This document shows positions 1 to 36,833 of a stretch of 36,833 nucleotides of DNA, piece after piece. The notes beneath the pieces are model-generated. The model was not told the DNA's origin, searched no databases, and saw only the letters and a list, made by a program, of their open reading frames with translations. Positions within the stretch are counted from its first letter, which is position 1, and each line of letters begins with the position of its first letter. The stretch is taken from the NCBI GenBank assembly GCA_030837445.1, contig JAUPKM010000075.1:1-36833 (forward strand), read 5' to 3'. This DNA is from Actinomycetota bacterium. Its GTDB lineage: Bacteria > Actinomycetota > Actinomycetes > S36-B12 > UBA10799. The translations under genes were made by a program, and so were the position numbers.

Positions 1-70
1 GCGAGCGGGAGGTCCCGGACCATCACGTCCTGGCGTCGCCACCAGCCGGGGAACGCTCCGCTCACGTCCG

Positions 71-910
71 TCACGGGGTGAGCGTAGCGACGGGCTCGCC
101 CGGAGCGGGGTGCCGACGACGACGGGACACCAGATGACCGCGGCGGTGGGCAAGCACCAGGAAGCCGATCGTCAGCAGCGTGCCGGCCACCACTGCCGGC
201 AGGCTCGCCTCCGGCCCGAACTGCCCGCCGCTCACCAGCGAGGAGCCCGACGTCGCGCCGTCCAGCAGGCCCGCCCAGTGGCGCCTTCCCGAGACCTCGG
301 TGCCGAAGATGCCGGATTCGGCGAAGTTCCAGCCGAGGTGCAGCCCAATCGGTACCCAGAGCGTGCGGGTCGCGGTGTAGGCGGCGGCGAGCATCACCCC
401 GGCTTCGATCGCGATGGCCGTCGCCGCCCACAGGCTCGCGTGCGGGTTCGTCAGGTGGGACAGGCCGAACAGGACGGCGCTCAGCGCCAGCGCGCCCCAG
501 GTACCGATGCGTCCATCGACGATCCGGAACAGGACGCCACGGAAGAGCAGTTCCTCCGTGACGGCGGCGGCTGTCATGAAGCCGAACAACGCCGCCGCCC
601 CCGTCGCCGAGCCGGTGCCGTTCACCCGGTAACCGCCGAGCGCCGCGATCGCCCCGATGACGGTGCTGAACAGTGCCGTGCCGATCAGGAGGCCCCGGAC
701 CAGCGACGGGACGGCGCCGCGAAGACCCACCTCGACCGGCGTCCGGCGCTCGGTCACCCGCACCACCCCCACATACGCGAGCATCGCGATCACCGCCGTC
801 GCGACGCCGAGACCCAGCGTCTGCCATGGGTCGCCCTGCACCGCCGCGATACCCGCGCTGCCGGCGGCGGCGACAGCCGCAACGGCCAGGAACTGGATCA
901 ACAGTCGCAT
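71..910 (-). CDS. CPBP family intramembrane metalloprotease (CAAX/Abi-type)
   Basis: Polytopic hydrophobic protein carrying the three CPBP motifs TEELLFRG, FGLSHL and HLGWNF. I start it at the internal ATG (MRLLIQFLAVAAV, 910). The 55 residues upstream in the 71-1075 ORF are Arg/Pro/Cys-rich and not membrane-like. Confidence 0.8.
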   Translation of the reverse strand: MRLLIQFLAVAAVAAAGSAGIAAVQGDPWQTLGLGVATAVIAMLAYVGVVRVTERRTPVEVGLRGAVPSLVRGLLIGTALFSTVIGAIAALGGYRVNGTGSATGAAALFGFMTAAAVTEELLFRGVLFRIVDGRIGTWGALALSAVLFGLSHLTNPHASLWAATAIAIEAGVMLAAAYTATRTLWVPIGLHLGWNFAESGIFGTEVSGRRHWAGLLDGATSGSSLVSGGQFGPEASLPAVVAGTLLTIGFLVLAHRRGHLVSRRRRHPAPGEPVATLTP

Positions 911-1101
911 TTCGGCCCCTTCGAGATGGCCCGCGACCGGAGCGCCGCGGCACACGACGACGCTAGGGATTCCGAGGTCCGGGGTCGTCACCCCTCGGTG
1001 GACACCTGCGGGTAGCTCGCACGAGGGACAGACCCGGACAGCATTTCGCTTCAGCCAGGTCACGGCCTGCGGCACGGGGTGCGTCAGGGCACGATGGCAG
1101 C

Positions 1102-1617
1102 ATGACGGTCAGGGGCGCGGAACCAGGAGACGATGCCTCCATCGCAGTCGTCCACGTCCGGACGTGGCAGGACGCCTACCGCGGGTTGATGCCCCAGAAC
1201 TACCTCGACGACCAGCGCGTGGAACGCCGACGTGAGGTCTGGGAACGCCTCATCGCCGAGACGGACTGGCCGCGCACCGGTGTCTTCGTTGCCGAGAACA
1301 GCGACGGCATCGTGGGTTTCGCCCACGTCGGTCCCGCTCGTGACGAAGACGCCGGCGAAGACGTGGGAGAGGTGAACGCGATCTACGTCCTCGCGAGCGC
1401 GTGGGGCACGGGCGCGGGACGTGCGCTGTTGACGTCCGCCGTGAGCACCCTTCGCGAGGCGCGCTTCAGGGAAGCAACCTTGTGGGTTCTGGACGGGAAC
1501 GCCCGCGCCCGAGGCTTCTACGAGGCCGCCGAGTGGGCCGTCGATGGCGCTGAGCGCGCGGAGGACCTGCGCGGGTTCCCCCTGCGTGAGGTTCGCTACC
1601 GGCGTCCGTTGTGGTGA
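1102..1617 (+). CDS. GNAT family N-acetyltransferase
   Basis: 171-aa ORF with an ATG start. It has an acetyl-CoA-site-like motif (YVLASAWGTGAGRALL, i.e. R/Q-x-x-G-x-G/A) and typical GNAT size and layout. Confidence 0.85.
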   Translation: MTVRGAEPGDDASIAVVHVRTWQDAYRGLMPQNYLDDQRVERRREVWERLIAETDWPRTGVFVAENSDGIVGFAHVGPARDEDAGEDVGEVNAIYVLASAWGTGAGRALLTSAVSTLREARFREATLWVLDGNARARGFYEAAEWAVDGAERAEDLRGFPLREVRYRRPLW

Positions 1618-1773
1618 GCGGCGAACCCTGTGGACCGGCCGCAAGGCCCGAACTGCGGATCGTGCTGCTTCAGGACCGGGACGCGCAAGATGTCTGGCGC
1701 CGTCTTGTACGACGCTGTCCGGATCTCGCAGCCTTCCCTCTCGAGCGGCTCGTCGACCTCCCCGTCGGCACTG

Positions 1774-2024
1774 AGCGCCCCGCCATCCGCCACTTGATCT
1801 GAATGCTCTGCCCACCATCGGTGCGAGCCCGGTTCACCCACTGCGCCATCACGACACTCCCGCCTGCTGGCGGCAGACCCGCGACCCCCTCGCGTCCCGG
1901 GTTGCCTGCCACCGAACGTAGTCAGGACCTCCGCCACGACAGGGACGTGATCCCACGGGGAACAAAACGAACCAGCCCCTACCGCGTTTCCGCTGGTCAG
2001 GGGCTGGTTCCAAGTGTGTCCGAG
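1774..2024 (-). repeat. Copy A of the tRNA-Leu 3'-end/downstream-flank repeat, contiguous with the intact tRNA
   Basis: The reverse complement of 1774-2024 aligns by eye over about 250 nt with 29915-30176, and over about 185 nt with 5071-5258. There are scattered substitutions and one 12-nt indel. Homology with copy C ends at ...GGCGGATGGCGGGGCGCT. Confidence 0.85.
1961..2010 (-). terminator. Rho-independent-type terminator downstream of tRNA-Leu
   Basis: On the minus strand: a perfect 12-bp stem GAACCAGCCCCT / AGGGGCTGGTTC with an 18-nt loop, followed by GTTTTGTT. It starts 7 nt after the tRNA 3' end. Confidence 0.6.
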
Positions 2025-2100
2025 GGGGGACTTGAACCCCCATGCCCTTGCGGGCACTAGCACCTCAAGCTAGCGCGTCTGCCTATTCCGCCACCCGGAC
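2017..2100 (-). tRNA. tRNA-Leu (anticodon GAG), class II with long variable arm
   Basis: Hand-folded from the reverse complement: GTCCGGG acceptor pairs with CTCGGAC, with one G-U. Anticodon stem CTAGC/GCTAG with loop TTGAGGT gives GAG. Variable arm TGCCCGCAAGGGCAT. T arm GGGGG-TTCAAGT-CCCCC. Discriminator A, and CCA is not encoded. Confidence 0.9.
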
Positions 2101-2391
2101 TTGGCGCGGCTGCCCGCCGCGACGGCTACGATAATATCATGTCCCTACCCCAGCCACCGGCCACCCCCCGTCAGGCAGGACACCCGAGCCAACCAGAGAT
2201 CGGAGTCCCCCGCGGTAGGCGGGCGATCGCTGAGCGTCGAGAGGGTCGGAGATCCTCGACGAGGCCCCTGGTGGTGATCCACGACGCTATCGGGTTTGTT
2301 CGTCCGGGCGCCGTCCATGCTGAGCGGAAGCCGCCGTCCCGCATGATCAGACACCCGGACTGATCTCGCACGGCGACTCGGGAGCTCATGG

Positions 2392-2583
2392 TTATGGCTG
2401 GAGGAGTCTGTCCGATCGGCAACACGTCCGCGGCACGAACGTGCACGGGCCGGCGTCCAACGGCCGGGTCCGGAACGTGGCGACTTGCTCGTCCAGGTCA
2501 GCAGCCATCTGGGACACCACTTTGAGGGACTCCACTGCCCGCCCGCGGCAGGACTTGATCCTGGTGAACTTGCCCTCGAGCGG
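2392..2583 (-). pseudogene. IS256-family (Mutator-type) transposase remnant
   Basis: An unlisted minus-strand frame reads ...ESLKVVSQMAADLDEQVATFRTRPLDAGPCTFV... This matches the conserved central block of IS256/IS1081-type transposases (..MA.ELDE.V..FRTRPLDAGPYTF.AADAL..). There is no start, an in-frame stop at 2392-2394, and no catalytic region. Weaker similarity may continue to about 2140 in other frames. Confidence 0.55.
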
Positions 2584-2606
2584 GCCCGATCGTGGATGAT
2601 CTGATC

Positions 2607-3434
2607 ATGCCACGTCACCGTGAGCAGTTGATCAGCATATTGCGTCGCAGCGTGCTGCCGTTGGACGACGACGAGCTGGCCCGTTGTGCCGAGATTCACC
2701 CCCGGCAGTCGGTGAACCAGCTGTGTCGTCGACTTGCCGACGAGGGCGTCCTGCGCCGCTTCGCCGGGCCCGCCGGGAAGATCGTGAACGAGCTCGTCGA
2801 CGGTGTCTCGGAGACGCCGATACCGCAGGCGGCCGGTACACCAGACACGAGGCCGGTCGATGCCTCTACCGGAGGCAGGTCGATGGGCGTTGGAACCTGG
2901 CGGGTGACGGACGGCGCGGGCGTCGCCTTCGGCGACGCCCGGCGGCTGTGGGCGTCAGCCGCCCGAGAGACCCTGATTGACGTCGCTCGGCGCTACCACG
3001 CCTACATCACATACGGAGAACTGGCCGAGCAGGTGCAGCAAATGTCCGGCGTCCGCACACGCAGCCAGCTGCGTAACTGGATCGGCAAGGTGCTCGCCGA
3101 CGTCGTGCAGGACTGCCACCATCGCGGAGAGCCGCCATTGACGGCACTGTGCGTACACCAGGACCAGAGCGTGGGAGACGGGTACGCCTACGTTCTGCAC
3201 GTGGCTGGTCTGCCGGTTCCGGAGGACCTCGACGCGCACGCCGCGGAAGCCCGGCTGGAATGCCACCGATTCTTCGGCGCTCAGCTGCCTACGGACGGCG
3301 GACGGCCAGCCCTGCCTCCAGCGGTAGTCGCTGCGAGACGGCGCGCAGCCCGGGCGGTGACTCCCCCGGCCGCGATCTGCCCCAGCTGCTTCACCGCCCT
3401 GCCGAAGACGGGACGGTGTGACACCTGCTCATGA
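2607..3434 (+). CDS. Hypothetical protein; N-terminal winged-helix-like segment and C-terminal CxxC...CxxC zinc-ribbon-like tail
   Basis: High-GC3 ORF. I prefer the ATG at 2607 over the GTG at 2592. It ends CPSCFTALPKTGRCDTCS. The central ITYGELAEQV...RNWIGKVL block is not assignable by eye. Confidence 0.6.
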   Translation: MPRHREQLISILRRSVLPLDDDELARCAEIHPRQSVNQLCRRLADEGVLRRFAGPAGKIVNELVDGVSETPIPQAAGTPDTRPVDASTGGRSMGVGTWRVTDGAGVAFGDARRLWASAARETLIDVARRYHAYITYGELAEQVQQMSGVRTRSQLRNWIGKVLADVVQDCHHRGEPPLTALCVHQDQSVGDGYAYVLHVAGLPVPEDLDAHAAEARLECHRFFGAQLPTDGGRPALPPAVVAARRRAARAVTPPAAICPSCFTALPKTGRCDTCS

Positions 3435-3687
3435 AGCACGTCCCCGGAGAGCCGCCTCGCCCGGGAACTGGTGGGCGTCGCGGTCGAGAGCAGACTCGGT
3501 AAGCGCTGACACGGCCCCGCTCGGCTAAACGCCCGTACGCCGGATGGGTGAGGTGCACGCTGCGCGCATCGCGCAGGTCTGCGAGCAGGCCGGAGGGGAG
3601 CGCGTCGAGGTCGACCTCCTCGACTCCGTACCAGGACAGCGCGACGGAAGTATCGGCGACGACCTCCACTTCCGCGATGGTCTCCAT
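3391..3687 (-). CDS. Hypothetical small protein, possibly truncated
   Basis: ATG start, and high third-position GC over the first ~60 codons (METIAEVEVVADTSVALSWYGVEEVDLDAL...). Codon bias weakens towards the 3' end, which overlaps the convergent 2607-3434 gene by 44 nt. No family recognised. Confidence 0.3.
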   Translation of the reverse strand: METIAEVEVVADTSVALSWYGVEEVDLDALPSGLLADLRDARSVHLTHPAYGRLAERGRVSAYRVCSRPRRPPVPGRGGSPGTCFMSRCHTVPSSAGR

Positions 3688-3738
3688 CCGCTGTCCGACC
3701 GCTCCTCGTCAGCCTCCAAGGCTCGATGGTCTACACCA

Positions 3739-3837
3739 AACGCGGTACGAGACAGTTGGTACCGCACCGCGATCCCCGAGGCCGAACGCCTCTACGAGGA
3801 CTATCTCGACGAACGCAAGAGGGAGGCCCGACCATGA
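3739..3837 (+). pseudogene. C-terminal remnant of a HigB/Gp49-like (RelE superfamily) toxin
   Basis: The frame ends ...NAVRDSWYRTAIPEAERLYEDYLDERKREARP*. This resembles the conserved W-Y-x-x-A-I-P-x-A-x-x-x-Y C-terminus of Gp49/DUF891 toxins. Its TGA overlaps the ATG of the downstream HTH gene (ATGA at 3834-3837). No toxin-like N-terminal sequence is found upstream in any frame. Confidence 0.45.
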
Positions 3838-4154
3838 CCCCACCGCGACGCTGGCGTGACACCGACCACCTGGAACGGGCGGTCGAGACCGCCGGAGGCC
3901 CCGAAGCCTTCGACGCCGCCGTCGGCCAGATGCTCGACCAGGCCCGTGGCTGGCGCCTGGCCGAACTGCGCCAGCGGCGAGGTCTCACCCAGGCACAGGT
4001 CGCCGAAAGGACGGGCGTCAGCATCGCCCGGGTCTCCCAGATCGAGAACGGCGACCTGTCCACCCAAGACGTCCTGGCCCGCTACGTCACCGCGCTCGGC
4101 GGCACCCTCAAACTCATCGTTGACTTCGGCGACGAACAACTCAAGATCGCCTAA
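3834..4154 (+). CDS. XRE-family helix-turn-helix protein (HigA-like antitoxin)
   Basis: Classic XRE HTH: LAELRQRRGLTQAQVAERTGVSIARVSQIENG. The start is moved to the ATG at 3834 (MTPPRRW), which overlaps the stop of the upstream toxin remnant. Confidence 0.75.
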   Translation: MTPPRRWRDTDHLERAVETAGGPEAFDAAVGQMLDQARGWRLAELRQRRGLTQAQVAERTGVSIARVSQIENGDLSTQDVLARYVTALGGTLKLIVDFGDEQLKIA

Positions 4155-4379
4155 CCCCGGCGCCTGAGCCTCGACATCGACCAGCCCCAACCTCCGCCCG
4201 CCGCAACACGCCGACGCCATTCAGCACCAACCGGGTCGTGATCACGTAGTCCTGGTCAAGATCGAGCCACGACCACCGAGATTCGCGAGAAGTCCCGTCG
4301 CCGCCGGGATGATTACCGAACAGCCGACATCGTGGGCTGACAAGCCGTGGCGCGGCGTGACCGCAGGGAAGGAGGTTGG

Positions 4380-4532
4380 CGATATGTTCTGCCCATACAC
4401 TTGGCGGACCTGCACGGCCCCACCCGTGGCATGGTACGACTCGACCACACCCTGCGACGTCTCTGGCTCACCCTGTGGCTGCCACCTCGTCGTCGGCTGT
4501 GCCCCTGGCGACGCCAGGTGACGGGCGGGTGA
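4380..4532 (+). pseudogene. Internally deleted remnant of an AbiEi-like antitoxin, paralogous to 32039-32395
   Basis: The frame reads RYVLPIHLADLHGPTRGMVRLDHTL|RRLWLTLWLPPRRR. The intact gene reads RRYVVAASLADLHGPTQGVVRLERAL...(about 50 aa)...CRIWPTLWLPPRVR. Both ends match but the middle is missing. Confidence 0.5.
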
Positions 4533-4863
4533 GACGAGCAGTGATCCGCGCCTGCACATCAGCGACAGGGACCGTGCCCGCAGGAAGCTGCCCGGTGGCC
4601 AGGGTCCGCTCGGCCCGGGCAAGCATCCTCCGGTAGCCGTCAACGTCCAGGGCTGTGGTGGTCCGTGCGGTTCGCCGCCACACCGTGAGCGTCTCGAAGA
4701 CAGCAGCCAAGTCCAGATCCCGGGTGGCCTCAGCCATGCACGCCTGCCATGCCGCGTCAAAGAGCGGGACATCCTCGGGAGCCAGGGCTGCCCTCACCTG
4801 CGCGGGCGTAGCGTCAGAAAACGGCACGGCACCCAAGCCGCCGTCCACCGGTTCCGCCGTCAT
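4468..4863 (-). CDS. DUF6247-like protein (family recalled from memory)
   Basis: MTAEPVDGG...TPAQVRAALAPEDVPLFDAAWQACMAEATRDLDLAAVFETLTVWRR...YRRMLARAERTLATGQ resembles the small actinobacterial DUF6247 family. The start is set at the internal ATG at 4863. The last ~20 codons run into the antitoxin remnant on the other strand, so the native stop may have been lost. Confidence 0.5.
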   Translation of the reverse strand: MTAEPVDGGLGAVPFSDATPAQVRAALAPEDVPLFDAAWQACMAEATRDLDLAAVFETLTVWRRTARTTTALDVDGYRRMLARAERTLATGQLPAGTVPVADVQARITARLTRPSPGVARGTADDEVAATG

Positions 4864-5070
4864 GAGCGCGAGCCTACCCGGCCTCGTTTCACACAGCGAG
4901 ACCCTGATCAACATAGCCGGTCACCCATCGTAACGAACCCACCGGTCCCGGCTGTGATCTCGTGGGATCCCAGCGACAGTCACCGGTAGCTCAGCAGAGC
5001 AGTCAGGAGCACGTCCTGATCCCAGGAACCGTGACATGCTGGCGTTTCTGCAGGTCAACGGGCTCCGACA

Positions 5071-5258
5071 GGTGATTCAAGTCCCCCCTCGGACACACTT
5101 GTAACCAGCCACTGACCAGCGGAAACGCGGTAGGGGCTGATTCGTATTGTTCCCTGTGGGATCACCTGTGGGATCACACCCCTGTCTTGGCAGAGGTCCT
5201 GACTACGTTCGGTGGCAGGCAACCCAGGACGCGAGGGGGTCGCGGCTCTGCGCCGAGG
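5071..5258 (+). repeat. Copy B of the tRNA-Leu 3'-end/downstream-flank repeat
   Basis: TTCAAGTCCCCCCTCGGACAC is identical to the T-loop/acceptor 3' part of the tRNA at 2017-2100. It is followed by about 165 nt homologous to the tRNA downstream flank. The terminator hairpin here is degenerate. A tandem 12-mer CTGTGGGATCAC x2 sits at 5154-5177. Confidence 0.8.
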
Positions 5259-5308
5259 TTGCTATCCCCCACCTGCCGTCTCCCTACAGCCGATGCGAAT
5301 CGTTGCCG

Positions 5309-6058
5309 ATGTCGATCTCATCCGACGAGGAGGTTGTCGTGGTCGACGAGGAGACCAGCTCCGGCGTAGTTCCTGCTGGCTGGCAGAAGAAGGCAGACCA
5401 GCTGATCCAGTTCGTCGTCAACGCAGGACTGGACGGCGCGGGGCCGTGGAAAGGCGCCCAGGACGTCGCGGACGAGATCCTGGCCACGGCACGTACGCGC
5501 GAGCAGGCGGTCGACCGACTCGTCGCCACCCACATGCGGATGGTGACCGCGAGCGGGTTCCTGGCCGGTCTAGGTGGGCTCATCACCCTTCCGGTGACCG
5601 TGCCGGCGGACCTGTCCGCGTTCTACGTGCTCAGCACCCGCATGGTCGGCGGGATCGCATACCTCAACGGGTATGACATTGCCACGGAGGAGGTTCGCAG
5701 CGTCGTCCTCGTCAGCCTGATCGGCGCTGGCGGCACGTCTCTTCTTGCCGAAGCCGGAGTTCAGTTGGGGACCAAGGCCGCGAAGGCAGCCTTGAAGCAG
5801 GTCCCGGGAAAGATACTCCAGGGGATCAACCGTCAGGTGGGGTTCCGGCTGATCACCAAGGCAGGGACCACCGGCGTCGTCAACATGTCCAAGATGGTCC
5901 CGCTCGTCGGCGGCGTCGCCGGTGCAGGCATCAACTTCGCGGGCATCAAGGCGACCGCTGCCCACGCACGCCACAACTTCGTTTATGTCGCCGACGCCAG
6001 TGAGGACGGAGAGGAAGCACCGACGGTGTCCGGCCCCTGCTCGCGGACCGGCCGATGA
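5309..6058 (+). CDS. EcsC-family-like protein
   Basis: The start is moved to the ATG at 5309 (MSISSDEEV), because the upstream part of ORF 5147-6058 lies inside repeat B. The sequence has a Gly/Ala-rich amphipathic pattern (GFLAGLGGLITLPVTVPADLSAFYVLSTRMVGGIAYLNGYD) as in EcsC proteins. The function call is tentative. Confidence 0.6.
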   Translation: MSISSDEEVVVVDEETSSGVVPAGWQKKADQLIQFVVNAGLDGAGPWKGAQDVADEILATARTREQAVDRLVATHMRMVTASGFLAGLGGLITLPVTVPADLSAFYVLSTRMVGGIAYLNGYDIATEEVRSVVLVSLIGAGGTSLLAEAGVQLGTKAAKAALKQVPGKILQGINRQVGFRLITKAGTTGVVNMSKMVPLVGGVAGAGINFAGIKATAAHARHNFVYVADASEDGEEAPTVSGPCSRTGR

Positions 6059-6074
6059 TGGATCGTCGCCTGGG

Positions 6075-6209
6075 TCACGTCGCCTTCAACTGCGACACGG
6101 TGAAGTCCCGGTGCGGCTCGATCGCCGACCATGTGACCTGCCGCAACCCCGCATTGGTTATCGCCGGGAACCACTGCCCAGCCAACTCCTGCCAGTCCTG
6201 GCGGGTCAT
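6075..6209 (-). CDS. Small ORF (44 aa) coupled to the upstream gene
   Basis: MTRQDWQELAGQWFPAITNAGLRQVTWSAIEPHRDFTVSQLKAT. Its ATG overlaps the TGA of 6206-6904 (ATGA at 6206-6209). No family recognised, and it could be a gene fragment. Confidence 0.25.
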   Translation of the reverse strand: MTRQDWQELAGQWFPAITNAGLRQVTWSAIEPHRDFTVSQLKAT

Positions 6210-6904
6210 CCGGTACCGCCCGTCCGCCGCAGGTCCTCGGCAAGGTGGTCCGCTTCGCGCTGCGTGGTTGCGAAGCAGGTGACCGTCCAGTGGTCGGTTC
6301 CGTCGGCTGGCCACGCGTCGAGGTGGCACCAGACCGCGCGGCGGTTGTCGCGCCACCACCGGTCGCCCCCGCCGCTCGCCTCCACGACGGCGGGCAGGCC
6401 GAGCCCGGCACCGACGGCTGGCTCGCCGGTGGGGACGACCTGACTGAACACGGCCCTGGGCATCGAGGCGACCTCCAGGAGCAGCGCGTGCTTGTTCAGT
6501 CGCTGCTCGGCGGAGTCGTCCAGGACGCGCTGAGACCAGGTGCCGAGGCAGGCGGTCACACGCCCGTCCAGCAGCACGTCCAGCGGGGCCGTCTGGCTGC
6601 CGTCGAGAACCCCGTAGAACGCCCAGCCCAGCGGCGTCTCGTAAAGCGAGACGTCACCATCCAGGCCGTACTCCATCTCGTTGGGCCAGCCAGGCACGGC
6701 GTACGACAGGCCCCCGAAGCGGTCCTCGAAGGCGAGCATGGCCTCGACGGCGCCCTCCGGCATGCGCACCTCGTGTCCGTCCTCGACCACCGCTCGCGCG
6801 GCGCGCCGGATGTACGCGGCGTCGGTGCGAGGGTGACGCGCGACATGCCGGGTAAGGAAGACGCGCAGCCGCGAGTTCACCTGGGGGTCGATGGCGATGT
6901 TCAT
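6206..6904 (-). CDS. Hypothetical protein
   Basis: ORF with coding-like composition. The start is set at ATG 6904 (MNIAIDPQV). It lies in an operon-like array downstream of the NUDIX gene. No motif recognised. Confidence 0.6.
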   Translation of the reverse strand: MNIAIDPQVNSRLRVFLTRHVARHPRTDAAYIRRAARAVVEDGHEVRMPEGAVEAMLAFEDRFGGLSYAVPGWPNEMEYGLDGDVSLYETPLGWAFYGVLDGSQTAPLDVLLDGRVTACLGTWSQRVLDDSAEQRLNKHALLLEVASMPRAVFSQVVPTGEPAVGAGLGLPAVVEASGGGDRWWRDNRRAVWCHLDAWPADGTDHWTVTCFATTQREADHLAEDLRRTGGTG

Positions 6905-6944
6905 GCGGCGGTCCCACGTTCGGTGTCGATGCCGATGCTCGGTC

Positions 6945-7382
6945 TCAACCTCGCTGGTAGTTCGCGAGGATCTGCTGGACGGCGTCGGTGACGGGAGGTT
7001 CCTCGTCAAGGGGATGCCATCGGTGGTCGTTGTGCTCGGTGAGAATGACCGGCTTGGGGGCGGCGACGGTGACGGCGAAGGTGAACTGCCGGCTGGGGCG
7101 GCCGCTGCCGAAGGTGTAGTCGAAGGCCCCGAGGTAGGTGTCGAGATGTTCCACGGTCAGGCCGGTCTCCTCGGTCACCTCGCGGGCCAGGGCGGCGTCG
7201 AGGCTCTCGCCGGGGTCGACCTTGCCGCTGGGCAGTTCGTAGATCCCGCCCATGAAGTCGTCGGCCGGGCGTCGCAGGAGCAGGACCCGGTCGTCGTGGA
7301 CGACGACGGCTCCGACGACGAGCTGGGCGATGCCGTCGCGTTGGGCAGCGCTGGCGAGATCCTCCAGCAGAGTGCCGGTCAT
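6945..7382 (-). CDS. NUDIX hydrolase
   Basis: Complete Nudix box GGIYELPSGKVDPGESLDAALAREVTEETGL (G-x5-E-x7-R-E-U-x-E-E-x-G-U). The start is set at ATG 7382 (MTGTLLEDL). Confidence 0.85.
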   Translation of the reverse strand: MTGTLLEDLASAAQRDGIAQLVVGAVVVHDDRVLLLRRPADDFMGGIYELPSGKVDPGESLDAALAREVTEETGLTVEHLDTYLGAFDYTFGSGRPSRQFTFAVTVAAPKPVILTEHNDHRWHPLDEEPPVTDAVQQILANYQRG

Positions 7383-7393
7383 CACGCGGTTCG

Positions 7394-8453
7394 TCACGCC
7401 GGGCACCGTAGCAACTCCCCGTGGTGGTCCGTCACCTCCCGGCACCCCTCGGCCAGCAGCGCGCGATGGAAGCGCTCTATGGGCAGGCCGCCCAGCTTCT
7501 CGGGCTGGTGGGTGAGCGGGAGCCCGTACCAGGAGGCCGTCGTCCCGGCCGGCAGGACGGGGGCGATCAGCCCGGGCAAGCGACCGAGTTGCTCGCGCAT
7601 CCGGCCTGCGACCGCAGCCCTGCCCTGGAGGTAGTCGTCGAGGTGCCCGAGCTGCTCCAGCGCGATCGCGGCGACCAGGGGATGGATGCGGAACTTCAGG
7701 CCTGCGCCGGTCCTGGCATAGGCGCGTAGCGGGAAGTCGGGGGCGATCTCGTTGAGGCAGCGCTTGTTGTACTGGCTGAACAGCAGCACCCGGTAGTACG
7801 TCTCGTCGTCGGTGAGGACGAAGCCTCCCTCGCCCGCCGACAGGGGTTTGGGCCCGTTCATGCTGAAGGCCGCCGCGACCCCGAACGTGCCGGCCAGGCG
7901 TCCGGCGACGCGCGCACCGTGGGCATGGGAGCCGTCCTCCAACAGCAGCAGCCCGTTCTGCTCGGCCTGCTCGCCGAGCGCCGACATATCAGCGGGGATT
8001 CCCCACAGGTGGGTGACGACGATCGCCTTGGTCCTCGGCGTGATCCTGGCCCGAACGTCGGCGGGGTCGAGGTTGCCGTTCTCGTCGCAGTCCGCCAGGA
8101 CCGGTCGGACGCCCAGGTGCAGCAGCGGCGTGACGGTGGCGAAGAAGGTGTAGGCAGGGGCGATCACCTCGTCGCCCGGCTTCAGGCAGGCTGCGTACAT
8201 CGCGTGCAGTGCGGCCGTGCCGGAGCTGGTCAGGACGGCGTGCGCGCGACCGTGGTAAGTCTCCAGCGCGCTCTCCAGCTCGGCGATCACCCCGGACCGG
8301 TCGTACACGGAGATCCCTGCCTGGAGCTGGTCGAGGACCGCCGCCGTGGTGGCCTTACGGAGGGGAGGCCACGGGAAGTGCGGTCCGGCGTGGGTGACGG
8401 TCTGGGGGGCCGCCGAGCACGGCCAGGGTCGAGGAGGTCACGGGAGTGTTCAC
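7394..8453 (-). pseudogene. DegT/DnrJ/EryC1/StrS-family aminotransferase with a frameshift in a homopolymer
   Basis: The body (7394-8308) is DegT-like: SGTAALHAMYAA, VIAPAYTFFATV, AIVVTHLWG, GSHAHGA. The expected N-terminus VNTPVTSSTLAVLGGP is in another frame, starting at GTG 8453. That GTG overlaps the stop of the upstream oxidoreductase (GTGA). ...QTVTHAGPHFPWPP continues in the body frame with no start codon. The frames switch at the G6 run at 8404-8409 (C6 on the coding strand). Confidence 0.8.
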
Positions 8454-9469
8454 AGGTCTTCCTTCGGGTTGACGGGCGCGTGGCTGCGGGCGGAGGCGTA
8501 GCAGGCGGTGATGAAGGCGGCGTGCGCGAGATGGTCCTCGGGGGTTCCGGTGTTGGGGCGCAGGCCGGTGATGACGCGGCAGAAGTGATCGATCTGGCTG
8601 GCGGAGGCCGACGGCCAGCCCTGCTCGCGGGTCAGTGACTCGACCACGTCGCCGGCGTTGTTCAACCGGCGCAGGCGTCCGCGTTCGAGATCGACGATCC
8701 CCTGGCTTCCGACGACGCGGAGGCGCTCCGCCTTCGGCCCGATGAACCGCGACAGCAGCAGGGAGCCGTACAGGCCGCTGTCGTAGCCGAACTGGATGAG
8801 CGCGGTATCCTCCGCGTCGTAACGCCGGTCGGGCCGGGCCATGGTCGACAGGTCGGCGAGCACCCGGTCCGGGAGGCCGAAGTACCACAGGATCATGTCG
8901 ATGAGGTGGTAGCCCATGTCGATAACACAGCCACCTCCCGCCGTCCGGACATCTCCACGCCAGCCCTCCGACGGATCGGGGATGTGCAGCGTGTACTCGG
9001 CCTCCACCACGAACGGCGTCCCAATCTGGTCCGCGAGCTGCAAGAACGTGCTGTAGATCGGGTTGAAACGCCGCTGGAGCGTCACCATGAGCTGGATGCC
9101 CGCGGCGTCACAGATCGACGCCAGCTCCCTTGCCTCTGCCAGCGATGTCGCGAACGGCTTCTCCTTCAGCACGTGCACGTGACTGCGTGCGGCGGCCTCG
9201 ACGATGCCGCGCCCGGCGTGGTGGGGAACGGCCACGACGACGAAATCGAGTTCCTCCCGGGCCAGCATCTGCTCGACATCGGTGTATCCCGGCACGTGCA
9301 GCTCCATCTGCAGGGCCCGAACGAGCTCCGCGTCCTCGTCGCAGATCGCGGCCAGATCGGCGCCGTCATCACAACTCCCTACTCGCGGCACCCGGAGTGC
9401 GCTGGTGGAGGCCGGGCGTGCGACGGCCCTGGACGGCGGCACCGCCCGCCCGGCTGGCTGACCGGACAT
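8450..9469 (-). CDS. Gfo/Idh/MocA-family oxidoreductase, N-terminal dinucleotide-binding motif apparently degenerate
   Basis: Family-typical blocks AAICDEDAELVRAL..., DFVVVAVPHHAGRGIVEAAARSHVHVLKEKP and a C-terminal alpha/beta domain. The start is set at ATG 9469. I find no GxGxxG Rossmann strand in any frame upstream of ADLAAICDED, so the gene may be decayed. Confidence 0.75.
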   Translation of the reverse strand: MSGQPAGRAVPPSRAVARPASTSALRVPRVGSCDDGADLAAICDEDAELVRALQMELHVPGYTDVEQMLAREELDFVVVAVPHHAGRGIVEAAARSHVHVLKEKPFATSLAEARELASICDAAGIQLMVTLQRRFNPIYSTFLQLADQIGTPFVVEAEYTLHIPDPSEGWRGDVRTAGGGCVIDMGYHLIDMILWYFGLPDRVLADLSTMARPDRRYDAEDTALIQFGYDSGLYGSLLLSRFIGPKAERLRVVGSQGIVDLERGRLRRLNNAGDVVESLTREQGWPSASASQIDHFCRVITGLRPNTGTPEDHLAHAAFITACYASARSHAPVNPKEDL

Positions 9470-9678
9470 CTGATCGGAGGTGCCTGCCAGGCCTGGCGCG
9501 GGCGGCAGGGGGGGGCGGTCGCCCGCACCAGGGGATTCGTGGCATTCACCGATCAACGGCCGTACCGTGAACCCAACCGGGAACCAAACCGGACAACCAG
9601 GGCATGCCTGCCGCACCGCTGCCGCACTGTCGTTGCACCTATGGCCCTGGCCTGGGACAACATCGGTAGGGAGGTGGA

Positions 9679-10044
9679 ATGGGCAAGCGAATCCAGCTCG
9701 CGCAACGCCGCAAGTCCGTCGGCTGCAGCCAGGAGCAGCTCGCCGAGCGCCTCGGCGTCGACCGCTCGACCGTCGCCCGCTGGGAAGCCGGCGACACCGA
9801 GCCGCTCCCGTGGCTTCGCCCCAAGCTGGCCCGCATCCTCCAGGTCTCCCGCGACCAGCTCGACGCCTACCTCGACGAAGCCACGCTCACCCCGACCAAG
9901 GACGACGATCGCCTCGCCAACACCGTCCGTCATCCCGAGGCCGTTGACCTGGCCGCTGTCCACGGGCTGCGCGACAACCTCGACTCCCTCGACCGGGCCT
10001 ACGAGATCGCGCCGTCCAGCTCTCTCCTGGCCGAGACCGGCGCC
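9679..10044 (+). pseudogene. 5' fragment of an XRE-family regulator (HTH plus linker only)
   Basis: MGKRIQLAQRRKSVGCSQEQLAERLGVDRSTVARWEAGDTEP is an XRE HTH. Similarity to the usual actinobacterial XRE-TPR regulators ends at ...SSLLAETGA (10044). The open frame then runs out of frame through the next gene up to 10677. Confidence 0.6.
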
Positions 10045-10081
10045 TGTCCCTGCTCGCCTCGAGCTGACGAAGGGAACGCCG

Positions 10082-10807
10082 ATGACCCCGACGAACATCG
10101 ACCGAGCCAAGGACGCCGTCCGCAACCAGATCTGGGACGCGCTGGCCCGTGCCCAGGTGGTGCCGCCCGACGTCCACGGGCAATATTCCCCGACTTCGAC
10201 GGCGCCCACGCCACAGCAGACCGGCTCGCCGAGTTGCCCGTCTGGAAGAACGCCCGCCTCCTCGATCCCGGACACCTGACCGTCGCACCGGAGGAGGCGG
10301 CCGCTCACCAGACCGCCATGCAGATCGGCCAGCCCATCGATCTCGACCAGATGCAGCCCGTCGACCTGGTCGTCTGCGGCAGCGTCGCCGTCGATCGACG
10401 CGGCGCGCGGATCGGCAAGGGCGCCGGCTACTCCGACCTCGAAGTCGCCCTCCTCACCGAAGCCGGCCTGCTCACCGTCTCCACCACCATCGTGACCATC
10501 GTTCACGCCCTCCAAGTCGTCGAGTACGACCTGCCCGAGACCGACCACGACTTTCAGTGTCGACCTCATTGTCACCCCGGACGACGTCATCTCCTGCGGG
10601 CCGTCCCGCCGCCCTGTGGGTCTGTACTGGGACGAATTGGACCCAGAGACGGTTGCTGTCATCCCGGTGCTTCGTAGCTTGAGCGCATCGCATCGAGGGC
10701 TTCCAACTTCCCGAGGTGGTGAGCGTCGTGGGCCAGCGCTGGTGGATGGGCCGGATGTCTCTGGATCAAGAGGAAGCAAGCACGCCGATGAGATGGACAG
10801 GGACTAG
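10082..10807 (+). pseudogene. 5-formyltetrahydrofolate cyclo-ligase family gene with two compensating frameshifts
   Basis: The N-terminus MTPTNIDRAKDAVRNQIWDALARAQVVPPDVHG lies in one frame. The middle ...IFPDFDGAHATADRLAELPVWKNAR...PVDLVVCGSVAVDRRGARIGKGAGYSDLEVALLTEAGL...HALQVVEYDLPETDHDF lies in the frame of ORF 9679-10677. The C-terminal part FSVDLIVTPDDVISCGPSRRPVGLYWDELDPETVAVIPVLRSL is back in the first frame. The switches are at about 10181-10183 and at the T3 run 10552-10554. The 3' tail overlaps the convergent 786-aa gene. Confidence 0.65.
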
Positions 10808-13126
10808 ATGTTCGGCCGGGTCGACGTCCATTACTGGGTGCTCGGCAATCGCATCGAGCAGGTCGGCGATGCGCACGCCAAGGTCGGCATCAACGACGCT
10901 GTCCCTTGCCCGGCCTGCGACCGTCTCCATCTGCCCGGCGAGCCACGCTCCTAGCTTGCGGTGCACGCTGTGCAGCGTCCGCAGCGCCCACGCGACCCGT
11001 TCGGCCTCCGCCAACAGCGCGTCGTCGTTGACCGCGCGGGCGAAGCGGGCAACGTCAGCGCCGTCGGCAGGGCCGTCGACAGTGGCCCGCATCCAATGCC
11101 CGACCGCACTGGCGGTAGTGACCGTCGTTCCGGTCATCCGGTCCAGGATCTGCTGCTGCGTCAGGCCGCTGTCGCGGGCCGCCGCAGCGCGAGCGTGCCA
11201 GAAGTCCACCAGCATGCGCAGCGCCGCGTACTCCGTCCGCTCGGACAGCTTCTCGGCCAACGCCACTCGCAGGTCGGTGCGGGCGCCCCGGTCGACGAGC
11301 AGAAGCACGTCGCCGCTCTGCAACGCTTTCGCTGCGACCTGGGACAGGGTTGGGCCCCGGCGCCGGGTCACGAGCACGTTCGCCGGAAGCCAAAGCACTC
11401 GAGGACCGTCGGAGTCCTCCAGATGAACCGCGATCGCCAGCACATCATTGTCGATGCTGGTTTGCCCGCGGACGGACAGGGTGTCCGGGTCGTCCTCGGA
11501 GGCGGCGATGACCGCGCGTAGAACCCCAGTCACGTCCACGGCGAACGGGTCCCACGCCGCATCGTCCGCGCCAGCCAACTCGTCGGCGGCCACGGGCCGT
11601 AGGAAGCCACCGTCGACAATCCGGACTGCGGCCGCCGGATCGGGCTCGACTAGGCCGCAACCCGCAGTCACGCCCAGCACCGCAGCTGACACAGCGAAGG
11701 CCTCCATCCGCAGTTGCACCATCCGTGCCCTGGCCGCAACCGCTTGCCTCACCGCGCGGCGCCCTTCCATCGGCCCGCACGTCAACTGCAGCACCGCCGG
11801 TGCGGGCGGCAACGCCAGCAGCCCGGACTGGCCGCGCGGCAGCGTCCCCACGACGGCCACCGGCACGCCCGGATCCACGGTGCCACGCGCTGCGGCCATC
11901 ACTGTCTGCACCGCCACCGTCCGCTCCCAGCCGAGCGGGGTCCGCTGCGACTCCGCAAGGGCCGTTGTGACCGCGGCGGCTGCGGTCGCACCGCGCACCA
12001 GCAGCGTCGCCCGCTCCCCTGCCTCGACCCTGGCTGTGACCCAGTCGACGAGCTGGCCGGTCCGCGGCTGCTCAGTCGCTGCGCAGAGTGCGTCGGCGAG
12101 CGCGTCTGCAAACCTCAGCCATACGTCCCGGCTGCTGATCGTGTGCTCGGCATAGCCGCGGGCCGTTTCGACCAAGGCCCCGAGCCGCACCCGATACGGG
12201 TTCGTCCCGGCAAACCGGTCGTAAACGTCCGGACGGACCGGGGTTGACGCAGCCGCATGGAAGGCCGTCCAGGCCCATCGCAGCCCGACGGGCTCAACAT
12301 CCGCGGAACTTACCAACTGGCCCGCCGCCTTCCAGAGCTCGTCGACCGCCGAATCAAGCGCTCCATCAGATCGCGGCACGACAATGTCGACCACAGCGGA
12401 GCCGGTGGCCTGCAACTGCTGCACATTGGCGAGCATCGCCCCCGCGTCGGCCCTGCGGGGCACTGCGGCTGGCCCCGTCAGCATCGGCAGGCAAGCGGCG
12501 TCCCATGCCCACACCACCCCTCCGGCACCGCGAACCGCGTCCAAGGCGGTGTCGTATGGGTCGCCGGTCAGGTAGATGACCGGTACCCGGCGCCCGATCT
12601 GCTGTAGCACTGCGGTGAGTTCGTCAGCCGTGGCTGCTCCGGCCGCAATGATGACGCCTTCGAGCCGCTCAAGCAGCGGGAGTAGCCGCGCGATCCGCCC
12701 GGTCAGGTACACCCGGCCGCCGGCGTCCAGCTTCGGCCGGCCAATTACCTGCGGATACCCGGCCTCGGTCATCGCTGCGCGGGGTACGAAGTCAACCAGG
12801 CGTTGCTCCCCGAACGCCAGCTCGTCGTACAGGTCTCGGTCGGCCAGCCGCACTGATGCGACCCCGATATGAGGGTTCAGCCTGCCGCGGTGCAGCGCGG
12901 CCGTGACGACCGCGGACGCGGCTAGCACTACCGGCGCCGCAGTGACGACTGCCGGCACCACTACCGCCAACGGTATTCGGGCGGCCATCGCGGCGTCTGC
13001 AACCCGCAGCAGTTCGACGTCCAGCTCTGTCGGGGCGAACGGCAGCGGCTGGCCGCCGTCCCTTCCACGCGTCAACAGCCCGGACATGACGCAATCGCTC
13101 AGCCCGCGAGTACCGGCAACGCTCAT
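10766..13126 (-). CDS. 786-aa protein of unknown function, divergent partner of the helicase/DUF1998 operon
   Basis: Uninterrupted 2361-nt ORF with an ATG start and Ala/Val/Leu/Arg-rich globular-looking sequence. I see no Walker A, DEAH, HKD, SAM-binding or nuclease motif. Its size and position next to a DrmA/DrmB-like pair recall DrmE, but I cannot verify that. Confidence 0.75.
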   Translation of the reverse strand: MSVAGTRGLSDCVMSGLLTRGRDGGQPLPFAPTELDVELLRVADAAMAARIPLAVVVPAVVTAAPVVLAASAVVTAALHRGRLNPHIGVASVRLADRDLYDELAFGEQRLVDFVPRAAMTEAGYPQVIGRPKLDAGGRVYLTGRIARLLPLLERLEGVIIAAGAATADELTAVLQQIGRRVPVIYLTGDPYDTALDAVRGAGGVVWAWDAACLPMLTGPAAVPRRADAGAMLANVQQLQATGSAVVDIVVPRSDGALDSAVDELWKAAGQLVSSADVEPVGLRWAWTAFHAAASTPVRPDVYDRFAGTNPYRVRLGALVETARGYAEHTISSRDVWLRFADALADALCAATEQPRTGQLVDWVTARVEAGERATLLVRGATAAAAVTTALAESQRTPLGWERTVAVQTVMAAARGTVDPGVPVAVVGTLPRGQSGLLALPPAPAVLQLTCGPMEGRRAVRQAVAARARMVQLRMEAFAVSAAVLGVTAGCGLVEPDPAAAVRIVDGGFLRPVAADELAGADDAAWDPFAVDVTGVLRAVIAASEDDPDTLSVRGQTSIDNDVLAIAVHLEDSDGPRVLWLPANVLVTRRRGPTLSQVAAKALQSGDVLLLVDRGARTDLRVALAEKLSERTEYAALRMLVDFWHARAAAARDSGLTQQQILDRMTGTTVTTASAVGHWMRATVDGPADGADVARFARAVNDDALLAEAERVAWALRTLHSVHRKLGAWLAGQMETVAGRARDSVVDADLGVRIADLLDAIAEHPVMDVDPAEHLVPVHLIGVLASS

Positions 13127-13446
13127 GAGCCGGAACGATAGACCGGCCTAGACTGGCGTCGATCAGCCATTCGAGATCGAGTCTGTCGTATTAAACCCAA
13201 AATCGGTGATCTTCGCTTCACTGAGGCCTAAGATCAGGCTTGCATGGGGTGCCTTCCTTCGTTTCGGGTCTCCAGGCGCCGGATTGTGGCAGACCCTCCG
13301 AGTATTGCAACTCTTGGATTTAGGCAACAAGCTCCATCATCTGCTCTGTCGTACTTGGGTCGTACGGTGAGTCTCACATCAGCGCGGGCTGACCCAGTCG
13401 GCAGACTTTCGGACGGCGGCAGGTCCACACGGGGAGGACGCGGGTA
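13127..13446. promoter_or_regulatory. Divergent intergenic/promoter region, visibly lower GC than its flanks
   Basis: 320 bp between the two divergent start codons. It has AT-rich patches unusual for this DNA (GTATTAAACCCAAAATCGG, TTGGATTTAGGCAACAAG). GGGGAGGA lies 9 nt upstream of the GTG at 13447. No promoter hexamers can be assigned with confidence. Confidence 0.5.
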
Positions 13447-16400
13447 GTGAGCAGGAGCGAGCATGGCGCGGACCGCGACACTGATGACATCAGGAGCATG
13501 GCGGCCACCGACGACAGCGGCCAGCACGGGGCCTCGCACACCGTCGGTTCAGCTCTGACTGAGCAGGAGAGAGAGACGCTTCGCCGTGCAAAGATTTGCC
13601 GTGCCGCGGCTGGGTGCCTCACCCAGTCCGACCTGGTCAGCGAGTTGCCGCGGCTAAGCGGCAGCGACGTTCGGTGGGTGCGGCGGCGGACCCAGATCCG
13701 TCCGAACGCTCCGACTGCGGCGCTGGCTCGCGCGGTGCGCACCATATTGGTCCGCTCGGACGAGAAGCGGACCGCGTCGATCCTGCACGACTGCCTGCAC
13801 TACGGCGTGTTGTCTACCAATGTCGCCTCGCAACTGCCGATCCCCGAAATGGCCGCGCTGCTGGCCGGTGACATCGACGGCATGATCAGCCTCGGTGACC
13901 AGCCGATCTACCAGACGCTGCTTGACGCGGAGGAGTTCGGCACCACGCGGACCGCGCGGGTCTCGGCGTGGGCGTCGATGATCTGCATAGGCCATTCCGC
14001 CGACATCATGGCACTGGCCTGGCTGGTCGCCGACCTGCCGGAGGAGTGGCCAGATGCGCAGCGGCAGGCGCTGGTCAATGTGTGGGAGAGTGTCCGGTTC
14101 CGGACGCCGGACCTGCCAGAGAAGCCGATGCGTTTCGAGGACCTCGTCGACGTGGTCATCGACGCTGACGCCGAGATGCACAGCGACAAGTTCGAGGACG
14201 TCGACGAGCCCGCCATCCTCGAAAGGCCCGCCACAGCACACGCGAGCGTGACGGAGCCGTGCGGCGATGTCTCATGCCCCGCCACGGCTGACGCGCTGGC
14301 TGCGGGAGGTGGCGCCGCATCCGAGCTGGCCGAGCTCGACATGCCGTCGCTGCAGCGCGTGCTCGATGACTTAGAGCAGCTCCGCTGCCACTTGGAGGAC
14401 GAGGCGGCGCCCGCCCTCGCCGAAGCCGTCGCTGCGGGGCGTCCCCCGGCGGAGGCACATGTCGTCGCGGTCACCGTCTACACCCGACAGCTCACCTCGG
14501 TGTTCAACGCGCTTGCGAGGCTCACGGGGACTGCACGGCCGGAGACGCTTGCCGACGCACGGCACGCGGTCGAGGATGCGCTGGCTGCCACCATGGAGGC
14601 GGACCAGACGGCCGCCCGGCTGGACCGGGTCCGGCAAGTGGCGACGCTGCACGGGCCGGAGTACGTCGCAGCGGCCGTAGCCCGAGTCGCGGCCCTCGCC
14701 GCCGGCGTTGACGACACGACCTCGCCGGAGACACTGACCGGGCTGGAGGCGCTGTGCGACATCATCGACCTCGCTGGCGGTGACCCGCGCCGGGCCGTCG
14801 AACTCGGCGAGGTCGTCACCCGGAATCTGCCGGCCGCGATCCCGCTTCTCATGTTTGCGACCACCGCCGACGCCGTCACCTACACCGCAACACCCGCAGG
14901 CGCCGACTTCCCCGGCGAACCCGCCGCTGCCGGGCTCATCGCCACCCAGCTGGCGGCAGTGCCCGGTGAGGTCCAGGCGACCGCGAAAGCGCACGCCGCC
15001 GCGGCTGAGCCTGTCGATGCAGAATCCGTCGCCGAACCGGCCGGGGTAATGACACCCGCGCTCTACACCGACGTGCCACTCGCCGTTACGGCCGAGGAAA
15101 CCACTTCTCCAACGCCTGGCCGTGCTGTCGACGAGACCACTCCGGATGATGCGGTCGCGGGGCTCGACACCGACGCGGAGCCGGACCTCGAGAACGTCCT
15201 CGCCGGGCTCGACCTCACCGTTCCGCTCCCCGCCGCCCGGCAGCCCAGCCACGCAGCCCCCGAGAAGACCACCGAGCCCAGGCCGTCCGCCGGTGATACA
15301 CCCGACGTCGACACGTCCGACGCCAGCCACGTGGACATGCTCTACACCGATCTGCTCGACCACGACCAGTACGCGCTTGCGTACTGGCTCACCACCGCCG
15401 AAAGCGCTCCGGCCGCAGTGAGCACGGCGTATCGACTCGCCGCGCACGCTGCCGCGATCAAGACTTCCACCGGCTCAAATGCGGCGGCATTCACCGCCGC
15501 CGTCACCAACCTCGACGCCGGCACCGTCCGGGACATGCCCGACACCCAGATGCTGATCTACGCCGCCGCCGTCCGCGCCGGGTTGCTGTCCCCGTCGGCC
15601 GGCGCGGCAGGGCCGTTGCGCGACATCGCGACCAGCATTCCCCGCTACGGCAAGGCGGTCGAGGAGCTTCACGACGCGCTGCTCACGGCGATCTACAGCG
15701 GCATCTACCTCACCCCGTGCAGCATCAACGCTGTGGCCGAAGCCGCGGAAGCCGACCAGGTCCTGCAAACCCTCACGGCCGTCGCCAAAGAGCTACTCGC
15801 CAGGCCCCGTACCATCCTCTATGCCCCGGCGACCGAACTCTGGCAGACCTGGATGGCGCCAGACGGCTACCTCGGCCGCCCGCTGAGCATCATCGCAGCC
15901 GGGCAAATGGCCCCGTACGCTGTCGCGCTCATCCGCGACCGCATCGCGAACCTCCGTTCCCGGTCTACGCTCGAAGCGACCATCGACCGCGACACGCCCC
16001 GCAGCACTGGCAAGCGCAGCAAGCGGATAGAGTCCCGAGCCCGAGAGAAGCTGCTCGCCTGGACCGGCGAGGTCACCGAGCTGCTGTCGAACTGGATCAC
16101 CGCCTTCGAGAATCTCACCGGCCCCAACGCCGATTCCTGGATGAACGACCCGATGACCGAGCTGCGCACGCGGGTCGTCGCCGTTCGCGACCAGGCCCTG
16201 ACCGAGCTCGCCCGCCGCAGTGAAACCGACGTCGAAGCGCGTCACGCCGCCCACAAAGCCGGACTGCGGCTCCTCACCGACGCCCTCGACCTGCTCGTCG
16301 GCACTGCCGCAGTCCCCGTCGGGCCCGAGGTGTCGGCCGATCGGGTCCTCGGCGGACCGCTCACCGGTGCCGCCAACCTGCCGCTCACCGGCGCTGGCGA

Positions 16401-19400
16401 ACCCGCCTGGCCGATTACCGTCGACGACGTCCTCGCCGCGGTCCGGACCGCCCAGGCTGGCTCGGCCGGGTGGCGTGCCGCATACGAACAGCGGGCCGCC
16501 CGCCACGACCATGTCGGCACGCAGCTGCTCATCGAGCACGTGCGCTCCACCGACGCACAGCTGGCCGCTGTGCTCACCGACGCCCGGGATCAGGCCATCG
16601 CCACCTCCACCGCCAAACTCGACACCGTAGTCACGGCCCTGGACACCCGGATCGACTCCGACCGGCTCTTCAGCCGCGTCACCGTTGAGGAATGGACCGA
16701 CCTGTCCACTCGGGTCCGCGCCCACCAGGCTGGCCCGCGAGGTACGCGCCGCGACTACGGCGCCATGTTCGCTGACCTCGCCGCCATCGAGGGTGACCGG
16801 GCCGCCGCCGTCGGGCGCCGCATCGCCGCAGCCCGCGCCGCCCTCGACACGACCGGCATGGCTTCGGATGACGCAGACCGGATCCAGCGCTGCCTCGACG
16901 ACGGCGACCTCATCACTGCCGCCGAGTACATCGAGACGCTCGCCACCGACAGGAAACTGCCTGGCCCTCGCGACACGGTCGACCACGTGCGCCGGTTCTT
17001 CCCCGCGTTCTGCGATGTGTTCGCATCCCGCTGGAGCGCCAGCAACAGCACCCACCCGCTGCTGCGCGACCTGCAGACGGCGCTGCCGGCTGGCCGCGTC
17101 CCCAGCGACCCGGCACTGGCCGGGCTGCTCGCCGACGCCGGCATCGACCTCGCGGACCTGACCCGCGGCAAGACCATCGCCGAACGGGTCGACCACTGGA
17201 ACAAGCTCGCGGTCAGCCGCACGTTCGACGCCCGCATCGGCAACGTCAAGGCCGTCCTTGAGCAGATCGGGTTCATCTTCGACAAGTCGACCAATCCCCC
17301 TGTCAAGCGCGGCCAGGGCGGCGGGCGCGGCTCGTGGCTAGACCTGCACGGCGTGCGCGCCACCGCCGGCAAAGCAATCATTCCGGCGTTCGGGACGGCG
17401 ATGAGCCCGTCCGGAGACACGCTGCGGCTGCTCGCGGTGTGGAAGAGCCCGACGCCAGCCGAGCTGGTGGAGATGCTGCGCAGCGAACCGACCGACCAGT
17501 CGATCGTCCTGCTGTACTTCGGCTCCCTCGACGCCGCCGCCCGCCGCGAACTGGCCCGCCAGTTCCGTAGCGGCCGCAAGCTGGCCCCGACCGCCATCAT
17601 CGACGACGCCGCGATGGCCTACCTGGCCTGCCAGCCGACCCCCGGCCGGGACGTGACAATGGCGGTCACGCTGCCGTTCACGTTCTCGTCCCCGTTCACC
17701 CCAGACGTACCAGGTGTCAACGTGCCGCAGGAGATGTTCTACGGCCGGGCCGAGGAACGGGACAAGGTCGTCGACATGATGGGCCCGTGCGTCGTGTACG
17801 GCGGTCGGCAGCTGGGCAAATCCGCGTTACTGAGGGCCGCCGAGCGCGAGTTCGACGACGGCAGCACCCGGCACGCGATCTACGAGTCGATCTTCCACAT
17901 CGGCAAGTCTGCCCCGGCCGAAGCGGTCTGGACGACGCTGTGGCCGCGGCTGGCGGACAAGGGCATCGTCCCGGATACTGCCCCGGCCAGCGACGTCGCG
18001 GTCACGCTCACCGGGCACGTCGCCGACTGGGTGACCGCCCGCCCGAGCCGGCAACTGCTGCTCCTGCTGGACGAGTCCGACTCGTTTCTCGACGCCGACG
18101 CGAACGCCGCCGGCGGGATGTTCACGCAGGTCGTGCAGTTCAAGTTGCTGATGGAACGGACCCACCGCGCGGTCAAGATCGTTTTCGCCGGTCTGCACCA
18201 AACCGCCCGCTTCGAACGGCTCGCCAACCACCCGCTCGCGCACTTCGGCGAGCCGGTCTGCGTCGGGCCCCTCGCGCCGCAGGCCGCGTACGAACTGCTC
18301 ATCCGGCCGCTAGACGCACTCGGGTTCCGCTTCGCAGACACCGACCAGGCCGCCCGGGTGTTGGCCCTGACGAACAACCAGCCAGCGCTGATCCAGCTGT
18401 TCGCTGCCAGACTGCTGCGCAACCTGCAGGGCGCCCCGATTCTCGACGACGCGCCGCCGCAGACCATCGCCGCCGACGACGTCGAGCAGGTGTGGGCCGA
18501 CCCGACGCTGCGGCGCCAGTTCCGCAAGCGATTCGACTGGACCCTCGACCTGGACCCGCACTACAAGGTGATCGCGTACAGCGTTGCGCAGAACGCGCAC
18601 GCTGCCGGCGTCGACGCCGCGATGACCCCCGGCGTGCTGCGCGCCGAGTGCGAGCAGTGGTGGCCCGCAGGCTTCGCCGCCGAGGACATCCGCGCCGGCG
18701 AGTTCCGTGCCCTGCTCGACGAGTCTGTCGACCTCGGGGTGCTGTCGGTGACCGAGCGCGGCTACCGGCTGCGGACCCCGAACGTCCTCGACCTGCTTGG
18801 CAACCGCGACGAGGTCGACGAGGTCCTCGAGCGGGCCGCGTCCTTCGAGGCACCGGAGTCGTTCGACGGATCACTGATGCGGCCGGTGTACGGCGCCGGC
18901 CCGACCCGGGCGCCGCTAACCGCGCAGCAGATCGCCGACTTGCTCGCCCCCCGCCGCCAGGTCCGCCTGCTGGTCGGGTCTAGCGCGCTCGACGTCGACC
19001 GGTGCCTGGCGGTGCTAGAGAAGGAGAACGGGAACGCCGCGACCGGGAATCGGAGAGCGGTACTGGTGCGGGCCACGCCTGGCGGGCTGGAGAACAAGTG
19101 CCGCAGCATGCCGCTGCACAGCGCCGGGCACCACGCCGTCGTCCTGGTCGACATGAAGGACGCCACCGCCGAGCAGGCGCTGCACGTGTGGCGGCGGGCG
19201 CGGGCGCTGATCGCGTCGCACACCGGCGGCACCCTCGGGATCGTGCAAGTGAGCGGCCCGGCGCAGGCGGCCGCATGGCCGGTCGCGGCGCGGGAGTCGG
19301 ACACTTCCTCCGGCCTGACCGAGCTGCGCCGCTACGACGACACCGACCTGCGGCTGTGGTTCGCGCAGGAGTCGCTGCCATTCCAGGACGCCGCGTCCCG

Positions 19401-19842
19401 TGCCGAACTGCTCGCTACGACCGGCGGCTGGCCGAAACTGCTGGACCGGCTGGCGCAGCACCTGACCGGCCTGGACAGCGGCACGGTCAGCGACCCGCTC
19501 GACGACATCCGGACCTGGCTCGGTAGCAACTCCCAGGACCTGGTCGCCGCAGCCGGCGTGATCGCCGACGGATCGCTGCAGCAGGCGTGGGAGTTCCTCG
19601 TGCGGCAGATGGCCGGTGAGGCGACAGATCTGGAGACGTTCGCCGAGTTCCTCCAGCTGCACGCCGACACCGGCGAGCCCGGAAGCGACCAGCTCACTGC
19701 CACCGGCCTCGCAGGTAACGGATACGGCGGCGCCGAGGACGTCGTCGAGGTCCTCCGCGCGCTGGGGGTGCTGCTTGGCGACAGCAAGGGCCAGTACCGG
19801 ACCGAGCCGGTGCTGGCCGCCGCGACCCGGAGGGACGAGTGA
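13447..19842 (+). CDS. Giant (2131-aa) protein with a STAND/Orc-Cdc6-type P-loop NTPase module in its C-terminal third
   Basis: Single 6396-nt ORF. FYGRAEERDKVVDMMGPCVVYGGRQLGKSALL contains Walker A (17800-17823). RQLLLLLDESDSFL contains Walker B (18055-18081). VCVGPLAPQAAYELLIRPL and LTNNQPALIQLFAARLL resemble the helical sensor motifs of STAND NTPases. About 1400 residues precede the NTPase with no motif I recognise. They include an acidic Ala/Thr/Pro-rich low-complexity stretch (about 14880-15370). Confidence 0.85.
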   Translation: MSRSEHGADRDTDDIRSMAATDDSGQHGASHTVGSALTEQERETLRRAKICRAAAGCLTQSDLVSELPRLSGSDVRWVRRRTQIRPNAPTAALARAVRTILVRSDEKRTASILHDCLHYGVLSTNVASQLPIPEMAALLAGDIDGMISLGDQPIYQTLLDAEEFGTTRTARVSAWASMICIGHSADIMALAWLVADLPEEWPDAQRQALVNVWESVRFRTPDLPEKPMRFEDLVDVVIDADAEMHSDKFEDVDEPAILERPATAHASVTEPCGDVSCPATADALAAGGGAASELAELDMPSLQRVLDDLEQLRCHLEDEAAPALAEAVAAGRPPAEAHVVAVTVYTRQLTSVFNALARLTGTARPETLADARHAVEDALAATMEADQTAARLDRVRQVATLHGPEYVAAAVARVAALAAGVDDTTSPETLTGLEALCDIIDLAGGDPRRAVELGEVVTRNLPAAIPLLMFATTADAVTYTATPAGADFPGEPAAAGLIATQLAAVPGEVQATAKAHAAAAEPVDAESVAEPAGVMTPALYTDVPLAVTAEETTSPTPGRAVDETTPDDAVAGLDTDAEPDLENVLAGLDLTVPLPAARQPSHAAPEKTTEPRPSAGDTPDVDTSDASHVDMLYTDLLDHDQYALAYWLTTAESAPAAVSTAYRLAAHAAAIKTSTGSNAAAFTAAVTNLDAGTVRDMPDTQMLIYAAAVRAGLLSPSAGAAGPLRDIATSIPRYGKAVEELHDALLTAIYSGIYLTPCSINAVAEAAEADQVLQTLTAVAKELLARPRTILYAPATELWQTWMAPDGYLGRPLSIIAAGQMAPYAVALIRDRIANLRSRSTLEATIDRDTPRSTGKRSKRIESRAREKLLAWTGEVTELLSNWITAFENLTGPNADSWMNDPMTELRTRVVAVRDQALTELARRSETDVEARHAAHKAGLRLLTDALDLLVGTAAVPVGPEVSADRVLGGPLTGAANLPLTGAGEPAWPITVDDVLAAVRTAQAGSAGWRAAYEQRAARHDHVGTQLLIEHVRSTDAQLAAVLTDARDQAIATSTAKLDTVVTALDTRIDSDRLFSRVTVEEWTDLSTRVRAHQAGPRGTRRDYGAMFADLAAIEGDRAAAVGRRIAAARAALDTTGMASDDADRIQRCLDDGDLITAAEYIETLATDRKLPGPRDTVDHVRRFFPAFCDVFASRWSASNSTHPLLRDLQTALPAGRVPSDPALAGLLADAGIDLADLTRGKTIAERVDHWNKLAVSRTFDARIGNVKAVLEQIGFIFDKSTNPPVKRGQGGGRGSWLDLHGVRATAGKAIIPAFGTAMSPSGDTLRLLAVWKSPTPAELVEMLRSEPTDQSIVLLYFGSLDAAARRELARQFRSGRKLAPTAIIDDAAMAYLACQPTPGRDVTMAVTLPFTFSSPFTPDVPGVNVPQEMFYGRAEERDKVVDMMGPCVVYGGRQLGKSALLRAAEREFDDGSTRHAIYESIFHIGKSAPAEAVWTTLWPRLADKGIVPDTAPASDVAVTLTGHVADWVTARPSRQLLLLLDESDSFLDADANAAGGMFTQVVQFKLLMERTHRAVKIVFAGLHQTARFERLANHPLAHFGEPVCVGPLAPQAAYELLIRPLDALGFRFADTDQAARVLALTNNQPALIQLFAARLLRNLQGAPILDDAPPQTIAADDVEQVWADPTLRRQFRKRFDWTLDLDPHYKVIAYSVAQNAHAAGVDAAMTPGVLRAECEQWWPAGFAAEDIRAGEFRALLDESVDLGVLSVTERGYRLRTPNVLDLLGNRDEVDEVLERAASFEAPESFDGSLMRPVYGAGPTRAPLTAQQIADLLAPRRQVRLLVGSSALDVDRCLAVLEKENGNAATGNRRAVLVRATPGGLENKCRSMPLHSAGHHAVVLVDMKDATAEQALHVWRRARALIASHTGGTLGIVQVSGPAQAAAWPVAARESDTSSGLTELRRYDDTDLRLWFAQESLPFQDAASRAELLATTGGWPKLLDRLAQHLTGLDSGTVSDPLDDIRTWLGSNSQDLVAAAGVIADGSLQQAWEFLVRQMAGEATDLETFAEFLQLHADTGEPGSDQLTATGLAGNGYGGAEDVVEVLRALGVLLGDSKGQYRTEPVLAAATRRDE

Positions 19843-22016
19843 GCCGCACCCTGCCGCAGCTCGTTGAGCAGCTCGTCCTCGACGCGGCCCGGCACGCGGT
19901 CCAGGCGCCAGCGCTGGCCGGGACCGACCCGGACCGATTCGCGCAGGCGAACCGGCGCGGCATGCTACAGCTGATCGCGCGCCACCGGCCGCTGCGCGAG
20001 GAGCTCGCCGCCCGGTACGTCGACGAGCAGGGGCTGCAGCAGCCGAGCCTGCGAGCCTTGTTCGCCGGTGACGCGGCCGTGGCCGAGGCGGCCGCGACCA
20101 CCCTCACGGACCCGGCTCGCGTGCGCCGTCTGGCCCGCGCCTGGGTGCGCCGCAACGTGCACACACCGACCGGTACCGCCACCATCGCTGCCGCGACGGC
20201 GGGGCCAACGGCGGTGGACGGGCGGCGGGACGCGCGGATCGCCCGGAGGATCGCCGACCTGCGGGAGGCCCGCGACGTCGCCCGTGCCCAGCGCAACATC
20301 GCGCAGGTCGAGGCACGCGACTTGGCCCAGCAGCTGGCCGCCACCCATGGGGACCTGGAGGAGGGTGGCACCGTCATCGAGGCGCTGCGCGCCGAGCTAA
20401 ACCTTGAGCGGGAGGCGGCCGCAGCCCGGTCTGCCGACCTGGTCCCCGCCGCCCGGGTCTTCGCCGCCGCGGCCGCCCCGTCCAGCATCGGCGACACCGA
20501 CGACCCACGTGCCCGTGAGCTCGCCGACGACGCCACCGCCGCCCCGTCCGACGCAAGGCTCGCTGCGGCTCTCGCCACCGCCGGGGTGGCACCGGCCGCG
20601 TTTCGGACGGTGCTGGCCATGTTGCTCGCTCCGCCGCCGGCCCCATCGCCCGCGGTGGCGACGCCGCGGGAGATCGCGTTGACCCCGCTCGGCGGCGGCA
20701 CCGACATCGGCGGGTCGGCGATGCTGGTCTCTGCCGGCGACGTGCGGATCCTCGTCGACGCCGGGATGCGGCCTAAGCGCCGCATCGACGACGCCGGTCC
20801 GCCGCACATCGACGTCGTCCGCCACGGCGGCCGGCTGGACGCGATCGTGATCACGCACGCGCACAACGACCATGCCGGGTACGTACCGGCGCTGACGGCC
20901 GAGTTCGGGAACGTTCCGGTGTTCTGCAGCGCCGAAACCGCGGCGTTGCTGCCGACGATGTGGCAGGACTCAGTCAAGGTGTTCGACCGGACCCGCAGCG
21001 ACTACGTCGAGGCAGACGAGCCGCCCGCCGAGCCGCCGTACACGCGAACGCAGGTGTTCGCGGCACAGAGGCGTCTCGAGCCGCTCGCGCTTGGCCGGCC
21101 CGTCGAGGTGGCCGACGGCGTCACCATCGAGCTGTTCACGGCGGGGCACATCCTCGGCGCCGCCGGCGTCGTCGTCACTGCCGGCGACGGCCGGGTCACC
21201 GTGACCGGCGACGTGTCCACCCTCGCGCAGCTGTCCGTGTCTGGTCTGATCGTGCCGGACGCGGCCCGCGGCTCGGATCTGCTCGTCATCGAGTCGACGT
21301 ACTGTGGCCGCCGCAGCACCAACAGGGACCTGGAGGTGGAGAAGTTCATCAACATGGTCGCCGACACCGTGTTCGGCGGAGGGCGGGTGCTGGTGCCGGC
21401 GTTCGCGCTCGGACGTGCTCAGGAGGTCGCGCTCACGCTGCGGGACCGGCTGCCGGACGTGCCAGTCCTCATCGACGGGCTGGCCCGGCATGTGTCGTGG
21501 ATCTACGAGCAGGAGACCGCAGGGGCCGATCGGCCGCTGCGGATCTTCGGTGGCGGGGTGCAGGAGGTCCGCGATGCCAATCGGCCATACCTGCTCAAGA
21601 GCTTTCGCAAGGGTGTGGTCGTGACGACCTCCGGGATGCTCGCCGCCGGGCCGGCGGTCCGGTGGGCGCGGGAGATCCTGCCGGACCCGGACTCGGCGCT
21701 GCTGGTCGCCGGCTATCAGGACGAGGACTCCCCCGGAGCGGAACTGCTCGAGCTGTCCAACGGCGGCCACGGCACCGGCCGGGGCAAGCCGCGGACGTTC
21801 CGCCTCGACGACCACGACGTCGCGGTGAACGCGCGGGTGGAACAGTTCGGTCTGTCGGCGCACGCCGACCGGCGCGGCCTGTCTGCGATCATCAACGAAG
21901 TCGCGCCGCACGAGGTGATGCTGGTGCACGGCATGGCACGCAAGCAGCGGGACTTCGCGGACAACCTGACCCGGCGCGGTTATTCCGTCGCGCCAACCCG
22001 GCACTGGCAGCGGTGA
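19839..22016 (+). CDS. Metallo-beta-lactamase fold, beta-CASP-type nuclease with a ~280-aa coiled-coil-like N-terminal extension
   Basis: GTG start overlaps the stop of the giant gene (GTGA, 19839-19842). MBL motifs: GGSAMLVSAGDVRILVDAG and ITHAHNDHAGYVP (HxHxDH at 20856-20873). Beta-CASP-like blocks: LLVIESTYCG, VLVPAFALGRAQE, GLSAHAD and VMLVHG. The N-terminal 280 aa are Ala/Arg/Glu-rich heptad-like sequence. Confidence 0.85.
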   Translation: MSRTLPQLVEQLVLDAARHAVQAPALAGTDPDRFAQANRRGMLQLIARHRPLREELAARYVDEQGLQQPSLRALFAGDAAVAEAAATTLTDPARVRRLARAWVRRNVHTPTGTATIAAATAGPTAVDGRRDARIARRIADLREARDVARAQRNIAQVEARDLAQQLAATHGDLEEGGTVIEALRAELNLEREAAAARSADLVPAARVFAAAAAPSSIGDTDDPRARELADDATAAPSDARLAAALATAGVAPAAFRTVLAMLLAPPPAPSPAVATPREIALTPLGGGTDIGGSAMLVSAGDVRILVDAGMRPKRRIDDAGPPHIDVVRHGGRLDAIVITHAHNDHAGYVPALTAEFGNVPVFCSAETAALLPTMWQDSVKVFDRTRSDYVEADEPPAEPPYTRTQVFAAQRRLEPLALGRPVEVADGVTIELFTAGHILGAAGVVVTAGDGRVTVTGDVSTLAQLSVSGLIVPDAARGSDLLVIESTYCGRRSTNRDLEVEKFINMVADTVFGGGRVLVPAFALGRAQEVALTLRDRLPDVPVLIDGLARHVSWIYEQETAGADRPLRIFGGGVQEVRDANRPYLLKSFRKGVVVTTSGMLAAGPAVRWAREILPDPDSALLVAGYQDEDSPGAELLELSNGGHGTGRGKPRTFRLDDHDVAVNARVEQFGLSAHADRRGLSAIINEVAPHEVMLVHGMARKQRDFADNLTRRGYSVAPTRHWQR

Positions 22017-22134
22017 GTTCCCCACCGCCGGACCTGCACTCCGGCCATCCCATCCCGACCCACGACCGCCGTTCGAGCCCTTCGGCGGGCGGTCGCGGCC
22101 CGGCGCCGCGCGCCGCGACCTACAGGAGCACACC

Positions 22135-25100
22135 TTGACGGTCTCATCCGCCCCAGCCCAAGGCGCCGCCGTCGCGCCGGCCCTGCCCGCCGCGACGGCG
22201 GCGCAGAGGTACGACGCGCTGCTGGGCAGCCTCGCCCGCCGCGTCGTCGACACCGCCGCCGGCACTCTCATCCCGGCCGGAACGCGGTTGCCTGACCCGC
22301 CCGCGCAACAGCGGCTATGGCTCGGCATGCTCGCCAGTGCCCCGAAGCTCATGGCCGAAGCCGCAAACGGCTACACATACGGCGAGCGGCTTGTTCCGCC
22401 TGCGCAGGGGTTCACGTTCCGGGTGCCGGCGCTGCCGGTCACGCTCGAGTTCACCGTGTCTGCGGCCGCGTATGTCGCCCTGCACCCCACCATGGGCGAG
22501 CAGAATGCGGCGGTGACCGCCGCCGCCGACCCGGGCACCGAGCCCGGCCCGGTCGGCCTCCGCCCGGGCATAGGCCGCGCAGCCCCGGATGCGGGCCGCG
22601 GGCATCCACTGGCCACGGTGTGGACGAAGGTCGCCATCGACCCAGTCACCATCACCGTGCCCCTCACCATCGACACCGTCCGGGCCGGAGAGGATGAGCT
22701 CGCCGCCGCGCTGCGGTCCGCGGTCCGGCCGCCAGCCGGCGCGGAACTGCACCGGCCGCGACGGCTGTCCCCGGCCCCCGCCGGCAACCTGCCCCGCCCG
22801 GACGACATGCTGAACGCGACCACGTGGGCCCGGTACTGCACGGCGAACCTCCTCGACGCCGCCGACGTCCTACCGCCAGAGTTCCGCGCCGCCGTCGAGT
22901 TTGACATCACTCCCGGTGACGGGTACGTCGAGATCCTCGCCACGGTCGTCAACCTCACCCCGGCACCGGACCAGCAGACCGTGGACGGCACACACGCGTA
23001 CCAGACGCCGTACCTGAATACGCATCTGTACGAGGTGCAGCTGATCTGTGCGCTCGATGCGCCGCTGGTGCCATACCAGCTCGAACAGGTCCAGCAGTCC
23101 TACCGGTATGAGCGGGCCGTCCCCGCGCTAGGGCACGCTTGCGCCGTCGACGTGACCCGCGCCGGCGGTCATACTCGGCTGGCGACCATGTACGCCGCCG
23201 AGCAAGCCACTGCTCGGGTGCACCCACGCCGGCATGTCGCGCTCCCAGACGGGACCGTGACCACCCTCGATACCTCGTTCCAGGCCCTGATCGCCGACCC
23301 GATCGCCGCAGTGACTGCGCTCGTCGACGCGCACCGCGCCTGGGTCGACACGGAATGGAGCGTCGCGGCTCTCGACGCCCGCGCCGGTGCCCGCGGCTGG
23401 GACGTCTCCGCCCGCGCGGACGCCGACGCCGACGCCGTCACCGCCCACGACGAGGTCGACTGGGTCGCTGCCGGGTTGGACCTGCTCCGGACCGACCCAC
23501 AGGTCCGGGACGCATTCGTACTCGCGAACCGGGCCGTCGCCGCAGCAGCGAACCGAAGCTACGACGCTTGGTTCCCGTTCCAGATCGCGTGGCTGGTCGG
23601 CTGCCTGCCCAGCATGGTCGACCCAGCCGGGCACCCGGACGTCGAGATCGTCTGGTTCGCCACCGGCGGCGGGAAGTCCGAGGCGTACCTCGGACTTATG
23701 CTCACCACCCTGTTCTATGCTCGGCTCACCGGCGTCACGGCTGGCGCGCAGGTGTGGGCCCGGTTCCCGCTGCGGCTGCTCGCGCTGCAGCAGACCGAAC
23801 GGTTCACCGCGATGGTGCTGCACGCCGAGCTGCTGCGCCGCGACCACCCGGACATCGCTGTCGGCGACCCATTCGGCGTCGGGTACTTCGTCGGCGGAAC
23901 CAACACGCCGAACCGACTGCAGGCGCCCGACCCGACCAACCCGTACTACCGCGGTCAGGACCCGCACTCCGCCGCGACCGCTGAAGCATGCCGGATCCTC
24001 GCCGACTGCCCGCTGTGCCGTCAGCCGCTCGAGGTCGGCTTCGACGAGCTGTCCTGGACGATGCAGCACCGCTGCCGCAACGCCAGCTGTCGGATGACGG
24101 GCGTGCTGCCGGTGTGGGGCATCGACGACGAGATCTATCGGCACGCCCCAGCCGTGTTGGTCGGCACTGTCGACAAGCTCGCCCAGCTCGGCCAGTCGAA
24201 GGAGTTCCAGGTCCTCCTTGGGCGTGCCCACTCCCGTTGCCCGCAACACGGCTACACCGGCCACCCGACCTGGTGCGCGGTGTTCGGGTGCAAGCAGAGC
24301 CGACAACCCATCGCGGCCGGGTTCGGGCACGTCCGCCTCGAGATCGCCGACGAGCTGCATCTGCTCGACGAGTCCCTCGGAGCGCTCGACGGCATGTACG
24401 AGACGCTGCTGCAGGCCATCAGTGAAGACCTCGGCAACCCGCCGATACAGATTGTTGGCGCGACCGCGACCATCGAGGGCTACAAGCATCAGGTGCAGCA
24501 CCTGTATCGCCGCGATGCGCGCCGGTTCCCTGTCAACGGCCCGGACGTCGGGGAGACGTTCTGGTCCACCACCACCGCCGACGAGCCGCTGCGCCGCTAC
24601 CTCGGCGTCCGACCCCGGTCGATTACCATGGTTACCGCGACCCGCGAGGTCGCACTCACCCACGGCGGCTGGCTCGCCGACCTGCTCACCGACCCGGCCG
24701 CCGTGCTCGACGAAGCAGGCCTGGACGCGGCGGACCCGGCGCTACGCGACGAAGCCCACGCCGCTGGCCGCGACCTGTACGAGGTATTCGTCGCGTACTG
24801 CCTGCGCAACGAGGACCTGACCAGCTTCACGCGCGACCCGGAGGTCCGGGCACTACTCGGAAGCCAGCTGAACTTGGCCGTCATCAACGGTGACGCGGAA
24901 CCGACCGCGGTCCGGCGCGCTGTTGCCCGGTTGACTAACCCGCCCGCCGCCGCCGAGGACCGGGTCACGATGATCGCCGCGACTAAGGCGATCGGGCATG
25001 GGTTCGACGTTGGGAGGCTCGGCGTCATGACCGTGATGGGCACCCCAACATCCGCGGCCGAGATCATCCAGGCCTCCGCCCGGGTCGGGCGCCGTTGGCC

Positions 25101-25599
25101 TGGCCTGGTCATCAACGTGATCAACCCGACCCGGGACCGAGACGCTTCTGTATTCCGGTACTACGCCGACTGGATTCGGTTCCTCGACCGGCTTGTGAAC
25201 AAGGTCCCGGTGAACCGGGAGTCGCTGCCGGTGCTGCGTCGGGTTCTGTCCGGCGGGCTGATGGCATGGCTTCTGCAGGTCCATGACCGGGACTGGCTCA
25301 CCGGCGCCCAGCGTCGCAAAACGCTCGCCGATTCGACTGCGTTCGCGGCCGCCGTGACGGCCGGGTTCGTCGACCGGGCCCTGCTCATCGACAACCTGTC
25401 CCGTGGGTTCGGGATCCACCCAGACAGCGTGTACCACCAGCTGCACCGGGACGCGATCGCGGCGTGGGTCGACGACCGACTCGCCGGGCTACCGATGCAG
25501 GCCGAGCCCGGCAAACGGCTGCCGGACCTACTCACCCCGCCGGTGCCGCGGTCCCTGCGCGACGTCGAGGAACCGATCACCATTTACGCCGATCTGTGA
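22135..25599 (+). CDS. DrmA-like superfamily-2 DEAH-box helicase
   Basis: TTG start 7 nt after AGGAG. Walker A FATGGGKSEAYLG (23659-23679). DEAH-type box ADELHLLDESLG (DELH at 24349-24360). Helicase C-terminal motifs TKAIGHGFDV and QASARVGRR. Cys-rich inserts lie between motifs I and II (CPLCRQP...CRNASC, CPQHG...CAVFGC). A ~500-aa N-terminal region is unassigned. Confidence 0.85.
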   Translation: MTVSSAPAQGAAVAPALPAATAAQRYDALLGSLARRVVDTAAGTLIPAGTRLPDPPAQQRLWLGMLASAPKLMAEAANGYTYGERLVPPAQGFTFRVPALPVTLEFTVSAAAYVALHPTMGEQNAAVTAAADPGTEPGPVGLRPGIGRAAPDAGRGHPLATVWTKVAIDPVTITVPLTIDTVRAGEDELAAALRSAVRPPAGAELHRPRRLSPAPAGNLPRPDDMLNATTWARYCTANLLDAADVLPPEFRAAVEFDITPGDGYVEILATVVNLTPAPDQQTVDGTHAYQTPYLNTHLYEVQLICALDAPLVPYQLEQVQQSYRYERAVPALGHACAVDVTRAGGHTRLATMYAAEQATARVHPRRHVALPDGTVTTLDTSFQALIADPIAAVTALVDAHRAWVDTEWSVAALDARAGARGWDVSARADADADAVTAHDEVDWVAAGLDLLRTDPQVRDAFVLANRAVAAAANRSYDAWFPFQIAWLVGCLPSMVDPAGHPDVEIVWFATGGGKSEAYLGLMLTTLFYARLTGVTAGAQVWARFPLRLLALQQTERFTAMVLHAELLRRDHPDIAVGDPFGVGYFVGGTNTPNRLQAPDPTNPYYRGQDPHSAATAEACRILADCPLCRQPLEVGFDELSWTMQHRCRNASCRMTGVLPVWGIDDEIYRHAPAVLVGTVDKLAQLGQSKEFQVLLGRAHSRCPQHGYTGHPTWCAVFGCKQSRQPIAAGFGHVRLEIADELHLLDESLGALDGMYETLLQAISEDLGNPPIQIVGATATIEGYKHQVQHLYRRDARRFPVNGPDVGETFWSTTTADEPLRRYLGVRPRSITMVTATREVALTHGGWLADLLTDPAAVLDEAGLDAADPALRDEAHAAGRDLYEVFVAYCLRNEDLTSFTRDPEVRALLGSQLNLAVINGDAEPTAVRRAVARLTNPPAAAEDRVTMIAATKAIGHGFDVGRLGVMTVMGTPTSAAEIIQASARVGRRWPGLVINVINPTRDRDASVFRYYADWIRFLDRLVNKVPVNRESLPVLRRVLSGGLMAWLLQVHDRDWLTGAQRRKTLADSTAFAAAVTAGFVDRALLIDNLSRGFGIHPDSVYHQLHRDAIAAWVDDRLAGLPMQAEPGKRLPDLLTPPVPRSLRDVEEPITIYADL

Positions 25600-25695
25600 C
25601 CCGCGCAGCCCGCCTTCCCCCGGTCCGCTGGCGCTCCCCCACCCAGCCCGACGCCCCCAACCTTGTGCCCGTCCTGCTCGAAGGAGACGCCTCCG

Positions 25696-27534
25696 ATGGC
25701 GCTCGAAACGCTCAACCGGACCAACATTCAGGCGCTATGGCGGTACATGCCCGGACAGCCGTACAACTTCGGCACGAAGGCAGCCGTCGTCGGCGAACCG
25801 CCGCGGCAAACCAGTCCGCTCGGCATCCCGGAGGGATGGGTGGAGGTGCAGCTTCGCCGTCTGATCCGCCCATTTGCCGAGGCCTCGTCGAACATACCGA
25901 ACAGCGGCCCAGAGCTCGACATCGTCGACCGGCGCCAGTATGAGCTGGTCCGTGCCGACGATCTACGCGCCGCCCGGTTCCCTAACACATACCTGTGCGC
26001 CGACTGTGGCGCGTTCCGGACTGCCCGCGCCAGCGACCGGGTTCCCGACTGCGCTACGCACGGGCCGATGGAGCAGTTCACGTTCGTCGAGATCCACGAG
26101 TGCGGACATCTCGGCCAGCTGCGGCCGCCGCAGTGCGCGAACAACTGCAGAGCAGCGATGCGGCTATTCAATACGAAGTCGTTCAACACCGGCCGCTGGT
26201 ACTGGTCCTGCTCGCGGTGCGGCACTCGCTCCGAACGGCCAATCGCCCAGTGGTGCGAATGCCGGCACGGAAAGGTAACCGTCACCCGGGTCCCGCAGAC
26301 CTCGGCGTACTACCCGCAGCAAATCACCGTGATCAACCCGCCGACCCGGGAGACGTACGCGGCGCTCACGCACGAGCACACCCACGCTGCAGCGCTCGCC
26401 CAGGCGCTCGGGATCCTGCCGCCCGGCCTGGACGGGCTGCGGACCGCGGCTGGCGGCGTGTCCAACGACGCGGTCGCCCAGTTCGAGGCGCTCGCCGCGA
26501 CGCTCGGCTGGAAGCCCGGCAACCCGCTACACGACGCTGGCCTGGCCGACGCTCAGGCCAAGGTTGGCAGCACTCCGGTGTGGCGAGACGACGTCGACGC
26601 GCTCGGGCTGGAGCCGGAGCGGCTGGACCTCCTCGGCGAGGAATGCCTGCAGCTATCGCTCGCCCGGTCGGCGAACGCGATGAGCGTCGAGGACCTGCTC
26701 GCCGAAGCCGGCGGCGGGCCGCTCGCGGCGGCGTACGGCACGTACCGGGCACTGTTCGACCGGTACGGGCTGGCGGATGTGACGCTGCTGCGACAACTGC
26801 CGGTCGCATTCCTTGTCGCTGGATACACCCGTGTCTCGCCGCGGGCGAGTACGGTGAACCGGCGCGGTGACACCGTCACTACCCGGTTCCGGTTCTTCCC
26901 AGGCACCCGCAACGGTAAGTTTCCCATGTACGGGGTGCGGACCGAGACCGAAGGACTGCTATTTCGGATCGATCCGCTGAAGATCGTGACCTGGCTGGTC
27001 GATTCCGGCATCGTCGACGACCCCGGGGCGACCGACTTCGCGGCCGCGCAACGCTGGTTGCTCACCGTGTGCGACCCGGTTACTGACCTGTTTACCGCGC
27101 CGGAGAACCGGATCAGCCGTGCGGTGCTCGGGCTGACGCACTCGTTCGCGCACCGTGCGATGAAGGCGCTCGCTGCTCGGTGCGGGCTGAACGTCGACTC
27201 TCTGGCCGAGTTCCTGTTCCCAGCCAATGGGGCTTTCCTCATCTACGCCAACACCCGTAGCGAGTTCATCCTCGGTGGGTTGGAGCACGTGTTCCGGTTC
27301 GACCTGTTCGACGCTCTGACCGAGTTGGCTGCGGAGTCGCGATGCGTGTTCGATCCGCCGTGCCGGCAAGCGTTCGGCGGGGCGTGCGCGGCGTGTCTGT
27401 ACGTGTCGGAGATGGCGTGCGCTCGGTTCAACACGGTCTTGGATCGAAACCTGCTGTTCGGGACGATGCCACCGGTCGGCGGTGCGGCGCTGGGCCCGGA
27501 AGCGGCCGCGTGGCGCGGTTTCTGGACACCCTGA
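25696..27534 (+). CDS. DrmB-like DUF1998 (MrfA-type Zn-binding) domain protein
   Basis: I prefer the ATG at 25696, 8 nt after AAGGAGA, over the GTG at 25663. The C-terminus CVFDPPCRQAFGGACAACLYVSEMACARFNTVLDRN (27343-27450) is the four-Cys DUF1998 signature as I recall it. The N-terminal third holds further zinc-ribbon-like pairs (CADCG...C..H, CSRCG...CEC). Confidence 0.8.
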   Translation: MALETLNRTNIQALWRYMPGQPYNFGTKAAVVGEPPRQTSPLGIPEGWVEVQLRRLIRPFAEASSNIPNSGPELDIVDRRQYELVRADDLRAARFPNTYLCADCGAFRTARASDRVPDCATHGPMEQFTFVEIHECGHLGQLRPPQCANNCRAAMRLFNTKSFNTGRWYWSCSRCGTRSERPIAQWCECRHGKVTVTRVPQTSAYYPQQITVINPPTRETYAALTHEHTHAAALAQALGILPPGLDGLRTAAGGVSNDAVAQFEALAATLGWKPGNPLHDAGLADAQAKVGSTPVWRDDVDALGLEPERLDLLGEECLQLSLARSANAMSVEDLLAEAGGGPLAAAYGTYRALFDRYGLADVTLLRQLPVAFLVAGYTRVSPRASTVNRRGDTVTTRFRFFPGTRNGKFPMYGVRTETEGLLFRIDPLKIVTWLVDSGIVDDPGATDFAAAQRWLLTVCDPVTDLFTAPENRISRAVLGLTHSFAHRAMKALAARCGLNVDSLAEFLFPANGAFLIYANTRSEFILGGLEHVFRFDLFDALTELAAESRCVFDPPCRQAFGGACAACLYVSEMACARFNTVLDRNLLFGTMPPVGGAALGPEAAAWRGFWTP

Positions 27535-27617
27535 CTCCTCCGCTGTCCGGGCTGCTCATACAGGCCGGTGACCCGGTTGCGGTCGCGCACGGGCTGGCCA
27601 CCTCCGCCGCGGCCAGC

Positions 27618-27684
27618 GCGTCATGAGTGTCAAGTACCGGGTTATATGGAGACCATCAAACCCGGTACTTGACACTCATGACGC
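27618..27684. repeat. Perfect 26-bp inverted repeat with a 15-nt spacer
   Basis: GCGTCATGAGTGTCAAGTACCGGGTT (27618-27643) is the exact reverse complement of 27659-27684. The spacer is ATATGGAGACCATCA. It lies 84 bp after the DUF1998 gene stop and 120 bp before the ISL3 end. There is no U-tract, and the arms are less GC-rich than the surroundings. Confidence 0.9.
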
Positions 27685-27852
27685 ACTGCGGGGGTCCGAC
27701 ATCCGCTGGATCCTGGTGTGGGGGAGAAATCGTGACAGTTCCGCCCACCCAGCGCATCCCGCACCGCGGGCAGACCATCCGACACGTGTCCGAGCCGTCG
27801 ACGAATTCGGTTCTGGCGCTGATCTTGTGGTGCGGTGGGACGAGGCTTGGGG

Positions 27853-29438
27853 TCATGCGAGTAAGACGCGCTTGGGGAGGAGGTCGAAGTTGGCCCTGCC
27901 GTAAATGTGCCGCTTGAAGGTCTTGATCTTGTTGATGGTGCCTTCGACGGCGCCGGAGTTGTAGGTGAGGGTCAGGCCGTTGATGACGGCGGTGAGGTCG
28001 TTGCGTAAGTGCGTGGTGAAGGAGCTGAGCGGGGTGAGGGTGTCGGCCTCGACCGCGGTGATCCAGTCCGGCACGTGCTGTCCTTCCAAGCGGGTCATCA
28101 TGCGCGCGAAGCCGGTGACGTGCTCGGCCAGCCTGGTCAAGGTCGGGGCTGCGTTCCAGGCCTGGCTTCCAGGCAGGCTCGGTCCTCGGGAGCCAGGCGG
28201 TCGGGGCGGGTCATCAGCCAGCGGCTGGTCTGTCGGATCGTCGGTACCGTCGCCCCGGGCGGCGGCGCGCACAGCGCGCCGGGGAAGCGGTGCAGGTAGC
28301 GGGTGATCGTCTGGACCGAGCCGGTGTGCCCCTGCCCGCAGATCTCGCGGGTGAGAGCGGCGGTGCTGGTGATGCCCTCGTTCCACCGCCGGTGCAGGTG
28401 CTCCTTGAACTCGTCCAGCGTGCTGTGCCGCTCCAGCGTCGGTGCGAGGACCTCCTGGACGGTCGTGGCGTTCGCGAAGCGCCGCACGGTCTGGATGTCC
28501 AGGTTCAGCGACCGCGCCACCTCGTTGCGGCTGGCACCCGCGTCCAGGAGCGCGTGGATCTGGCGGTACCGCTCCCGGGTCCGTACCAGGATCGCCTTCT
28601 CCGGCACCGTGTTCACCACCTCCGGGACGACGCCACCGGCGTGTGCGACGGCAGCATCACCCGCAGCAGCATCACGGGCAGCAGCCTGCGCAGGCGCCGG
28701 CGAGGGTCCCTCGTCCCCGTCGGTGCTCAGTGTCGACAGGGTGACGTCAGGCGGCGTGTCCCGCAGCGCGGCGCGATGTGCGGTGACGGTCTTGGCGACG
28801 GCTTCGCCGAGGTTGGCCCACAGGTGGTACCGGTCGGCTACCTGGACCGCCTCGGGTGCGCCGCTCGTGGCGCCCGCGGCGTACTGGCCGGTGCGGTCCC
28901 GGCAGATCACGCCGATGCCGGGGTGCGCCGTCAGCCACTGCGCGAACGGTTCGGCGGGGCGCCCAGGCAGCAGGTCGACCGGCCGGTGGGAGTCCATGTC
29001 GACCAGCACCGTGCCGTAGTCGGGGCTCCGTCGCAGGGCGAAGTCATCGACCCCCAGAACCGCGAGCGGACCCTGGGCAGGATCGGGCAGCGCCCGGACC
29101 CGTCGCAGGAGGGCGTCGCGCCCGACGGTCATTCCCAGGCGTGCGGCGAGCCGGGCTCCGGCGCGGCCGGCCAGGGCCAGCCCGATCGCCTCGATCATCT
29201 CCACCGCCAACGGCGTGAAGCGCGCGTGTGGCCTGGTCAGTCCGGGAATCTGCTCGGCGAATGTCACCGTCGCGCAGCCCGGGTCCGGGCAACGCCAGCG
29301 CCGCACCACCACCTCCAGCAGCAGCGGCCTACCAGCCACCGCAGCGTCGGTCAGACACCGCCGGTACGTCCCGTGGACGGTTGTTGATGTCGTCCCGCAT
29401 CGCGGGCAATCGCCTGCCCGGGCCCGACCGCGAACCAC
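27853..29438 (-). pseudogene. ISL3-family transposase, split by a frameshift
   Basis: The N-terminal ORF (28137-29438) has the zf-ISL3 motif DCPRCGTTSTTVHGTYRRCLTD and a DDE region (LGVDDFALRR..., VICRDR, VADRYHLWAN). The C-terminal ORF (27853-28386) has NSGAVEGTINKIKTFKRHIYGRANFDLLPKRVLL. The frames must join near 28155-28175, where GCCTGGAAGCCAGGCCTGGAA is partly repeated. Confidence 0.8.
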
Positions 29439-29474
29439 CAGGCGTAACCGCGAACCACCAGGTGTAACCGCGAG
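29428..29474 (+). repeat. 20-bp tandem repeat (2.3 units) at the transposase start
   Basis: CCGCGAACCACCAGGCGTAA, then CCGCGAACCACCAGGTGTAA, then the partial unit CCGCGAG. The first unit contains the GTG start codon region of the transposase on the opposite strand. Confidence 0.8.
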
Positions 29475-29914
29475 CCCAGGCTCTCGATCTCGTCGACGAC
29501 GACACCAGCCAGATGCGGGAGCAGGACCTCAAGATCTGAACGATCACACAGACGAGATCAAAACCAACTCCGGACCCGAACCACCGCAGACACGCCCAAG
29601 CCACCCCAGATCACAAGATCAGCGCCAGAACCGAATCTCGTGATGCTCGACATCCGGAAGGTATCGCCCCTCACCGATGACACGTACTCCCTCAGTTCGG
29701 CCACGAGGATGCACCCGCGGACCCGTCCATGGAGAGACGGTCACGACCATCCCAGCCCACCCCTCCCTGCCCGGCGCTCGCTCCCCCACCAGGCCGAGCT
29801 CGCCACCATGGGGTGTTCTCAACTGTTCGACTCGACCGATCCACGACAATCGTGATCAACTAAACCCGCAGGTCGATGCCTTGCACCGGCATGGGTATTC
29901 GATTGTTTACGCCT

Positions 29915-30176
29915 CTCGGACACACTTGGAACCAGCCCCTGAACAGCGGAAACGCGGTAGGGGCTGGTTCGTTTTGTTCCCTGTGGGATCACCTGTGGGA
30001 TCACGTCCCTGTCGTGGCAGAGGTCCTGACGACGTTCGGTGGCAGGCAACCCGGGACGCGAGGGGTCGCGGGTCTGCGGCCGACAGGCGGGAGTGTCGTG
30101 ATGGCGCAGTGGGTGTACCGAGCTCGTACCGATGGTGGGCAGAGCATTCAGATCAAGTGGCGGATGGCGGGGCGCT
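29915..30176 (+). repeat. Copy C of the tRNA-Leu 3'-end/downstream-flank repeat
   Basis: It starts with CTCGGACAC, the last 9 nt of the tRNA. It includes an intact copy of the terminator hairpin (29929-29978) and the tandem 12-mer CTGTGGGATCAC x2 (29981-30004). It matches copy A to its distal end. Its last ~24 nt encode the final codons and stop of the M4 peptidase gene on the other strand. Confidence 0.85.
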
Positions 30177-31798
30177 GCCGCAGGTCGGCTCGTCCGATCG
30201 TGCGGGGACGGTGACCGCATCCCAGGTGGCCTTCACCGTGGCGTACGTCGCGCAGTCCCCGGGGTGGAGGTTCCTGGCCGCGGCGAGGGTCGCGGACCGC
30301 AGATCGGAGTATCCCCAGGTTGAGGTCTTGGTCAGCAGCGCGTTGTAGAGGATCTCCCCGGTCTCGCGGATCCCGATCCCGGCGACGGTCGATCCGTTGC
30401 AGGTCGGGCTGTGCGGCTCGCCACCGGACGGATCCGACCCTTCGGCCAACAGGTAGAACCAGTGGCCGCCGTACCCGGGGATCTCACTACGGCCGCCGGC
30501 CGTCTGCCGGGGCGGATAGCAGTCCGCGAACCCGTCGACCAGTGACGGCTGATACATGATCCGGATCGGCCCCTTGTCGCCCAGGGACACCGTCTCGCCG
30601 ATCGTGTAGTCCGGCGGATCCTTCGGGTTGTTCGCGAACGCTTCGGTCATGACCGCGAACATGTCGGCGACCTCCTCGTTGAGGATGCCGTTCTCACGGT
30701 CTCTCGCGCTTCCGGAACTGCCGGGCGTGTACTCGAAGACGGCGTGACCGAACTCGTGACCGACCACGTCGATGGCGGCGAGCTGGCGGGTTCCGGTCGC
30801 GGTCGTCGTCTTGCCGTACCGGCTCAGGCGGGGAGTCCAGACCGCGCTCTCGTCCGGGAGCCCCACCTGGATCGGGGTGGCGTGCCCGTACCCGTCGAAT
30901 CCGTCTCGGCCGAACCACCCGGCGAGCATGTCCCACTCGCGCTGGGCGCCGTACATCAGGTCGACACAGGCGGCGACGAGGTCGTCGCCTCGGCCGGTGC
31001 CCCACGTGTTGACCGGGCCGGTGTAGAGCTGCCCGTCCGGCCCGGCCCGGCGCAGCTCAGCCCCGGCCGGGTCGGGTCGGCCAGCCGGAAGGCATCGCCG
31101 GAACTCGCCGTAGTGATCTTCACGGTGCCGCCCTCGGAGGTGGCGATGAGGCCACCGGTCGTCGCGTCGACGTAGACCTGCTGCTCCACCGGGATCCCGC
31201 TCATCTGCTCCGTCACGATGATCTCCCAGGCCAGTACCGGGGACTGAGGCCAGGCGAGGATCGCGAGGCGAGGTGACGAGGTCGCGGACACCGGCCCGTA
31301 GGTCGTGTCGCTTCGGGCTGTCGTGACGGCGTCCTGGGCGGACCTCAGCGGTCGGGTGGTCGTGGTGGTGAGCGGCCGCTTCTGAGCCGCCGAGACACCG
31401 GTCACCGTGTTCCCGGGGGCGACGGTCACCACGGCGTCGCCGCCGACGACCGGCAGTCCTCGGTAGGTCCGCTCGTAGACGACGTAGGTCATGCCCCGGG
31501 TCCCGGAGAGCACGCCGCCGCGGACGAGCACGTCGTCGTCACCCTTGTGGACGGCGGCTGGATGGCTCGCCAGGTACGCGTCGGCGGCCTTTCCTGCGGA
31601 GACGGGGTCGTGGGCCGGCCCGGGAGCGGGCGGCGCGGACGGCTGATCCGCCGACGAGGCCCAGGACGGCGCGCAGGTCCCGGTGACGAGCACTCCGGCG
31701 ACGACCAGGGCCGTCACCGGACGGGCGCGATGTCGACGTCGTCCGGCGGCCTGGACCCGGTAACGTCGTGGGGCGTCTTCCGAAGGGTGAGAGGGCAC
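30153..31798 (-). pseudogene. Secreted M4 (thermolysin-like) metallopeptidase, frameshifted
   Basis: The N-terminal ORF (30956-31798) has a signal-peptide-like start and a propeptide/N-domain. The C-terminal ORF (30153-30956) has VVGHEFGHAV (HExxH) and GILNEEVADMF (the E of the third zinc ligand). A third reading, ...PDGQLYTGPVNTWGTGRGDDLVAACVDLMYGAQ, bridges them. The frame switch is inside CCGGGCCGGGCCGG at about 31038-31052. Confidence 0.8.
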
Positions 31799-32038
31799 GT
31801 CCGGCAGCCTAAAGACGATCTCCGGACACGGTCATCGGTCGCCGGACATACGTCTGCAGGACCCCAGCGCACGCCCCGGCCCGGCACCGATGCCAGTTGA
31901 CCGCCGGGGACCGGATGCTCCTGGCCGACACCCCGGTGGGAGGTGGCGACGGTCACCGCGTACGTGACCGTCGTCGCCCGGTCCATGGTCGCGCTATCGT
32001 CGCTGAAGGAGCTGGACATCGTGGAGGTGGGATCAGCC

Positions 32039-32395
32039 ATGGACAGGGCACATCGTGCGGCCGCGCCGCAGGGATCCCGTTACCAGGACCAACGCCGGTA
32101 CGTCGTCGCGGCCAGCCTGGCGGACCTTCACGGCCCCACCCAGGGGGTGGTCCGGCTGGAGCGGGCACTGGATTGGTCGGCCGACCCTCAGTACGACCTG
32201 GAGAATCCGGGCGACCTCGCGGTCATGTACCAGACGGTCCTGAACCAGGCCAGCACTCCCGCGCAGCTGCGCCGCTGGCTCGACGGCGACACCCTATGCC
32301 GGATCTGGCCGACCCTATGGCTGCCTCCACGGGTCCGGGCAGCGTGGGAGACGACCTTCCCTGACCTGACCGGTCCCACCGTGCTGGCCGGTTGA
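32039..32395 (+). CDS. AbiEi-like small antitoxin partner of the nucleotidyltransferase toxin
   Basis: ATG at 32039, about 10 nt after GGAGGTGG. It sits directly upstream of the NTase gene, and its stop shares one nt with that gene's ATG. A deleted paralogue lies at 4380-4532. The function is inferred from position. Confidence 0.6.
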   Translation: MDRAHRAAAPQGSRYQDQRRYVVAASLADLHGPTQGVVRLERALDWSADPQYDLENPGDLAVMYQTVLNQASTPAQLRRWLDGDTLCRIWPTLWLPPRVRAAWETTFPDLTGPTVLAG

Positions 32396-33042
32396 TGGAC
32401 CCCACACATCGTCGCCTGGCCCAGATCGGGTTGCAGGCCGCCGCACGGTTCGGGTTCGCCCTCGCAGGCGGATACGCCGTCCAGGAGCACGGCCTCATCC
32501 AGCGGCTTAGCGAGGACGTCGACCTGTTCACCGGCTGGGACCGCCGCACCGAGTTCGGCGAAGCCGTCCGGGCCGTGGTCGACTCATACTGCGAGCACGG
32601 GTACGGGGTGGACATCGTCGAGCAGTTCGACACCTTCGCCCGCTTGGCGGTGCGCGACGCCGATCAACCCGATCGGCCGTTCAAGGTCGAACTCGCGGCG
32701 AACTGGCGAGCCCAATCCCCGGTAATGATGGATATCGGGCCGGTCCTGCACGCCGACGACGTCGTGGCCGGCAAGATGTCCGCTCTCTACACCCGCGCCG
32801 AACCACGCGACTTCCTGGACGTCGACGCAGCCATCACCACCGGCCGGTACTCACCCGAGCAACTCTGCGACCTCGCCGAACAGGCCGACACCGGCTTCGA
32901 CCGCCACGTACTGGCCGAGGTCTTCGCCCTACTTCAGCGTTATCCCGACCGAAGGTTTACCGCCTACGGACGGACCCCGGAGGACATAGAAGCACTGCGT
33001 TCACGCTTCGCCACCTGGCGCGCCGCGCTGCTGGCCCCCTGA
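32395..33042 (+). CDS. AbiEii/AbiGii-family nucleotidyltransferase toxin
   Basis: FALAGGYAVQEHGLIQRLSEDVDLF is the pol-beta-type NTase G-G...D-x-D motif. It is followed by AGKMSALYTRAEPRDFLDV, typical of this family. About 215 aa. Confidence 0.8.
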   Translation: MDPTHRRLAQIGLQAAARFGFALAGGYAVQEHGLIQRLSEDVDLFTGWDRRTEFGEAVRAVVDSYCEHGYGVDIVEQFDTFARLAVRDADQPDRPFKVELAANWRAQSPVMMDIGPVLHADDVVAGKMSALYTRAEPRDFLDVDAAITTGRYSPEQLCDLAEQADTGFDRHVLAEVFALLQRYPDRRFTAYGRTPEDIEALRSRFATWRAALLAP

Positions 33043-33138
33043 GGTCTGAGATGGTGGGCTGCGTCTGAGTTCGTGGCAGAGATCTCGGCCTGGATCAGAC
33101 ATCATCGCGCGAGCCACCATCCGACTAGGAGAGATGAC

Positions 33139-34158
33139 TCAGAAGGACTCCGGGTCGGTGAGCGCGCGCAACTGCGGCTGCGGCCGGCCGTAACTGATGA
33201 CGCAGACGTCCAGCCCGCTGTCGTGGTGCAGCCGCACCGCGCGCCGCAAGGCGTCCATCACCCACTGCAGCGGGTTTCCGAAGGCGCCCGCCCCCAGCAG
33301 GGTCAGGTACACCGTGCGGTTTCCGGTCCGGACGGCGGCCGGGACGGCAGCGGCCAGGGTCGCCTCGTACGCGGCGTCCAGCACCAGCCGGGCCAGCGGC
33401 TCCCAGCATCGCGGGTCACCGCCGGCGTACGAGAGGGGCAGCGCCGAGCAGAAGATCTGGGTGACCGTGTGCCCTGCGTCCTTCCAGGTGACCTCGGTCT
33501 GTGACTGGACGCCGACCTTCAACAGGCCGGTCAGGTCGTCCCGCTGCGGCCCGGTCAGCCCTTCCAGGTACACGGCAACCCGGTCCAGCTCCTCCGGCGT
33601 CACGAAGGCATACCCGTTGCGCATGTCCACGCGCAGGTCGAGCGCCCCGGCGAGGTCGGCGAACCCGTCCAGCTGACGACCCGCCGTCTGCCCGCGCAGC
33701 GCATCCGGGCCTGATCCGAACGGCACCAGATAGTTGCGGTGGATCGTGGCCGCCCCGCACGCGATCGCGCACGCGGGCCCTTGCGTGTGGTCCCGTTCGT
33801 AGTGGTCGATGCCGTCGTCGGGCGTGATCTCGGGATTGATCATCTCCAGCATGTTGAACTGCGAGGCGACCTGGAAGACCGCACCGGCCGACGCGGGATC
33901 GGCGTGCAGATCGCGCACGTCAGCCACCACCTCCCGCACCTGCACCCTCGCCCCGGCGGGGGCGGGAGCCGCGCCGGGGACGGGCCCGGCCTGATCCCGA
34001 GCCCGCCGCAAGGCGTCAAGGCCGACGACGGCGAAGTCACCCCGCCGCATCCGGCGTCCGTTCGCGGTGGACTCCAGGAAGGCGCCGTTCTCACGCAGGC
34101 GGGCCAGCACCTGCTCGCGGCCGCCCTCCCGGAACCCGGTCAACTGCTCGAACCACAT
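33139..34158 (-). CDS. Conserved hypothetical protein, possibly macro-domain-like
   Basis: The start is set at ATG 34158 (MWFEQLTGF). Conserved-looking blocks are FQVASQFNMLEM, DHTQGPACAIACGAATIHRNY and LTLLGAGAFGNP. The last resembles the Gly-rich diphosphate loop of macro domains. The family name is not recalled with certainty. Confidence 0.65.
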   Translation of the reverse strand: MWFEQLTGFREGGREQVLARLRENGAFLESTANGRRMRRGDFAVVGLDALRRARDQAGPVPGAAPAPAGARVQVREVVADVRDLHADPASAGAVFQVASQFNMLEMINPEITPDDGIDHYERDHTQGPACAIACGAATIHRNYLVPFGSGPDALRGQTAGRQLDGFADLAGALDLRVDMRNGYAFVTPEELDRVAVYLEGLTGPQRDDLTGLLKVGVQSQTEVTWKDAGHTVTQIFCSALPLSYAGGDPRCWEPLARLVLDAAYEATLAAAVPAAVRTGNRTVYLTLLGAGAFGNPLQWVMDALRRAVRLHHDSGLDVCVISYGRPQPQLRALTDPESF

Positions 34159-35070
34159 CGCGCCCGTCCCTCCCGCGCCACCACCCGTCCCGGAACCACT
34201 ACCACGACACTGCACCACGGGTCATCGGGACGCCCCTCGAAGGTCATGGGCGAGGAGGCCGGTCGTCGTGCGGCAGTCGACCCGCCAGCGGTAGCACGAC
34301 GTCCACCGCGAAGCCGCCGTCCGGGGTCGGGCCGGCGCTGGCGCGGCCGTCGAGTGCTCGACGGTCCTGCCGTGCTTCGCCTTGCGGCGCGGCGGCACCG
34401 CCGCGCTCCCGGAGGCCGAGGTCATCTACCTGCGTCGGGCCCTGACCTGGCGGCGGCCGGTCACCGCCTTGGTGCGGGAGTAGGCGTTGAGCTGCTCCTC
34501 GTCGACCGGCCGTTCCGTCCGCCCGACGCCGATCGGCTGCCAACCGCTCGGGGCGCCTCGCGCGCCCAACCGGCCGGCGACTGGATTATCACCGAGCGCC
34601 GCCGGGCGTGTCAGCGTCCGGCGATGGACGCTCAGGGGGCACCTCGGTGGTCCGGCTGCTGCCGATCGGTGTGGGCTACGGCTGCCGTGATCACTGTCGC
34701 CGCCACCTGTGGCTGGCGTTCCCGGCGAGATCGCTGGGTGCGGACAGCAGGGAATCAGTGTGTGCCATCACCGTCGTGATGACGACAGCTACTGCACACC
34801 CTGATTCCCCGCACCCTGAAGGGCGGGTCGGCTACCCGGCGGTGGTGCGGTGAGATGCCCCTGGCGATCTGTCGGGAGGCTCGGTCGCAGCGTCGTCGGG
34901 CTTCTTCCAGCGTGGCCGCCAGAGCCGGGTGGGGCGGGTGAAAAGGTCCTCGTTGCGGAAGTCGGCGAGGCGGTGTCCCTGGTGGATTCGCGGGCGGCAT
35001 AGCCACCGCAGCGTCTGGTGGGCCTGACGCCGGTCGGGCATCGTGGCCAGTGCATTGAGATACCAAGCCG

Positions 35071-35099
35071 TAGGCAACCTGTTGCCTACAATAGGCAAC
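35071..35099. promoter_or_regulatory. Putative operator of the RHH-PIN module
   Basis: Palindrome TAGGCAAC-CT-GTTGCCTA (35071-35088) plus a third half-site TAGGCAAC (35092-35099). It lies 54 nt upstream of the antitoxin ATG. RHH antitoxins typically autoregulate through such repeats. Confidence 0.55.
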
Positions 35100-35152
35100 A
35101 CGACGTACCTTGAACGGGCACGGACCCAAACGGGCACGAGAGGAGGGTGAAC

Positions 35153-35413
35153 ATGGCATCACAGACCATCGGGTTCGCCGTGTCGGACCAGGACCGTGAG
35201 CGGCTCGACCGACTGGTCGAGTACTTCGGCGGCGGCAACCGCTCCGCCTACCTGCGGGCAACCCTCAAGGTCATGGAATCACTGCGCAGAGCCGAACGGC
35301 TGCGTGAACTCCAGGCTGCCAACCATCGCAGATTGGCCGAAAACGGGACTGATACCGCGGACCTGTCCGCCCTGATCCTCCAGGCTTACAAGTCCGGGGA
35401 CACCCCGGCGTGA
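35153..35413 (+). CDS. Ribbon-helix-helix (CopG-like) antitoxin
   Basis: ATG at 35153, 7 nt after GGAGGG. The N-terminal beta-strand/helix pattern QTIGFAVSDQDRERLDRLVEYFGGGNRSAYLRATLKVM is RHH-like. Its stop overlaps the GTG of the PIN gene (GTGA, 35410-35413). Confidence 0.75.
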   Translation: MASQTIGFAVSDQDRERLDRLVEYFGGGNRSAYLRATLKVMESLRRAERLRELQAANHRRLAENGTDTADLSALILQAYKSGDTPA

Positions 35414-35919
35414 CCCTGCCCGGCCCGATCGCCACTCCCATCGTCTTCGACGTCAACGTCCTCGTCCAGGCCATCGCCTCGGGCAACAGCCCGTACATCT
35501 CCTGGCCATCGCCCCCACCGACCTCAGGCAACCCCTTCGCCGACTGCCTCGGAGTCATCAACGACGCCGCTGAGTTCGCCCTGTGGCTGTCCCCCCATAT
35601 CCTCAGCAACACCACCCGAGTCCTGATGACCGTGGTCGGCACGCCGAAGGACGAGGCCAGCGACTACGAAGAGATCCTGATCGAGATGGCGCATGCCTCC
35701 GGCGGCGGTCTGCTGACCCCGCCCCGCACCGTCCCCGACTGCCGCGACCACGAGGACAACCTCGTGCTCGACCTGGCCGCCGAGGTTGGCGCACTACTTC
35801 TCGTCTCTGAAGACACCGACCTCACCAGCATGTCTCCCTGGCAGGGAGTACCGATCCTGCGCCCGGCCGAATTCGTCAGCAGGGTCGACGCCATGCGCCG
35901 ACACCGCCGCACGCGATGA
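35410..35919 (+). CDS. PIN-domain toxin (PIN_3/TIGR00305-like)
   Basis: Acidic PIN residues occur in the expected order (IVFDVNVL..., DCRDHEDNLVLDLA, LLLVSEDTDL). About 169 aa, translationally coupled to the RHH gene. Confidence 0.75.
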   Translation: MTLPGPIATPIVFDVNVLVQAIASGNSPYISWPSPPPTSGNPFADCLGVINDAAEFALWLSPHILSNTTRVLMTVVGTPKDEASDYEEILIEMAHASGGGLLTPPRTVPDCRDHEDNLVLDLAAEVGALLLVSEDTDLTSMSPWQGVPILRPAEFVSRVDAMRRHRRTR

Positions 35920-36121
35920 CCAGGCGACCCGGTCACGCGGCGGTGCCGTCGTCGTGCTGTCGCAGCATGCCAGCAGGAACCGATCCGCAGGGGTGCACCG
36001 GGGACGGGCCCGGGCGGCGTGGCGCGTCCCGCTCGGTACCATGTGACGTGCCGGGCCGGAGTCGGTCGTCGTGACGACGCCAGGCCGAGACATCACCCGA
36101 ATTCTCCACGTGGAGCCCTCA

Positions 36122-36833
36122 GTGCCTCATGCAGTCGTCCGCTGGTTCGACCCCGACCGTGGCTTCGGGTTCCTGGCCCCTGACGGCGGCGGCGAGGACC
36201 TGTTCGTCCATGCCTCCGAGATCGCCACGTCCGGGGGGCCGAAGCTGCTGAGAGAGGGCCAGACGGTCGAGTTCGAGATCGGTGAGGGCGACCGCGGCCC
36301 GCAGGCGCTTCGCGTCCGCGTGACCGGTGAATCGGCCTCGGACTCCGAGCTCGGTCGCCTGGGCATGGTCGTCTGGTACGAGCCGAACAAGGGCTACGGC
36401 TTCGTCGAGCTCGATGACGGCGGGCCGCAGATCTTCGTACACAGCTCCGCCATCGTCACCGGTGGCGTCATCAGCGACGGGCAGCGGGTTGCCTTCCTCG
36501 TACGCGAGGGTGAACGCGGCCCCCAGGCCGAGCACCTTCTGCCACTGGCCTCCGGCGTCGGCGTGCCCGCCAATGGCGACGGCGCCGACGGCACCGTCTC
36601 CTGGTACGACGAAGGCAAGGGCTTCGGGTTCGTCACCCCCAATTCCGGGGGTGACGACGTCTTCGTCCACGCCCGGGCCCTGATCGACGGTCTGACGTCG
36701 CTGTCCGAGGGTGACCGCGTCGCCTACGAGGTGGTCCGCGGTGACAGGGGCCCGCAGGCTCGGGACGTGCACCGGGTCGGGGGCACCGCCGGCACGGGCG
36801 GGCAACCGCCCGCCCCCCACGAACCGGCCGGCA
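36122..36833 (+). CDS. Protein with three tandem cold-shock domains (3'-partial, runs off the window)
   Basis: Not in the ORF track because no stop is reached. GTG at 36122 lies 6 nt after GGAG. There are three CSD units: AVVRWFDPDRGFGFLAPDGGGEDLFVHASEI..., GMVVWYEPNKGYGFVELDDGGPQIFVHSSAI... and GTVSWYDEGKGFGFVTPNSGGDDVFVHARAL... Each has RNP1-like (G-F/Y-G-F) and RNP2-like (FVH) motifs. The listed 233-aa minus ORF is its antisense shadow. Confidence 0.85.
   Translation, partial: MPHAVVRWFDPDRGFGFLAPDGGGEDLFVHASEIATSGGPKLLREGQTVEFEIGEGDRGPQALRVRVTGESASDSELGRLGMVVWYEPNKGYGFVELDDGGPQIFVHSSAIVTGGVISDGQRVAFLVREGERGPQAEHLLPLASGVGVPANGDGADGTVSWYDEGKGFGFVTPNSGGDDVFVHARALIDGLTSLSEGDRVAYEVVRGDRGPQARDVHRVGGTAGTGGQPPAPHEPAG

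What the first reader, a model, noticed from the sequence alone, without database searches (positions are those of the whole stretch)
1774..30176. Three copies of the tRNA-Leu 3' end plus downstream flank: two direct copies bracket 24.8 kb, and the tRNA-linked copy is inverted
Seen: copy A (1774-2024, minus) is contiguous with the intact tRNA. Copy B (5071-5258, plus) begins with 21 nt identical to the tRNA T-loop/acceptor 3' part. Copy C (29915-30176, plus) begins with the last 9 nt of the tRNA. All three continue into the same downstream flank, including the terminator hairpin, which is intact in A and C and degenerate in B. B and C share a tandem duplication of CTGTGGGATCAC that A lacks, while A and C share about 80 nt more at the distal end. 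B and C are direct repeats. They enclose the EcsC gene, the decayed sugar operon, the defence locus and the ISL3 element. A is inverted relative to both. Established: genomic islands integrate at tRNA 3' ends and leave direct repeats of that end, and recombination between inverted repeats flips the intervening DNA. Inference: this is a tRNA-Leu-targeted island, or tandem islands, later rearranged by inversion between repeat copies. The duplicated 12-mer could be an arm-type recombinase site. No integrase is present in the window.
Basis: partly seen in the sequence, partly recalled or inferred. Interest (0 to 1): 0.65.

Follow-up and report, generated by a model that had tools for sequence, protein, structure and literature searches.

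The report
Integrase-less island remnants at tRNA-Leu
The three repeats are leftover attachment-site ends, each missing its integrase gene, of mobile islands that insert next to a tRNA-Leu gene; two of them bracket a 24.8-kb phage-defence island, which is a common kind of genome scar rather than a new mechanism.

Summary
There are three copies of the tRNA-Leu(GAG) 3' end plus 170-265 nt: A 1774-2027 (-), B 5076-5258 (+) and C 29912-30176 (+), 88-96% identical to one another.

The repeated "downstream flank" is not chromosomal flank. It is the integrase-proximal arm of a tRNA-targeting tyrosine-integrase element. It holds the tRNA 3' end, the tRNA terminator, two tandem arm-type sites (GTGGGATCA), a leader, and the first 25 codons of the integrase gene.

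Metagenome relatives carry the same DNA in front of an intact 443-aa integrase (PF00589). Five more distant relatives repeat the layout next to tRNA-Leu or tRNA-Gly genes or an attP-type site.

Copy B also has an upstream P arm with a palindromic arm-site pair, so it is a complete attP-type site without its integrase. B and C bracket an integrase-less 24.8-kb island carrying DISARM-like genes, PDC-S29 and an ISL3. It resembles a CIME left by tandem accretion.

Recombination between these copies can never make A and C direct.

A and C lose their match to the integrase at the same nucleotide, and this is unresolved. The contig is the whole record and no close relative genome exists, so empty-site and flanking-integrase checks were impossible. 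This is an ordinary new member of a known kind.

The parts
2016..2100 (-). Intact tRNA-Leu(GAG), the attachment target. A -10-like box (TGATATTAT) lies about 40 nt upstream, at about 2135-2146.
   Evidence: ARAGORN. Rfam tRNA, 51 bits. The promoter box is conserved in position with L002, L038, L003 and L004.
1774..2015 (-). Copy A, the P' arm contiguous with the tRNA (attL type). It contains the terminator hairpin (1969-2010), one arm-type site (1947-1958), a leader, and the integrase start codon at 1849 with codons 1-25 ending at 1775.
   Evidence: tblastn of the L022 integrase matches residues 1-26 at 1852-1775, 92% identical.
2101..4959 (.). Segment U, lying between the inverted copies A and B. 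Its left end is the native tRNA promoter. It then carries a 280-aa unknown protein (2592-3434 +), an XRE-type HTH protein (3726-4154 +) and a DUF6247 protein (4468-4914 -). It must contain an unlocated junction between native and element DNA.
   Evidence: Pfam, NCBIfam and PHROGs scans; alignment of the tRNA upstream regions.
4960..5075 (+). P arm of copy B. It holds a palindromic arm-site pair TGGGATCCCA (4963-4972), about 108 nt upstream of the tRNA-like piece, and an inverted site CTGGGATCA (5017-5025).
   Evidence: L039 has the same layout, with a palindromic pair about 113 nt upstream of the tRNA-like piece.
5076..5258 (+). Copy B. It contains 22 nt of the tRNA 3' end, a degenerate terminator (5106-5139), two arm-type sites (5154-5177) and a spacer. 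It is cut about 40 nt before the integrase start codon. Together with the P arm it forms an attP-type (P-core-P') site without an integrase.
5259..29911 (+). Integrase-less island between B and C. Genes: EcsC/PDC-S29 (5147-6058), a decayed sugar-gene cluster (DegT 7394-8308, GFO/IDH 8450-9616), a DrmE-like protein (10766-13126 -), a 2131-aa protein (13447-19842), an MBL/beta-CASP protein (19839-22016), DrmA (22135-25599), DrmB (25663-27534) and an ISL3 element (27805-29636). A weak tRNA-like stretch lies at 29866-29911.
   Evidence: Pfam. PADLOC: DrmA 4.5e-94, DrmB 5e-39, PDC-S29 5e-68. ISL3 terminal inverted repeats.
29912..30176 (+). Copy C. It contains 10-12 nt of the tRNA 3' end, the terminator (29929-29970), two arm-type sites (29981-30004), a leader, and the integrase start codon at 30101 with codons 1-25 ending at 30175. 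The stop codon of the convergent M4 peptidase gene (30153-30155) lies inside it.

Best explanation
What the repeat is. Each repeat is the integrase-proximal end of an integrative element that uses a tyrosine integrase to insert at the 3' end of tRNA-Leu(GAG). The element carries its own copy of:
- the tRNA 3' end, which is the crossover region;
- the tRNA terminator;
- two tandem arm-type binding sites for the integrase N-terminal domain;
- the integrase leader and gene.
This way insertion restores a complete, terminated tRNA.

What the three copies are. Copy A is the attL-type junction on the live tRNA. Copies B and C are internal attP-type junctions, as left by repeated insertion of related elements at one site (tandem accretion).

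State of the array. All integrase genes have since been deleted. A and C keep 25 codons and B keeps none. The 24.8-kb B-C segment is therefore an att-flanked, integrase-less defence island, like a CIME. It could move only if a related integrase and excisionase acted in trans.

Orientation. The inverted position of A needs at least one rearrangement not mediated by these repeats. Afterwards, homologous recombination between A and B or A and C can flip the 3-kb or 28-kb segment, and the tRNA stays intact in every isomer.

Shown versus inferred. Shown: the identity of the repeat, the arm-site architecture and the absence of an integrase. Inferred: accretion, trans-mobilisability and the inversion history.
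For: 1. Close relatives with the gene intact.
- A 59-aa ORF beginning in copy A found two proteins with the same N-terminus.
- One contig, L002, has an intact tRNA-Leu(GAG), the same hairpin, two 12-mers and the same spacer, about 90% identical over 339 nt. An integrase ORF with a PF00589 domain follows.
- L022 carries the full-length 443-aa integrase (PF00589, E 1.5e-14).

2. What is left in the window. tblastn of that integrase finds only residues 1-26, at A and at C.

3. Layout in five more distant relatives (47-64% identical integrases).
- Four sit immediately after a tRNA gene, with the integrase reading away from it: L003, L004 and L038 after tRNA-Leu(GAG), and L033 after tRNA-Leu(CAG).
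- In L037 a tRNA-Gly(CCC) gene is followed by a gap of about 250 nt that holds the arm-site pair, and then the integrase.
- L039 is an attP-type site with only 27 nt of the tRNA.

4. Arm sites co-vary with the integrase N-terminus.
- MAQWV-type N-termini go with tandem GTGGGATCA (window, L033, L037; L002 has the diverged pair TTGGGATCA/ATGGGATCA).
- Other N-termini go with other tandem motifs: GGGAACAC, TGTCCCAC, GGGCGCACC and TGGGTGCAC.

5. Copy B reproduces the L039 attP layout, with a palindromic arm pair about 108 nt upstream and a tandem pair downstream.

6. The cargo is typical island content: DrmA, DrmB, PDC-S29 and an ISL3. A relative's island carries Bil defence genes.

7. Tandem arrays, three-repeat islands and CIMEs are documented (PMC3218068, PMC5704250).
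Against: - No intact integrase, excisionase, replication or transfer gene is in the window, so nothing shows recent mobility.
- No attR was found within 10 kb in any relative, so the extent of the core and of the P arm rests on copy B and L039 only.
- The P arm left of C is degenerate. Its similarity to the region left of B and to the tRNA is not significant.
- A and C stop matching the integrase at the same nucleotide. That fits duplication of one truncated copy better than independent insertions.
- No related genome was available to show that the B-C segment is variable.
- The inverted orientation of A is not explained mechanistically.
Confidence: 0.78

Rival explanations
1. Duplication of a single dead remnant. 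One element inserted and lost its integrase at codon 25. That roughly 265-nt stub was then copied within the genome to give A, C and a shorter B. The copying could be segmental or inverted duplication, homologous re-insertion of an excised circle, or helper-integrase-driven shuffling. There were no three separate insertions.
For: - A and C lose their match to the integrase at the same nucleotide (after GGGGCGCT), and their outer flanks are unrelated.
- A, B and C share several derived bases relative to L002, and A-C is the closest pair at 96%.
Against: - The copies differ by 4-8%. In the integrase part, A is as close to the metagenome relative L002 (95.9%) as it is to C (93.9%).
- B has its own full P arm with arm sites, as expected for an independent attP-type junction.
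- The 30 nt beyond A's end show a weak anchored resemblance to integrase codons 26-35 (p about 0.014). The common endpoint may therefore simply be the end of the shorter copy, with gene conversion keeping the shared part similar.
- No mechanism was found that copies a unit bounded by the core on one side and codon 25 on the other.
Confidence: 0.3
2. The repeat is native chromosomal DNA downstream of the tRNA. It was duplicated as long att repeats when islands inserted, and it was later inverted by recombination between the repeat copies.
For: The repeats start in the tRNA 3' end and include the tRNA terminator, which could look like host flank.
Against: - The same DNA is fused to an intact integrase gene in L002 and L022, and the layout recurs next to other tRNAs and in an attP-type site.
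- Codons 1-25 of the integrase lie inside A and C.
- Inversions between the copies always leave A and C inverted, so they cannot produce or resolve the observed orientation pattern.
Confidence: 0.04
3. Assembly artefact. The contig is a chimeric path through a repeat, so the inverted position of copy A, or the linkage across B or C, is not real.
For: The window is an entire 36,833-nt contig of unknown assembly method. Repeats are classic places for mis-joins.
Against: - Each copy has private substitutions and indels, and the longest exact shared run is 49 nt. Reads or k-mers longer than 50 nt would separate them.
- No hybrid copy is evident.
- An artefact would not create integrase stubs, P-arm sites or the degenerate terminator in B.
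Confidence: 0.06

Closest known systems
Tandem accretion of integrative elements and CIMEs (cis-mobilizable elements; ICESt1/ICESt3-type arrays in Streptococcus, tandem AICEs in Frankia and Streptomyces)
   Same: - Several att-type repeats lie at one tRNA 3' end.
[quoted passage not shown]
- Related elements share one site.
- Three-repeat islands with alternative excision products are documented (PMC5704250, PMC3218068).
   Different: - No functional partner element is present.
- One copy is inverted relative to the other two, which site-specific accretion does not produce.
- The repeats are long (170-265 nt) because they include the whole P' arm and an integrase stub, not just the core.
tRNA-targeting tyrosine-integrase elements of Actinobacteria (AICEs such as pSAM2/SLP1-type, integrative prophages and genomic islands)
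   Same: - The integrase gene lies directly next to the tRNA 3' end and reads away from it.
- The element supplies the tRNA 3' end.
- Arm-type sites sit on both arms, as in lambda-type attP sites (general knowledge).
- The catalytic domain is PF00589.
   Different: - The window has no integrase, excisionase, rep or tra gene, so AICE or prophage membership cannot be claimed.
- Among the relatives, one island (L037) has Replic_Relax genes and another (L033) has Bil defence genes, so the family is better described as a set of integrase-defined islands.
- No published name for this integrase family was found; my literature search was limited.
Invertible segments bounded by inverted repeats (recombination-driven flip-flop between prophage or island copies)
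   Same: A/B and A/C are inverted repeats of 170-265 nt at 88-96% identity. They could flip 3 kb or 28 kb while keeping the tRNA intact.
   Different: There is no dedicated invertase, no evidence of both orientations, and no gene whose expression would obviously switch.

Membership tests
tRNA-targeting tyrosine-integrase integrative element (att module) | [quoted passage not shown] | tested here: met
   The tRNA-Leu(GAG) is at 2016-2100. B repeats 22 nt of its 3' end and C repeats 10-12 nt.
tRNA-targeting tyrosine-integrase integrative element (att module) | Tyrosine recombinase gene (PF00589) adjacent to the att site | tested here: not met
   In the window only codons 1-25 survive, at A and C. 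The feature is met in relatives carrying the same DNA: L002 and L022. The window therefore holds remnants, not an element.
tRNA-targeting tyrosine-integrase integrative element (att module) | Arm-type integrase-binding repeats on the P and P' arms | tested here: met
   Sequence evidence only.
- A tandem GTGGGATCA pair lies after the terminator in B, C, L033 and L037. L002 has the diverged pair TTGGGATCA/ATGGGATCA, and A has a single copy.
- The motif changes when the integrase N-terminus changes.
- A palindromic pair lies about 108 nt upstream of B, as in L039.

Binding was not tested.
Genomic island | Present in some strains and absent in close relatives (an empty site exists) | not testable with these tools
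   The repeat 21-mer is absent from the 185,579 species genomes. The nearest CAAX homologue is 69% identical and has no tRNA nearby. The contig is the whole record.
CIME / tandem accretion array | Segment flanked by att sites in direct orientation but lacking integration and transfer genes | tested here: met
   B and C are direct repeats 24.8 kb apart. Pfam and PADLOC scans of the ORFs between them gave no integrase, excisionase, relaxase or FtsK-type hit. The att site at C has a degenerate P arm.
CIME / tandem accretion array | Excision or mobilisation when a related integrase is supplied | not testable with these tools
   This needs an experiment or read evidence for B x C circles.
AICE (actinomycete integrative and conjugative element) | int, rep and tra (FtsK-like) modules between att sites | tested here: not met
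   None of the three modules was detected in the window. Among the relatives, only L037 shows Replic_Relax genes.
Recombination-driven invertible segment | Both orientations present in a population | not testable with these tools
   Only the inverted repeats themselves are shown. No reads were available.

The most novel reading that the evidence does not exclude
Two unusual readings are not excluded.

1. The array is not dead debris but a working arrangement. The integrase-less, att-flanked DISARM-like island (B-C) may still be excised and moved by a related integrase supplied in trans. The inverted att remnants may make the tRNA-bearing 3-kb or 28-kb segment a flip-flop.

2. The shared codon-25 endpoint of A and C may reflect aberrant integrase action. 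Intact relatives carry an inverted 7-nt copy of the tRNA-end motif (GTCCGAG, the reverse complement of CTCGGAC) 4 nt downstream of the truncation point. Recombination there would be a site-specific way for these elements to inactivate their own integrase and invert.
Probability: 0.1. Interest if true: 0.55.

Novelty: new member of a known kind. Interest (0 to 1): 0.3.

Why it matters
- It corrects the annotation logic for this locus. The long 'flank repeats' are element arms with integrase stubs, which identifies the 24.8-kb DISARM-like/PDC-S29 region as a former mobile island.
- It defines, from sequence alone, the attP architecture of an actinobacterial integrase family whose members insert at tRNA genes: a palindromic arm pair, about 110 nt, the tRNA 3' end, the terminator, a tandem arm pair, then the integrase.
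- In relatives this family also carries defence cargo (Bil). This helps in finding defence islands and predicting their borders.
- It is not a new mechanism.

Tried and rejected
1. Database searches with the repeat itself.
- The flank DNA against the phage and plasmid collections (blastn, distant mode) gave no match.
- The 25-aa peptide by tblastn against the same collections gave no match.
- Pfam and PHROGs scans of the short peptides gave nothing.
- The repeat 21-mer gave 0 hits in species genomes and in viral contigs.

2. Exact look-ups of my own ORF calls for the CAAX and GNAT genes found nothing on record, because I had chosen the wrong start codons.

3. More integrase remnants elsewhere in the window: none. 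There is no significant integrase homology past codon 25 by unanchored local alignment.

4. Homology among the three sequences beyond the repeats: not significant.

5. An inverted tRNA 3' end just beyond each repeat.
- C scored p = 0.005. However, that stretch encodes the genuine C-terminus of the M4 peptidase, which aligns to the last residues of thermolysin. Rejected.
- Anchored tests at A could not separate 'the integrase continues' from 'recombinant joint' (both p about 0.014).

6. The A...C segment as a composite transposon.
- There is no target-site duplication at 1773/30177.
- Joining the outer flanks does not give a sensible M4 gene end.

7. The regions left of B and left of C as decayed tRNA 5' halves or as mutually homologous P arms: not significant. 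Rfam finds no tRNA-like hit there.

8. The second direct repeat, 4402-4444 / 32118-32160: no protein-level similarity.

9. A fourth CTCGGACAC 9-mer at 27786-27794, next to the ISL3: within chance expectation.

10. An attR in relatives: none found within 10 kb.

11. Synteny of CAAX homologues: a conserved CAAX-kinase-regulator block but no tRNA nearby, so there is no empty-site reference.

Full report
**Observation**

The window has one tRNA gene, tRNA-Leu(GAG), at 2016-2100 on the minus strand. Self-comparison finds three copies of its 3' end plus downstream DNA:
- A, 1774-2027 (-), contiguous with the tRNA.
- B, 5076-5258 (+).
- C, 29912-30176 (+).

Identity over the part shared by all three is 96.1% for A-C, 91.7% for A-B and 92.2% for B-C. 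A 21-mer from the repeat occurs three times against zero expected. The 12-mer CTGTGGGATCAC is doubled in B and C and single in A. The terminator hairpin is strong in A (-34.3 kcal/mol) and C (-31.6) and degraded in B (-18.9).

**What the repeat is**

The distal part shared by A and C contains a start codon followed by MAQWV(N/Y)RARTDGGQSIQIKWRMAGR. Two of the three A/C differences in it are synonymous. A protein search with the 59-aa ORF of copy A found two proteins with the same N-terminus.

- **L002**, a 1,362-nt metagenome contig, has an intact tRNA-Leu(GAG), the same hairpin with compensatory changes, two 12-mers and the same spacer. It is about 90% identical to A over 339 nt. An ORF then continues, with one in-frame TAG, into a PF00589 integrase domain.
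- **L022**, a second contig, carries the full 443-aa integrase (PF00589, E 1.5e-14).
- **L001**, a third contig, has the same gene cut by an IS at about codon 60.

tblastn of the full integrase against the window finds only residues 1-26, at 1775-1852 (-) and 30098-30175 (+).

The 'downstream flank' is therefore element DNA. It consists of the tRNA 3' end, the tRNA terminator, two tandem repeats, the integrase leader and integrase codons 1-25.

**The family**

Integrases 47-64% identical show the same layout:

| Locus | Source | Context |
|---|---|---|
| L003 | Nocardioidaceae MAG | directly after tRNA-Leu(GAG) |
| L004 | Cellulosimicrobium | directly after tRNA-Leu(GAG) |
| L038 | metagenome | directly after tRNA-Leu(GAG) |
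| L033 | metagenome | directly after tRNA-Leu(CAG), beside the fhaA-pknB cluster |
| L037 | metagenome | tRNA-Gly(CCC), then about 250 nt holding the arm-site pair, then the integrase |

Each has a hairpin and then tandem 9-12-nt repeats before the integrase:
- MAQWV-type N-termini go with a GTGGGATCA pair at 12-nt spacing (window, L033, L037; L002 has the diverged pair TTGGGATCA/ATGGGATCA).
- Other N-termini go with other motifs: GGGAACAC x3 (L038), TGTCCCAC x3-4 (L003), GGGCGCACC x2 (L004) and TGGGTGCAC x2 (L039).

This co-variation, seen across three different tRNA targets, is good sequence evidence that the 12-mers are arm-type sites for the integrase N-terminal domain. Because L002 has two copies, A lost one.

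**attP architecture and copy B**

L039, an IMG/VR contig, has no tRNA. It has only 27 nt of the tRNA-Leu 3' end, followed by the hairpin, the tandem motif pair and the integrase. It also has a palindromic pair of the same motif about 113 nt upstream. This is an attP-type site.

Copy B has the same plan:
- a palindromic TGGGATCCCA at 4963-4972, about 108 nt upstream of its tRNA-like piece;
- an inverted CTGGGATCA at 5017-5025;
- the tandem pair at 5154-5177.

The 7-mer TGGGATC occurs 9 times in the window, and 8 of those are in or next to the copies. B is therefore a complete P arm-core-P' arm site that lacks only the integrase. The region left of C is degenerate and its similarities are not significant.

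**Content**

- **Between B and C:** EcsC/PDC-S29, decayed sugar genes, a DrmE-like protein, a 2131-aa protein, an MBL/beta-CASP protein, DrmA, DrmB and an ISL3.
- **Absent:** no Pfam or PADLOC hit to an integrase, excisionase, relaxase or FtsK-type protein.
- **Comparison:** the island in relative L033 carries Bil defence genes.
- **Reading:** the B-C segment fits an att-flanked, integrase-less island (CIME-like) inside a tandem array. This evolutionary route is documented for ICEs, IMEs and AICEs (PMC5704250, PMC3218068).

**Orientation**

The orientations are A(-), B(+), C(+).
- Homologous inversion is possible only between inverted pairs, that is A/B or A/C.
- Such an inversion flips only what lies between the two copies.
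- The outer copies A and C therefore stay inverted in every reachable isomer.
- An all-direct array cannot be linked to the present state by these inversions alone, so another event is needed. Candidates are an illegitimate inversion of the tRNA-bearing piece or insertions made after such a flip.

At least 45 nt to the right of the tRNA is native promoter DNA, while the right end of segment U is a P arm. U must therefore contain an unlocated junction. In all isomers the tRNA remains intact.

**Unresolved**

A and C stop matching the integrase at the same nucleotide, and their outer flanks are unrelated. Two explanations remain:
- They descend from one already truncated stub.
- The boundary is set by the shorter copy C, with gene conversion between the copies. 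The next 30 nt of A resemble integrase codons 26-35 weakly (anchored p about 0.014).

At C the junction lies just past the end of the M4 peptidase, which aligns to the last residues of thermolysin. The M4 stop codon is supplied from inside the repeat.

**Limits**

- The window is the entire contig.
- The repeat is absent from 185,579 species genomes.
- The nearest homologue of the flanking CAAX protease is 69% identical and has no tRNA nearby.
- Consequently the empty-site comparison, the flanking-integrase search and read checks were not possible.
- Misassembly is unlikely, because the longest exact shared run is 49 nt, but it is not excluded.

**Verdict**

This is a decayed, partly inverted array of attachment-site remnants from a tRNA-Leu(GAG)-specific integrase island family, enclosing a defence island. 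It is a new member of a known kind and of modest interest.

Noticed in passing
window 36047-36832 (+), cut by the contig end: An ORF with three tandem cold-shock domains. NCBIfam matches CspE-type models in 3 stretches and also the retron Se72 effector model. It sits next to a PIN-domain gene (35410-35919) in the accessory region to the right of copy C.
   Followed up: partly
window 10766-27534: A DISARM-like locus. DrmA (22135-25599), DrmB (25663-27534) and a DrmE_C-domain protein (10766-13126, -) are present. It also has a 2131-aa protein with no Pfam or PADLOC hit (13447-19842) and an MBL/beta-CASP/RMMBL nuclease-like protein (19839-22016). No methyltransferase or DrmC hit was seen, so the composition is atypical.
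   Followed up: partly
window 30153-31798 (-): The M4 (thermolysin-like) peptidase gene is split into two frames at about 30956, with the FTP propeptide part and the catalytic/C-terminal part in different frames. Its last roughly 8 codons and its stop come from inside repeat C. It is probably a pseudogene or a fusion product.
   Followed up: partly
window 27805-29636: An ISL3-family element with terminal inverted repeats of about 25-30 nt but no clear 8-bp target duplication (GTCGACGA versus CTCGTGAT). It may have taken part in a rearrangement.
   Followed up: partly
window 5147-6058 (+): The EcsC-family gene directly after copy B matches the PADLOC candidate defence family PDC-S29 (E 5e-68). 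The mechanical ORF call starts inside the repeat; the real start is probably the GTG near 5339, after a GAGGAGG ribosome-binding site.
   Followed up: partly
window 9679-10677 (+); L037 15902-17700: An HTH (RstR/XRE-like) protein fused to a 5-formyltetrahydrofolate cyclo-ligase-like part. It is 36-39% identical to two adjacent genes inside the L037 island, which has a related integrase. This suggests shared cargo between islands of this family.
   Followed up: no
L033/L034 (ENA metagenome contigs), 11.5-17.5 kb in L033: An island with a 64%-identical integrase at tRNA-Leu(CAG), beside the fhaA-pstP-rodA-pbpA-pknB cluster. It carries BilA-BilD-like (ubiquitin-like) defence genes and an HTH/M78 (ImmA-like) pair.
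   Followed up: no
L002 457-459; L001 about 240: The two closest relatives of the window's integrase stub are also damaged. L002 has an in-frame TAG at codon 53. L001 is cut by a DDE_Tnp_1 IS at about codon 60. Integrase decay seems common in this sub-family.
   Followed up: no
L002 377-388 (integrase codons 26-29); the L022 integrase begins the same way: Intact integrase genes carry GTCCGAG, the reverse complement of the tRNA-end motif CTCGGAC, 4 nt downstream of the point where A and C are truncated. It may be coincidence, because it encodes the conserved Ser-Glu of the RWQSETF motif, or it may be a pseudo-att site.
   Followed up: partly

What the first reader, a model, noticed from the sequence alone, without database searches (positions are those of the whole stretch)
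10766..27534. DISARM-like helicase+DUF1998 core combined with a beta-CASP nuclease and a giant STAND-type ATPase, with no methyltransferase
Seen: four co-directional ORFs (13447-27534) are linked by a GTGA start/stop overlap (19839-19842) and short gaps of 118 and 96 bp. Each following start is preceded by AGGAG or AAGGAGA. A divergent 786-aa ORF shares a 320-bp lower-GC intergenic region with them. ORF 22135-25599 has FATGGGKSEAYLG, ADELHLLDE and QASARVGRR. ORF 25696-27534 ends in the four-Cys ...NTVLDRN signature of DUF1998. Established: a large DEAH helicase followed by a DUF1998 protein is the DrmA-DrmB core of DISARM. In the described classes that core comes with a methyltransferase (DrmMI or DrmMII), usually a PLD nuclease (DrmC), and DrmD or DrmE. 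Inference: by eye none of the five proteins has a (D/N/S)PP(Y/F/W), FxGxG or HKD motif. The partners here are instead an MBL/beta-CASP nuclease and a 2131-aa P-loop protein. I cannot place this gene combination in any named system. All five ORFs, including a 6.4-kb one, are intact while many neighbouring genes carry frameshifts, which argues for selection on the locus. Working hypothesis: a methylation-independent helicase-nuclease defence system licensed by the NTPase. The alternative is a DNA-repair module of the MrfA type.
Basis: partly seen in the sequence, partly recalled or inferred. Interest (0 to 1): 0.9.

Follow-up and report, generated by a model that had tools for sequence, protein, structure and literature searches.

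The report
Methylase-less DISARM with ATPase–nuclease module
This actinobacterial locus is a DISARM-type anti-phage gene set (DrmE, DrmA, DrmB) in which the usual DNA methyltransferase is replaced by a tightly coupled pair, a 2,131-residue ATPase and an RNA-processing-type nuclease, and this combination recurs in other genomes but has not been described.

Summary
All ORFs, junctions, ribosome-binding sites and motifs are as described, and none of the five proteins is a methyltransferase.

The interpretation needs three corrections.
- The divergent 786-aa ORF is DrmE, so the core is class-2-type DISARM (DrmE/DrmA/DrmB).
- A 38-codon drmC stub follows DrmB. It is cut at a palindrome next to an ISL3 element.
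- The β-CASP nuclease belongs to the RNA-cleaving CPSF73/FttA/INTS11/Cas14 branch.

The giant protein has a variable N-terminus and a confidently modelled all-α domain with no PDB match. It ends in tandem ORC/Cdc6-like (ATPase_2/STAND-type) modules.

Comparative evidence:
- The same five genes co-occur in six independent loci in four gene orders, including the complete Kutzneria genome.
- The giant stop and β-CASP start always overlap as RTGA.
- Two divergent lineages of the pair are attached to Drm cores.
- None of these loci has a methyltransferase. Five sister DrmEAB(C) loci carry a C5-MTase (often with Vsr and an Eco29kI-type REase) and no giant/β-CASP pair.

Verdict: an undescribed, methylase-less DISARM variant. 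Functional integration is inferred, not shown. The main rival is two adjacent independent systems.

The parts
10766..13126 (-). drmE: DrmE-family protein, 786 aa, transcribed divergently from the giant gene
   Evidence: Pfam PF24957 DrmE_C at 1.1e-11, 45.2 bits against a cut-off of 27, aa 584-732. NCBIfam DrmE_fam at 8.5e-8, below its cut-off. It is 35-80% identical to the DrmE of related loci. No PDB sequence relative was found.
13127..13446 (.). 320-bp divergent intergenic region with lower GC, presumed to hold bidirectional promoters
   Evidence: GC is 57.5% against about 70% elsewhere. The sigma-70 consensus scan found nothing, which is uninformative for an actinomycete.
13447..19842 (+). 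Giant ATPase gene (2131 aa). It has a variable, low-complexity N-terminus (aa 1 to about 600), a conserved all-alpha domain (aa about 600-1260) and tandem ORC/Cdc6-like AAA+ modules (aa about 1400-2131).
   Evidence: No Pfam, PADLOC or NCBIfam hit reaches threshold. Weak AAA_22, AAA_16 and ATPase_2 hits recur across family members. The family has 1951 or more clusters at 50% identity with E<=1e-30, mostly 1.9-2.3 kaa long.
15244..17226 (+). Giant protein aa 600-1260: conserved all-alpha domain of unknown fold
   Evidence: AF2 model with pLDDT 89.3 and pTM 0.73, all helices. Foldseek against PDB gives a best E of 0.49 and TM of about 0.1, so no match and no Rossmann or methyltransferase fold.
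17164..19839 (+). Giant protein aa 1240-2131. The first ATPase module looks active: Walker A GGRQLGKS with K1458, Walker B LLLLDESD with D1542/E1543, and TNNQPALIQLF. A second, degenerate module follows (TGGWPKLL at about 1992), together with winged-helix-like elements.
   Evidence: AF2 model pLDDT 79. Foldseek top matches are PABY2304 (2qen), SSO1545 (2fna), ORC1/ORC2/Cdc6 and the plant NLR NRC2. Invariant columns are listed.
19839..22016 (+). beta-CASP metallo-nuclease gene (725 aa). It has an N-terminal domain of unknown family (aa 1-275; nt 19839-20663) and an MBL/beta-CASP/RMMBL catalytic part (aa 276-716; HAHNDH at 340-345). It is translationally coupled to the giant gene.
   Evidence: Pfam Lactamase_B, Beta-Casp and RMMBL. 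NCBIfam aCPSF1 at 4e-60 and Cas14 at 2e-55, both below cut-off. PDB relatives are aCPSF1/FttA, INTS11, CPSF73, TTHA0252 and Cas14. The RTGA overlap with the giant stop codon occurs in all 7 loci examined. The N-terminal domain has no Pfam hit.
22135..25599 (+). drmA: DISARM SF2 helicase (1154 aa; K514 Walker A, DELH at 739-742)
   Evidence: PADLOC DrmA at 4.5e-94. NCBIfam DISARM_DrmAS at 8.7e-107, 358 bits, below the equivalog cut-off of 950. It belongs to a clade of about 40 actinobacterial clusters at 50% identity or more.
25696..27534 (+). drmB: DUF1998-type partner of DrmA (612 aa from ATG 25696; an alternative TTG start lies at 25663)
   Evidence: PADLOC DrmB at 5e-39, aa 369-601. NCBIfam DrmB_fam at 1.3e-18, below cut-off. 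The tail is Cys-rich and ends in NTVLDRN. Pfam PF09369 is not matched.
27510..27626 (+). Truncated drmC (PLD nuclease) remnant: 38 codons, overlapping the drmB stop by 25 nt exactly as the intact gene does in relatives
   Evidence: tblastn of the L005 279-aa DrmC-like protein (HxK...GSxN motif; PADLOC DrmC hits) matches its first 28 residues at 76% identity. DNA homology to L005 stops at 27620.
27614..27688 (.). Palindrome with 36-nt arms and a 3-nt loop, at the drmC breakpoint
   Evidence: the repeat finder I1, 92% complementary. It is unique in the window.
27805..29636 (-). ISL3-family insertion sequence with perfect 25-nt terminal inverted repeats and a frameshifted transposase. It marks the downstream edge of the locus.
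   Evidence: Inverted repeat I2. DDE_Tnp_ISL3 and Zn_ribbon_ISL3 occur in two overlapping frames.

Best explanation
The locus is a cassette (window 10764-27620) derived from class-2 DISARM. It holds DrmE, the DrmA helicase, DrmB and a now-vestigial DrmC. The usual cytosine-methyltransferase or R-M partner has been replaced by a translationally coupled pair: a roughly 2,100-aa ORC/Cdc6-like (STAND-type) ATPase and a CPSF73-type beta-CASP nuclease.

Proposed working:
- By analogy with class-1 DrmAB, DrmA and DrmB load onto invading DNA by recognising its structure (ssDNA or 5' overhangs) rather than its methylation state.
- DrmE is the class-2 accessory subunit.
- The giant ATPase acts as an NTP-dependent sensor or scaffold. 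Its large helical N-terminal half would be the recognition or docking surface.
- The ATPase gates its partner nuclease, which supplies the cleavage activity that DrmC does not reliably provide. The substrate could be phage RNA, R-loop RNA or ssDNA.

Shown here: the gene identities, the coupling of the pair, the recurrent linkage to DrmEAB, and the absence of a methyltransferase. Inferred: the defence function, a physical or functional connection between the two modules, and the order of events.
For: Identities:
- DrmE_C, DrmA and DrmB profiles, beta-CASP.
- The ATPase fold.

Linkage:
- The five genes co-occur in the window, L005, L003/L004, L009 (complete Kutzneria genome), L171 and L172.
- They appear in four different gene orders. 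In two of these the pair is inserted between drmE and drmA, in opposite orientations.
- Two divergent lineages of the pair (34-38% identical) are attached to DrmA proteins that are 61-74% identical to the window's. A Drm-less pair (L001) is closer to lineage I than lineage II is. This implies a repeated or long-maintained association.
- The RTGA stop/start overlap between the giant and beta-CASP genes occurs in all 7 loci.

Methyltransferase exclusivity:
- 0 of 6 pair-bearing loci have a methyltransferase. 5 of 6 pair-less sister loci have a C5 methyltransferase. These are L010, L011, L012, L013 and L173; L014 has neither.
- Fisher's test gives p=0.002, uncorrected for phylogeny. The two types interleave on the DrmA tree.
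- There is no methyltransferase fold or motif in giant aa 600-2131, in any of the five proteins, or in the high-GC3 ORFs of the pair-bearing loci.

Cassette behaviour: homology with L005 covers exactly 10764-27620 and the flanks are unrelated.

Defence context: Wadjet lies next to the Kutzneria locus. AbiEii and PIN genes lie in the window.

Literature: DrmAB senses DNA structure, DrmC is dispensable, and 'other nucleases may be recruited' (PMC9142583).
Against: - The giant/beta-CASP pair also exists without Drm genes (L001, Sphaerimonospora). More distant giants pair with a different ~780-aa protein. The pair may therefore be autonomous.
- DrmEABC exists with neither module (L014).
- The methyltransferases of the sister loci score best as ordinary type II MTases and have their own Eco29kI-type REase. 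The 'replacement' may simply be two alternative neighbours in a defence island.
- The sample is small (6 versus 5-6 loci) and is not phylogenetically independent.
- A methyltransferase acting in trans elsewhere in the genome cannot be excluded for a 36.8-kb MAG contig.
- No experiment exists for any member.
- The nuclease's relatives are RNases. That fits awkwardly with a simple DNA-degradation model.
Confidence: 0.55

Rival explanations
1. There are two independent defence systems that merely sit together. One is a methyltransferase-less DrmE/A/B(C) system. The other is an autonomous two-gene 'giant ATPase plus beta-CASP nuclease' system, a STAND-like sensor with its own effector. Adjacency would reflect defence-island clustering and shared mobility, not joint function.
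For: The pair occurs alone in L001. The giant family is very large (1951 or more clusters) and takes other partners: a ~780-aa protein in L002, L006, L008 and L175, and a 401-aa protein in a JGI contig. DrmEABC occurs without the pair. The position and orientation of the pair relative to the Drm genes vary. The beta-CASP subfamily has about 80 full-length clusters in Nocardia, Amycolatopsis, Micromonospora and other genera, more than the roughly 40 clusters of the DrmA clade.
Against: In two arrangements the pair is inserted between drmE and drmA. In the window, L005 and L009 it is co-directional with drmA and drmB, separated from drmA by a short gap with no detectable terminator. Two divergent pair lineages are both found next to the same narrow DrmA clade. 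None of the 76 distant DrmA loci surveyed has the pair. Exclusivity with the methyltransferase module is perfect in the sample.
Confidence: 0.3
2. This is an ordinary class-2 DISARM that is decaying, or whose methyltransferase lies elsewhere. Under this reading drmMII, like drmC, was lost through the IS-associated rearrangement downstream of drmB, or it acts in trans from another locus. The giant/beta-CASP pair would be an unrelated insertion.
For: drmC is truncated at a palindrome next to an ISL3 element immediately downstream of drmB. In sister loci the methyltransferase lies downstream of drmC. The window is only one contig of a MAG.
Against: The same methyltransferase-less arrangement occurs in loci with unrelated flanks: the complete Kutzneria genome (Wadjet follows directly downstream), L003, L171 and L172. 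All five large ORFs, including the 6.4-kb one, are intact. In L172 the pair occupies the very position downstream of drmB where the methyltransferase would be.
Confidence: 0.1
3. The locus is a DNA-repair module of the MrfA/YprA type, with a helicase and DUF1998 protein working with a nuclease on damaged DNA, and is not an immune system.
For: DrmA and DrmB belong to the wider YprA helicase/DUF1998 family, which includes the repair helicase MrfA (10.1101/2025.09.15.676423). Beta-CASP nucleases include DNA-repair enzymes.
Against: The best profile matches are DISARM-specific DrmA, DrmB and DrmE models. The helicase and the DUF1998-type protein are separate genes, which that paper describes as a DISARM hallmark. 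There is no MrfB-like 3'-5' exonuclease. The beta-CASP protein matches RNA-processing enzymes, not SNM1/Artemis. The cassette is patchily distributed, mobile and embedded among defence genes.
Confidence: 0.03

Closest known systems
DISARM class 2 (DrmE-DrmA-DrmB-DrmC-DrmMII; Bacillus paralicheniformis type)
   Same: DrmE, a split DrmA helicase and DrmB are present. A PLD DrmC follows drmB in relatives (L005, L171) and survives as a stub in the window. Close sister loci (DrmA 53-66% identical) have the canonical DrmE-A-B-C order plus a C5 methyltransferase.
   Different: There is no DrmMII or any other methyltransferase. A giant ATPase and beta-CASP nuclease pair is added, inserted in or beside the operon. 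drmE is inverted in the window. The proteins score below NCBIfam equivalog cut-offs, and PADLOC's DrmE models do not detect this DrmE clade.
DISARM class 1 DrmAB complex (Serratia sp. SCBI; cryo-EM, PMC9142583)
   Same: It is a homologous helicase/DUF1998 pair. It supplies the only mechanistic model available: structure-based ssDNA or 5'-overhang sensing, with DrmC dispensable.
   Different: Class 1 uses DrmD (an SNF2 protein) and DrmMI (an N6-adenine methyltransferase). The trigger loop and the N-terminal EVE-like domain were not tested here. DrmA identity to distant DISARM loci is only about 25-33%.
AVAST/Avs type 1 and other STAND NTPase defence systems
   Same: A large P-loop NTPase with an ORC/NLR-like fold is encoded next to an MBL-fold hydrolase. 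This suggests the logic of a sensor that activates an effector.
   Different: No PADLOC or NCBIfam Avs model matches the giant. The beta-CASP protein scores 15 bits against Avs1a, whose cut-off is 420. The ATPase sits at the C-terminus as a tandem active and degenerate pair, after about 1,200 residues of novel helical sequence. No TPR-type sensor was detected.
CPSF73 / aCPSF1 (FttA) / INTS11 / type VII CRISPR Cas14 beta-CASP nucleases
   Same: The catalytic MBL, beta-CASP and RMMBL region (aa 276-716) matches these proteins at E of 1e-40 to 1e-27 and carries the HxHxDH motif.
   Different: The N-terminal 275 residues belong to no known family and are not KH domains by Pfam. No cas genes or repeat array are present. 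Scores are far below the aCPSF1 and Cas14 equivalog cut-offs.
ARMADA / Druantia / other YprA-family systems (Bell et al. 2025, bioRxiv 10.1101/2025.09.15.676423)
   Same: All are built around a YprA-like helicase with a DUF1998 module. The paper notes 'many uncharacterized DISARM-like ... classes' within the DISARM clade.
   Different: ARMADA and Druantia have fused helicase-DUF1998-nuclease proteins and, for ARMADA, PglX-like methyltransferase and BrxHII-like helicase partners. The main text of that paper mentions no DrmE, beta-CASP, MBL or STAND partner.

Membership tests
DISARM (core) | DrmA: SF2 DEAD/DEAH helicase matching DrmA-specific profiles | tested here: met
   PADLOC DrmA at 4.5e-94. 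NCBIfam DISARM_DrmAS at 8.7e-107, but 358 bits against an equivalog cut-off of 950. Walker A and DELH motifs are present.
DISARM (core) | DrmB: a separate DUF1998-type protein encoded directly after DrmA | tested here: met
   PADLOC DrmB at 5e-39. NCBIfam DrmB_fam at 1.3e-18, below cut-off. The tail is Cys-rich. Caveat: Pfam PF09369 itself does not match.
DISARM (core) | DrmC: PLD-family nuclease | tested here: not met
   Only a 38-codon N-terminal stub remains at 27510-27626. The gene is intact in relatives L005 and L171, with PADLOC DrmC hits. It is absent in L009, L003 and L172.
DISARM class 2 | DrmE accessory protein | tested here: met
   Pfam DrmE_C at 45.2 bits against a cut-off of 27. 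NCBIfam DrmE_fam is below cut-off.
DISARM class 2 | DrmMII C5-cytosine methyltransferase in the operon | tested here: not met
   No methyltransferase was found by Pfam in any likely ORF of the 36.8-kb contig. tblastn with C5-methyltransferase queries found nothing, and motif scans found nothing. None occurs in the five other pair-bearing loci.
DISARM class 1 | DrmD (SNF2 helicase) and DrmMI (N6-adenine methyltransferase) | tested here: not met
   No SNF2 or N6_Mtase hit occurs in the window.
DISARM (any class) | Experimentally shown anti-phage protection | not testable with these tools
   No experiment is available for this clade, and none was found in the literature searches.
MrfAB/YprAB repair module | Helicase fused to the DUF1998 module, paired with the MrfB 3'-5' exonuclease | tested here: not met
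   The helicase and the DUF1998-type protein are separate genes. No DnaQ-like or MrfB-like exonuclease is in the window.
AVAST/Avs (STAND NTPase defence) | Match to Avs NTPase models; Avs1a MBL partner | tested here: not met
   The giant has no PADLOC or NCBIfam hit, and 23 family representatives have none either. The Avs1a hit of the beta-CASP protein scores 15 bits against a cut-off of 420.
STAND / ORC-Cdc6-like AAA+ ATPases (fold level) | P-loop NTPase core followed by helical and winged-helix domains, structurally similar to ORC/Cdc6, ATPase_2 and NB-ARC proteins | tested here: met
   Foldseek matches 2qen, 2fna, 2v1u, 1w5s and 8rfh at E of 4e-8 to 7e-6. Weak Pfam AAA_22, AAA_16, ATPase_2 and nSTAND1 hits recur across members.
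Type VII CRISPR-Cas (Cas14) | Cas14 equivalog score; Cas5/Cas7 genes; CRISPR array | tested here: not met
   188 bits against a cut-off of 800. No cas genes are present. No repeat array is present.

The most novel reading that the evidence does not exclude
A third, methylation-independent class of DISARM. In it, the self/non-self and cleavage functions normally supplied by a methyltransferase or R-M partner are taken over by a giant ORC/STAND-like ATPase coupled to a CPSF73/FttA-type nuclease.

Because that nuclease clade cuts nascent RNA, the system may attack phage transcription or R-loop intermediates exposed by the DrmAB helicase, rather than simply degrading DNA.

The giant ATPase family would then be a large, unrecognised class of immune sensors or scaffolds. 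It has 1951 or more clusters at 50% identity, is absent from PADLOC, and has a confidently modelled helical domain with no PDB match.
Probability: 0.3. Interest if true: 0.85.

Novelty: new variant of a known kind. Interest (0 to 1): 0.72.

Why it matters
How DISARM distinguishes self from non-self and how it destroys phage are still open questions. DrmC is dispensable, no nuclease activity has been shown, and methylation explains only part of target discrimination (PMC9142583).

A natural DISARM lineage that has repeatedly exchanged its methyltransferase or R-M partner for an ATPase-gated nuclease offers a direct test of two points. The first is whether the DrmEAB core works without methylation. 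The second is what supplies the nuclease.

The work also flags two things current defence-finder models miss. One is a very large family of roughly 2,000-residue ATPases with interchangeable partner genes. The other is an actinobacterial DrmE/DrmA/DrmB clade that scores below NCBIfam naming cut-offs.

Tried and rejected
- **Remote giants' ~780-aa partner as DrmE.** I tested whether the ~750-793-aa protein encoded upstream of remote giants is a cryptic DrmE. BLASTP shows no similarity, and it has no Pfam or PADLOC hit. Rejected.
- **Hidden methyltransferase in the giant protein.** Pfam, NCBIfam, a PDB profile search, two AF2 models with Foldseek, and motif scans were all negative for aa 600-2131. 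Nothing was found in aa 1-600 by Pfam or motifs. The first 600 residues were not modelled.
- **Family size from the k-mer search.** The k-mer-limited homologue search suggested the giant family had only 11 clusters. The exhaustive search overturned this, with 3271 representatives.
- **Metagenome scan with the DrmA profile.** It added only three short close loci.
- **Plasmid searches.** Searches with the giant and beta-CASP proteins found only distant relatives.
- **Promoter and terminator scan.** Uninformative at this GC content.
- **Rfam.** It found only a tRNA-Leu gene.
- **Literature searches.** I searched for DISARM with beta-CASP, for 'class 3', and for methyltransferase-less DISARM. No description of this architecture was found.
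- **drmC after the IS element.** I checked whether the rest of drmC resumes downstream of the ISL3 element. It does not; the only hit is 28% identity at E=7.8.

Full report
**Observation**

The window is a complete 36,833-bp MAG contig annotated as 'Actinomycetota bacterium'.

The junctions and starts are as described:
- The giant gene's stop and the next gene's GTG start overlap as GTGA at 19839-19842.
- The next two gaps are 118 bp and 96 bp, the second measured to ATG 25696.
- Every start is preceded by a GGAGG-type Shine-Dalgarno sequence.
- The 320-bp divergent intergenic region is 57.5% GC, against about 70% elsewhere.

The quoted helicase motifs, the Cys-rich NTVLDRN tail and an HAHNDH motif are present. 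None of the five proteins has a [DNS]PP[YFW], FxGxG, PCQ or HKD motif.

**Identity of the parts**

- *Helicase and partner.* PADLOC profiles identify the 1154-aa protein as DrmA (4.5e-94) and the next protein as DrmB (5e-39). The NCBIfam DISARM models agree but score below their naming cut-offs. Pfam's DUF1998 model does not match this DrmB even at E<=10.
DrmE is the hallmark accessory gene of class-2 DISARM.
- *Nuclease.* In the 725-aa protein, residues 276-716 are an MBL/beta-CASP/RMMBL nuclease. All its significant solved relatives are RNA-cleaving enzymes: archaeal CPSF1/FttA, Integrator-11, CPSF73, TTHA0252, type VII Cas14 and RNase J. Its first 275 residues match nothing.
- *Giant protein.* It has no significant Pfam, PADLOC or NCBIfam hit.
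  - The model of aa 1240-2131 (pLDDT 79) matches archaeal ATPase_2 proteins (PABY2304, SSO1545), ORC/Cdc6 and a plant NLR.
  - The sequence shows one active module (Walker A with K1458, Walker B with D1542/E1543) followed by a degenerate copy.
  - Residues 600-1260 fold confidently (pLDDT 89) into an all-helical domain with no PDB match.
  - There is no methyltransferase fold in aa 600-2131.

**Downstream edge**

In the closest relative, L005 (79-89% identical proteins), a 279-aa gene overlaps the drmB stop. It carries an HxK...GSxN motif and matches PADLOC DrmC profiles.

The window keeps only the first 38 codons of this gene (27510-27626). Homology to L005 ends at 27620, inside a palindrome with 36-nt arms (27614-27688). 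An ISL3 element with perfect 25-nt inverted repeats and a frameshifted transposase follows at 27805-29636.

The block shared with L005 is exactly 10764-27620, and the flanks are unrelated. The gene set therefore behaves as a cassette.

**No methyltransferase**

Pfam scans of all likely ORFs in both flanks found the following:
- a CAAX protease;
- GNAT, EcsC, DegT and GFO/IDH family proteins;
- an HTH/5-FTHF-ligase protein;
- the ISL3 transposase;
- an M4 peptidase;
- AbiEii, PIN and cold-shock-domain proteins.

No methyltransferase was among them. tblastn with C5-methyltransferase queries and motif scans were also negative.

**Comparative genomics**

| Locus | Source | Gene order |
|---|---|---|
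| Window, L005, L009 | MAG; metagenome; complete Kutzneria sp. CA-103260 genome | ←E \| G→ β→ A→ B→ |
| L003/L004 | Metagenomes | ←β ←G \| E→ A→ B→ |
| L171 | Kribbella | E→ ←β ←G \| A→ B→ C→ |
| L172 | Kribbella | E→ A→ B→ ←β ←G |

E, A, B and C are DrmE, DrmA, DrmB and DrmC; G is the giant ATPase; β is the beta-CASP nuclease.

- The Kutzneria locus is followed directly by a Wadjet system.
- The giant stop and the beta-CASP start overlap as RTGA in all seven loci that have the pair.
- The two Kribbella pairs are only 34-38% identical to the window's pair, although their DrmAs are 61-70% identical to the window's. The Drm-less pair of Sphaerimonospora (L001) is closer to the window's pair than the Kribbella pairs are. 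The association has therefore arisen, or been maintained, across deep divergence.
- None of these six loci has a methyltransferase.
- Sister loci in the same DrmA clade have the canonical DrmE-A-B-(C) order and no giant/beta-CASP pair. Five of them carry a C5 methyltransferase, usually with Vsr and an Eco29kI-type REase: L010, L011, L012, L013 and L173/174. L014 has neither module.
- The two types interleave on a DrmA tree. The uncorrected Fisher test gives p=0.002.
- None of the 76 distant DrmA loci examined has the pair.

**Limits of the linkage argument**

- The giant family is very large. Its ATPase region finds 3271 representatives at 50% identity, 1951 of them at E<=1e-30 and most 1.9-2.3 kaa long. 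The first k-mer search had wrongly suggested 11 clusters.
- Family members have other partners. A conserved ~780-aa protein occurs in Streptomyces and Streptantibioticus. It is not DrmE.
- The full-length beta-CASP subfamily is also common in Nocardia, Amycolatopsis, Micromonospora and other genera.
- The methyltransferases of the sister loci score best as ordinary type II MTases and have cognate REases.
- The main rival is therefore that the giant/beta-CASP pair is an autonomous two-gene system that tends to sit beside this DISARM core.

**Mechanism**

Published work on class-1 DrmAB shows autoinhibition by a trigger loop, activation by 5'-overhang ssDNA, no detected nuclease activity and a dispensable DrmC. 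The authors suggest that other nucleases may be recruited (PMC9142583).

On that basis I propose the following, all of it inference:
- DrmE/A/B recognise invading DNA by its structure.
- The giant ATPase, through its large helical region, senses infection or docks onto that complex.
- In an NTP-dependent way it releases its coupled beta-CASP nuclease.

Because the nuclease belongs to the CPSF73/FttA clade, the substrate could be RNA (transcripts or R-loops) rather than DNA.

**Literature**

Searches found no description of DISARM combined with a beta-CASP nuclease or a giant ATPase. The recent YprA-family survey names ARMADA, BRIGADE and TALON. It notes 'many uncharacterized DISARM-like classes', but its main text mentions no DrmE, beta-CASP, MBL or STAND partner.

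**Verdict**

- The locus is best filed as a new, methyltransferase-less variant of class-2 DISARM carrying an undescribed ATPase-nuclease module.
- Membership of canonical class 2 fails on the methyltransferase. In this window it also fails on DrmC.
- Functional integration of the two modules is plausible (about 0.55) but unproven.

Noticed in passing
window 5085-5262 and 29912-30090: A direct repeat of about 170 nt, 93-95% identical and spaced 24,827 bp apart. It contains a tandem CCTGTGGGATCA and brackets the whole Drm/giant locus together with the DegT, GFO/IDH and HTH genes and the ISL3 element. It has no Rfam match and its meaning is unknown (possibly island ends, a repeated regulatory element or an RNA element).
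   Followed up: partly
window 27614-27688: A near-perfect palindrome with 36-nt arms and a 3-nt loop, located exactly where homology to the intact drmC of L005 stops. It is unique in the window and may be a footprint or miniature element linked to the deletion of drmC.
   Followed up: partly
window 27805-29636: An ISL3-family insertion sequence with perfect 25-nt terminal inverted repeats. Its transposase is split over two overlapping frames (27856-28386 and 28140-29528).
   Followed up: yes
window 31901-33042, 35353-35919, 36047-36833: The right flank holds an AbiEii-type toxin with an upstream partner ORF, a PIN-domain protein, and a protein with three cold-shock domains that gives a weak S1CSD-TOTE-2 hit. 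This is consistent with a defence or toxin-antitoxin island.
   Followed up: no
window 2016-2100 (-): tRNA-Leu(GAG), the only RNA gene detected in the window. No integrase was seen nearby.
   Followed up: no
L002:7357-16180, L006:7492-16171, L008:2206-11200, L175:4973-13188: Distant members of the giant ATPase family (Streptomyces, the Streptantibioticus megaplasmid and a metagenome) are preceded by a conserved ~750-790-aa protein with no Pfam or PADLOC match, instead of being followed by a beta-CASP nuclease. In L002 the pair lies beside McrBC, PIN and an N6 methyltransferase. This is a second uncharacterised two-gene module built on the same ATPase.
   Followed up: partly
L176 (Azospirillum ramasamyi plasmid NZ_CP029830.1) 2750-9961: A 2403-aa protein annotated as 'RNaseH domain-containing' carries the same ATPase module (27-29% identity). 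It lies in an operon with another RNaseH-domain protein and an AAA ATPase. The ATPase module is evidently reused with other effector domains across phyla.
   Followed up: no
L173:1-4944 and L174:1-3121: The canonical DrmE-A-B-C plus C5 methyltransferase plus Eco29kI-REase locus sits directly next to TniQ and TniB genes. This suggests carriage on a Tn7-like element.
   Followed up: no
L009:15590-23447 (Kutzneria sp. CA-103260): A four-gene Wadjet system (DUF2397, DUF2398, SbcC-like, DUF2399) lies immediately downstream of, and convergent with, the five-gene locus.
   Followed up: no
window 9670-10677 (+): The ORF next to drmE combines an N-terminal Xre-type HTH with a partial 5-formyltetrahydrofolate cyclo-ligase domain. 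It is an unusual fusion of unknown relevance and is not conserved next to drmE in L005.
   Followed up: no

What the first reader, a model, noticed from the sequence alone, without database searches (positions are those of the whole stretch)
13447..19842. 2131-aa protein: about 1400 unassignable residues ahead of a STAND-like NTPase
Seen: the P-loop (GGRQLGKS, 17800-17823), Walker B (LLLLLDESD, 18055-18081) and the helical motifs VCVGPLAPQAAYELL and NNQPALIQLFAARLL lie at about aa 1430-1700. They follow the order found in STAND/Orc-type NTPases. The preceding 1400 aa contain no catalytic motif I can name. That part includes an acidic Ala/Asp/Thr/Pro low-complexity linker (about 14880-15370) and long Ala-rich helical stretches. 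Established: antiviral STAND proteins (Avs-type) pair a central NTPase with sensor and effector domains. Inference: placing such a module in an operon, translationally coupled to a nuclease and followed by a DrmAB-like pair, is an architecture I do not recognise. The giant N-terminal region may be a sensor or scaffold.
Basis: partly seen in the sequence, partly recalled or inferred. Interest (0 to 1): 0.7.

Follow-up and report, generated by a model that had tools for sequence, protein, structure and literature searches.

The report
Giant ATPase hub of unnamed defence-like systems
The 2131-residue gene is real and is the conserved core of a large, unannotated family of roughly 2000-residue bacterial ATPases that pair with interchangeable nuclease or helicase partners, so it is probably a new kind of anti-phage system; here it sits inside a methylase-less DISARM-like gene set.

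Summary
ORF 13447-19842 (+) codes for 2131 aa. The Walker A, Walker B and linker coordinates are exact, and the stop overlaps the start of a beta-CASP metallo-beta-lactamase (MBL) nuclease gene (GTGA).

A structure model and Foldseek place residues about 1430-1780 with ORC/Cdc6 and Arch-ATPase-type AAA+ domains plus a winged helix. A second, P-loop-less AAA-like domain follows. Residues 1-1240 are all-helical with two disordered linkers and match no solved structure.

The family is not rare. An exhaustive profile search finds 2436 clusters at E<=1e-30, and at least 573 places in species genomes encode a relative. These are mostly Actinomycetota, with some cyanobacteria and Proteobacteria. None has a Pfam, NCBIfam or PADLOC model, and I found no paper describing it.

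The giant pairs with alternative neighbours:
- a beta-CASP nuclease (about 40 loci);
- a DpdF/DinG-like helicase plus an unknown 780-aa protein (about 25 loci);
- an unknown 390-aa protein;
- a PLD-SNF2 fusion.

DrmE/DrmA/DrmB are genuine but facultative neighbours. They appear in several different gene orders and never with a methyltransferase or DrmC.

Best reading: an ATP-driven sensor/scaffold that controls a swappable effector. No experiment exists.

The parts
10766..13126 (-). DrmE-like protein (786 aa), divergently transcribed from the giant gene
   Evidence: Pfam DrmE_C scores 45.2 bits against a cut-off of 27, E 1.1e-11. NCBIfam DrmE_fam gives 8.5e-08, below its cut-off. Orthologues sit next to the giant in L003, L010, L023, L043, L094, L095, L099 and L104.
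13127..13446 (.). 320-bp divergent intergenic region between drmE and the giant gene. It has lower GC and a GGGGAGGA ribosome-binding site 8 nt before the GTG start.
   Evidence: Read directly from the sequence. No sigma-70 consensus promoter or intrinsic terminator was found; the scan is not informative for actinobacterial promoters.
13447..19842 (+). Giant protein, 2131 aa: the conserved hub of the family
13558..14856 (+). aa 38-470: fast-evolving all-helical N-terminal region with long helical hairpins. Candidate trigger-recognition or partner-specific part.
   Evidence: The AF2 model is all-alpha, with pLDDT about 60-90. Similarity is detectable only in the roughly 11 closest of 73 loci. 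There is no significant PDB fold match.
14890..15315 (+). aa 482-623: acidic Ala/Asp/Thr/Pro disordered linker
   Evidence: pLDDT is below 50 throughout. It is the least conserved block in the alignment.
15316..17046 (+). aa 624-1200: all-helical middle domain, conserved across the whole family
   Evidence: AF2 pLDDT is mostly 80-93. tblastn similarity is seen in at least 90% of 73 loci. No PDB fold match was found, best E 0.4.
17299..17730 (+). aa 1285-1428: conserved alpha/beta domain directly before the ATPase. Motifs are PAFGS, YFG, an invariant D in xDD, and LPF..NPY. Fold unassigned.
   Evidence: AF2 secondary structure. 40-sequence alignment A5. The profile has no meaningful PDB match.
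17731..18426 (+). aa 1429-1660: active AAA+ core and lid. It contains the EMFYGR motif, Walker A GGRQLGKS (17800-17823), Walker B LLLLLDESD (18055-18081), FAGLH, R1588 (candidate arginine finger), GPL, and R1637 (candidate sensor 2).
   Evidence: Conservation is 98-100% in 79 sequences. Foldseek top hits are PAB2304 (2qen, E 2.7e-07, TM 0.62 on target), archaeal ORC2/Cdc6/Orc1 and eukaryotic Orc/Cdc6. Pfam AAA_22 and AAA_16 are below threshold.
18556..18786 (+). aa 1704-1780: winged helix-turn-helix after the lid, highly conserved (YKVIAY, WWPxGF, GYRLRTPNVL)
   Evidence: AF2 shows three helices plus a beta-hairpin. Invariant columns are listed. The ORC/Cdc6 alignments extend through it.
18958..19446 (+). 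aa 1838-2000: second, degenerate AAA-like alpha/beta domain with no P-loop (G-S-x-A). It ends in a conserved TGGWP motif.
   Evidence: AF2 shows five beta-alpha units. The Walker A position is not conserved as GK[ST], while W1995 is 100% conserved. Foldseek aligns about 700 columns to tandem AAA+ proteins ClpA/B/C, Cdc48 and NSF.
19447..19839 (+). aa 2001-2131: helical tail that ends in a small helix/beta-hairpin (winged-helix-like) unit
   Evidence: AF2 model.
19839..22016 (+). 725-aa beta-CASP metallo-beta-lactamase nuclease with an Ala-rich N-terminal extension of about 275 aa. Its start overlaps the giant's stop (GTGA).
   Evidence: Pfam Lactamase_B, Beta-Casp and RMMBL are all above their cut-offs. 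The motifs HAHNDH, GHILG, TGDVS, ESTY, SAHAD and VHG can be read. The closest solved chains are aCPSF1 2ycb (2e-40), IntS11, FttA, RNase TTHA0252, Cas14 and CPSF73. It lies directly downstream of the giant in about 40 loci.
22135..25599 (+). DrmA helicase (1154 aa), with GGGKSEAY and DELH motifs
   Evidence: PADLOC DrmA 4.5e-94. NCBIfam DrmAS 8.7e-107, below its cut-off. PDB DrmA 7s9v at 3.3e-55.
25663..27534 (+). DrmB (DUF1998-type, 623 aa, Cys-rich)
   Evidence: PADLOC DrmB 5e-39. NCBIfam DrmB_fam 1.3e-18, below its cut-off.

Best explanation
The 2131-aa protein is the signature component of a widespread, so far undescribed family of modular nucleic-acid conflict systems that are probably anti-phage or anti-plasmid.

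Its C-terminal 850 residues are the engine. In order they are a conserved alpha/beta domain, a catalytically intact ORC/Cdc6-like AAA+ ATPase with lid and winged helix, a second inactive AAA-like domain, and a helical/winged-helix tail.

Its N-terminal 1240 residues are a helical arm. The family-wide conserved middle part (aa 624-1200) most likely serves as scaffold. The first roughly 600 residues evolve fast and most likely recognise the trigger or fit the local partner.

Proposed mechanism (inferred, not shown): a foreign nucleic acid or protein is detected, and ATP binding or hydrolysis then drives a change in conformation or oligomeric state. That change licenses the partner enzyme encoded next door. 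In this window the partner is a translationally coupled beta-CASP nuclease of the RNA-cleaving CPSF/RNase J/Cas14 type. The predicted outcome is degradation of transcripts or nucleic acids of the invader, or of the cell as abortive infection.

Giant plus nuclease form a self-sufficient two-gene module. DrmE, DrmA and DrmB around it belong to a methyltransferase-less, DrmC-less DISARM-like clade that is a frequent but optional neighbour. They are either a cooperating helicase front end or a second system in the same island.
For: Shown by tool results:
- The ORF is real and the ATPase motifs are 98-100% conserved in 79 homologues.
- The AF2 model of aa 1241-2131 has pLDDT 80. Foldseek top hits are PAB2304 and archaeal and eukaryotic ORC/Cdc6, and tandem AAA+ proteins align over about 700 columns.
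- The N-terminus is all-alpha and has no PDB counterpart.
- The family is large: 6210 representatives at E<=1e-3 and 2436 at E<=1e-30. Nearly all of the top 150 are 1800-2400 aa with the module at the C-terminus. At least 573 places in species genomes encode a relative. All sampled members are named 'hypothetical'.
- Partners are swappable in 91 loci. They are beta-CASP (about 40 loci), DpdF/PsyrT/DinG-like helicase plus X780 (about 25), c10 (8, plus a Salinibacter plasmid), and a PLD+SNF2 fusion (2 cyanobacteria).
- A distant relative follows a pPIWI-RE gene on an Azospirillum plasmid.
- The context is that of defence islands. Nearest neighbours include Wadjet JetA/D, MADS, pPIWI-RE parts, DarT, PD-Lambda-1 and PD-T4-6, and McrBC/PIN in L002. 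AbiEii and PIN toxins and an IS lie in the window.
- The family is present on 28 plasmids and on no phage.
- The nuclease active-site motifs are intact and its relatives are RNA-cleaving enzymes.
- aa 1-600 diverge fast while aa 640-1200 are conserved.
- DrmEAB is adjacent in 10 loci in at least five gene orders, but is absent from most giant+MBL loci. The giant is absent next to the close DrmEAB relative L106.

Inferred: the sensor/scaffold roles, ATP-driven licensing of the partner, and the RNA target.
Against: - There is no experimental evidence for any member.
- The defence role rests on gene neighbourhood and domain logic, and no background rate was computed for the neighbour scan.
- No physical giant-nuclease interaction was modelled.
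- The giant has no recognisable repeat sensor, so 'sensor' for the N-terminus is a guess from its evolutionary rate.
- The pre-ATPase alpha/beta domain is unassigned and could itself be enzymatic.
- RNA specificity of the beta-CASP is inferred from relatives and from the His in the SAHAD motif, and some beta-CASP enzymes cut DNA.
- Family membership of the lower-scoring two thirds of the 6210 hits was not inspected.
Confidence: 0.55

Rival explanations
1. All five genes form one integrated machine: a DISARM variant in which the giant ATPase plus the beta-CASP nuclease replace the methyltransferase and the PLD nuclease DrmC. The DrmAB helicase, with DrmE, would detect and load on invading DNA. 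The giant would couple that event to the nuclease.
For: - DrmE, DrmA and DrmB are genuine.
- No DNA methyltransferase or PLD is found in any ORF of the 36.8-kb window, nor in L003 or L010.
- The same five genes recur in at least five different orders across giants only 40-47% identical: window/L010/L023, L003/L094/L095, L042, L043 and L099/L104. That pattern argues for selection on linkage and not for one inherited arrangement.
- In the window the four plus-strand genes are co-directional, with gaps of -4, 118 and 63 nt.
Against: - About 34 of about 40 giant+MBL loci have no DrmA/B/E within 6-10 kb.
- The close DrmEAB relative L106 has no giant or MBL within 7-8 kb and carries an EVE+NOV_C protein instead.
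- The giant also works with entirely different partners.
- Only the giant and the MBL gene are translationally coupled.
Confidence: 0.25
2. The giant is an Avs-like antiviral STAND receptor that senses a phage protein through its long helical region and activates a separate MBL effector, as in AVAST types 1 and 2.
For: - The P-loop, Walker B and helical/winged-helix order resemble STAND proteins.
- A profile hit to the STAND protein PH0952 has E 0.033, but covers the P-loop only.
- The NLR NRC2 appears among the fold hits at rank 19.
- AVAST systems include MBL-fold partners (NCBIfam Avs1a model; abstract of the 2026 Avs2-trypsin-MBL preprint listed).
Against: - NACHT and NB-ARC gave no hit and AAA_16 scored 14 bits against a 32.6 cut-off.
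- No PADLOC Avs model hit the giant.
- The best fold matches are ORC/Cdc6 and PAB2304.
- A fully conserved arginine sits four residues after the FAGLH strand, which fits an AAA+ arginine finger (this reading is inference).
- There is no TPR, WD40 or LRR sensor, and the long region is N-terminal, not C-terminal.
- The MBL is a beta-CASP enzyme, with only a 0.006-0.02 match to Avs1a.
Confidence: 0.1
3. The giant is not immune-related. It would be a large scaffold or ATPase for a cellular or mobile-element process, such as RNA 3' end processing or decay with the CPSF-like nuclease, or plasmid/chromosome maintenance. The defence genes would simply be its neighbours in a variable genomic island.
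For: - The nuclease's nearest relatives, aCPSF1/FttA and IntS11, are housekeeping transcription-termination enzymes.
- ORC/Cdc6-like ATPases are classically replication factors.
- The family occurs on large plasmids.
Against: - Distribution is patchy, with variable partners that are typical defence effectors (PLD-SNF2, DinG/DpdF-like helicase, pPIWI-RE).
- Neighbours are defence genes in many unrelated loci.
- The context is flanked by IS and toxin-antitoxin genes.
- Some islands carry more than one copy (L002).
- The N-terminus evolves fast.
- No conserved housekeeping neighbour was seen.
Confidence: 0.1

Closest known systems
ORC/Cdc6 initiators and the archaeal 'Arch ATPase' PAB2304 (PDB 2qen, 1w5s, 1fnn, 2v1u)
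   Same: They are the best structural matches for aa about 1430-1780. The shared layout is a P-loop AAA+ core with two helices between strands 2 and 3, then a lid, then a winged helix. The giant's Walker A and B motifs, candidate arginine finger and candidate sensor 2 are conserved across its homologues.
   Different: Sequence identity is only 12-15% and no Pfam family reaches its cut-off. In the giant the module is embedded at the C-terminus of a 2131-aa protein. It is preceded by 1240 helical residues and an unknown alpha/beta domain, and followed by a degenerate second AAA-like domain. The genomic context is an island, not a replication origin.
BREX BrxC/PglY with BrxB (an ORC/Cdc6-like scaffold ATPase plus an inactive STAND/ORC-like protein)
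   Same: Both are large defence-type ATPases of the ORC/Cdc6 clade with winged helices, proposed to act as an oligomeric scaffold that coordinates partner enzymes. Both pair an active with an inactive AAA-like unit (PMC12839542, read). In the giant the two units are fused in one chain.
   Different: No BrxC, PglY or DUF499 model matches the giant. In BrxC the ATPase is N-terminal, and in the giant it is C-terminal. The window has no PglZ and no PglX methyltransferase. The partners are nucleases and helicases.
DISARM class 2 (DrmE, DrmA, DrmB, DrmC, DrmMII)
   Same: DrmA, DrmB and a DrmE_C-containing protein flank the giant.
   Different: There is no methyltransferase and no PLD DrmC. DrmA and DrmB score far below the NCBIfam equivalog cut-offs (358 against 950, and 67 against 240), so they form a divergent actinobacterial clade. 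The giant and the beta-CASP nuclease are not DISARM components, and they mostly occur without Drm genes.
AVAST/Avs systems with MBL-fold partners (Avs1a; Avs2-trypsin-MBL)
   Same: Both combine a large NTPase with a separately encoded metallo-beta-lactamase-fold hydrolase in a defence context.
   Different: The giant's NTPase is not NACHT or NB-ARC-like by profile or by nearest fold, and it has no C-terminal repeat sensor. The MBL here is a CPSF-type beta-CASP with an RMMBL domain.
RNA-cleaving beta-CASP nucleases (aCPSF1/FttA, IntS11, CPSF73, RNase J, type VII CRISPR Cas14). This entry concerns the partner gene.
   Same: All three Pfam domains and all the metal-binding and beta-CASP motifs are present. 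E-values are 2e-40 to aCPSF1 and 9e-30 to Cas14. Like Cas14, the enzyme appears to be recruited as an effector by a non-nuclease targeting component.
   Different: There are no KH domains and no Cas7/Cas5 partner. It has its own Ala-rich N-terminal extension of about 275 aa. It scores far below the equivalog cut-offs (204 against 580 for aCPSF1, and 188 against 800 for Cas14).
pPIWI-RE systems (Burroughs et al. 2013, PMC3702460)
   Same: A distant giant relative (2403 aa) lies directly after a pPIWI-RE gene on an Azospirillum plasmid. pPIWI-RE system parts are neighbours in two actinobacterial loci. The 'helicase, then 780-aa protein, then giant' variant has a DinG/DpdF-like helicase.
   Different: The published triad is REase-DinG-pPIWI-RE and includes no giant ATPase. 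The 780-aa partner shows no similarity to pPIWI-RE by BLASTP, hhalign, Pfam or PADLOC. The window has no PIWI gene.

Membership tests
STAND NTPases (NACHT / NB-ARC / Avs) | Match to a STAND NTPase profile (NACHT, NB-ARC, AAA_16, Avs models) at family threshold | tested here: not met
   Pfam gave only AAA_16 at 14.1 bits (cut-off 32.6) and AAA_22 at 16 bits (cut-off 27). There was no NACHT or NB-ARC hit. No PADLOC Avs model matched.
STAND NTPases (NACHT / NB-ARC / Avs) | Tripartite layout with a repeat-type sensor (TPR/WD40/LRR) C-terminal to the NTPase and a fused effector | tested here: not met
   After the NTPase come a winged helix, a degenerate AAA-like domain and a helical tail. Pfam finds no repeat or effector domain.
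STAND NTPases (NACHT / NB-ARC / Avs) | Nearest structural neighbours are STAND proteins | tested here: inconclusive
   The top hits are PAB2304 and ORC/Cdc6. The first NLR (NRC2) is at rank 19 with TM 0.19-0.22. The PH0952 STAND hit has E 0.033 and covers the P-loop only.
ORC/Cdc6-like AAA+ ATPases (fold-level clade) | Walker A, Walker B, a conserved polar residue after strand 4, an arginine finger and a sensor-2 arginine in the lid | tested here: met
   The Walker A G-G-R-x-L-G-K residues and the DExD residues of Walker B are 100% conserved. H1584 and R1588 are 100% conserved and R1637 is 98% conserved, in 79 sequences. Assigning R1588 and R1637 to finger and sensor 2 is inference from their position in the model.
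ORC/Cdc6-like AAA+ ATPases (fold-level clade) | AAA+ core plus lid plus C-terminal winged helix, with ORC/Cdc6 as best structural match | tested here: met
   Foldseek hits: 2qen E 2.7e-07 (TM 0.62 on target), 1w5s, 1fnn, 2v1u, 2qby, and eukaryotic Orc/Cdc6. The winged helix at aa 1704-1780 is seen in the model.
ORC/Cdc6-like AAA+ ATPases (fold-level clade) | Sequence-profile membership (AAA_22 or similar) at threshold | tested here: inconclusive
   The window protein scores 16 bits against a 27 cut-off. Some relatives pass or nearly pass: the Salinibacter giant scores 29.7 and the Azospirillum one 25.2.
DISARM (class 2) | DrmA helicase and DrmB (DUF1998) pair | tested here: met
   PADLOC DrmA 4.5e-94 and DrmB 5e-39. 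PDB DrmA 3.3e-55. Both are below the NCBIfam equivalog cut-offs.
DISARM (class 2) | DrmE | tested here: met
   Pfam DrmE_C scores 45.2 bits, above the cut-off of 27. Only the C-terminal domain matches.
DISARM (class 2) | Cognate DNA methyltransferase (DrmMII) for self-marking | tested here: not met
   No DNA methyltransferase domain is present in any plausible ORF of the window or in the called genes of L003 and L010.
DISARM (class 2) | PLD-family nuclease DrmC | tested here: not met
   No PLD domain is present in the window.
BREX BrxC/PglY (DUF499-type ATPases) | Match to BrxC/PglY/DUF499 models, with PglZ and PglX in the locus | tested here: not met
   The giant has no PADLOC or Pfam hit to these models. 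No PglZ or PglX domain is present in the window.
Beta-CASP metallo-beta-lactamase nucleases (partner gene 19839-22016) | Lactamase_B, Beta-Casp and RMMBL domains, with the HxHxDH motif and beta-CASP motifs A to C | tested here: met
   All three Pfam domains are above their cut-offs. HAHNDH, ESTY and SAHAD can be read. PDB relatives score 2e-40 and weaker.
pPIWI-RE systems | A pPIWI-RE protein (X, MID and RNaseH_pPIWI_RE domains) in the locus | tested here: not met
   None is present in the window. The X780 partner of other giants is unrelated. Only the Azospirillum relative has one.

The most novel reading that the evidence does not exclude
The giant ATPase is the hub of a new, widespread class of modular immune systems with at least four effector configurations. 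In this locus it physically links a methylation-independent DISARM helicase core (DrmE/A/B) to an RNA-cleaving CPSF-like nuclease. DISARM-type DNA sensing would then be read out as ATP-gated RNA destruction instead of restriction guided by a methylation mark.
Probability: 0.2. Interest if true: 0.85.

Novelty: new variant of a known kind. Interest (0 to 1): 0.64.

Why it matters
A protein family with thousands of sequence clusters, each about 2000 residues long, is spread over hundreds of actinomycete species and some cyanobacteria and Proteobacteria. It has no domain model, no name and no paper that I could find.

Its pattern is a conserved ATPase hub with a fast-evolving end and interchangeable nuclease or helicase neighbours inside defence islands. 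That is the signature that has repeatedly led to new immune systems.

If it is confirmed:
- It would add a major defence family for Actinomycetota, whose defence repertoire has been little characterised (10.1101/2025.01.08.631966).
- It would give a second example, after type VII CRISPR, of a CPSF-like beta-CASP RNase recruited for immunity.
- It would show that the DISARM helicase core can operate, or at least persist, without any methyltransferase.

An isolate with a 90% identical locus, Micromonospora chaiyaphumensis DSM 45246, makes the question directly testable.

Tried and rejected
- **Word-indexed homologue search.** It returned only 11 and then 9 proteins and wrongly suggested a rare family. 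The exhaustive profile search corrected this. The second word-indexed search was wasted.
- **Sequence searches on the giant.** Pfam, NCBIfam, PADLOC and PDB sequence or profile searches gave nothing above threshold.
- **Fold search on aa 2-1200.** There was no significant match, best E 0.4.
- **Profile of the pre-ATPase domain against the PDB.** The only hits were a spurious designed-repeat protein and noise. I considered a PD-(D/E)xK nuclease reading and dropped it, because no ExK-type motif is conserved.
- **Is the roughly 780-aa upstream partner (X780) of Streptomyces-type giants a diverged DrmE or pPIWI-RE?** This was rejected by BLASTP, hhalign at probability 0.3% or less, and Pfam and PADLOC with no hit.
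- **c10 and X780 profiles against the PDB.** No hits.
- **Phage genomes.** No relative of the ATPase module was found.
- **Rfam and tRNA scans.** Nothing lies inside the locus.
- **Promoter and terminator scan of the divergent intergenic region.** No sites were found; the scan is not informative for actinobacteria.
- **Literature.** Searches on DISARM with MBL, beta-CASP defence, PIWI-RE, and Streptomyces defence discovery found no description of this family.

Full report
**1. The observation**

The window is 70% GC. ORF 13447-19842 on the plus strand is 2131 codons long. Its codon-position GC (0.72/0.51/0.87) is the pattern of real genes in this DNA. The long antisense ORFs inside it show the mirror-image pattern.

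The protein is identical to a deposited 'hypothetical protein' of an Actinomycetota MAG whose contig is the window itself. A GGGGAGGA ribosome-binding site precedes the GTG start.

GGRQLGKS is aa 1452-1459 (nt 17800-17823) and LLLLLDESD is aa 1537-1545 (nt 18055-18081). The two helical motifs follow. The acidic low-complexity stretch corresponds to aa 482-623. The stop codon overlaps the start of the next gene in GTGA.

**2. Anatomy of the protein**

No Pfam, NCBIfam or PADLOC model and no PDB sequence reaches significance anywhere in the protein. Only AAA_22 and AAA_16 touch aa 1431-1584, both below threshold. A profile of 11 homologues hits only the P-loop of the STAND protein PH0952, at E 0.033.

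I modelled the protein in two pieces with alignments of nine homologues.

*aa 1241-2131 (pLDDT 80) contains, in order:*
- an alpha/beta domain (aa about 1285-1428);
- a P-loop core with two helices between strands 2 and 3;
- a lid;
- a three-helix and beta-hairpin winged helix (aa 1704-1780);
- a second five-stranded alpha/beta domain (aa 1838-1960);
- a helical region carrying the motif TGGWP;
- a small terminal helix/hairpin unit.

Foldseek against the PDB puts the Pyrococcus ATPase PAB2304 first (E 2.7e-07, TM 0.62 on the target). Archaeal ORC2, Cdc6 and Orc1 and eukaryotic Orc/Cdc6 follow. Tandem AAA+ machines (ClpA/B/C, Cdc48, NSF) align over about 700 columns, which fits two AAA-like units in a row. 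The first NLR appears at rank 19.

In 79 family members, the following are conserved:
- the Walker A G-G-R-x-L-G-K residues, the Walker B D-E-x-D residues, the A-G-L-H residues of FAGLH, R1588, N1594 and GPL: 100%;
- R1637: 98%.

The second unit has no GK[ST] loop but keeps W1995 in every sequence. I read R1588 as an arginine finger and R1637 as sensor 2 from their positions. That is inference.

*aa 2-1200 (pLDDT 70)* are entirely helical. Disordered stretches lie at 243-291 and 482-623. There is no significant structural neighbour in the PDB (best E 0.4).

The alpha/beta domain before the ATPase has conserved PAFGS, YFG, xDD and LPF..NPY motifs. It has no PDB sequence match and no nuclease-type motif.

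**3. Size and spread of the family**

The word-indexed search found only 11 relatives. An exhaustive HMM search with the C-terminal module gave a very different picture:
- 6210 representative proteins at E<=1e-3;
- 4057 at E<=1e-10;
- 2436 at E<=1e-30.

Nearly all of the top 150 are 1800-2400 residues long with the module at the C-terminal end. The shorter ones look like fragments. Every named member sampled is 'hypothetical protein'.

They are overwhelmingly Actinomycetota (Streptomyces, Actinomadura, Amycolatopsis, Micromonospora, Nonomuraea and others). Phormidium, Scytonema, Brasilonema, a deltaproteobacterial MAG and Candidatus Parabeggiatoa also appear.

Micromonospora chaiyaphumensis DSM 45246 carries a 90% identical copy in the same five-gene layout. 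Relatives are on 28 plasmids, including ones from Streptomyces, Brasilonema, Salinibacter, Azospirillum and Bradyrhizobium. None is in a phage genome.

The answer is both. aa 640-1200 are detectably similar in at least 90% of 73 loci. aa 1-600 are similar only in the roughly 11 closest loci.

**4. Neighbours**

I compared 91 loci by tblastn and by clustering all called ORFs. The giant keeps one of several alternative immediate partners:

| Type | Partner | Loci |
|---|---|---|
| A | beta-CASP MBL nuclease directly downstream, often overlapping | about 40, including the window |
| B | large helicase, then an unknown 750-850-aa protein (X780), then the giant | about 25 |
| C | giant, then an unknown 380-400-aa protein (c10) | 8, plus a Salinibacter plasmid and P0011 |
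| D | giant, then a 1115-aa PLD+SNF2 fusion | Scytonema and Brasilonema |

The type B helicase matches DpdF and PsyrT models in its core and a type IV DinG model in its N-terminal part.

On an Azospirillum plasmid a 2403-aa relative follows a bona fide pPIWI-RE gene. X780, DrmE, c10 and pPIWI-RE are mutually unrelated by BLASTP and hhalign.

A PADLOC scan covered the 134 nearest non-core neighbours. It found Wadjet JetA/JetD, MADS genes, pPIWI-RE system parts, DarT, PD-Lambda-1, PD-T4-6, HEC-06 and others. Individual loci show McrBC, PIN and a second giant paralogue, and Wadjet.

The window itself carries an ISL3 element, an AbiEii toxin and a PIN toxin. No background rate was computed, so this evidence is qualitative.

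**5. The nuclease**

The 725-aa product of 19839-22016 has Lactamase_B, Beta-Casp and RMMBL domains above their cut-offs. All the expected motifs are readable (HAHNDH, GHILG, TGDVS, ESTY, SAHAD, VHG).

Its closest solved relatives all cleave RNA:
- aCPSF1 (2e-40), PH1404, IntS11 and FttA;
- RNase TTHA0252;
- the type VII CRISPR effector Cas14 (9e-30);
- CPSF73.

NCBIfam agrees, at scores well below the equivalog cut-offs. Its first roughly 275 residues are an Ala-rich extension. That extension is conserved only among close relatives: tblastn coverage is 0.6-0.8 in distant type A loci.

**6. The DISARM genes**

- 22135-25599 is DrmA: PADLOC 4.5e-94, PDB DrmA 3.3e-55.
- 25663-27534 is DrmB: PADLOC 5e-39.
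- The minus-strand gene 10766-13126 has a DrmE C-terminal domain above the Pfam cut-off.

All three fall well below the NCBIfam equivalog cut-offs, so they form a divergent clade. No DNA methyltransferase and no PLD protein is encoded anywhere in the window.

The five genes recur in at least five orders:
- DrmE divergent, then giant-MBL-DrmA-DrmB (window, L010, L023);
- DrmB-DrmA-DrmE divergent from giant-MBL (L003/L004, and the same divergent layout in L094 and L095);
- DrmA-DrmB-x-giant-MBL (L042);
- giant-MBL-DrmE-DrmA-DrmB (L043);
- DrmE-DrmA-DrmB convergent with giant-MBL (L099, L104).

However, about 34 of about 40 giant+MBL loci lack Drm genes within the fetched flanks. Among metagenomic loci whose DrmA is at least 50% identical, L106 has no giant within 7-8 kb. 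It carries an EVE+NOV_C protein before DrmE and again has no DNA methyltransferase. L096, L098, L100, L103 and L105 also show none, but their flanks are shorter.

The two modules are therefore separable but preferentially linked.

**7. Interpretation**

The conserved, catalytically intact ATPase engine, the fast-evolving distal region, the interchangeable nucleic-acid enzymes next door and the island context together point to one reading. The giant is an ATP-dependent sensor/scaffold that controls a partner effector. In this window the partner is an RNA-type beta-CASP nuclease made by coupled translation.

This works like other ATPase-plus-nuclease defence systems. At the level of domain logic it also resembles BREX BrxC with its inactive STAND partner BrxB (PMC12839542). 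It fails the membership tests for STAND/Avs, BrxC, canonical DISARM and pPIWI-RE systems.

Whether DrmEAB feeds into the giant or is an independent neighbour cannot be decided from sequence. I give the integrated reading about 0.25.

**8. Novelty**

I found no description of this family in the searchable literature. The 2025 Streptomyces defence screen deliberately chose systems small enough to synthesise.

I rate the finding a new variant of a known kind: an NTPase hub with swappable effectors. The rating rests entirely on computational evidence.

Noticed in passing
window 27805-29636: An ISL3-family insertion sequence with perfect 25-nt terminal inverted repeats (27805-27829 and 29612-29636) lies 270 nt after drmB. 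Its transposase is split into two overlapping minus-strand ORFs (27853-28386 and 28137-29438), so it is probably frameshifted. In L010 and L042 a 279-362-aa gene (c36) follows drmB, and the window has none there, so the IS may have displaced it.
   Followed up: partly
window 27614-27688: A 36-nt, 92% complementary hairpin with a 3-nt loop lies 80 nt downstream of the drmB stop. It could be a terminator without a T-run or a protein-binding palindrome.
   Followed up: no
window 9679-10677 (+): A 332-aa protein fuses an XRE-type HTH (HTH_3) to a 5-formyltetrahydrofolate cyclo-ligase-like domain. It is convergent with the 3' end of drmE. This is an unusual regulator/enzyme fusion at the edge of the locus.
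   Followed up: no
window 2016-2100 (-): tRNA-Leu(GAG) is the only RNA gene in the window. It is a possible integration site for the variable island, which carries the toxin-antitoxin, IS and defence-like genes.
   Followed up: no
window 30153-31798 (-): An M4 (thermolysin-type) peptidase is split into two abutting ORFs. The propeptide is in 30956-31798 and the catalytic and helical domains are in 30153-30956. This is probably a frameshifted pseudogene.
   Followed up: no
window 31943-33042 (+) and 35147-35919 (+): Two probable toxin-antitoxin pairs. One is an unannotated 150-aa ORF overlapping an AbiEii nucleotidyltransferase toxin by 4 nt. The other is an 88-aa ORF overlapping a PIN-domain protein by 4 nt.
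   Followed up: no
L092 (Azospirillum ramasamyi plasmid NZ_CP029830.1) 1-13145: The operon runs: a hypothetical protein (CDS runs past the locus start), then pPIWI-RE (846 aa), then a 2403-aa relative of the giant, then an AAA_33 protein. The first 106 residues of the giant relative match the tail of the RNaseH_pPIWI_RE profile. This links a distant branch of the ATPase family to PIWI-RE systems. Similar 'RNaseH domain-containing' annotations appear in Bradyrhizobium and Microvirga plasmids.
   Followed up: partly
L005, L051, L053-L057, L061, L067-L072, L075, L079, L080, L084 (about 20 loci): A strictly ordered three-gene set: a DpdF/PsyrT/DinG-like helicase of about 1250-1500 aa, then an unknown protein of about 780 aa (X780), then the giant. 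X780 has many invariant residues (for example H53, N59, E112, D162, H191, D375, H482) and no detectable relative in Pfam, PADLOC or the PDB.
   Followed up: partly
L078 12633-15980 and L082 12570-15917 (Scytonema, Brasilonema): In these cyanobacteria the giant is followed by a 1115-aa PLD-nuclease + SNF2-helicase fusion. This fuses the two activities that class 1 DISARM encodes as DrmC and DrmD.
   Followed up: partly
L106 5349-6764: A close relative of the window's DrmE-DrmA-DrmB set has no giant or MBL gene. It is instead preceded by a 471-aa EVE (modified-base reader) + NOV_C protein, again without a DNA methyltransferase. This suggests that this actinobacterial DrmEAB clade works with exchangeable accessory modules.
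   Followed up: partly
L002 (Streptomyces sp. NPDC055185) 24690-26180 and 10001-16180: Two paralogous giants (2059 aa and 1968 aa) lie about 8 kb apart in one island. The island also holds McrBC, PIN proteins and an N6 methyltransferase.
   Followed up: no
L018, L021, L022, L033, L034, L037, L039, L081: In Nonomuraea, Actinomadura and Sphaerimonospora a Ser/Thr protein kinase lies directly upstream of giant+MBL on the opposite strand (344-624 aa as called; Pfam Pkinase tested on the L034 member). An SNF2 helicase of about 950 aa often lies beyond it. This may be a further accessory module or a neighbouring system.
   Followed up: partly

What the first reader, a model, noticed from the sequence alone, without database searches (positions are those of the whole stretch)
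19839..22016. Beta-CASP MBL nuclease with a coiled-coil N-terminal extension, sitting where DISARM has its PLD nuclease
Seen: the start codon overlaps the stop of the giant ATPase gene (GTGA). The catalytic half has HAHNDH (20856-20873), ESTY, PAFALGRAQE, SAHAD and LVHG blocks. The first ~280 aa are Arg/Ala/Glu-rich repeats such as RIADLREARDVARAQRNIAQVEARDLAQQLAATHGDLEE. Established: beta-CASP enzymes (RNase J, CPSF73, SNM1/Artemis) are nucleic-acid nucleases. Inference: this is the likely effector of the locus. The coiled-coil part may tether it to the ATPase. Whether the substrate is DNA or RNA is unknown.
Basis: partly seen in the sequence, partly recalled or inferred. Interest (0 to 1): 0.6.

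Follow-up and report, generated by a model that had tools for sequence, protein, structure and literature searches.

The report
Tethered RNase-type nuclease of giant ATPase
This gene encodes an intact CPSF73-like beta-CASP nuclease whose conserved N-terminal helical head and coiled coil mark it as the partner of the giant ATPase encoded just upstream; the pair is an undescribed two-gene module of actinobacterial defence islands that here sits inside a methylase-less DISARM locus whose own PLD nuclease gene has been cut off.

Summary
ORF 19839-22016 (725 aa) starts in a GTGA overlap with the 2131-aa gene, and all beta-CASP motifs lie where stated. By sequence and fold the catalytic half is a CPSF73/aCPSF1/INTS11/TTHA0252/Cas14-type, RNA-class enzyme. 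The N-terminal 275 aa are not repeats: they form a compact alpha-domain (1-107), a neutral linker, a 73-residue coiled-coil-like helix and short helices, under purifying selection.

The nuclease does not occupy the PLD slot of DISARM. Orthologous loci keep a DrmC-like PLD after DrmB, and the window retains its first 38 codons (27510-27626), cut at a palindrome next to an ISL3 element.

The nuclease's constant partner is the giant ORC/STAND-class NTPase. It lies directly upstream in 24 loci, with an NTGA stop/start overlap in 23 of 24, mostly without any Drm genes and often in defence islands. In the window lineage this cassette sits between drmE and drmA of a class 2 DISARM backbone that lacks its methylase.

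A sister nuclease subfamily with a different N-terminal head forms beta-CASP-DrmE-DrmA-DrmB operons with a convergent methyltransferase and no PLD. I found no published description of either arrangement. Function is inferred, not tested.

The parts
19839..22016 (+). beta-CASP nuclease gene (725 aa), the finding itself
   Evidence: ORF and translation. Pfam Lactamase_B, Beta-Casp and RMMBL above cut-off. About 190 homologues in Actinomycetota.
19839..19842 (+). GTGA: nuclease start codon overlapping the giant gene's TGA stop (translational coupling)
   Evidence: The same NTGA overlap occurs in 23 of 24 giant/beta-CASP loci.
19839..20159 (+). N-terminal all-alpha head domain (aa 1-107), 'type A'
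   Evidence: AF2 pLDDT >90. Its HMM hits nearly all giant-linked nucleases and none of the Drm-only ones. dN/dS 0.29 against the M. echinofusca orthologue. No Pfam family.
20163..20216 (+). disordered linker (aa 109-126)
   Evidence: pLDDT <50. dN/dS about 1.05. Variable in length in the alignment.
20217..20435 (+). 73-residue continuous helix (aa 127-199), probable coiled coil
   Evidence: AF2 secondary structure. Heptad register with 13/21 hydrophobic a/d positions. dN/dS 0.41 measured over aa 127-212.
20673..22013 (+). beta-CASP catalytic core (aa 279-725): D307, H340xH342xD344H345 (nt 20856-20873), H437, D458, E485, H675, H697
   Evidence: All of these residues are invariant in 59 homologues. 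PDB profile hits CPSF73/aCPSF1/INTS11/TTHA0252/Cas14 at E 1e-64 to 1e-46. Foldseek top 50 are all the same clade. dN/dS 0.13.
13447..19842 (+). giant partner protein (2131 aa): ~1400 aa unassigned, then an ORC/STAND-class P-loop NTPase (Walker A GGRQLGKS, nt 17800-17823) with winged helix and helical C-terminus
   Evidence: No Pfam, PADLOC, NCBIfam or PDB sequence hit for the whole protein. Sub-threshold nSTAND1/AAA_16/AAA_22. AF2 plus Foldseek: PAB2304, ORC2, SSO1545, Avs3, CED-4, Dark, NRC2. Directly upstream of the nuclease in 24 loci.
10766..13126 (-). DrmE-like gene (786 aa), divergent from the operon
   Evidence: Pfam DrmE_C 1.1e-11 and NCBIfam DrmE_fam. Orthologues in L081 and L121.
22135..25599 (+). 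DrmA helicase (1154 aa)
   Evidence: PADLOC DrmA 4.5e-94. NCBIfam DrmAS 358 bits, below the cut-off of 950.
25663..27534 (+). DrmB (DUF1998-type, 623 aa)
   Evidence: PADLOC DrmB 5e-39.
27510..27626 (+). stub of a DrmC-like PLD gene: GTG, 38 codons, then TGA inside the palindrome arm
   Evidence: tblastn of the L081 279-aa DrmC-like protein matches residues 1-28 at 27510-27596, and window/L081 homology ends at 27620. Sequence read directly. The full-length protein is DrmC-like.
27618..27684 (.). 26-bp-armed palindrome at the truncation point, followed by an ISL3 element (transposase ORF 28137-29438)
   Evidence: Sequence. Pfam DDE_Tnp_ISL3. Coordinates of the palindrome and IS ends are taken from earlier notes e1-3375776 and e1-3375777.

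Best explanation
The gene encodes a catalytically competent, two-metal beta-CASP nuclease of the CPSF73/aCPSF1/TTHA0252/Cas14 (RNA-cleaving) clade. It is the effector half of a two-gene module whose other half is the giant ORC/STAND-class NTPase encoded immediately upstream.

The two are made together through the overlapping stop/start. The nuclease's N-terminal alpha-head and coiled coil, joined to each other by a flexible linker, dock it to the giant and probably dimerise it. The giant's ~1400-aa N-terminal region would sense an infection cue, and NTP-dependent assembly would then switch on the nuclease. The nuclease would cut RNA (most likely) or single-stranded DNA, stopping phage or mobile-element propagation.

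In this window the module lies as a cassette between drmE and drmA of a class 2 DISARM backbone that has no methyltransferase and whose DrmC PLD gene has been truncated. The whole block moves horizontally as one island.

Shown: the fold, intact active site, conserved pairing, coupling, selection on the extension, mobility, and the PLD truncation. Inferred: physical docking, the activating cue, the substrate, and the defence phenotype.
For: Catalytic identity:
- Pfam Lactamase_B, Beta-Casp and RMMBL are above cut-off.
- All seven beta-CASP motif positions (ten catalytic residues), including motif C His697, are invariant in 59 homologues.
- PDB profile hits are aCPSF1, INTS11, FttA, CPSF73, Cas14 and TTHA0252 at E 1e-64 to 1e-46, with RNase J at about 1e-13 and no SNM1/Artemis in the top 60.
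- Foldseek top 50 are all RNA-cleaving beta-CASPs, TM to target up to 0.86.

Partner:
- A giant homologue lies directly upstream on the same strand in 24 actinobacterial loci, with an NTGA overlap in 23 of 24.
- The N-extended nucleases are one clade with 100/100 support.
- The giant's C-terminal 840 aa fold as an ORC/Cdc6/ATPase_2/STAND-like NTPase.

Tether:
- The type A alpha-head HMM is found in giant-linked nucleases and not in Drm-only ones, which carry a different, mutually homologous head.
- dN/dS is 0.29 for the head, 0.41 for the helix and 1.05 for the linker.

Defence and mobility:
- The clade is present in only 6 of 400 other class genomes and in 0 of 26 sampled genomes of the window's own order.
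- Neighbours include a pPIWI_RE island, GmrSD, an N6-methylase, an SNF2 helicase, Shosta and Wadjet-like genes.
- The M. echinofusca orthologous block is bracketed by two integrases and is 78-87% identical in DNA over 10764-27620 only.
Against:
- No sequence or profile similarity links the N-extension to any part of the giant, so docking is inferred from covariation and coupling only.
- L015 and L020 are giant-linked but lack a recognisable type A head.
- The giant scores below threshold for every curated STAND/AAA family, and neither protein hits any PADLOC defence model.
- RNA specificity rests on homology (motif C His, RMMBL). Some CPSF/RNase J-type enzymes also cut ssDNA (my recollection, not checked here), and the adjacent DrmAB works on ssDNA (PMC9142583).
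- The repeated placement of the cassette inside DISARM backbones suggests the module may not be fully autonomous here.
Confidence: 0.6

Rival explanations
1. Integrated hybrid system. In this lineage the giant/beta-CASP cassette is not merely lodged in DISARM but works with it. DrmE-DrmAB load on or unwind invading nucleic acid and hand it to, or activate, the beta-CASP nuclease. The giant NTPase would then supply the self/non-self or infection check that the missing methyltransferase normally provides.
For: - The cassette sits between drmE and drmA in the window, M. echinofusca, Kutzneria and (inverted) Kribbella, and just upstream of drmE in Goekera. All of these lack a methyltransferase.
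- The nearest cassette-free relative of the same DrmA lineage (Streptomyces, 61%) is a canonical class 2 DISARM with C5-methylase and Vsr.
- Drm linkage appears at three separate places in the nuclease tree.
- A sister nuclease subfamily is start/stop-coupled to DrmE in beta-CASP-DrmE-DrmA-DrmB operons, showing that this nuclease clade can work with DrmEAB.
- DISARM's true nuclease is an open question (PMC9142583).
Against: - Most giant/beta-CASP pairs (about 19 of 24) have no Drm genes within 10 kb.
- In three genomes holding both a nuclease and a DrmA-like gene, the two are far apart.
- The window nuclease carries the giant-type head, not the Drm-type head.
- Defence systems often cluster without interacting.
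- Only five hybrid loci were seen, four of them closely related.
Confidence: 0.2
2. One reading: in this locus the beta-CASP enzyme replaces DrmC as the nuclease effector of a DISARM system, and the giant ATPase is an accessory.
For: - The window has DrmE, DrmA and DrmB but no intact PLD and no methylase.
- The nuclease slot after DrmB is exchangeable in this DrmA lineage: HNH_2 follows DrmB in Plantactinospora.
- Type D operons elsewhere do lack a PLD.
Against: - A 38-codon DrmC stub remains at 27510-27626, cut at a palindrome/IS junction.
- Orthologues in M. echinofusca, Kribbella and Goekera carry both a DrmC-like PLD and the beta-CASP.
- The gene lies upstream of drmA, not after drmB.
- Its universal coupled partner is the giant.
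Confidence: 0.07
3. Not a defence gene: a housekeeping or stress-related RNA-processing/decay or DNA-repair nuclease, like bacterial CPSF-like RNases or RNase J, with the giant as a scaffold.
For: The closest characterised relatives (TTHA0252, aCPSF1/FttA, CPSF73, INTS11) act on cellular RNA. Some neighbourhoods in Actinomadura are ordinary metabolic genes.
Against: - The clade occurs in only 1.5% of sampled class genomes and is absent from the window's own order.
- It is flanked by integrases and IS elements and was transferred between orders at 70-87% identity.
- It recurs in defence islands.
- It forms a separate long-branched clade from the ~430-aa stand-alone beta-CASPs.
Confidence: 0.05
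4. The MBL domain hydrolyses a small molecule, such as a cyclic-nucleotide signal as Apyc1-type MBL enzymes do, rather than nucleic acid, and so acts as a regulator.
For: Precomputed weak or faint Pfam Anti-Pycsar_Apyc1 hits are listed for family members.
Against: My own Pfam scan did not return that family at E <= 0.01. The Beta-Casp insertion and RMMBL domains, which define polynucleotide-cleaving members, pass their cut-offs. All structural neighbours are nucleases. No cyclase gene is present in the locus.
Confidence: 0.03

Closest known systems
CPSF73 / INTS11 / archaeal aCPSF1 (FttA) / Thermus TTHA0252 beta-CASP ribonucleases
   Same: Same fold and the complete two-metal active site with motif C histidine and an RMMBL domain. 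Profile E-values are 1e-64 to 1e-46 and Foldseek E about 1e-35 with TM to target up to 0.86.
   Different: No KH domains, unlike aCPSF1, and no CPSF/Integrator partners. It carries a unique 275-aa alpha-head plus coiled-coil extension, is encoded on mobile accessory islands, and is coupled to a giant NTPase. It scores far below the aCPSF1 equivalog cut-off (204 vs 580 bits).
Cas14, the beta-CASP nuclease of type VII CRISPR-Cas
   Same: A CPSF73-like beta-CASP enzyme recruited as a separately encoded immune effector and held on a sensing complex through a non-catalytic appendage. NCBIfam 2e-55; PDB 8yhd/9j9e hits.
   Different: 188 bits against a cut-off of 800. There are no cas7/cas5 genes among the scanned ORFs and no CRISPR array. 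The appendage is N-terminal and unrelated. The sensor here is a protein NTPase, not a crRNA complex.
Avs/AVAST-type STAND defence systems, especially Avs1 with its separate MBL-fold Avs1a, and MBL-fused STANDs
   Same: The logic is a large ORC/STAND-class NTPase sensor plus a metallo-beta-lactamase-fold hydrolase effector. The giant's NTPase module resembles Avs3, CED-4 and Apaf-1-type proteins in fold. MBL is a recognised STAND effector module (10.64898/2026.01.04.697583).
   Different: The giant hits no PADLOC Avs model and only sub-threshold nSTAND1. Avs1a similarity is marginal (E 0.006, MBL motif only). The effector here is a full beta-CASP nuclease with a coiled-coil tether on a separate, translationally coupled polypeptide. 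The giant's 1400-aa sensor region lies N-terminal to the NTPase and is unassigned.
Class 2 DISARM (DrmE, DrmA, DrmB, DrmC, DrmMII)
   Same: The window has DrmE-like, DrmA and DrmB genes and the stub of a DrmC-like PLD. A 61%-identical DrmA in Streptomyces sits in a canonical class 2 operon.
   Different: No methyltransferase, DrmC truncated, drmE inverted, and an 8.6-kb giant/beta-CASP cassette inserted between drmE and drmA. The beta-CASP is not a described DISARM component: it is absent from PADLOC DISARM models and from the YprA-helicase survey PMC12458937.

Membership tests
beta-CASP subfamily of the MBL superfamily | MBL motifs 1-4 (D; HxHxDH; H; D) | tested here: met
   D307, H340-x-H342-x-D344-H345, H437 and D458 are invariant in 59 sequences. 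Pfam Lactamase_B 54 bits.
beta-CASP subfamily of the MBL superfamily | beta-CASP insertion with motifs A (D/E), B (H), C (H or V) | tested here: met
   E485, H675 and H697 are invariant. Pfam Beta-Casp 36.3 bits against a cut-off of 27.7.
RNA-acting beta-CASP clade (CPSF73/aCPSF1/TTHA0252 type) | Motif C histidine and an RMMBL C-terminal domain, with closest relatives being RNA nucleases | tested here: met
   H697 in MLVHG. RMMBL 51.9 bits. PDB sequence and fold neighbours are all RNA-cleaving members.
RNA-acting beta-CASP clade (CPSF73/aCPSF1/TTHA0252 type) | Demonstrated cleavage of RNA rather than DNA | not testable with these tools
   Needs a biochemical assay on ssRNA, ssDNA and dsDNA.
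archaeal aCPSF1 (TIGR03675 equivalog) | Score above the curated cut-off, and N-terminal KH domains | tested here: not met
   204 bits against a cut-off of 580, with the match limited to the catalytic core 276-713. The N-terminus is an alpha-head plus coiled coil, not KH.
Cas14 of type VII CRISPR-Cas (NF045584) | Score above the cut-off, and association with cas7/cas5 and a CRISPR array | tested here: not met
   188 bits against a cut-off of 800. No cas genes among the ORFs scanned and no array-like repeats.
RNase J | TIGR00649 / RnjA model match over the full length | tested here: not met
   36 bits against a cut-off of 400, N-terminal MBL motif only. PDB RNase J E about 1e-13 against 1e-64 for the CPSF type.
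DISARM | DrmA helicase and DrmB (DUF1998) core pair | tested here: met
   PADLOC DrmA 4.5e-94 and DrmB 5e-39. NCBIfam scores are below the equivalog cut-offs.
DISARM | DrmC PLD nuclease after DrmB | tested here: not met
   Only a 38-codon stub remains at 27510-27626. It is intact in the orthologues L081, L122 and L015.
DISARM | Cognate DNA methyltransferase (DrmMI or DrmMII) | tested here: not met
   No methylase among the scanned window ORFs. tblastn with DrmMII (L115) and the type D methyltransferase finds nothing in the window, L081 or L015.
DISARM | The beta-CASP protein is a recognised DISARM component | tested here: not met
   No PADLOC hit for it. It is not mentioned among YprA/DISARM-associated nucleases.
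STAND / Avs sensor plus effector systems (for the module giant + nuclease) | Partner has a STAND-class NTPase with Walker A/B and a winged helix | tested here: inconclusive
   Walker A GGRQLGKS and Walker B LLLLLDESD are conserved. nSTAND1 is at 6e-4 but below the cut-off. The fold resembles PAB2304, ORC2, Avs3 and CED-4 at E 4e-7 to 2e-4. That is compatible with either the ORC/Cdc6-type AAA+ or the STAND class.
STAND / Avs sensor plus effector systems (for the module giant + nuclease) | Match to a described Avs family or to the Avs1a MBL effector | tested here: not met
   PADLOC gives no hit for the giant. Avs1a is at E 0.006 on the MBL motif only.

The most novel reading that the evidence does not exclude
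A single clade of coiled-coil-tethered, CPSF73-like beta-CASP nucleases is an exchangeable immune effector. It plugs, through swappable N-terminal heads, into two unrelated machines: a giant ORC/STAND-class NTPase (an undescribed two-gene defence system) and the DrmE-DrmAB helicase complex.

The second combination (methyltransferase + DrmE + DrmA + DrmB + beta-CASP, no PLD) would be a new DISARM class that names the long-sought DISARM nuclease and suggests it cuts RNA or unwound single strands.

The window type would be a third form, in which the giant sensor stands in for methylation-based self-recognition.
Probability: 0.3. Interest if true: 0.8.

Novelty: new variant of a known kind. Interest (0 to 1): 0.62.

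Why it matters
There are three reasons.

1. The giant NTPase + beta-CASP pair appears to be an undescribed defence-island module of Actinomycetota. It has an unusually clean signature: an NTGA coupling in 23 of 24 loci and a dedicated tether domain. It offers a second example, after type VII CRISPR Cas14, of an RNA-processing-type beta-CASP enzyme recruited into immunity.

2. The sister operons (beta-CASP-DrmE-DrmA-DrmB plus methyltransferase, no PLD) bear directly on an acknowledged gap. DrmC is dispensable and does not bind DrmAB, and which nuclease DISARM uses 'has remained a mystery' (PMC9142583). An operon-encoded nuclease that is start/stop-coupled to DrmE makes that question testable.

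3. The window shows how defence loci are rebuilt in nature: a cassette is inserted inside another system, the methylase is lost, and the PLD is clipped by a mobile element. This warns against reading the present gene order as design.

Tried and rejected
- Homotypic adaptor idea (the nuclease's N-extension shares a domain with the giant, as Death/EAD domains do): BLASTP and hhalign of both N-terminal segments against the giant family profile found nothing, with probability below 1%.
- DrmE and the giant as homologous alternative partners: hhalign found nothing.
- Type A and type B heads as divergent versions of one domain: no signal. Only the coiled-coil stretches match weakly (37% probability), which may be compositional.
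- Naming the giant by sequence: there is no Pfam, NCBIfam, PADLOC or PDB sequence hit for the whole protein or for its family profile.
- Naming the N-extension: no Pfam hit at E <= 10.
- Promoter/terminator scan of 12900-28000: no sigma-70-like sites, and terminator-like sites fewer than in shuffles. This is uninformative for a 70% GC actinobacterial locus.
- CRISPR array: none.
- Apyc1-like small-molecule hydrolase: rejected on domain content.
- Literature: five full-text searches and five papers read found no description of either arrangement. Absence from this library is not proof of absence.

Full report
**1. The observation**

ORF 19839-22016 (+) is open and encodes 725 aa. Its GTG start overlaps the TGA stop of the 2131-aa ORF 13447-19842. 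Codon-position GC (GC3 0.90) marks it as a true gene in this ~70% GC window. HAHNDH is residues 340-345 (nt 20856-20873), and ESTY, PAFALGRAQE, SAHAD and LVHG are present as described.

**2. What the enzyme is**

NCBIfam places the core nearest archaeal aCPSF1 (4e-60) and type VII Cas14 (2e-55), both far below the equivalog cut-offs. RNase J is only marginal.

A profile of the family against PDB sequences hits PH1404/aCPSF1, INTS11, FttA, CPSF73, Cas14 and TTHA0252 at E 1e-64 to 1e-46. RNase J appears at about 1e-13, and no SNM1/Artemis entry is in the top 60.

An AF2 model (59-sequence alignment, mean pLDDT 87.7) finds the same set by Foldseek. All top 50 hits are RNA-cleaving beta-CASPs, with E down to 4e-35 and TM to target up to 0.86.

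D307, H340, H342, D344, H345, H437, D458, E485, H675 and H697 are invariant in 59 homologues. It is therefore an intact two-metal nuclease of the RNA-type clade (motif C = His). The substrate remains an inference from homology.

**3. The N-terminal extension**

It is not made of repeats. The model gives these elements:
- a compact all-alpha head, residues 1-107, pLDDT above 90;
- a disordered linker, 109-126;
- one uninterrupted helix, 127-199;
- short helices up to 263.

One heptad register of the long helix carries 13/21 hydrophobic a/d residues, 9 of them strong, against 0-5 strong in the other registers.

Against the 86%-identical Micromonospora echinofusca orthologue, dN/dS by region is:

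| Region | dN/dS |
|---|---|
| alpha-head | 0.29 |
| helix region (aa 127-212) | 0.41 |
| 213-275 | 0.27 |
| linker | 1.05 |
| catalytic core | 0.13 |

So the head and the helix are functional parts, and the stretch between them is a flexible linker. No Pfam family matches the extension.

**4. The real partner**

About 190 homologues exist, essentially all in Actinomycetota. In 80 loci fetched from one-genome-per-species contigs, the N-extended nucleases form one clade with 100/100 support, apart from the ~430-aa stand-alone beta-CASPs of other phyla.

In 24 loci a homologue of the giant protein lies directly upstream on the same strand. In 23 of those 24 the nuclease start codon overlaps the giant's TGA stop as NTGA.

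The giant has no family or PDB sequence match as a whole. Its conserved core (FYGR...GGRQLGKS, LLLLDE.D) gives sub-threshold nSTAND1/AAA_16/AAA_22 hits. An AF2 model of its last 840 aa (pLDDT 78) resembles PAB2304 (TM 0.68), ORC2, SSO1545, Avs3, ORC/Cdc6, CED-4, Dark and a plant NLR. That makes it an ORC/STAND-class NTPase with a winged helix.

Flanks of these pairs vary and often hold defence genes: a pPIWI_RE three-gene island, GmrSD, an N6-methylase, an SNF2 helicase and a PD-(D/E)xK nuclease. The nuclease clade occurs in only 6 of 400 other genomes of the class and in none of 26 sampled genomes from the window's own order.

This is the behaviour of an accessory, horizontally moving two-gene module: sensor NTPase plus nuclease effector.

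**5. The DISARM connection, and why the PLD-slot reading fails**

The neighbours are DrmA (PADLOC 4.5e-94), DrmB (5e-39) and a divergent DrmE-like gene (Pfam DrmE_C 1e-11).

The M. echinofusca orthologous block is 78-87% identical in DNA over window 10764-27620 only. It reads: integrase | DrmE-like (minus strand) | giant | beta-CASP | DrmA | DrmB | a 279-aa gene | integrase.

That 279-aa protein carries HFKVVIAYGHAAYLGSAN. It aligns with the canonical DrmC of a class 2 DISARM locus across the HKD motif (E 4e-7) and matches PADLOC DrmC models (1.7e-6). The Goekera counterpart scores 1.4e-9, and the Kribbella one has a PLDc_2 hit.

In the window the same gene starts at GTG 27510, runs 38 codons and ends at TGA 27624-27626, inside the left arm of the 26-bp-armed palindrome. 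Homology to the orthologue stops at 27620, and an ISL3 element follows.

So the PLD had its usual place after DrmB and was clipped. The beta-CASP is an addition, not a substitute, and it lies upstream of drmA.

**6. Three architectures**

*Type G: giant + nuclease alone.* This is the majority.

*Hybrid: a class 2 DISARM backbone without a methyltransferase that carries the cassette.*
- The cassette lies between drmE and drmA in the window, M. echinofusca, Kutzneria (DrmA 74%) and Kribbella (70%, cassette inverted).
- It lies just upstream of drmE in Goekera.
- The same DrmA lineage at 61% identity (Streptomyces NRRL S-118) is a canonical class 2 DISARM with PLD, C5-methylase and Vsr, and no cassette.
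- At 54% (Plantactinospora) an HNH_2 gene follows DrmB.
- At 33% (L115) the locus is again canonical.

*Type D: a sister nuclease subfamily of 835-886 aa.*
- Its N-terminal heads are homologous to each other (L116, L026, L027) and unrelated to the window's head.
- It forms beta-CASP, DrmE-like, DrmA, DrmB operons, several with a beta-CASP stop/DrmE start overlap.
- These have a convergent ~500-aa amino-methyltransferase (DPMVGSGTS ... SPPY), with no PLD and no giant.
- Examples are Actinoplanes philippinensis, Mycolicibacterium litorale, a Nocardiaceae MAG and three metagenome contigs.

The head type thus follows the partner, which is the best available support for a docking role. Drm linkage appears at three separate places in the nuclease tree.

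**7. Mechanism proposed**

Shown: an intact RNA-type beta-CASP active site, obligate and translationally coupled pairing with an ORC/STAND-class giant, a selected head plus coiled coil joined by a neutral linker, and mobile, sporadic, defence-island distribution.

Inferred: the giant senses an infection cue through its unassigned ~1400-aa N-terminal part. NTP-driven assembly then activates the nuclease, which is tethered and probably dimerised by its extension. The nuclease cuts RNA, or possibly single-stranded DNA.

It is open whether, in the hybrid loci, it also cooperates with DrmE-DrmAB. The recurrence of the cassette inside methylase-less DISARM backbones, and the existence of type D, make cooperation plausible. 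The many Drm-free pairs show that the module does not need DISARM.

**8. Comparison with the known, and novelty**

The nearest precedents for the logic are Avs-type STAND systems with MBL effectors (Avs1a; MBL fusions in 10.64898/2026.01.04.697583) and Cas14 of type VII CRISPR. Membership in any of these families was tested and not met.

The YprA-helicase survey lists PLD, PD-(D/E)xK, Vsr, RNase H-like and EEP nucleases with DISARM-like systems, but no beta-CASP or MBL. The DISARM structure paper calls the recruited nuclease a mystery. I found no description of type G, type D or the hybrid.

I rate it a new variant of known kinds.

**9. Limits**

- Everything functional is inferred.
- No multimer prediction and no read data were available.
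- The hybrid class rests on five loci.
- The window's assembly is fragmented (677 contigs, 84% complete, 6.7% contamination). The host assignment of this contig is therefore uncertain, although the truncation junction itself is read directly from the contig.

Noticed in passing
window 27510-27684: The DrmC-like PLD gene is cut after 38 codons exactly where a 26-bp-armed palindrome begins, and an ISL3 element follows about 120 bp later. The palindrome may be the scar or end of the element that removed the rest of drmC.
   Followed up: partly
L116, L118, L119, L120, L027, L026: A coherent DISARM-like operon type in which a beta-CASP (835-886 aa) is followed by DrmE-like, DrmA and DrmB genes. The first five loci also have a convergent SPPY-type amino-methyltransferase. 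None has a PLD or a C5-methylase. In M. litorale the methyltransferase is split into two ORFs.
   Followed up: partly
L124:15633-16613 (Plantactinospora): An HNH_2 nuclease gene occupies the position after DrmB where DrmC normally sits. This is another nuclease swap in the same DrmA lineage.
   Followed up: no
L113 and L114 (G220, G383): A different DrmA/DrmB variant: a 513-605-aa protein with sigma-70 regions 2-4 is encoded just upstream and overlaps drmA. An SNF2 helicase follows drmB. C5-methylase-like and Vsr-like sequences lie on the opposite strand.
   Followed up: no
L121:15590-23447 (Kutzneria): A Wadjet/JetABCD-like cluster (DUF3323/DUF2399, SbcC-like, DUF2398, DUF2397) lies immediately after the hybrid locus, which there, as in the window, has no DrmC.
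   Followed up: no
L081:17748-18587: The DrmC-like PLD of the M. echinofusca orthologue has Tyr in place of the Asp of the HxK(x)4D motif (HFKVVIAY). Whether it is active is unknown.
   Followed up: no
window 31943-33042 and 35410-35919: An AbiEii nucleotidyltransferase toxin gene (Pfam 4.5e-16) with an upstream overlapping small ORF, and a PIN_3-domain gene. The surroundings form a defence and toxin-antitoxin island.
   Followed up: no
window 30153-31798 (-): An M4 (thermolysin-like) peptidase is split into two adjacent ORFs, with propeptide and catalytic parts separated.
   Followed up: no
L005, L009 (also L007, L012, L018, L025): Giant/beta-CASP pairs sit next to a pPIWI_RE three-gene island (domains Z, Y plus REase), GmrSD, a 759-aa N6-methylase, an SNF2 helicase and a Ser/Thr kinase, i.e. 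in dense defence islands.
   Followed up: partly
G000 (whole assembly): The window's assembly is 4.5 Mb in 677 contigs (84% complete, 6.7% contamination), while genomes of its genus are 2.7-3.0 Mb. The island's closest relative is in Micromonospora (86% protein identity). So the contig is either a recent transfer or mis-binned.
   Followed up: no
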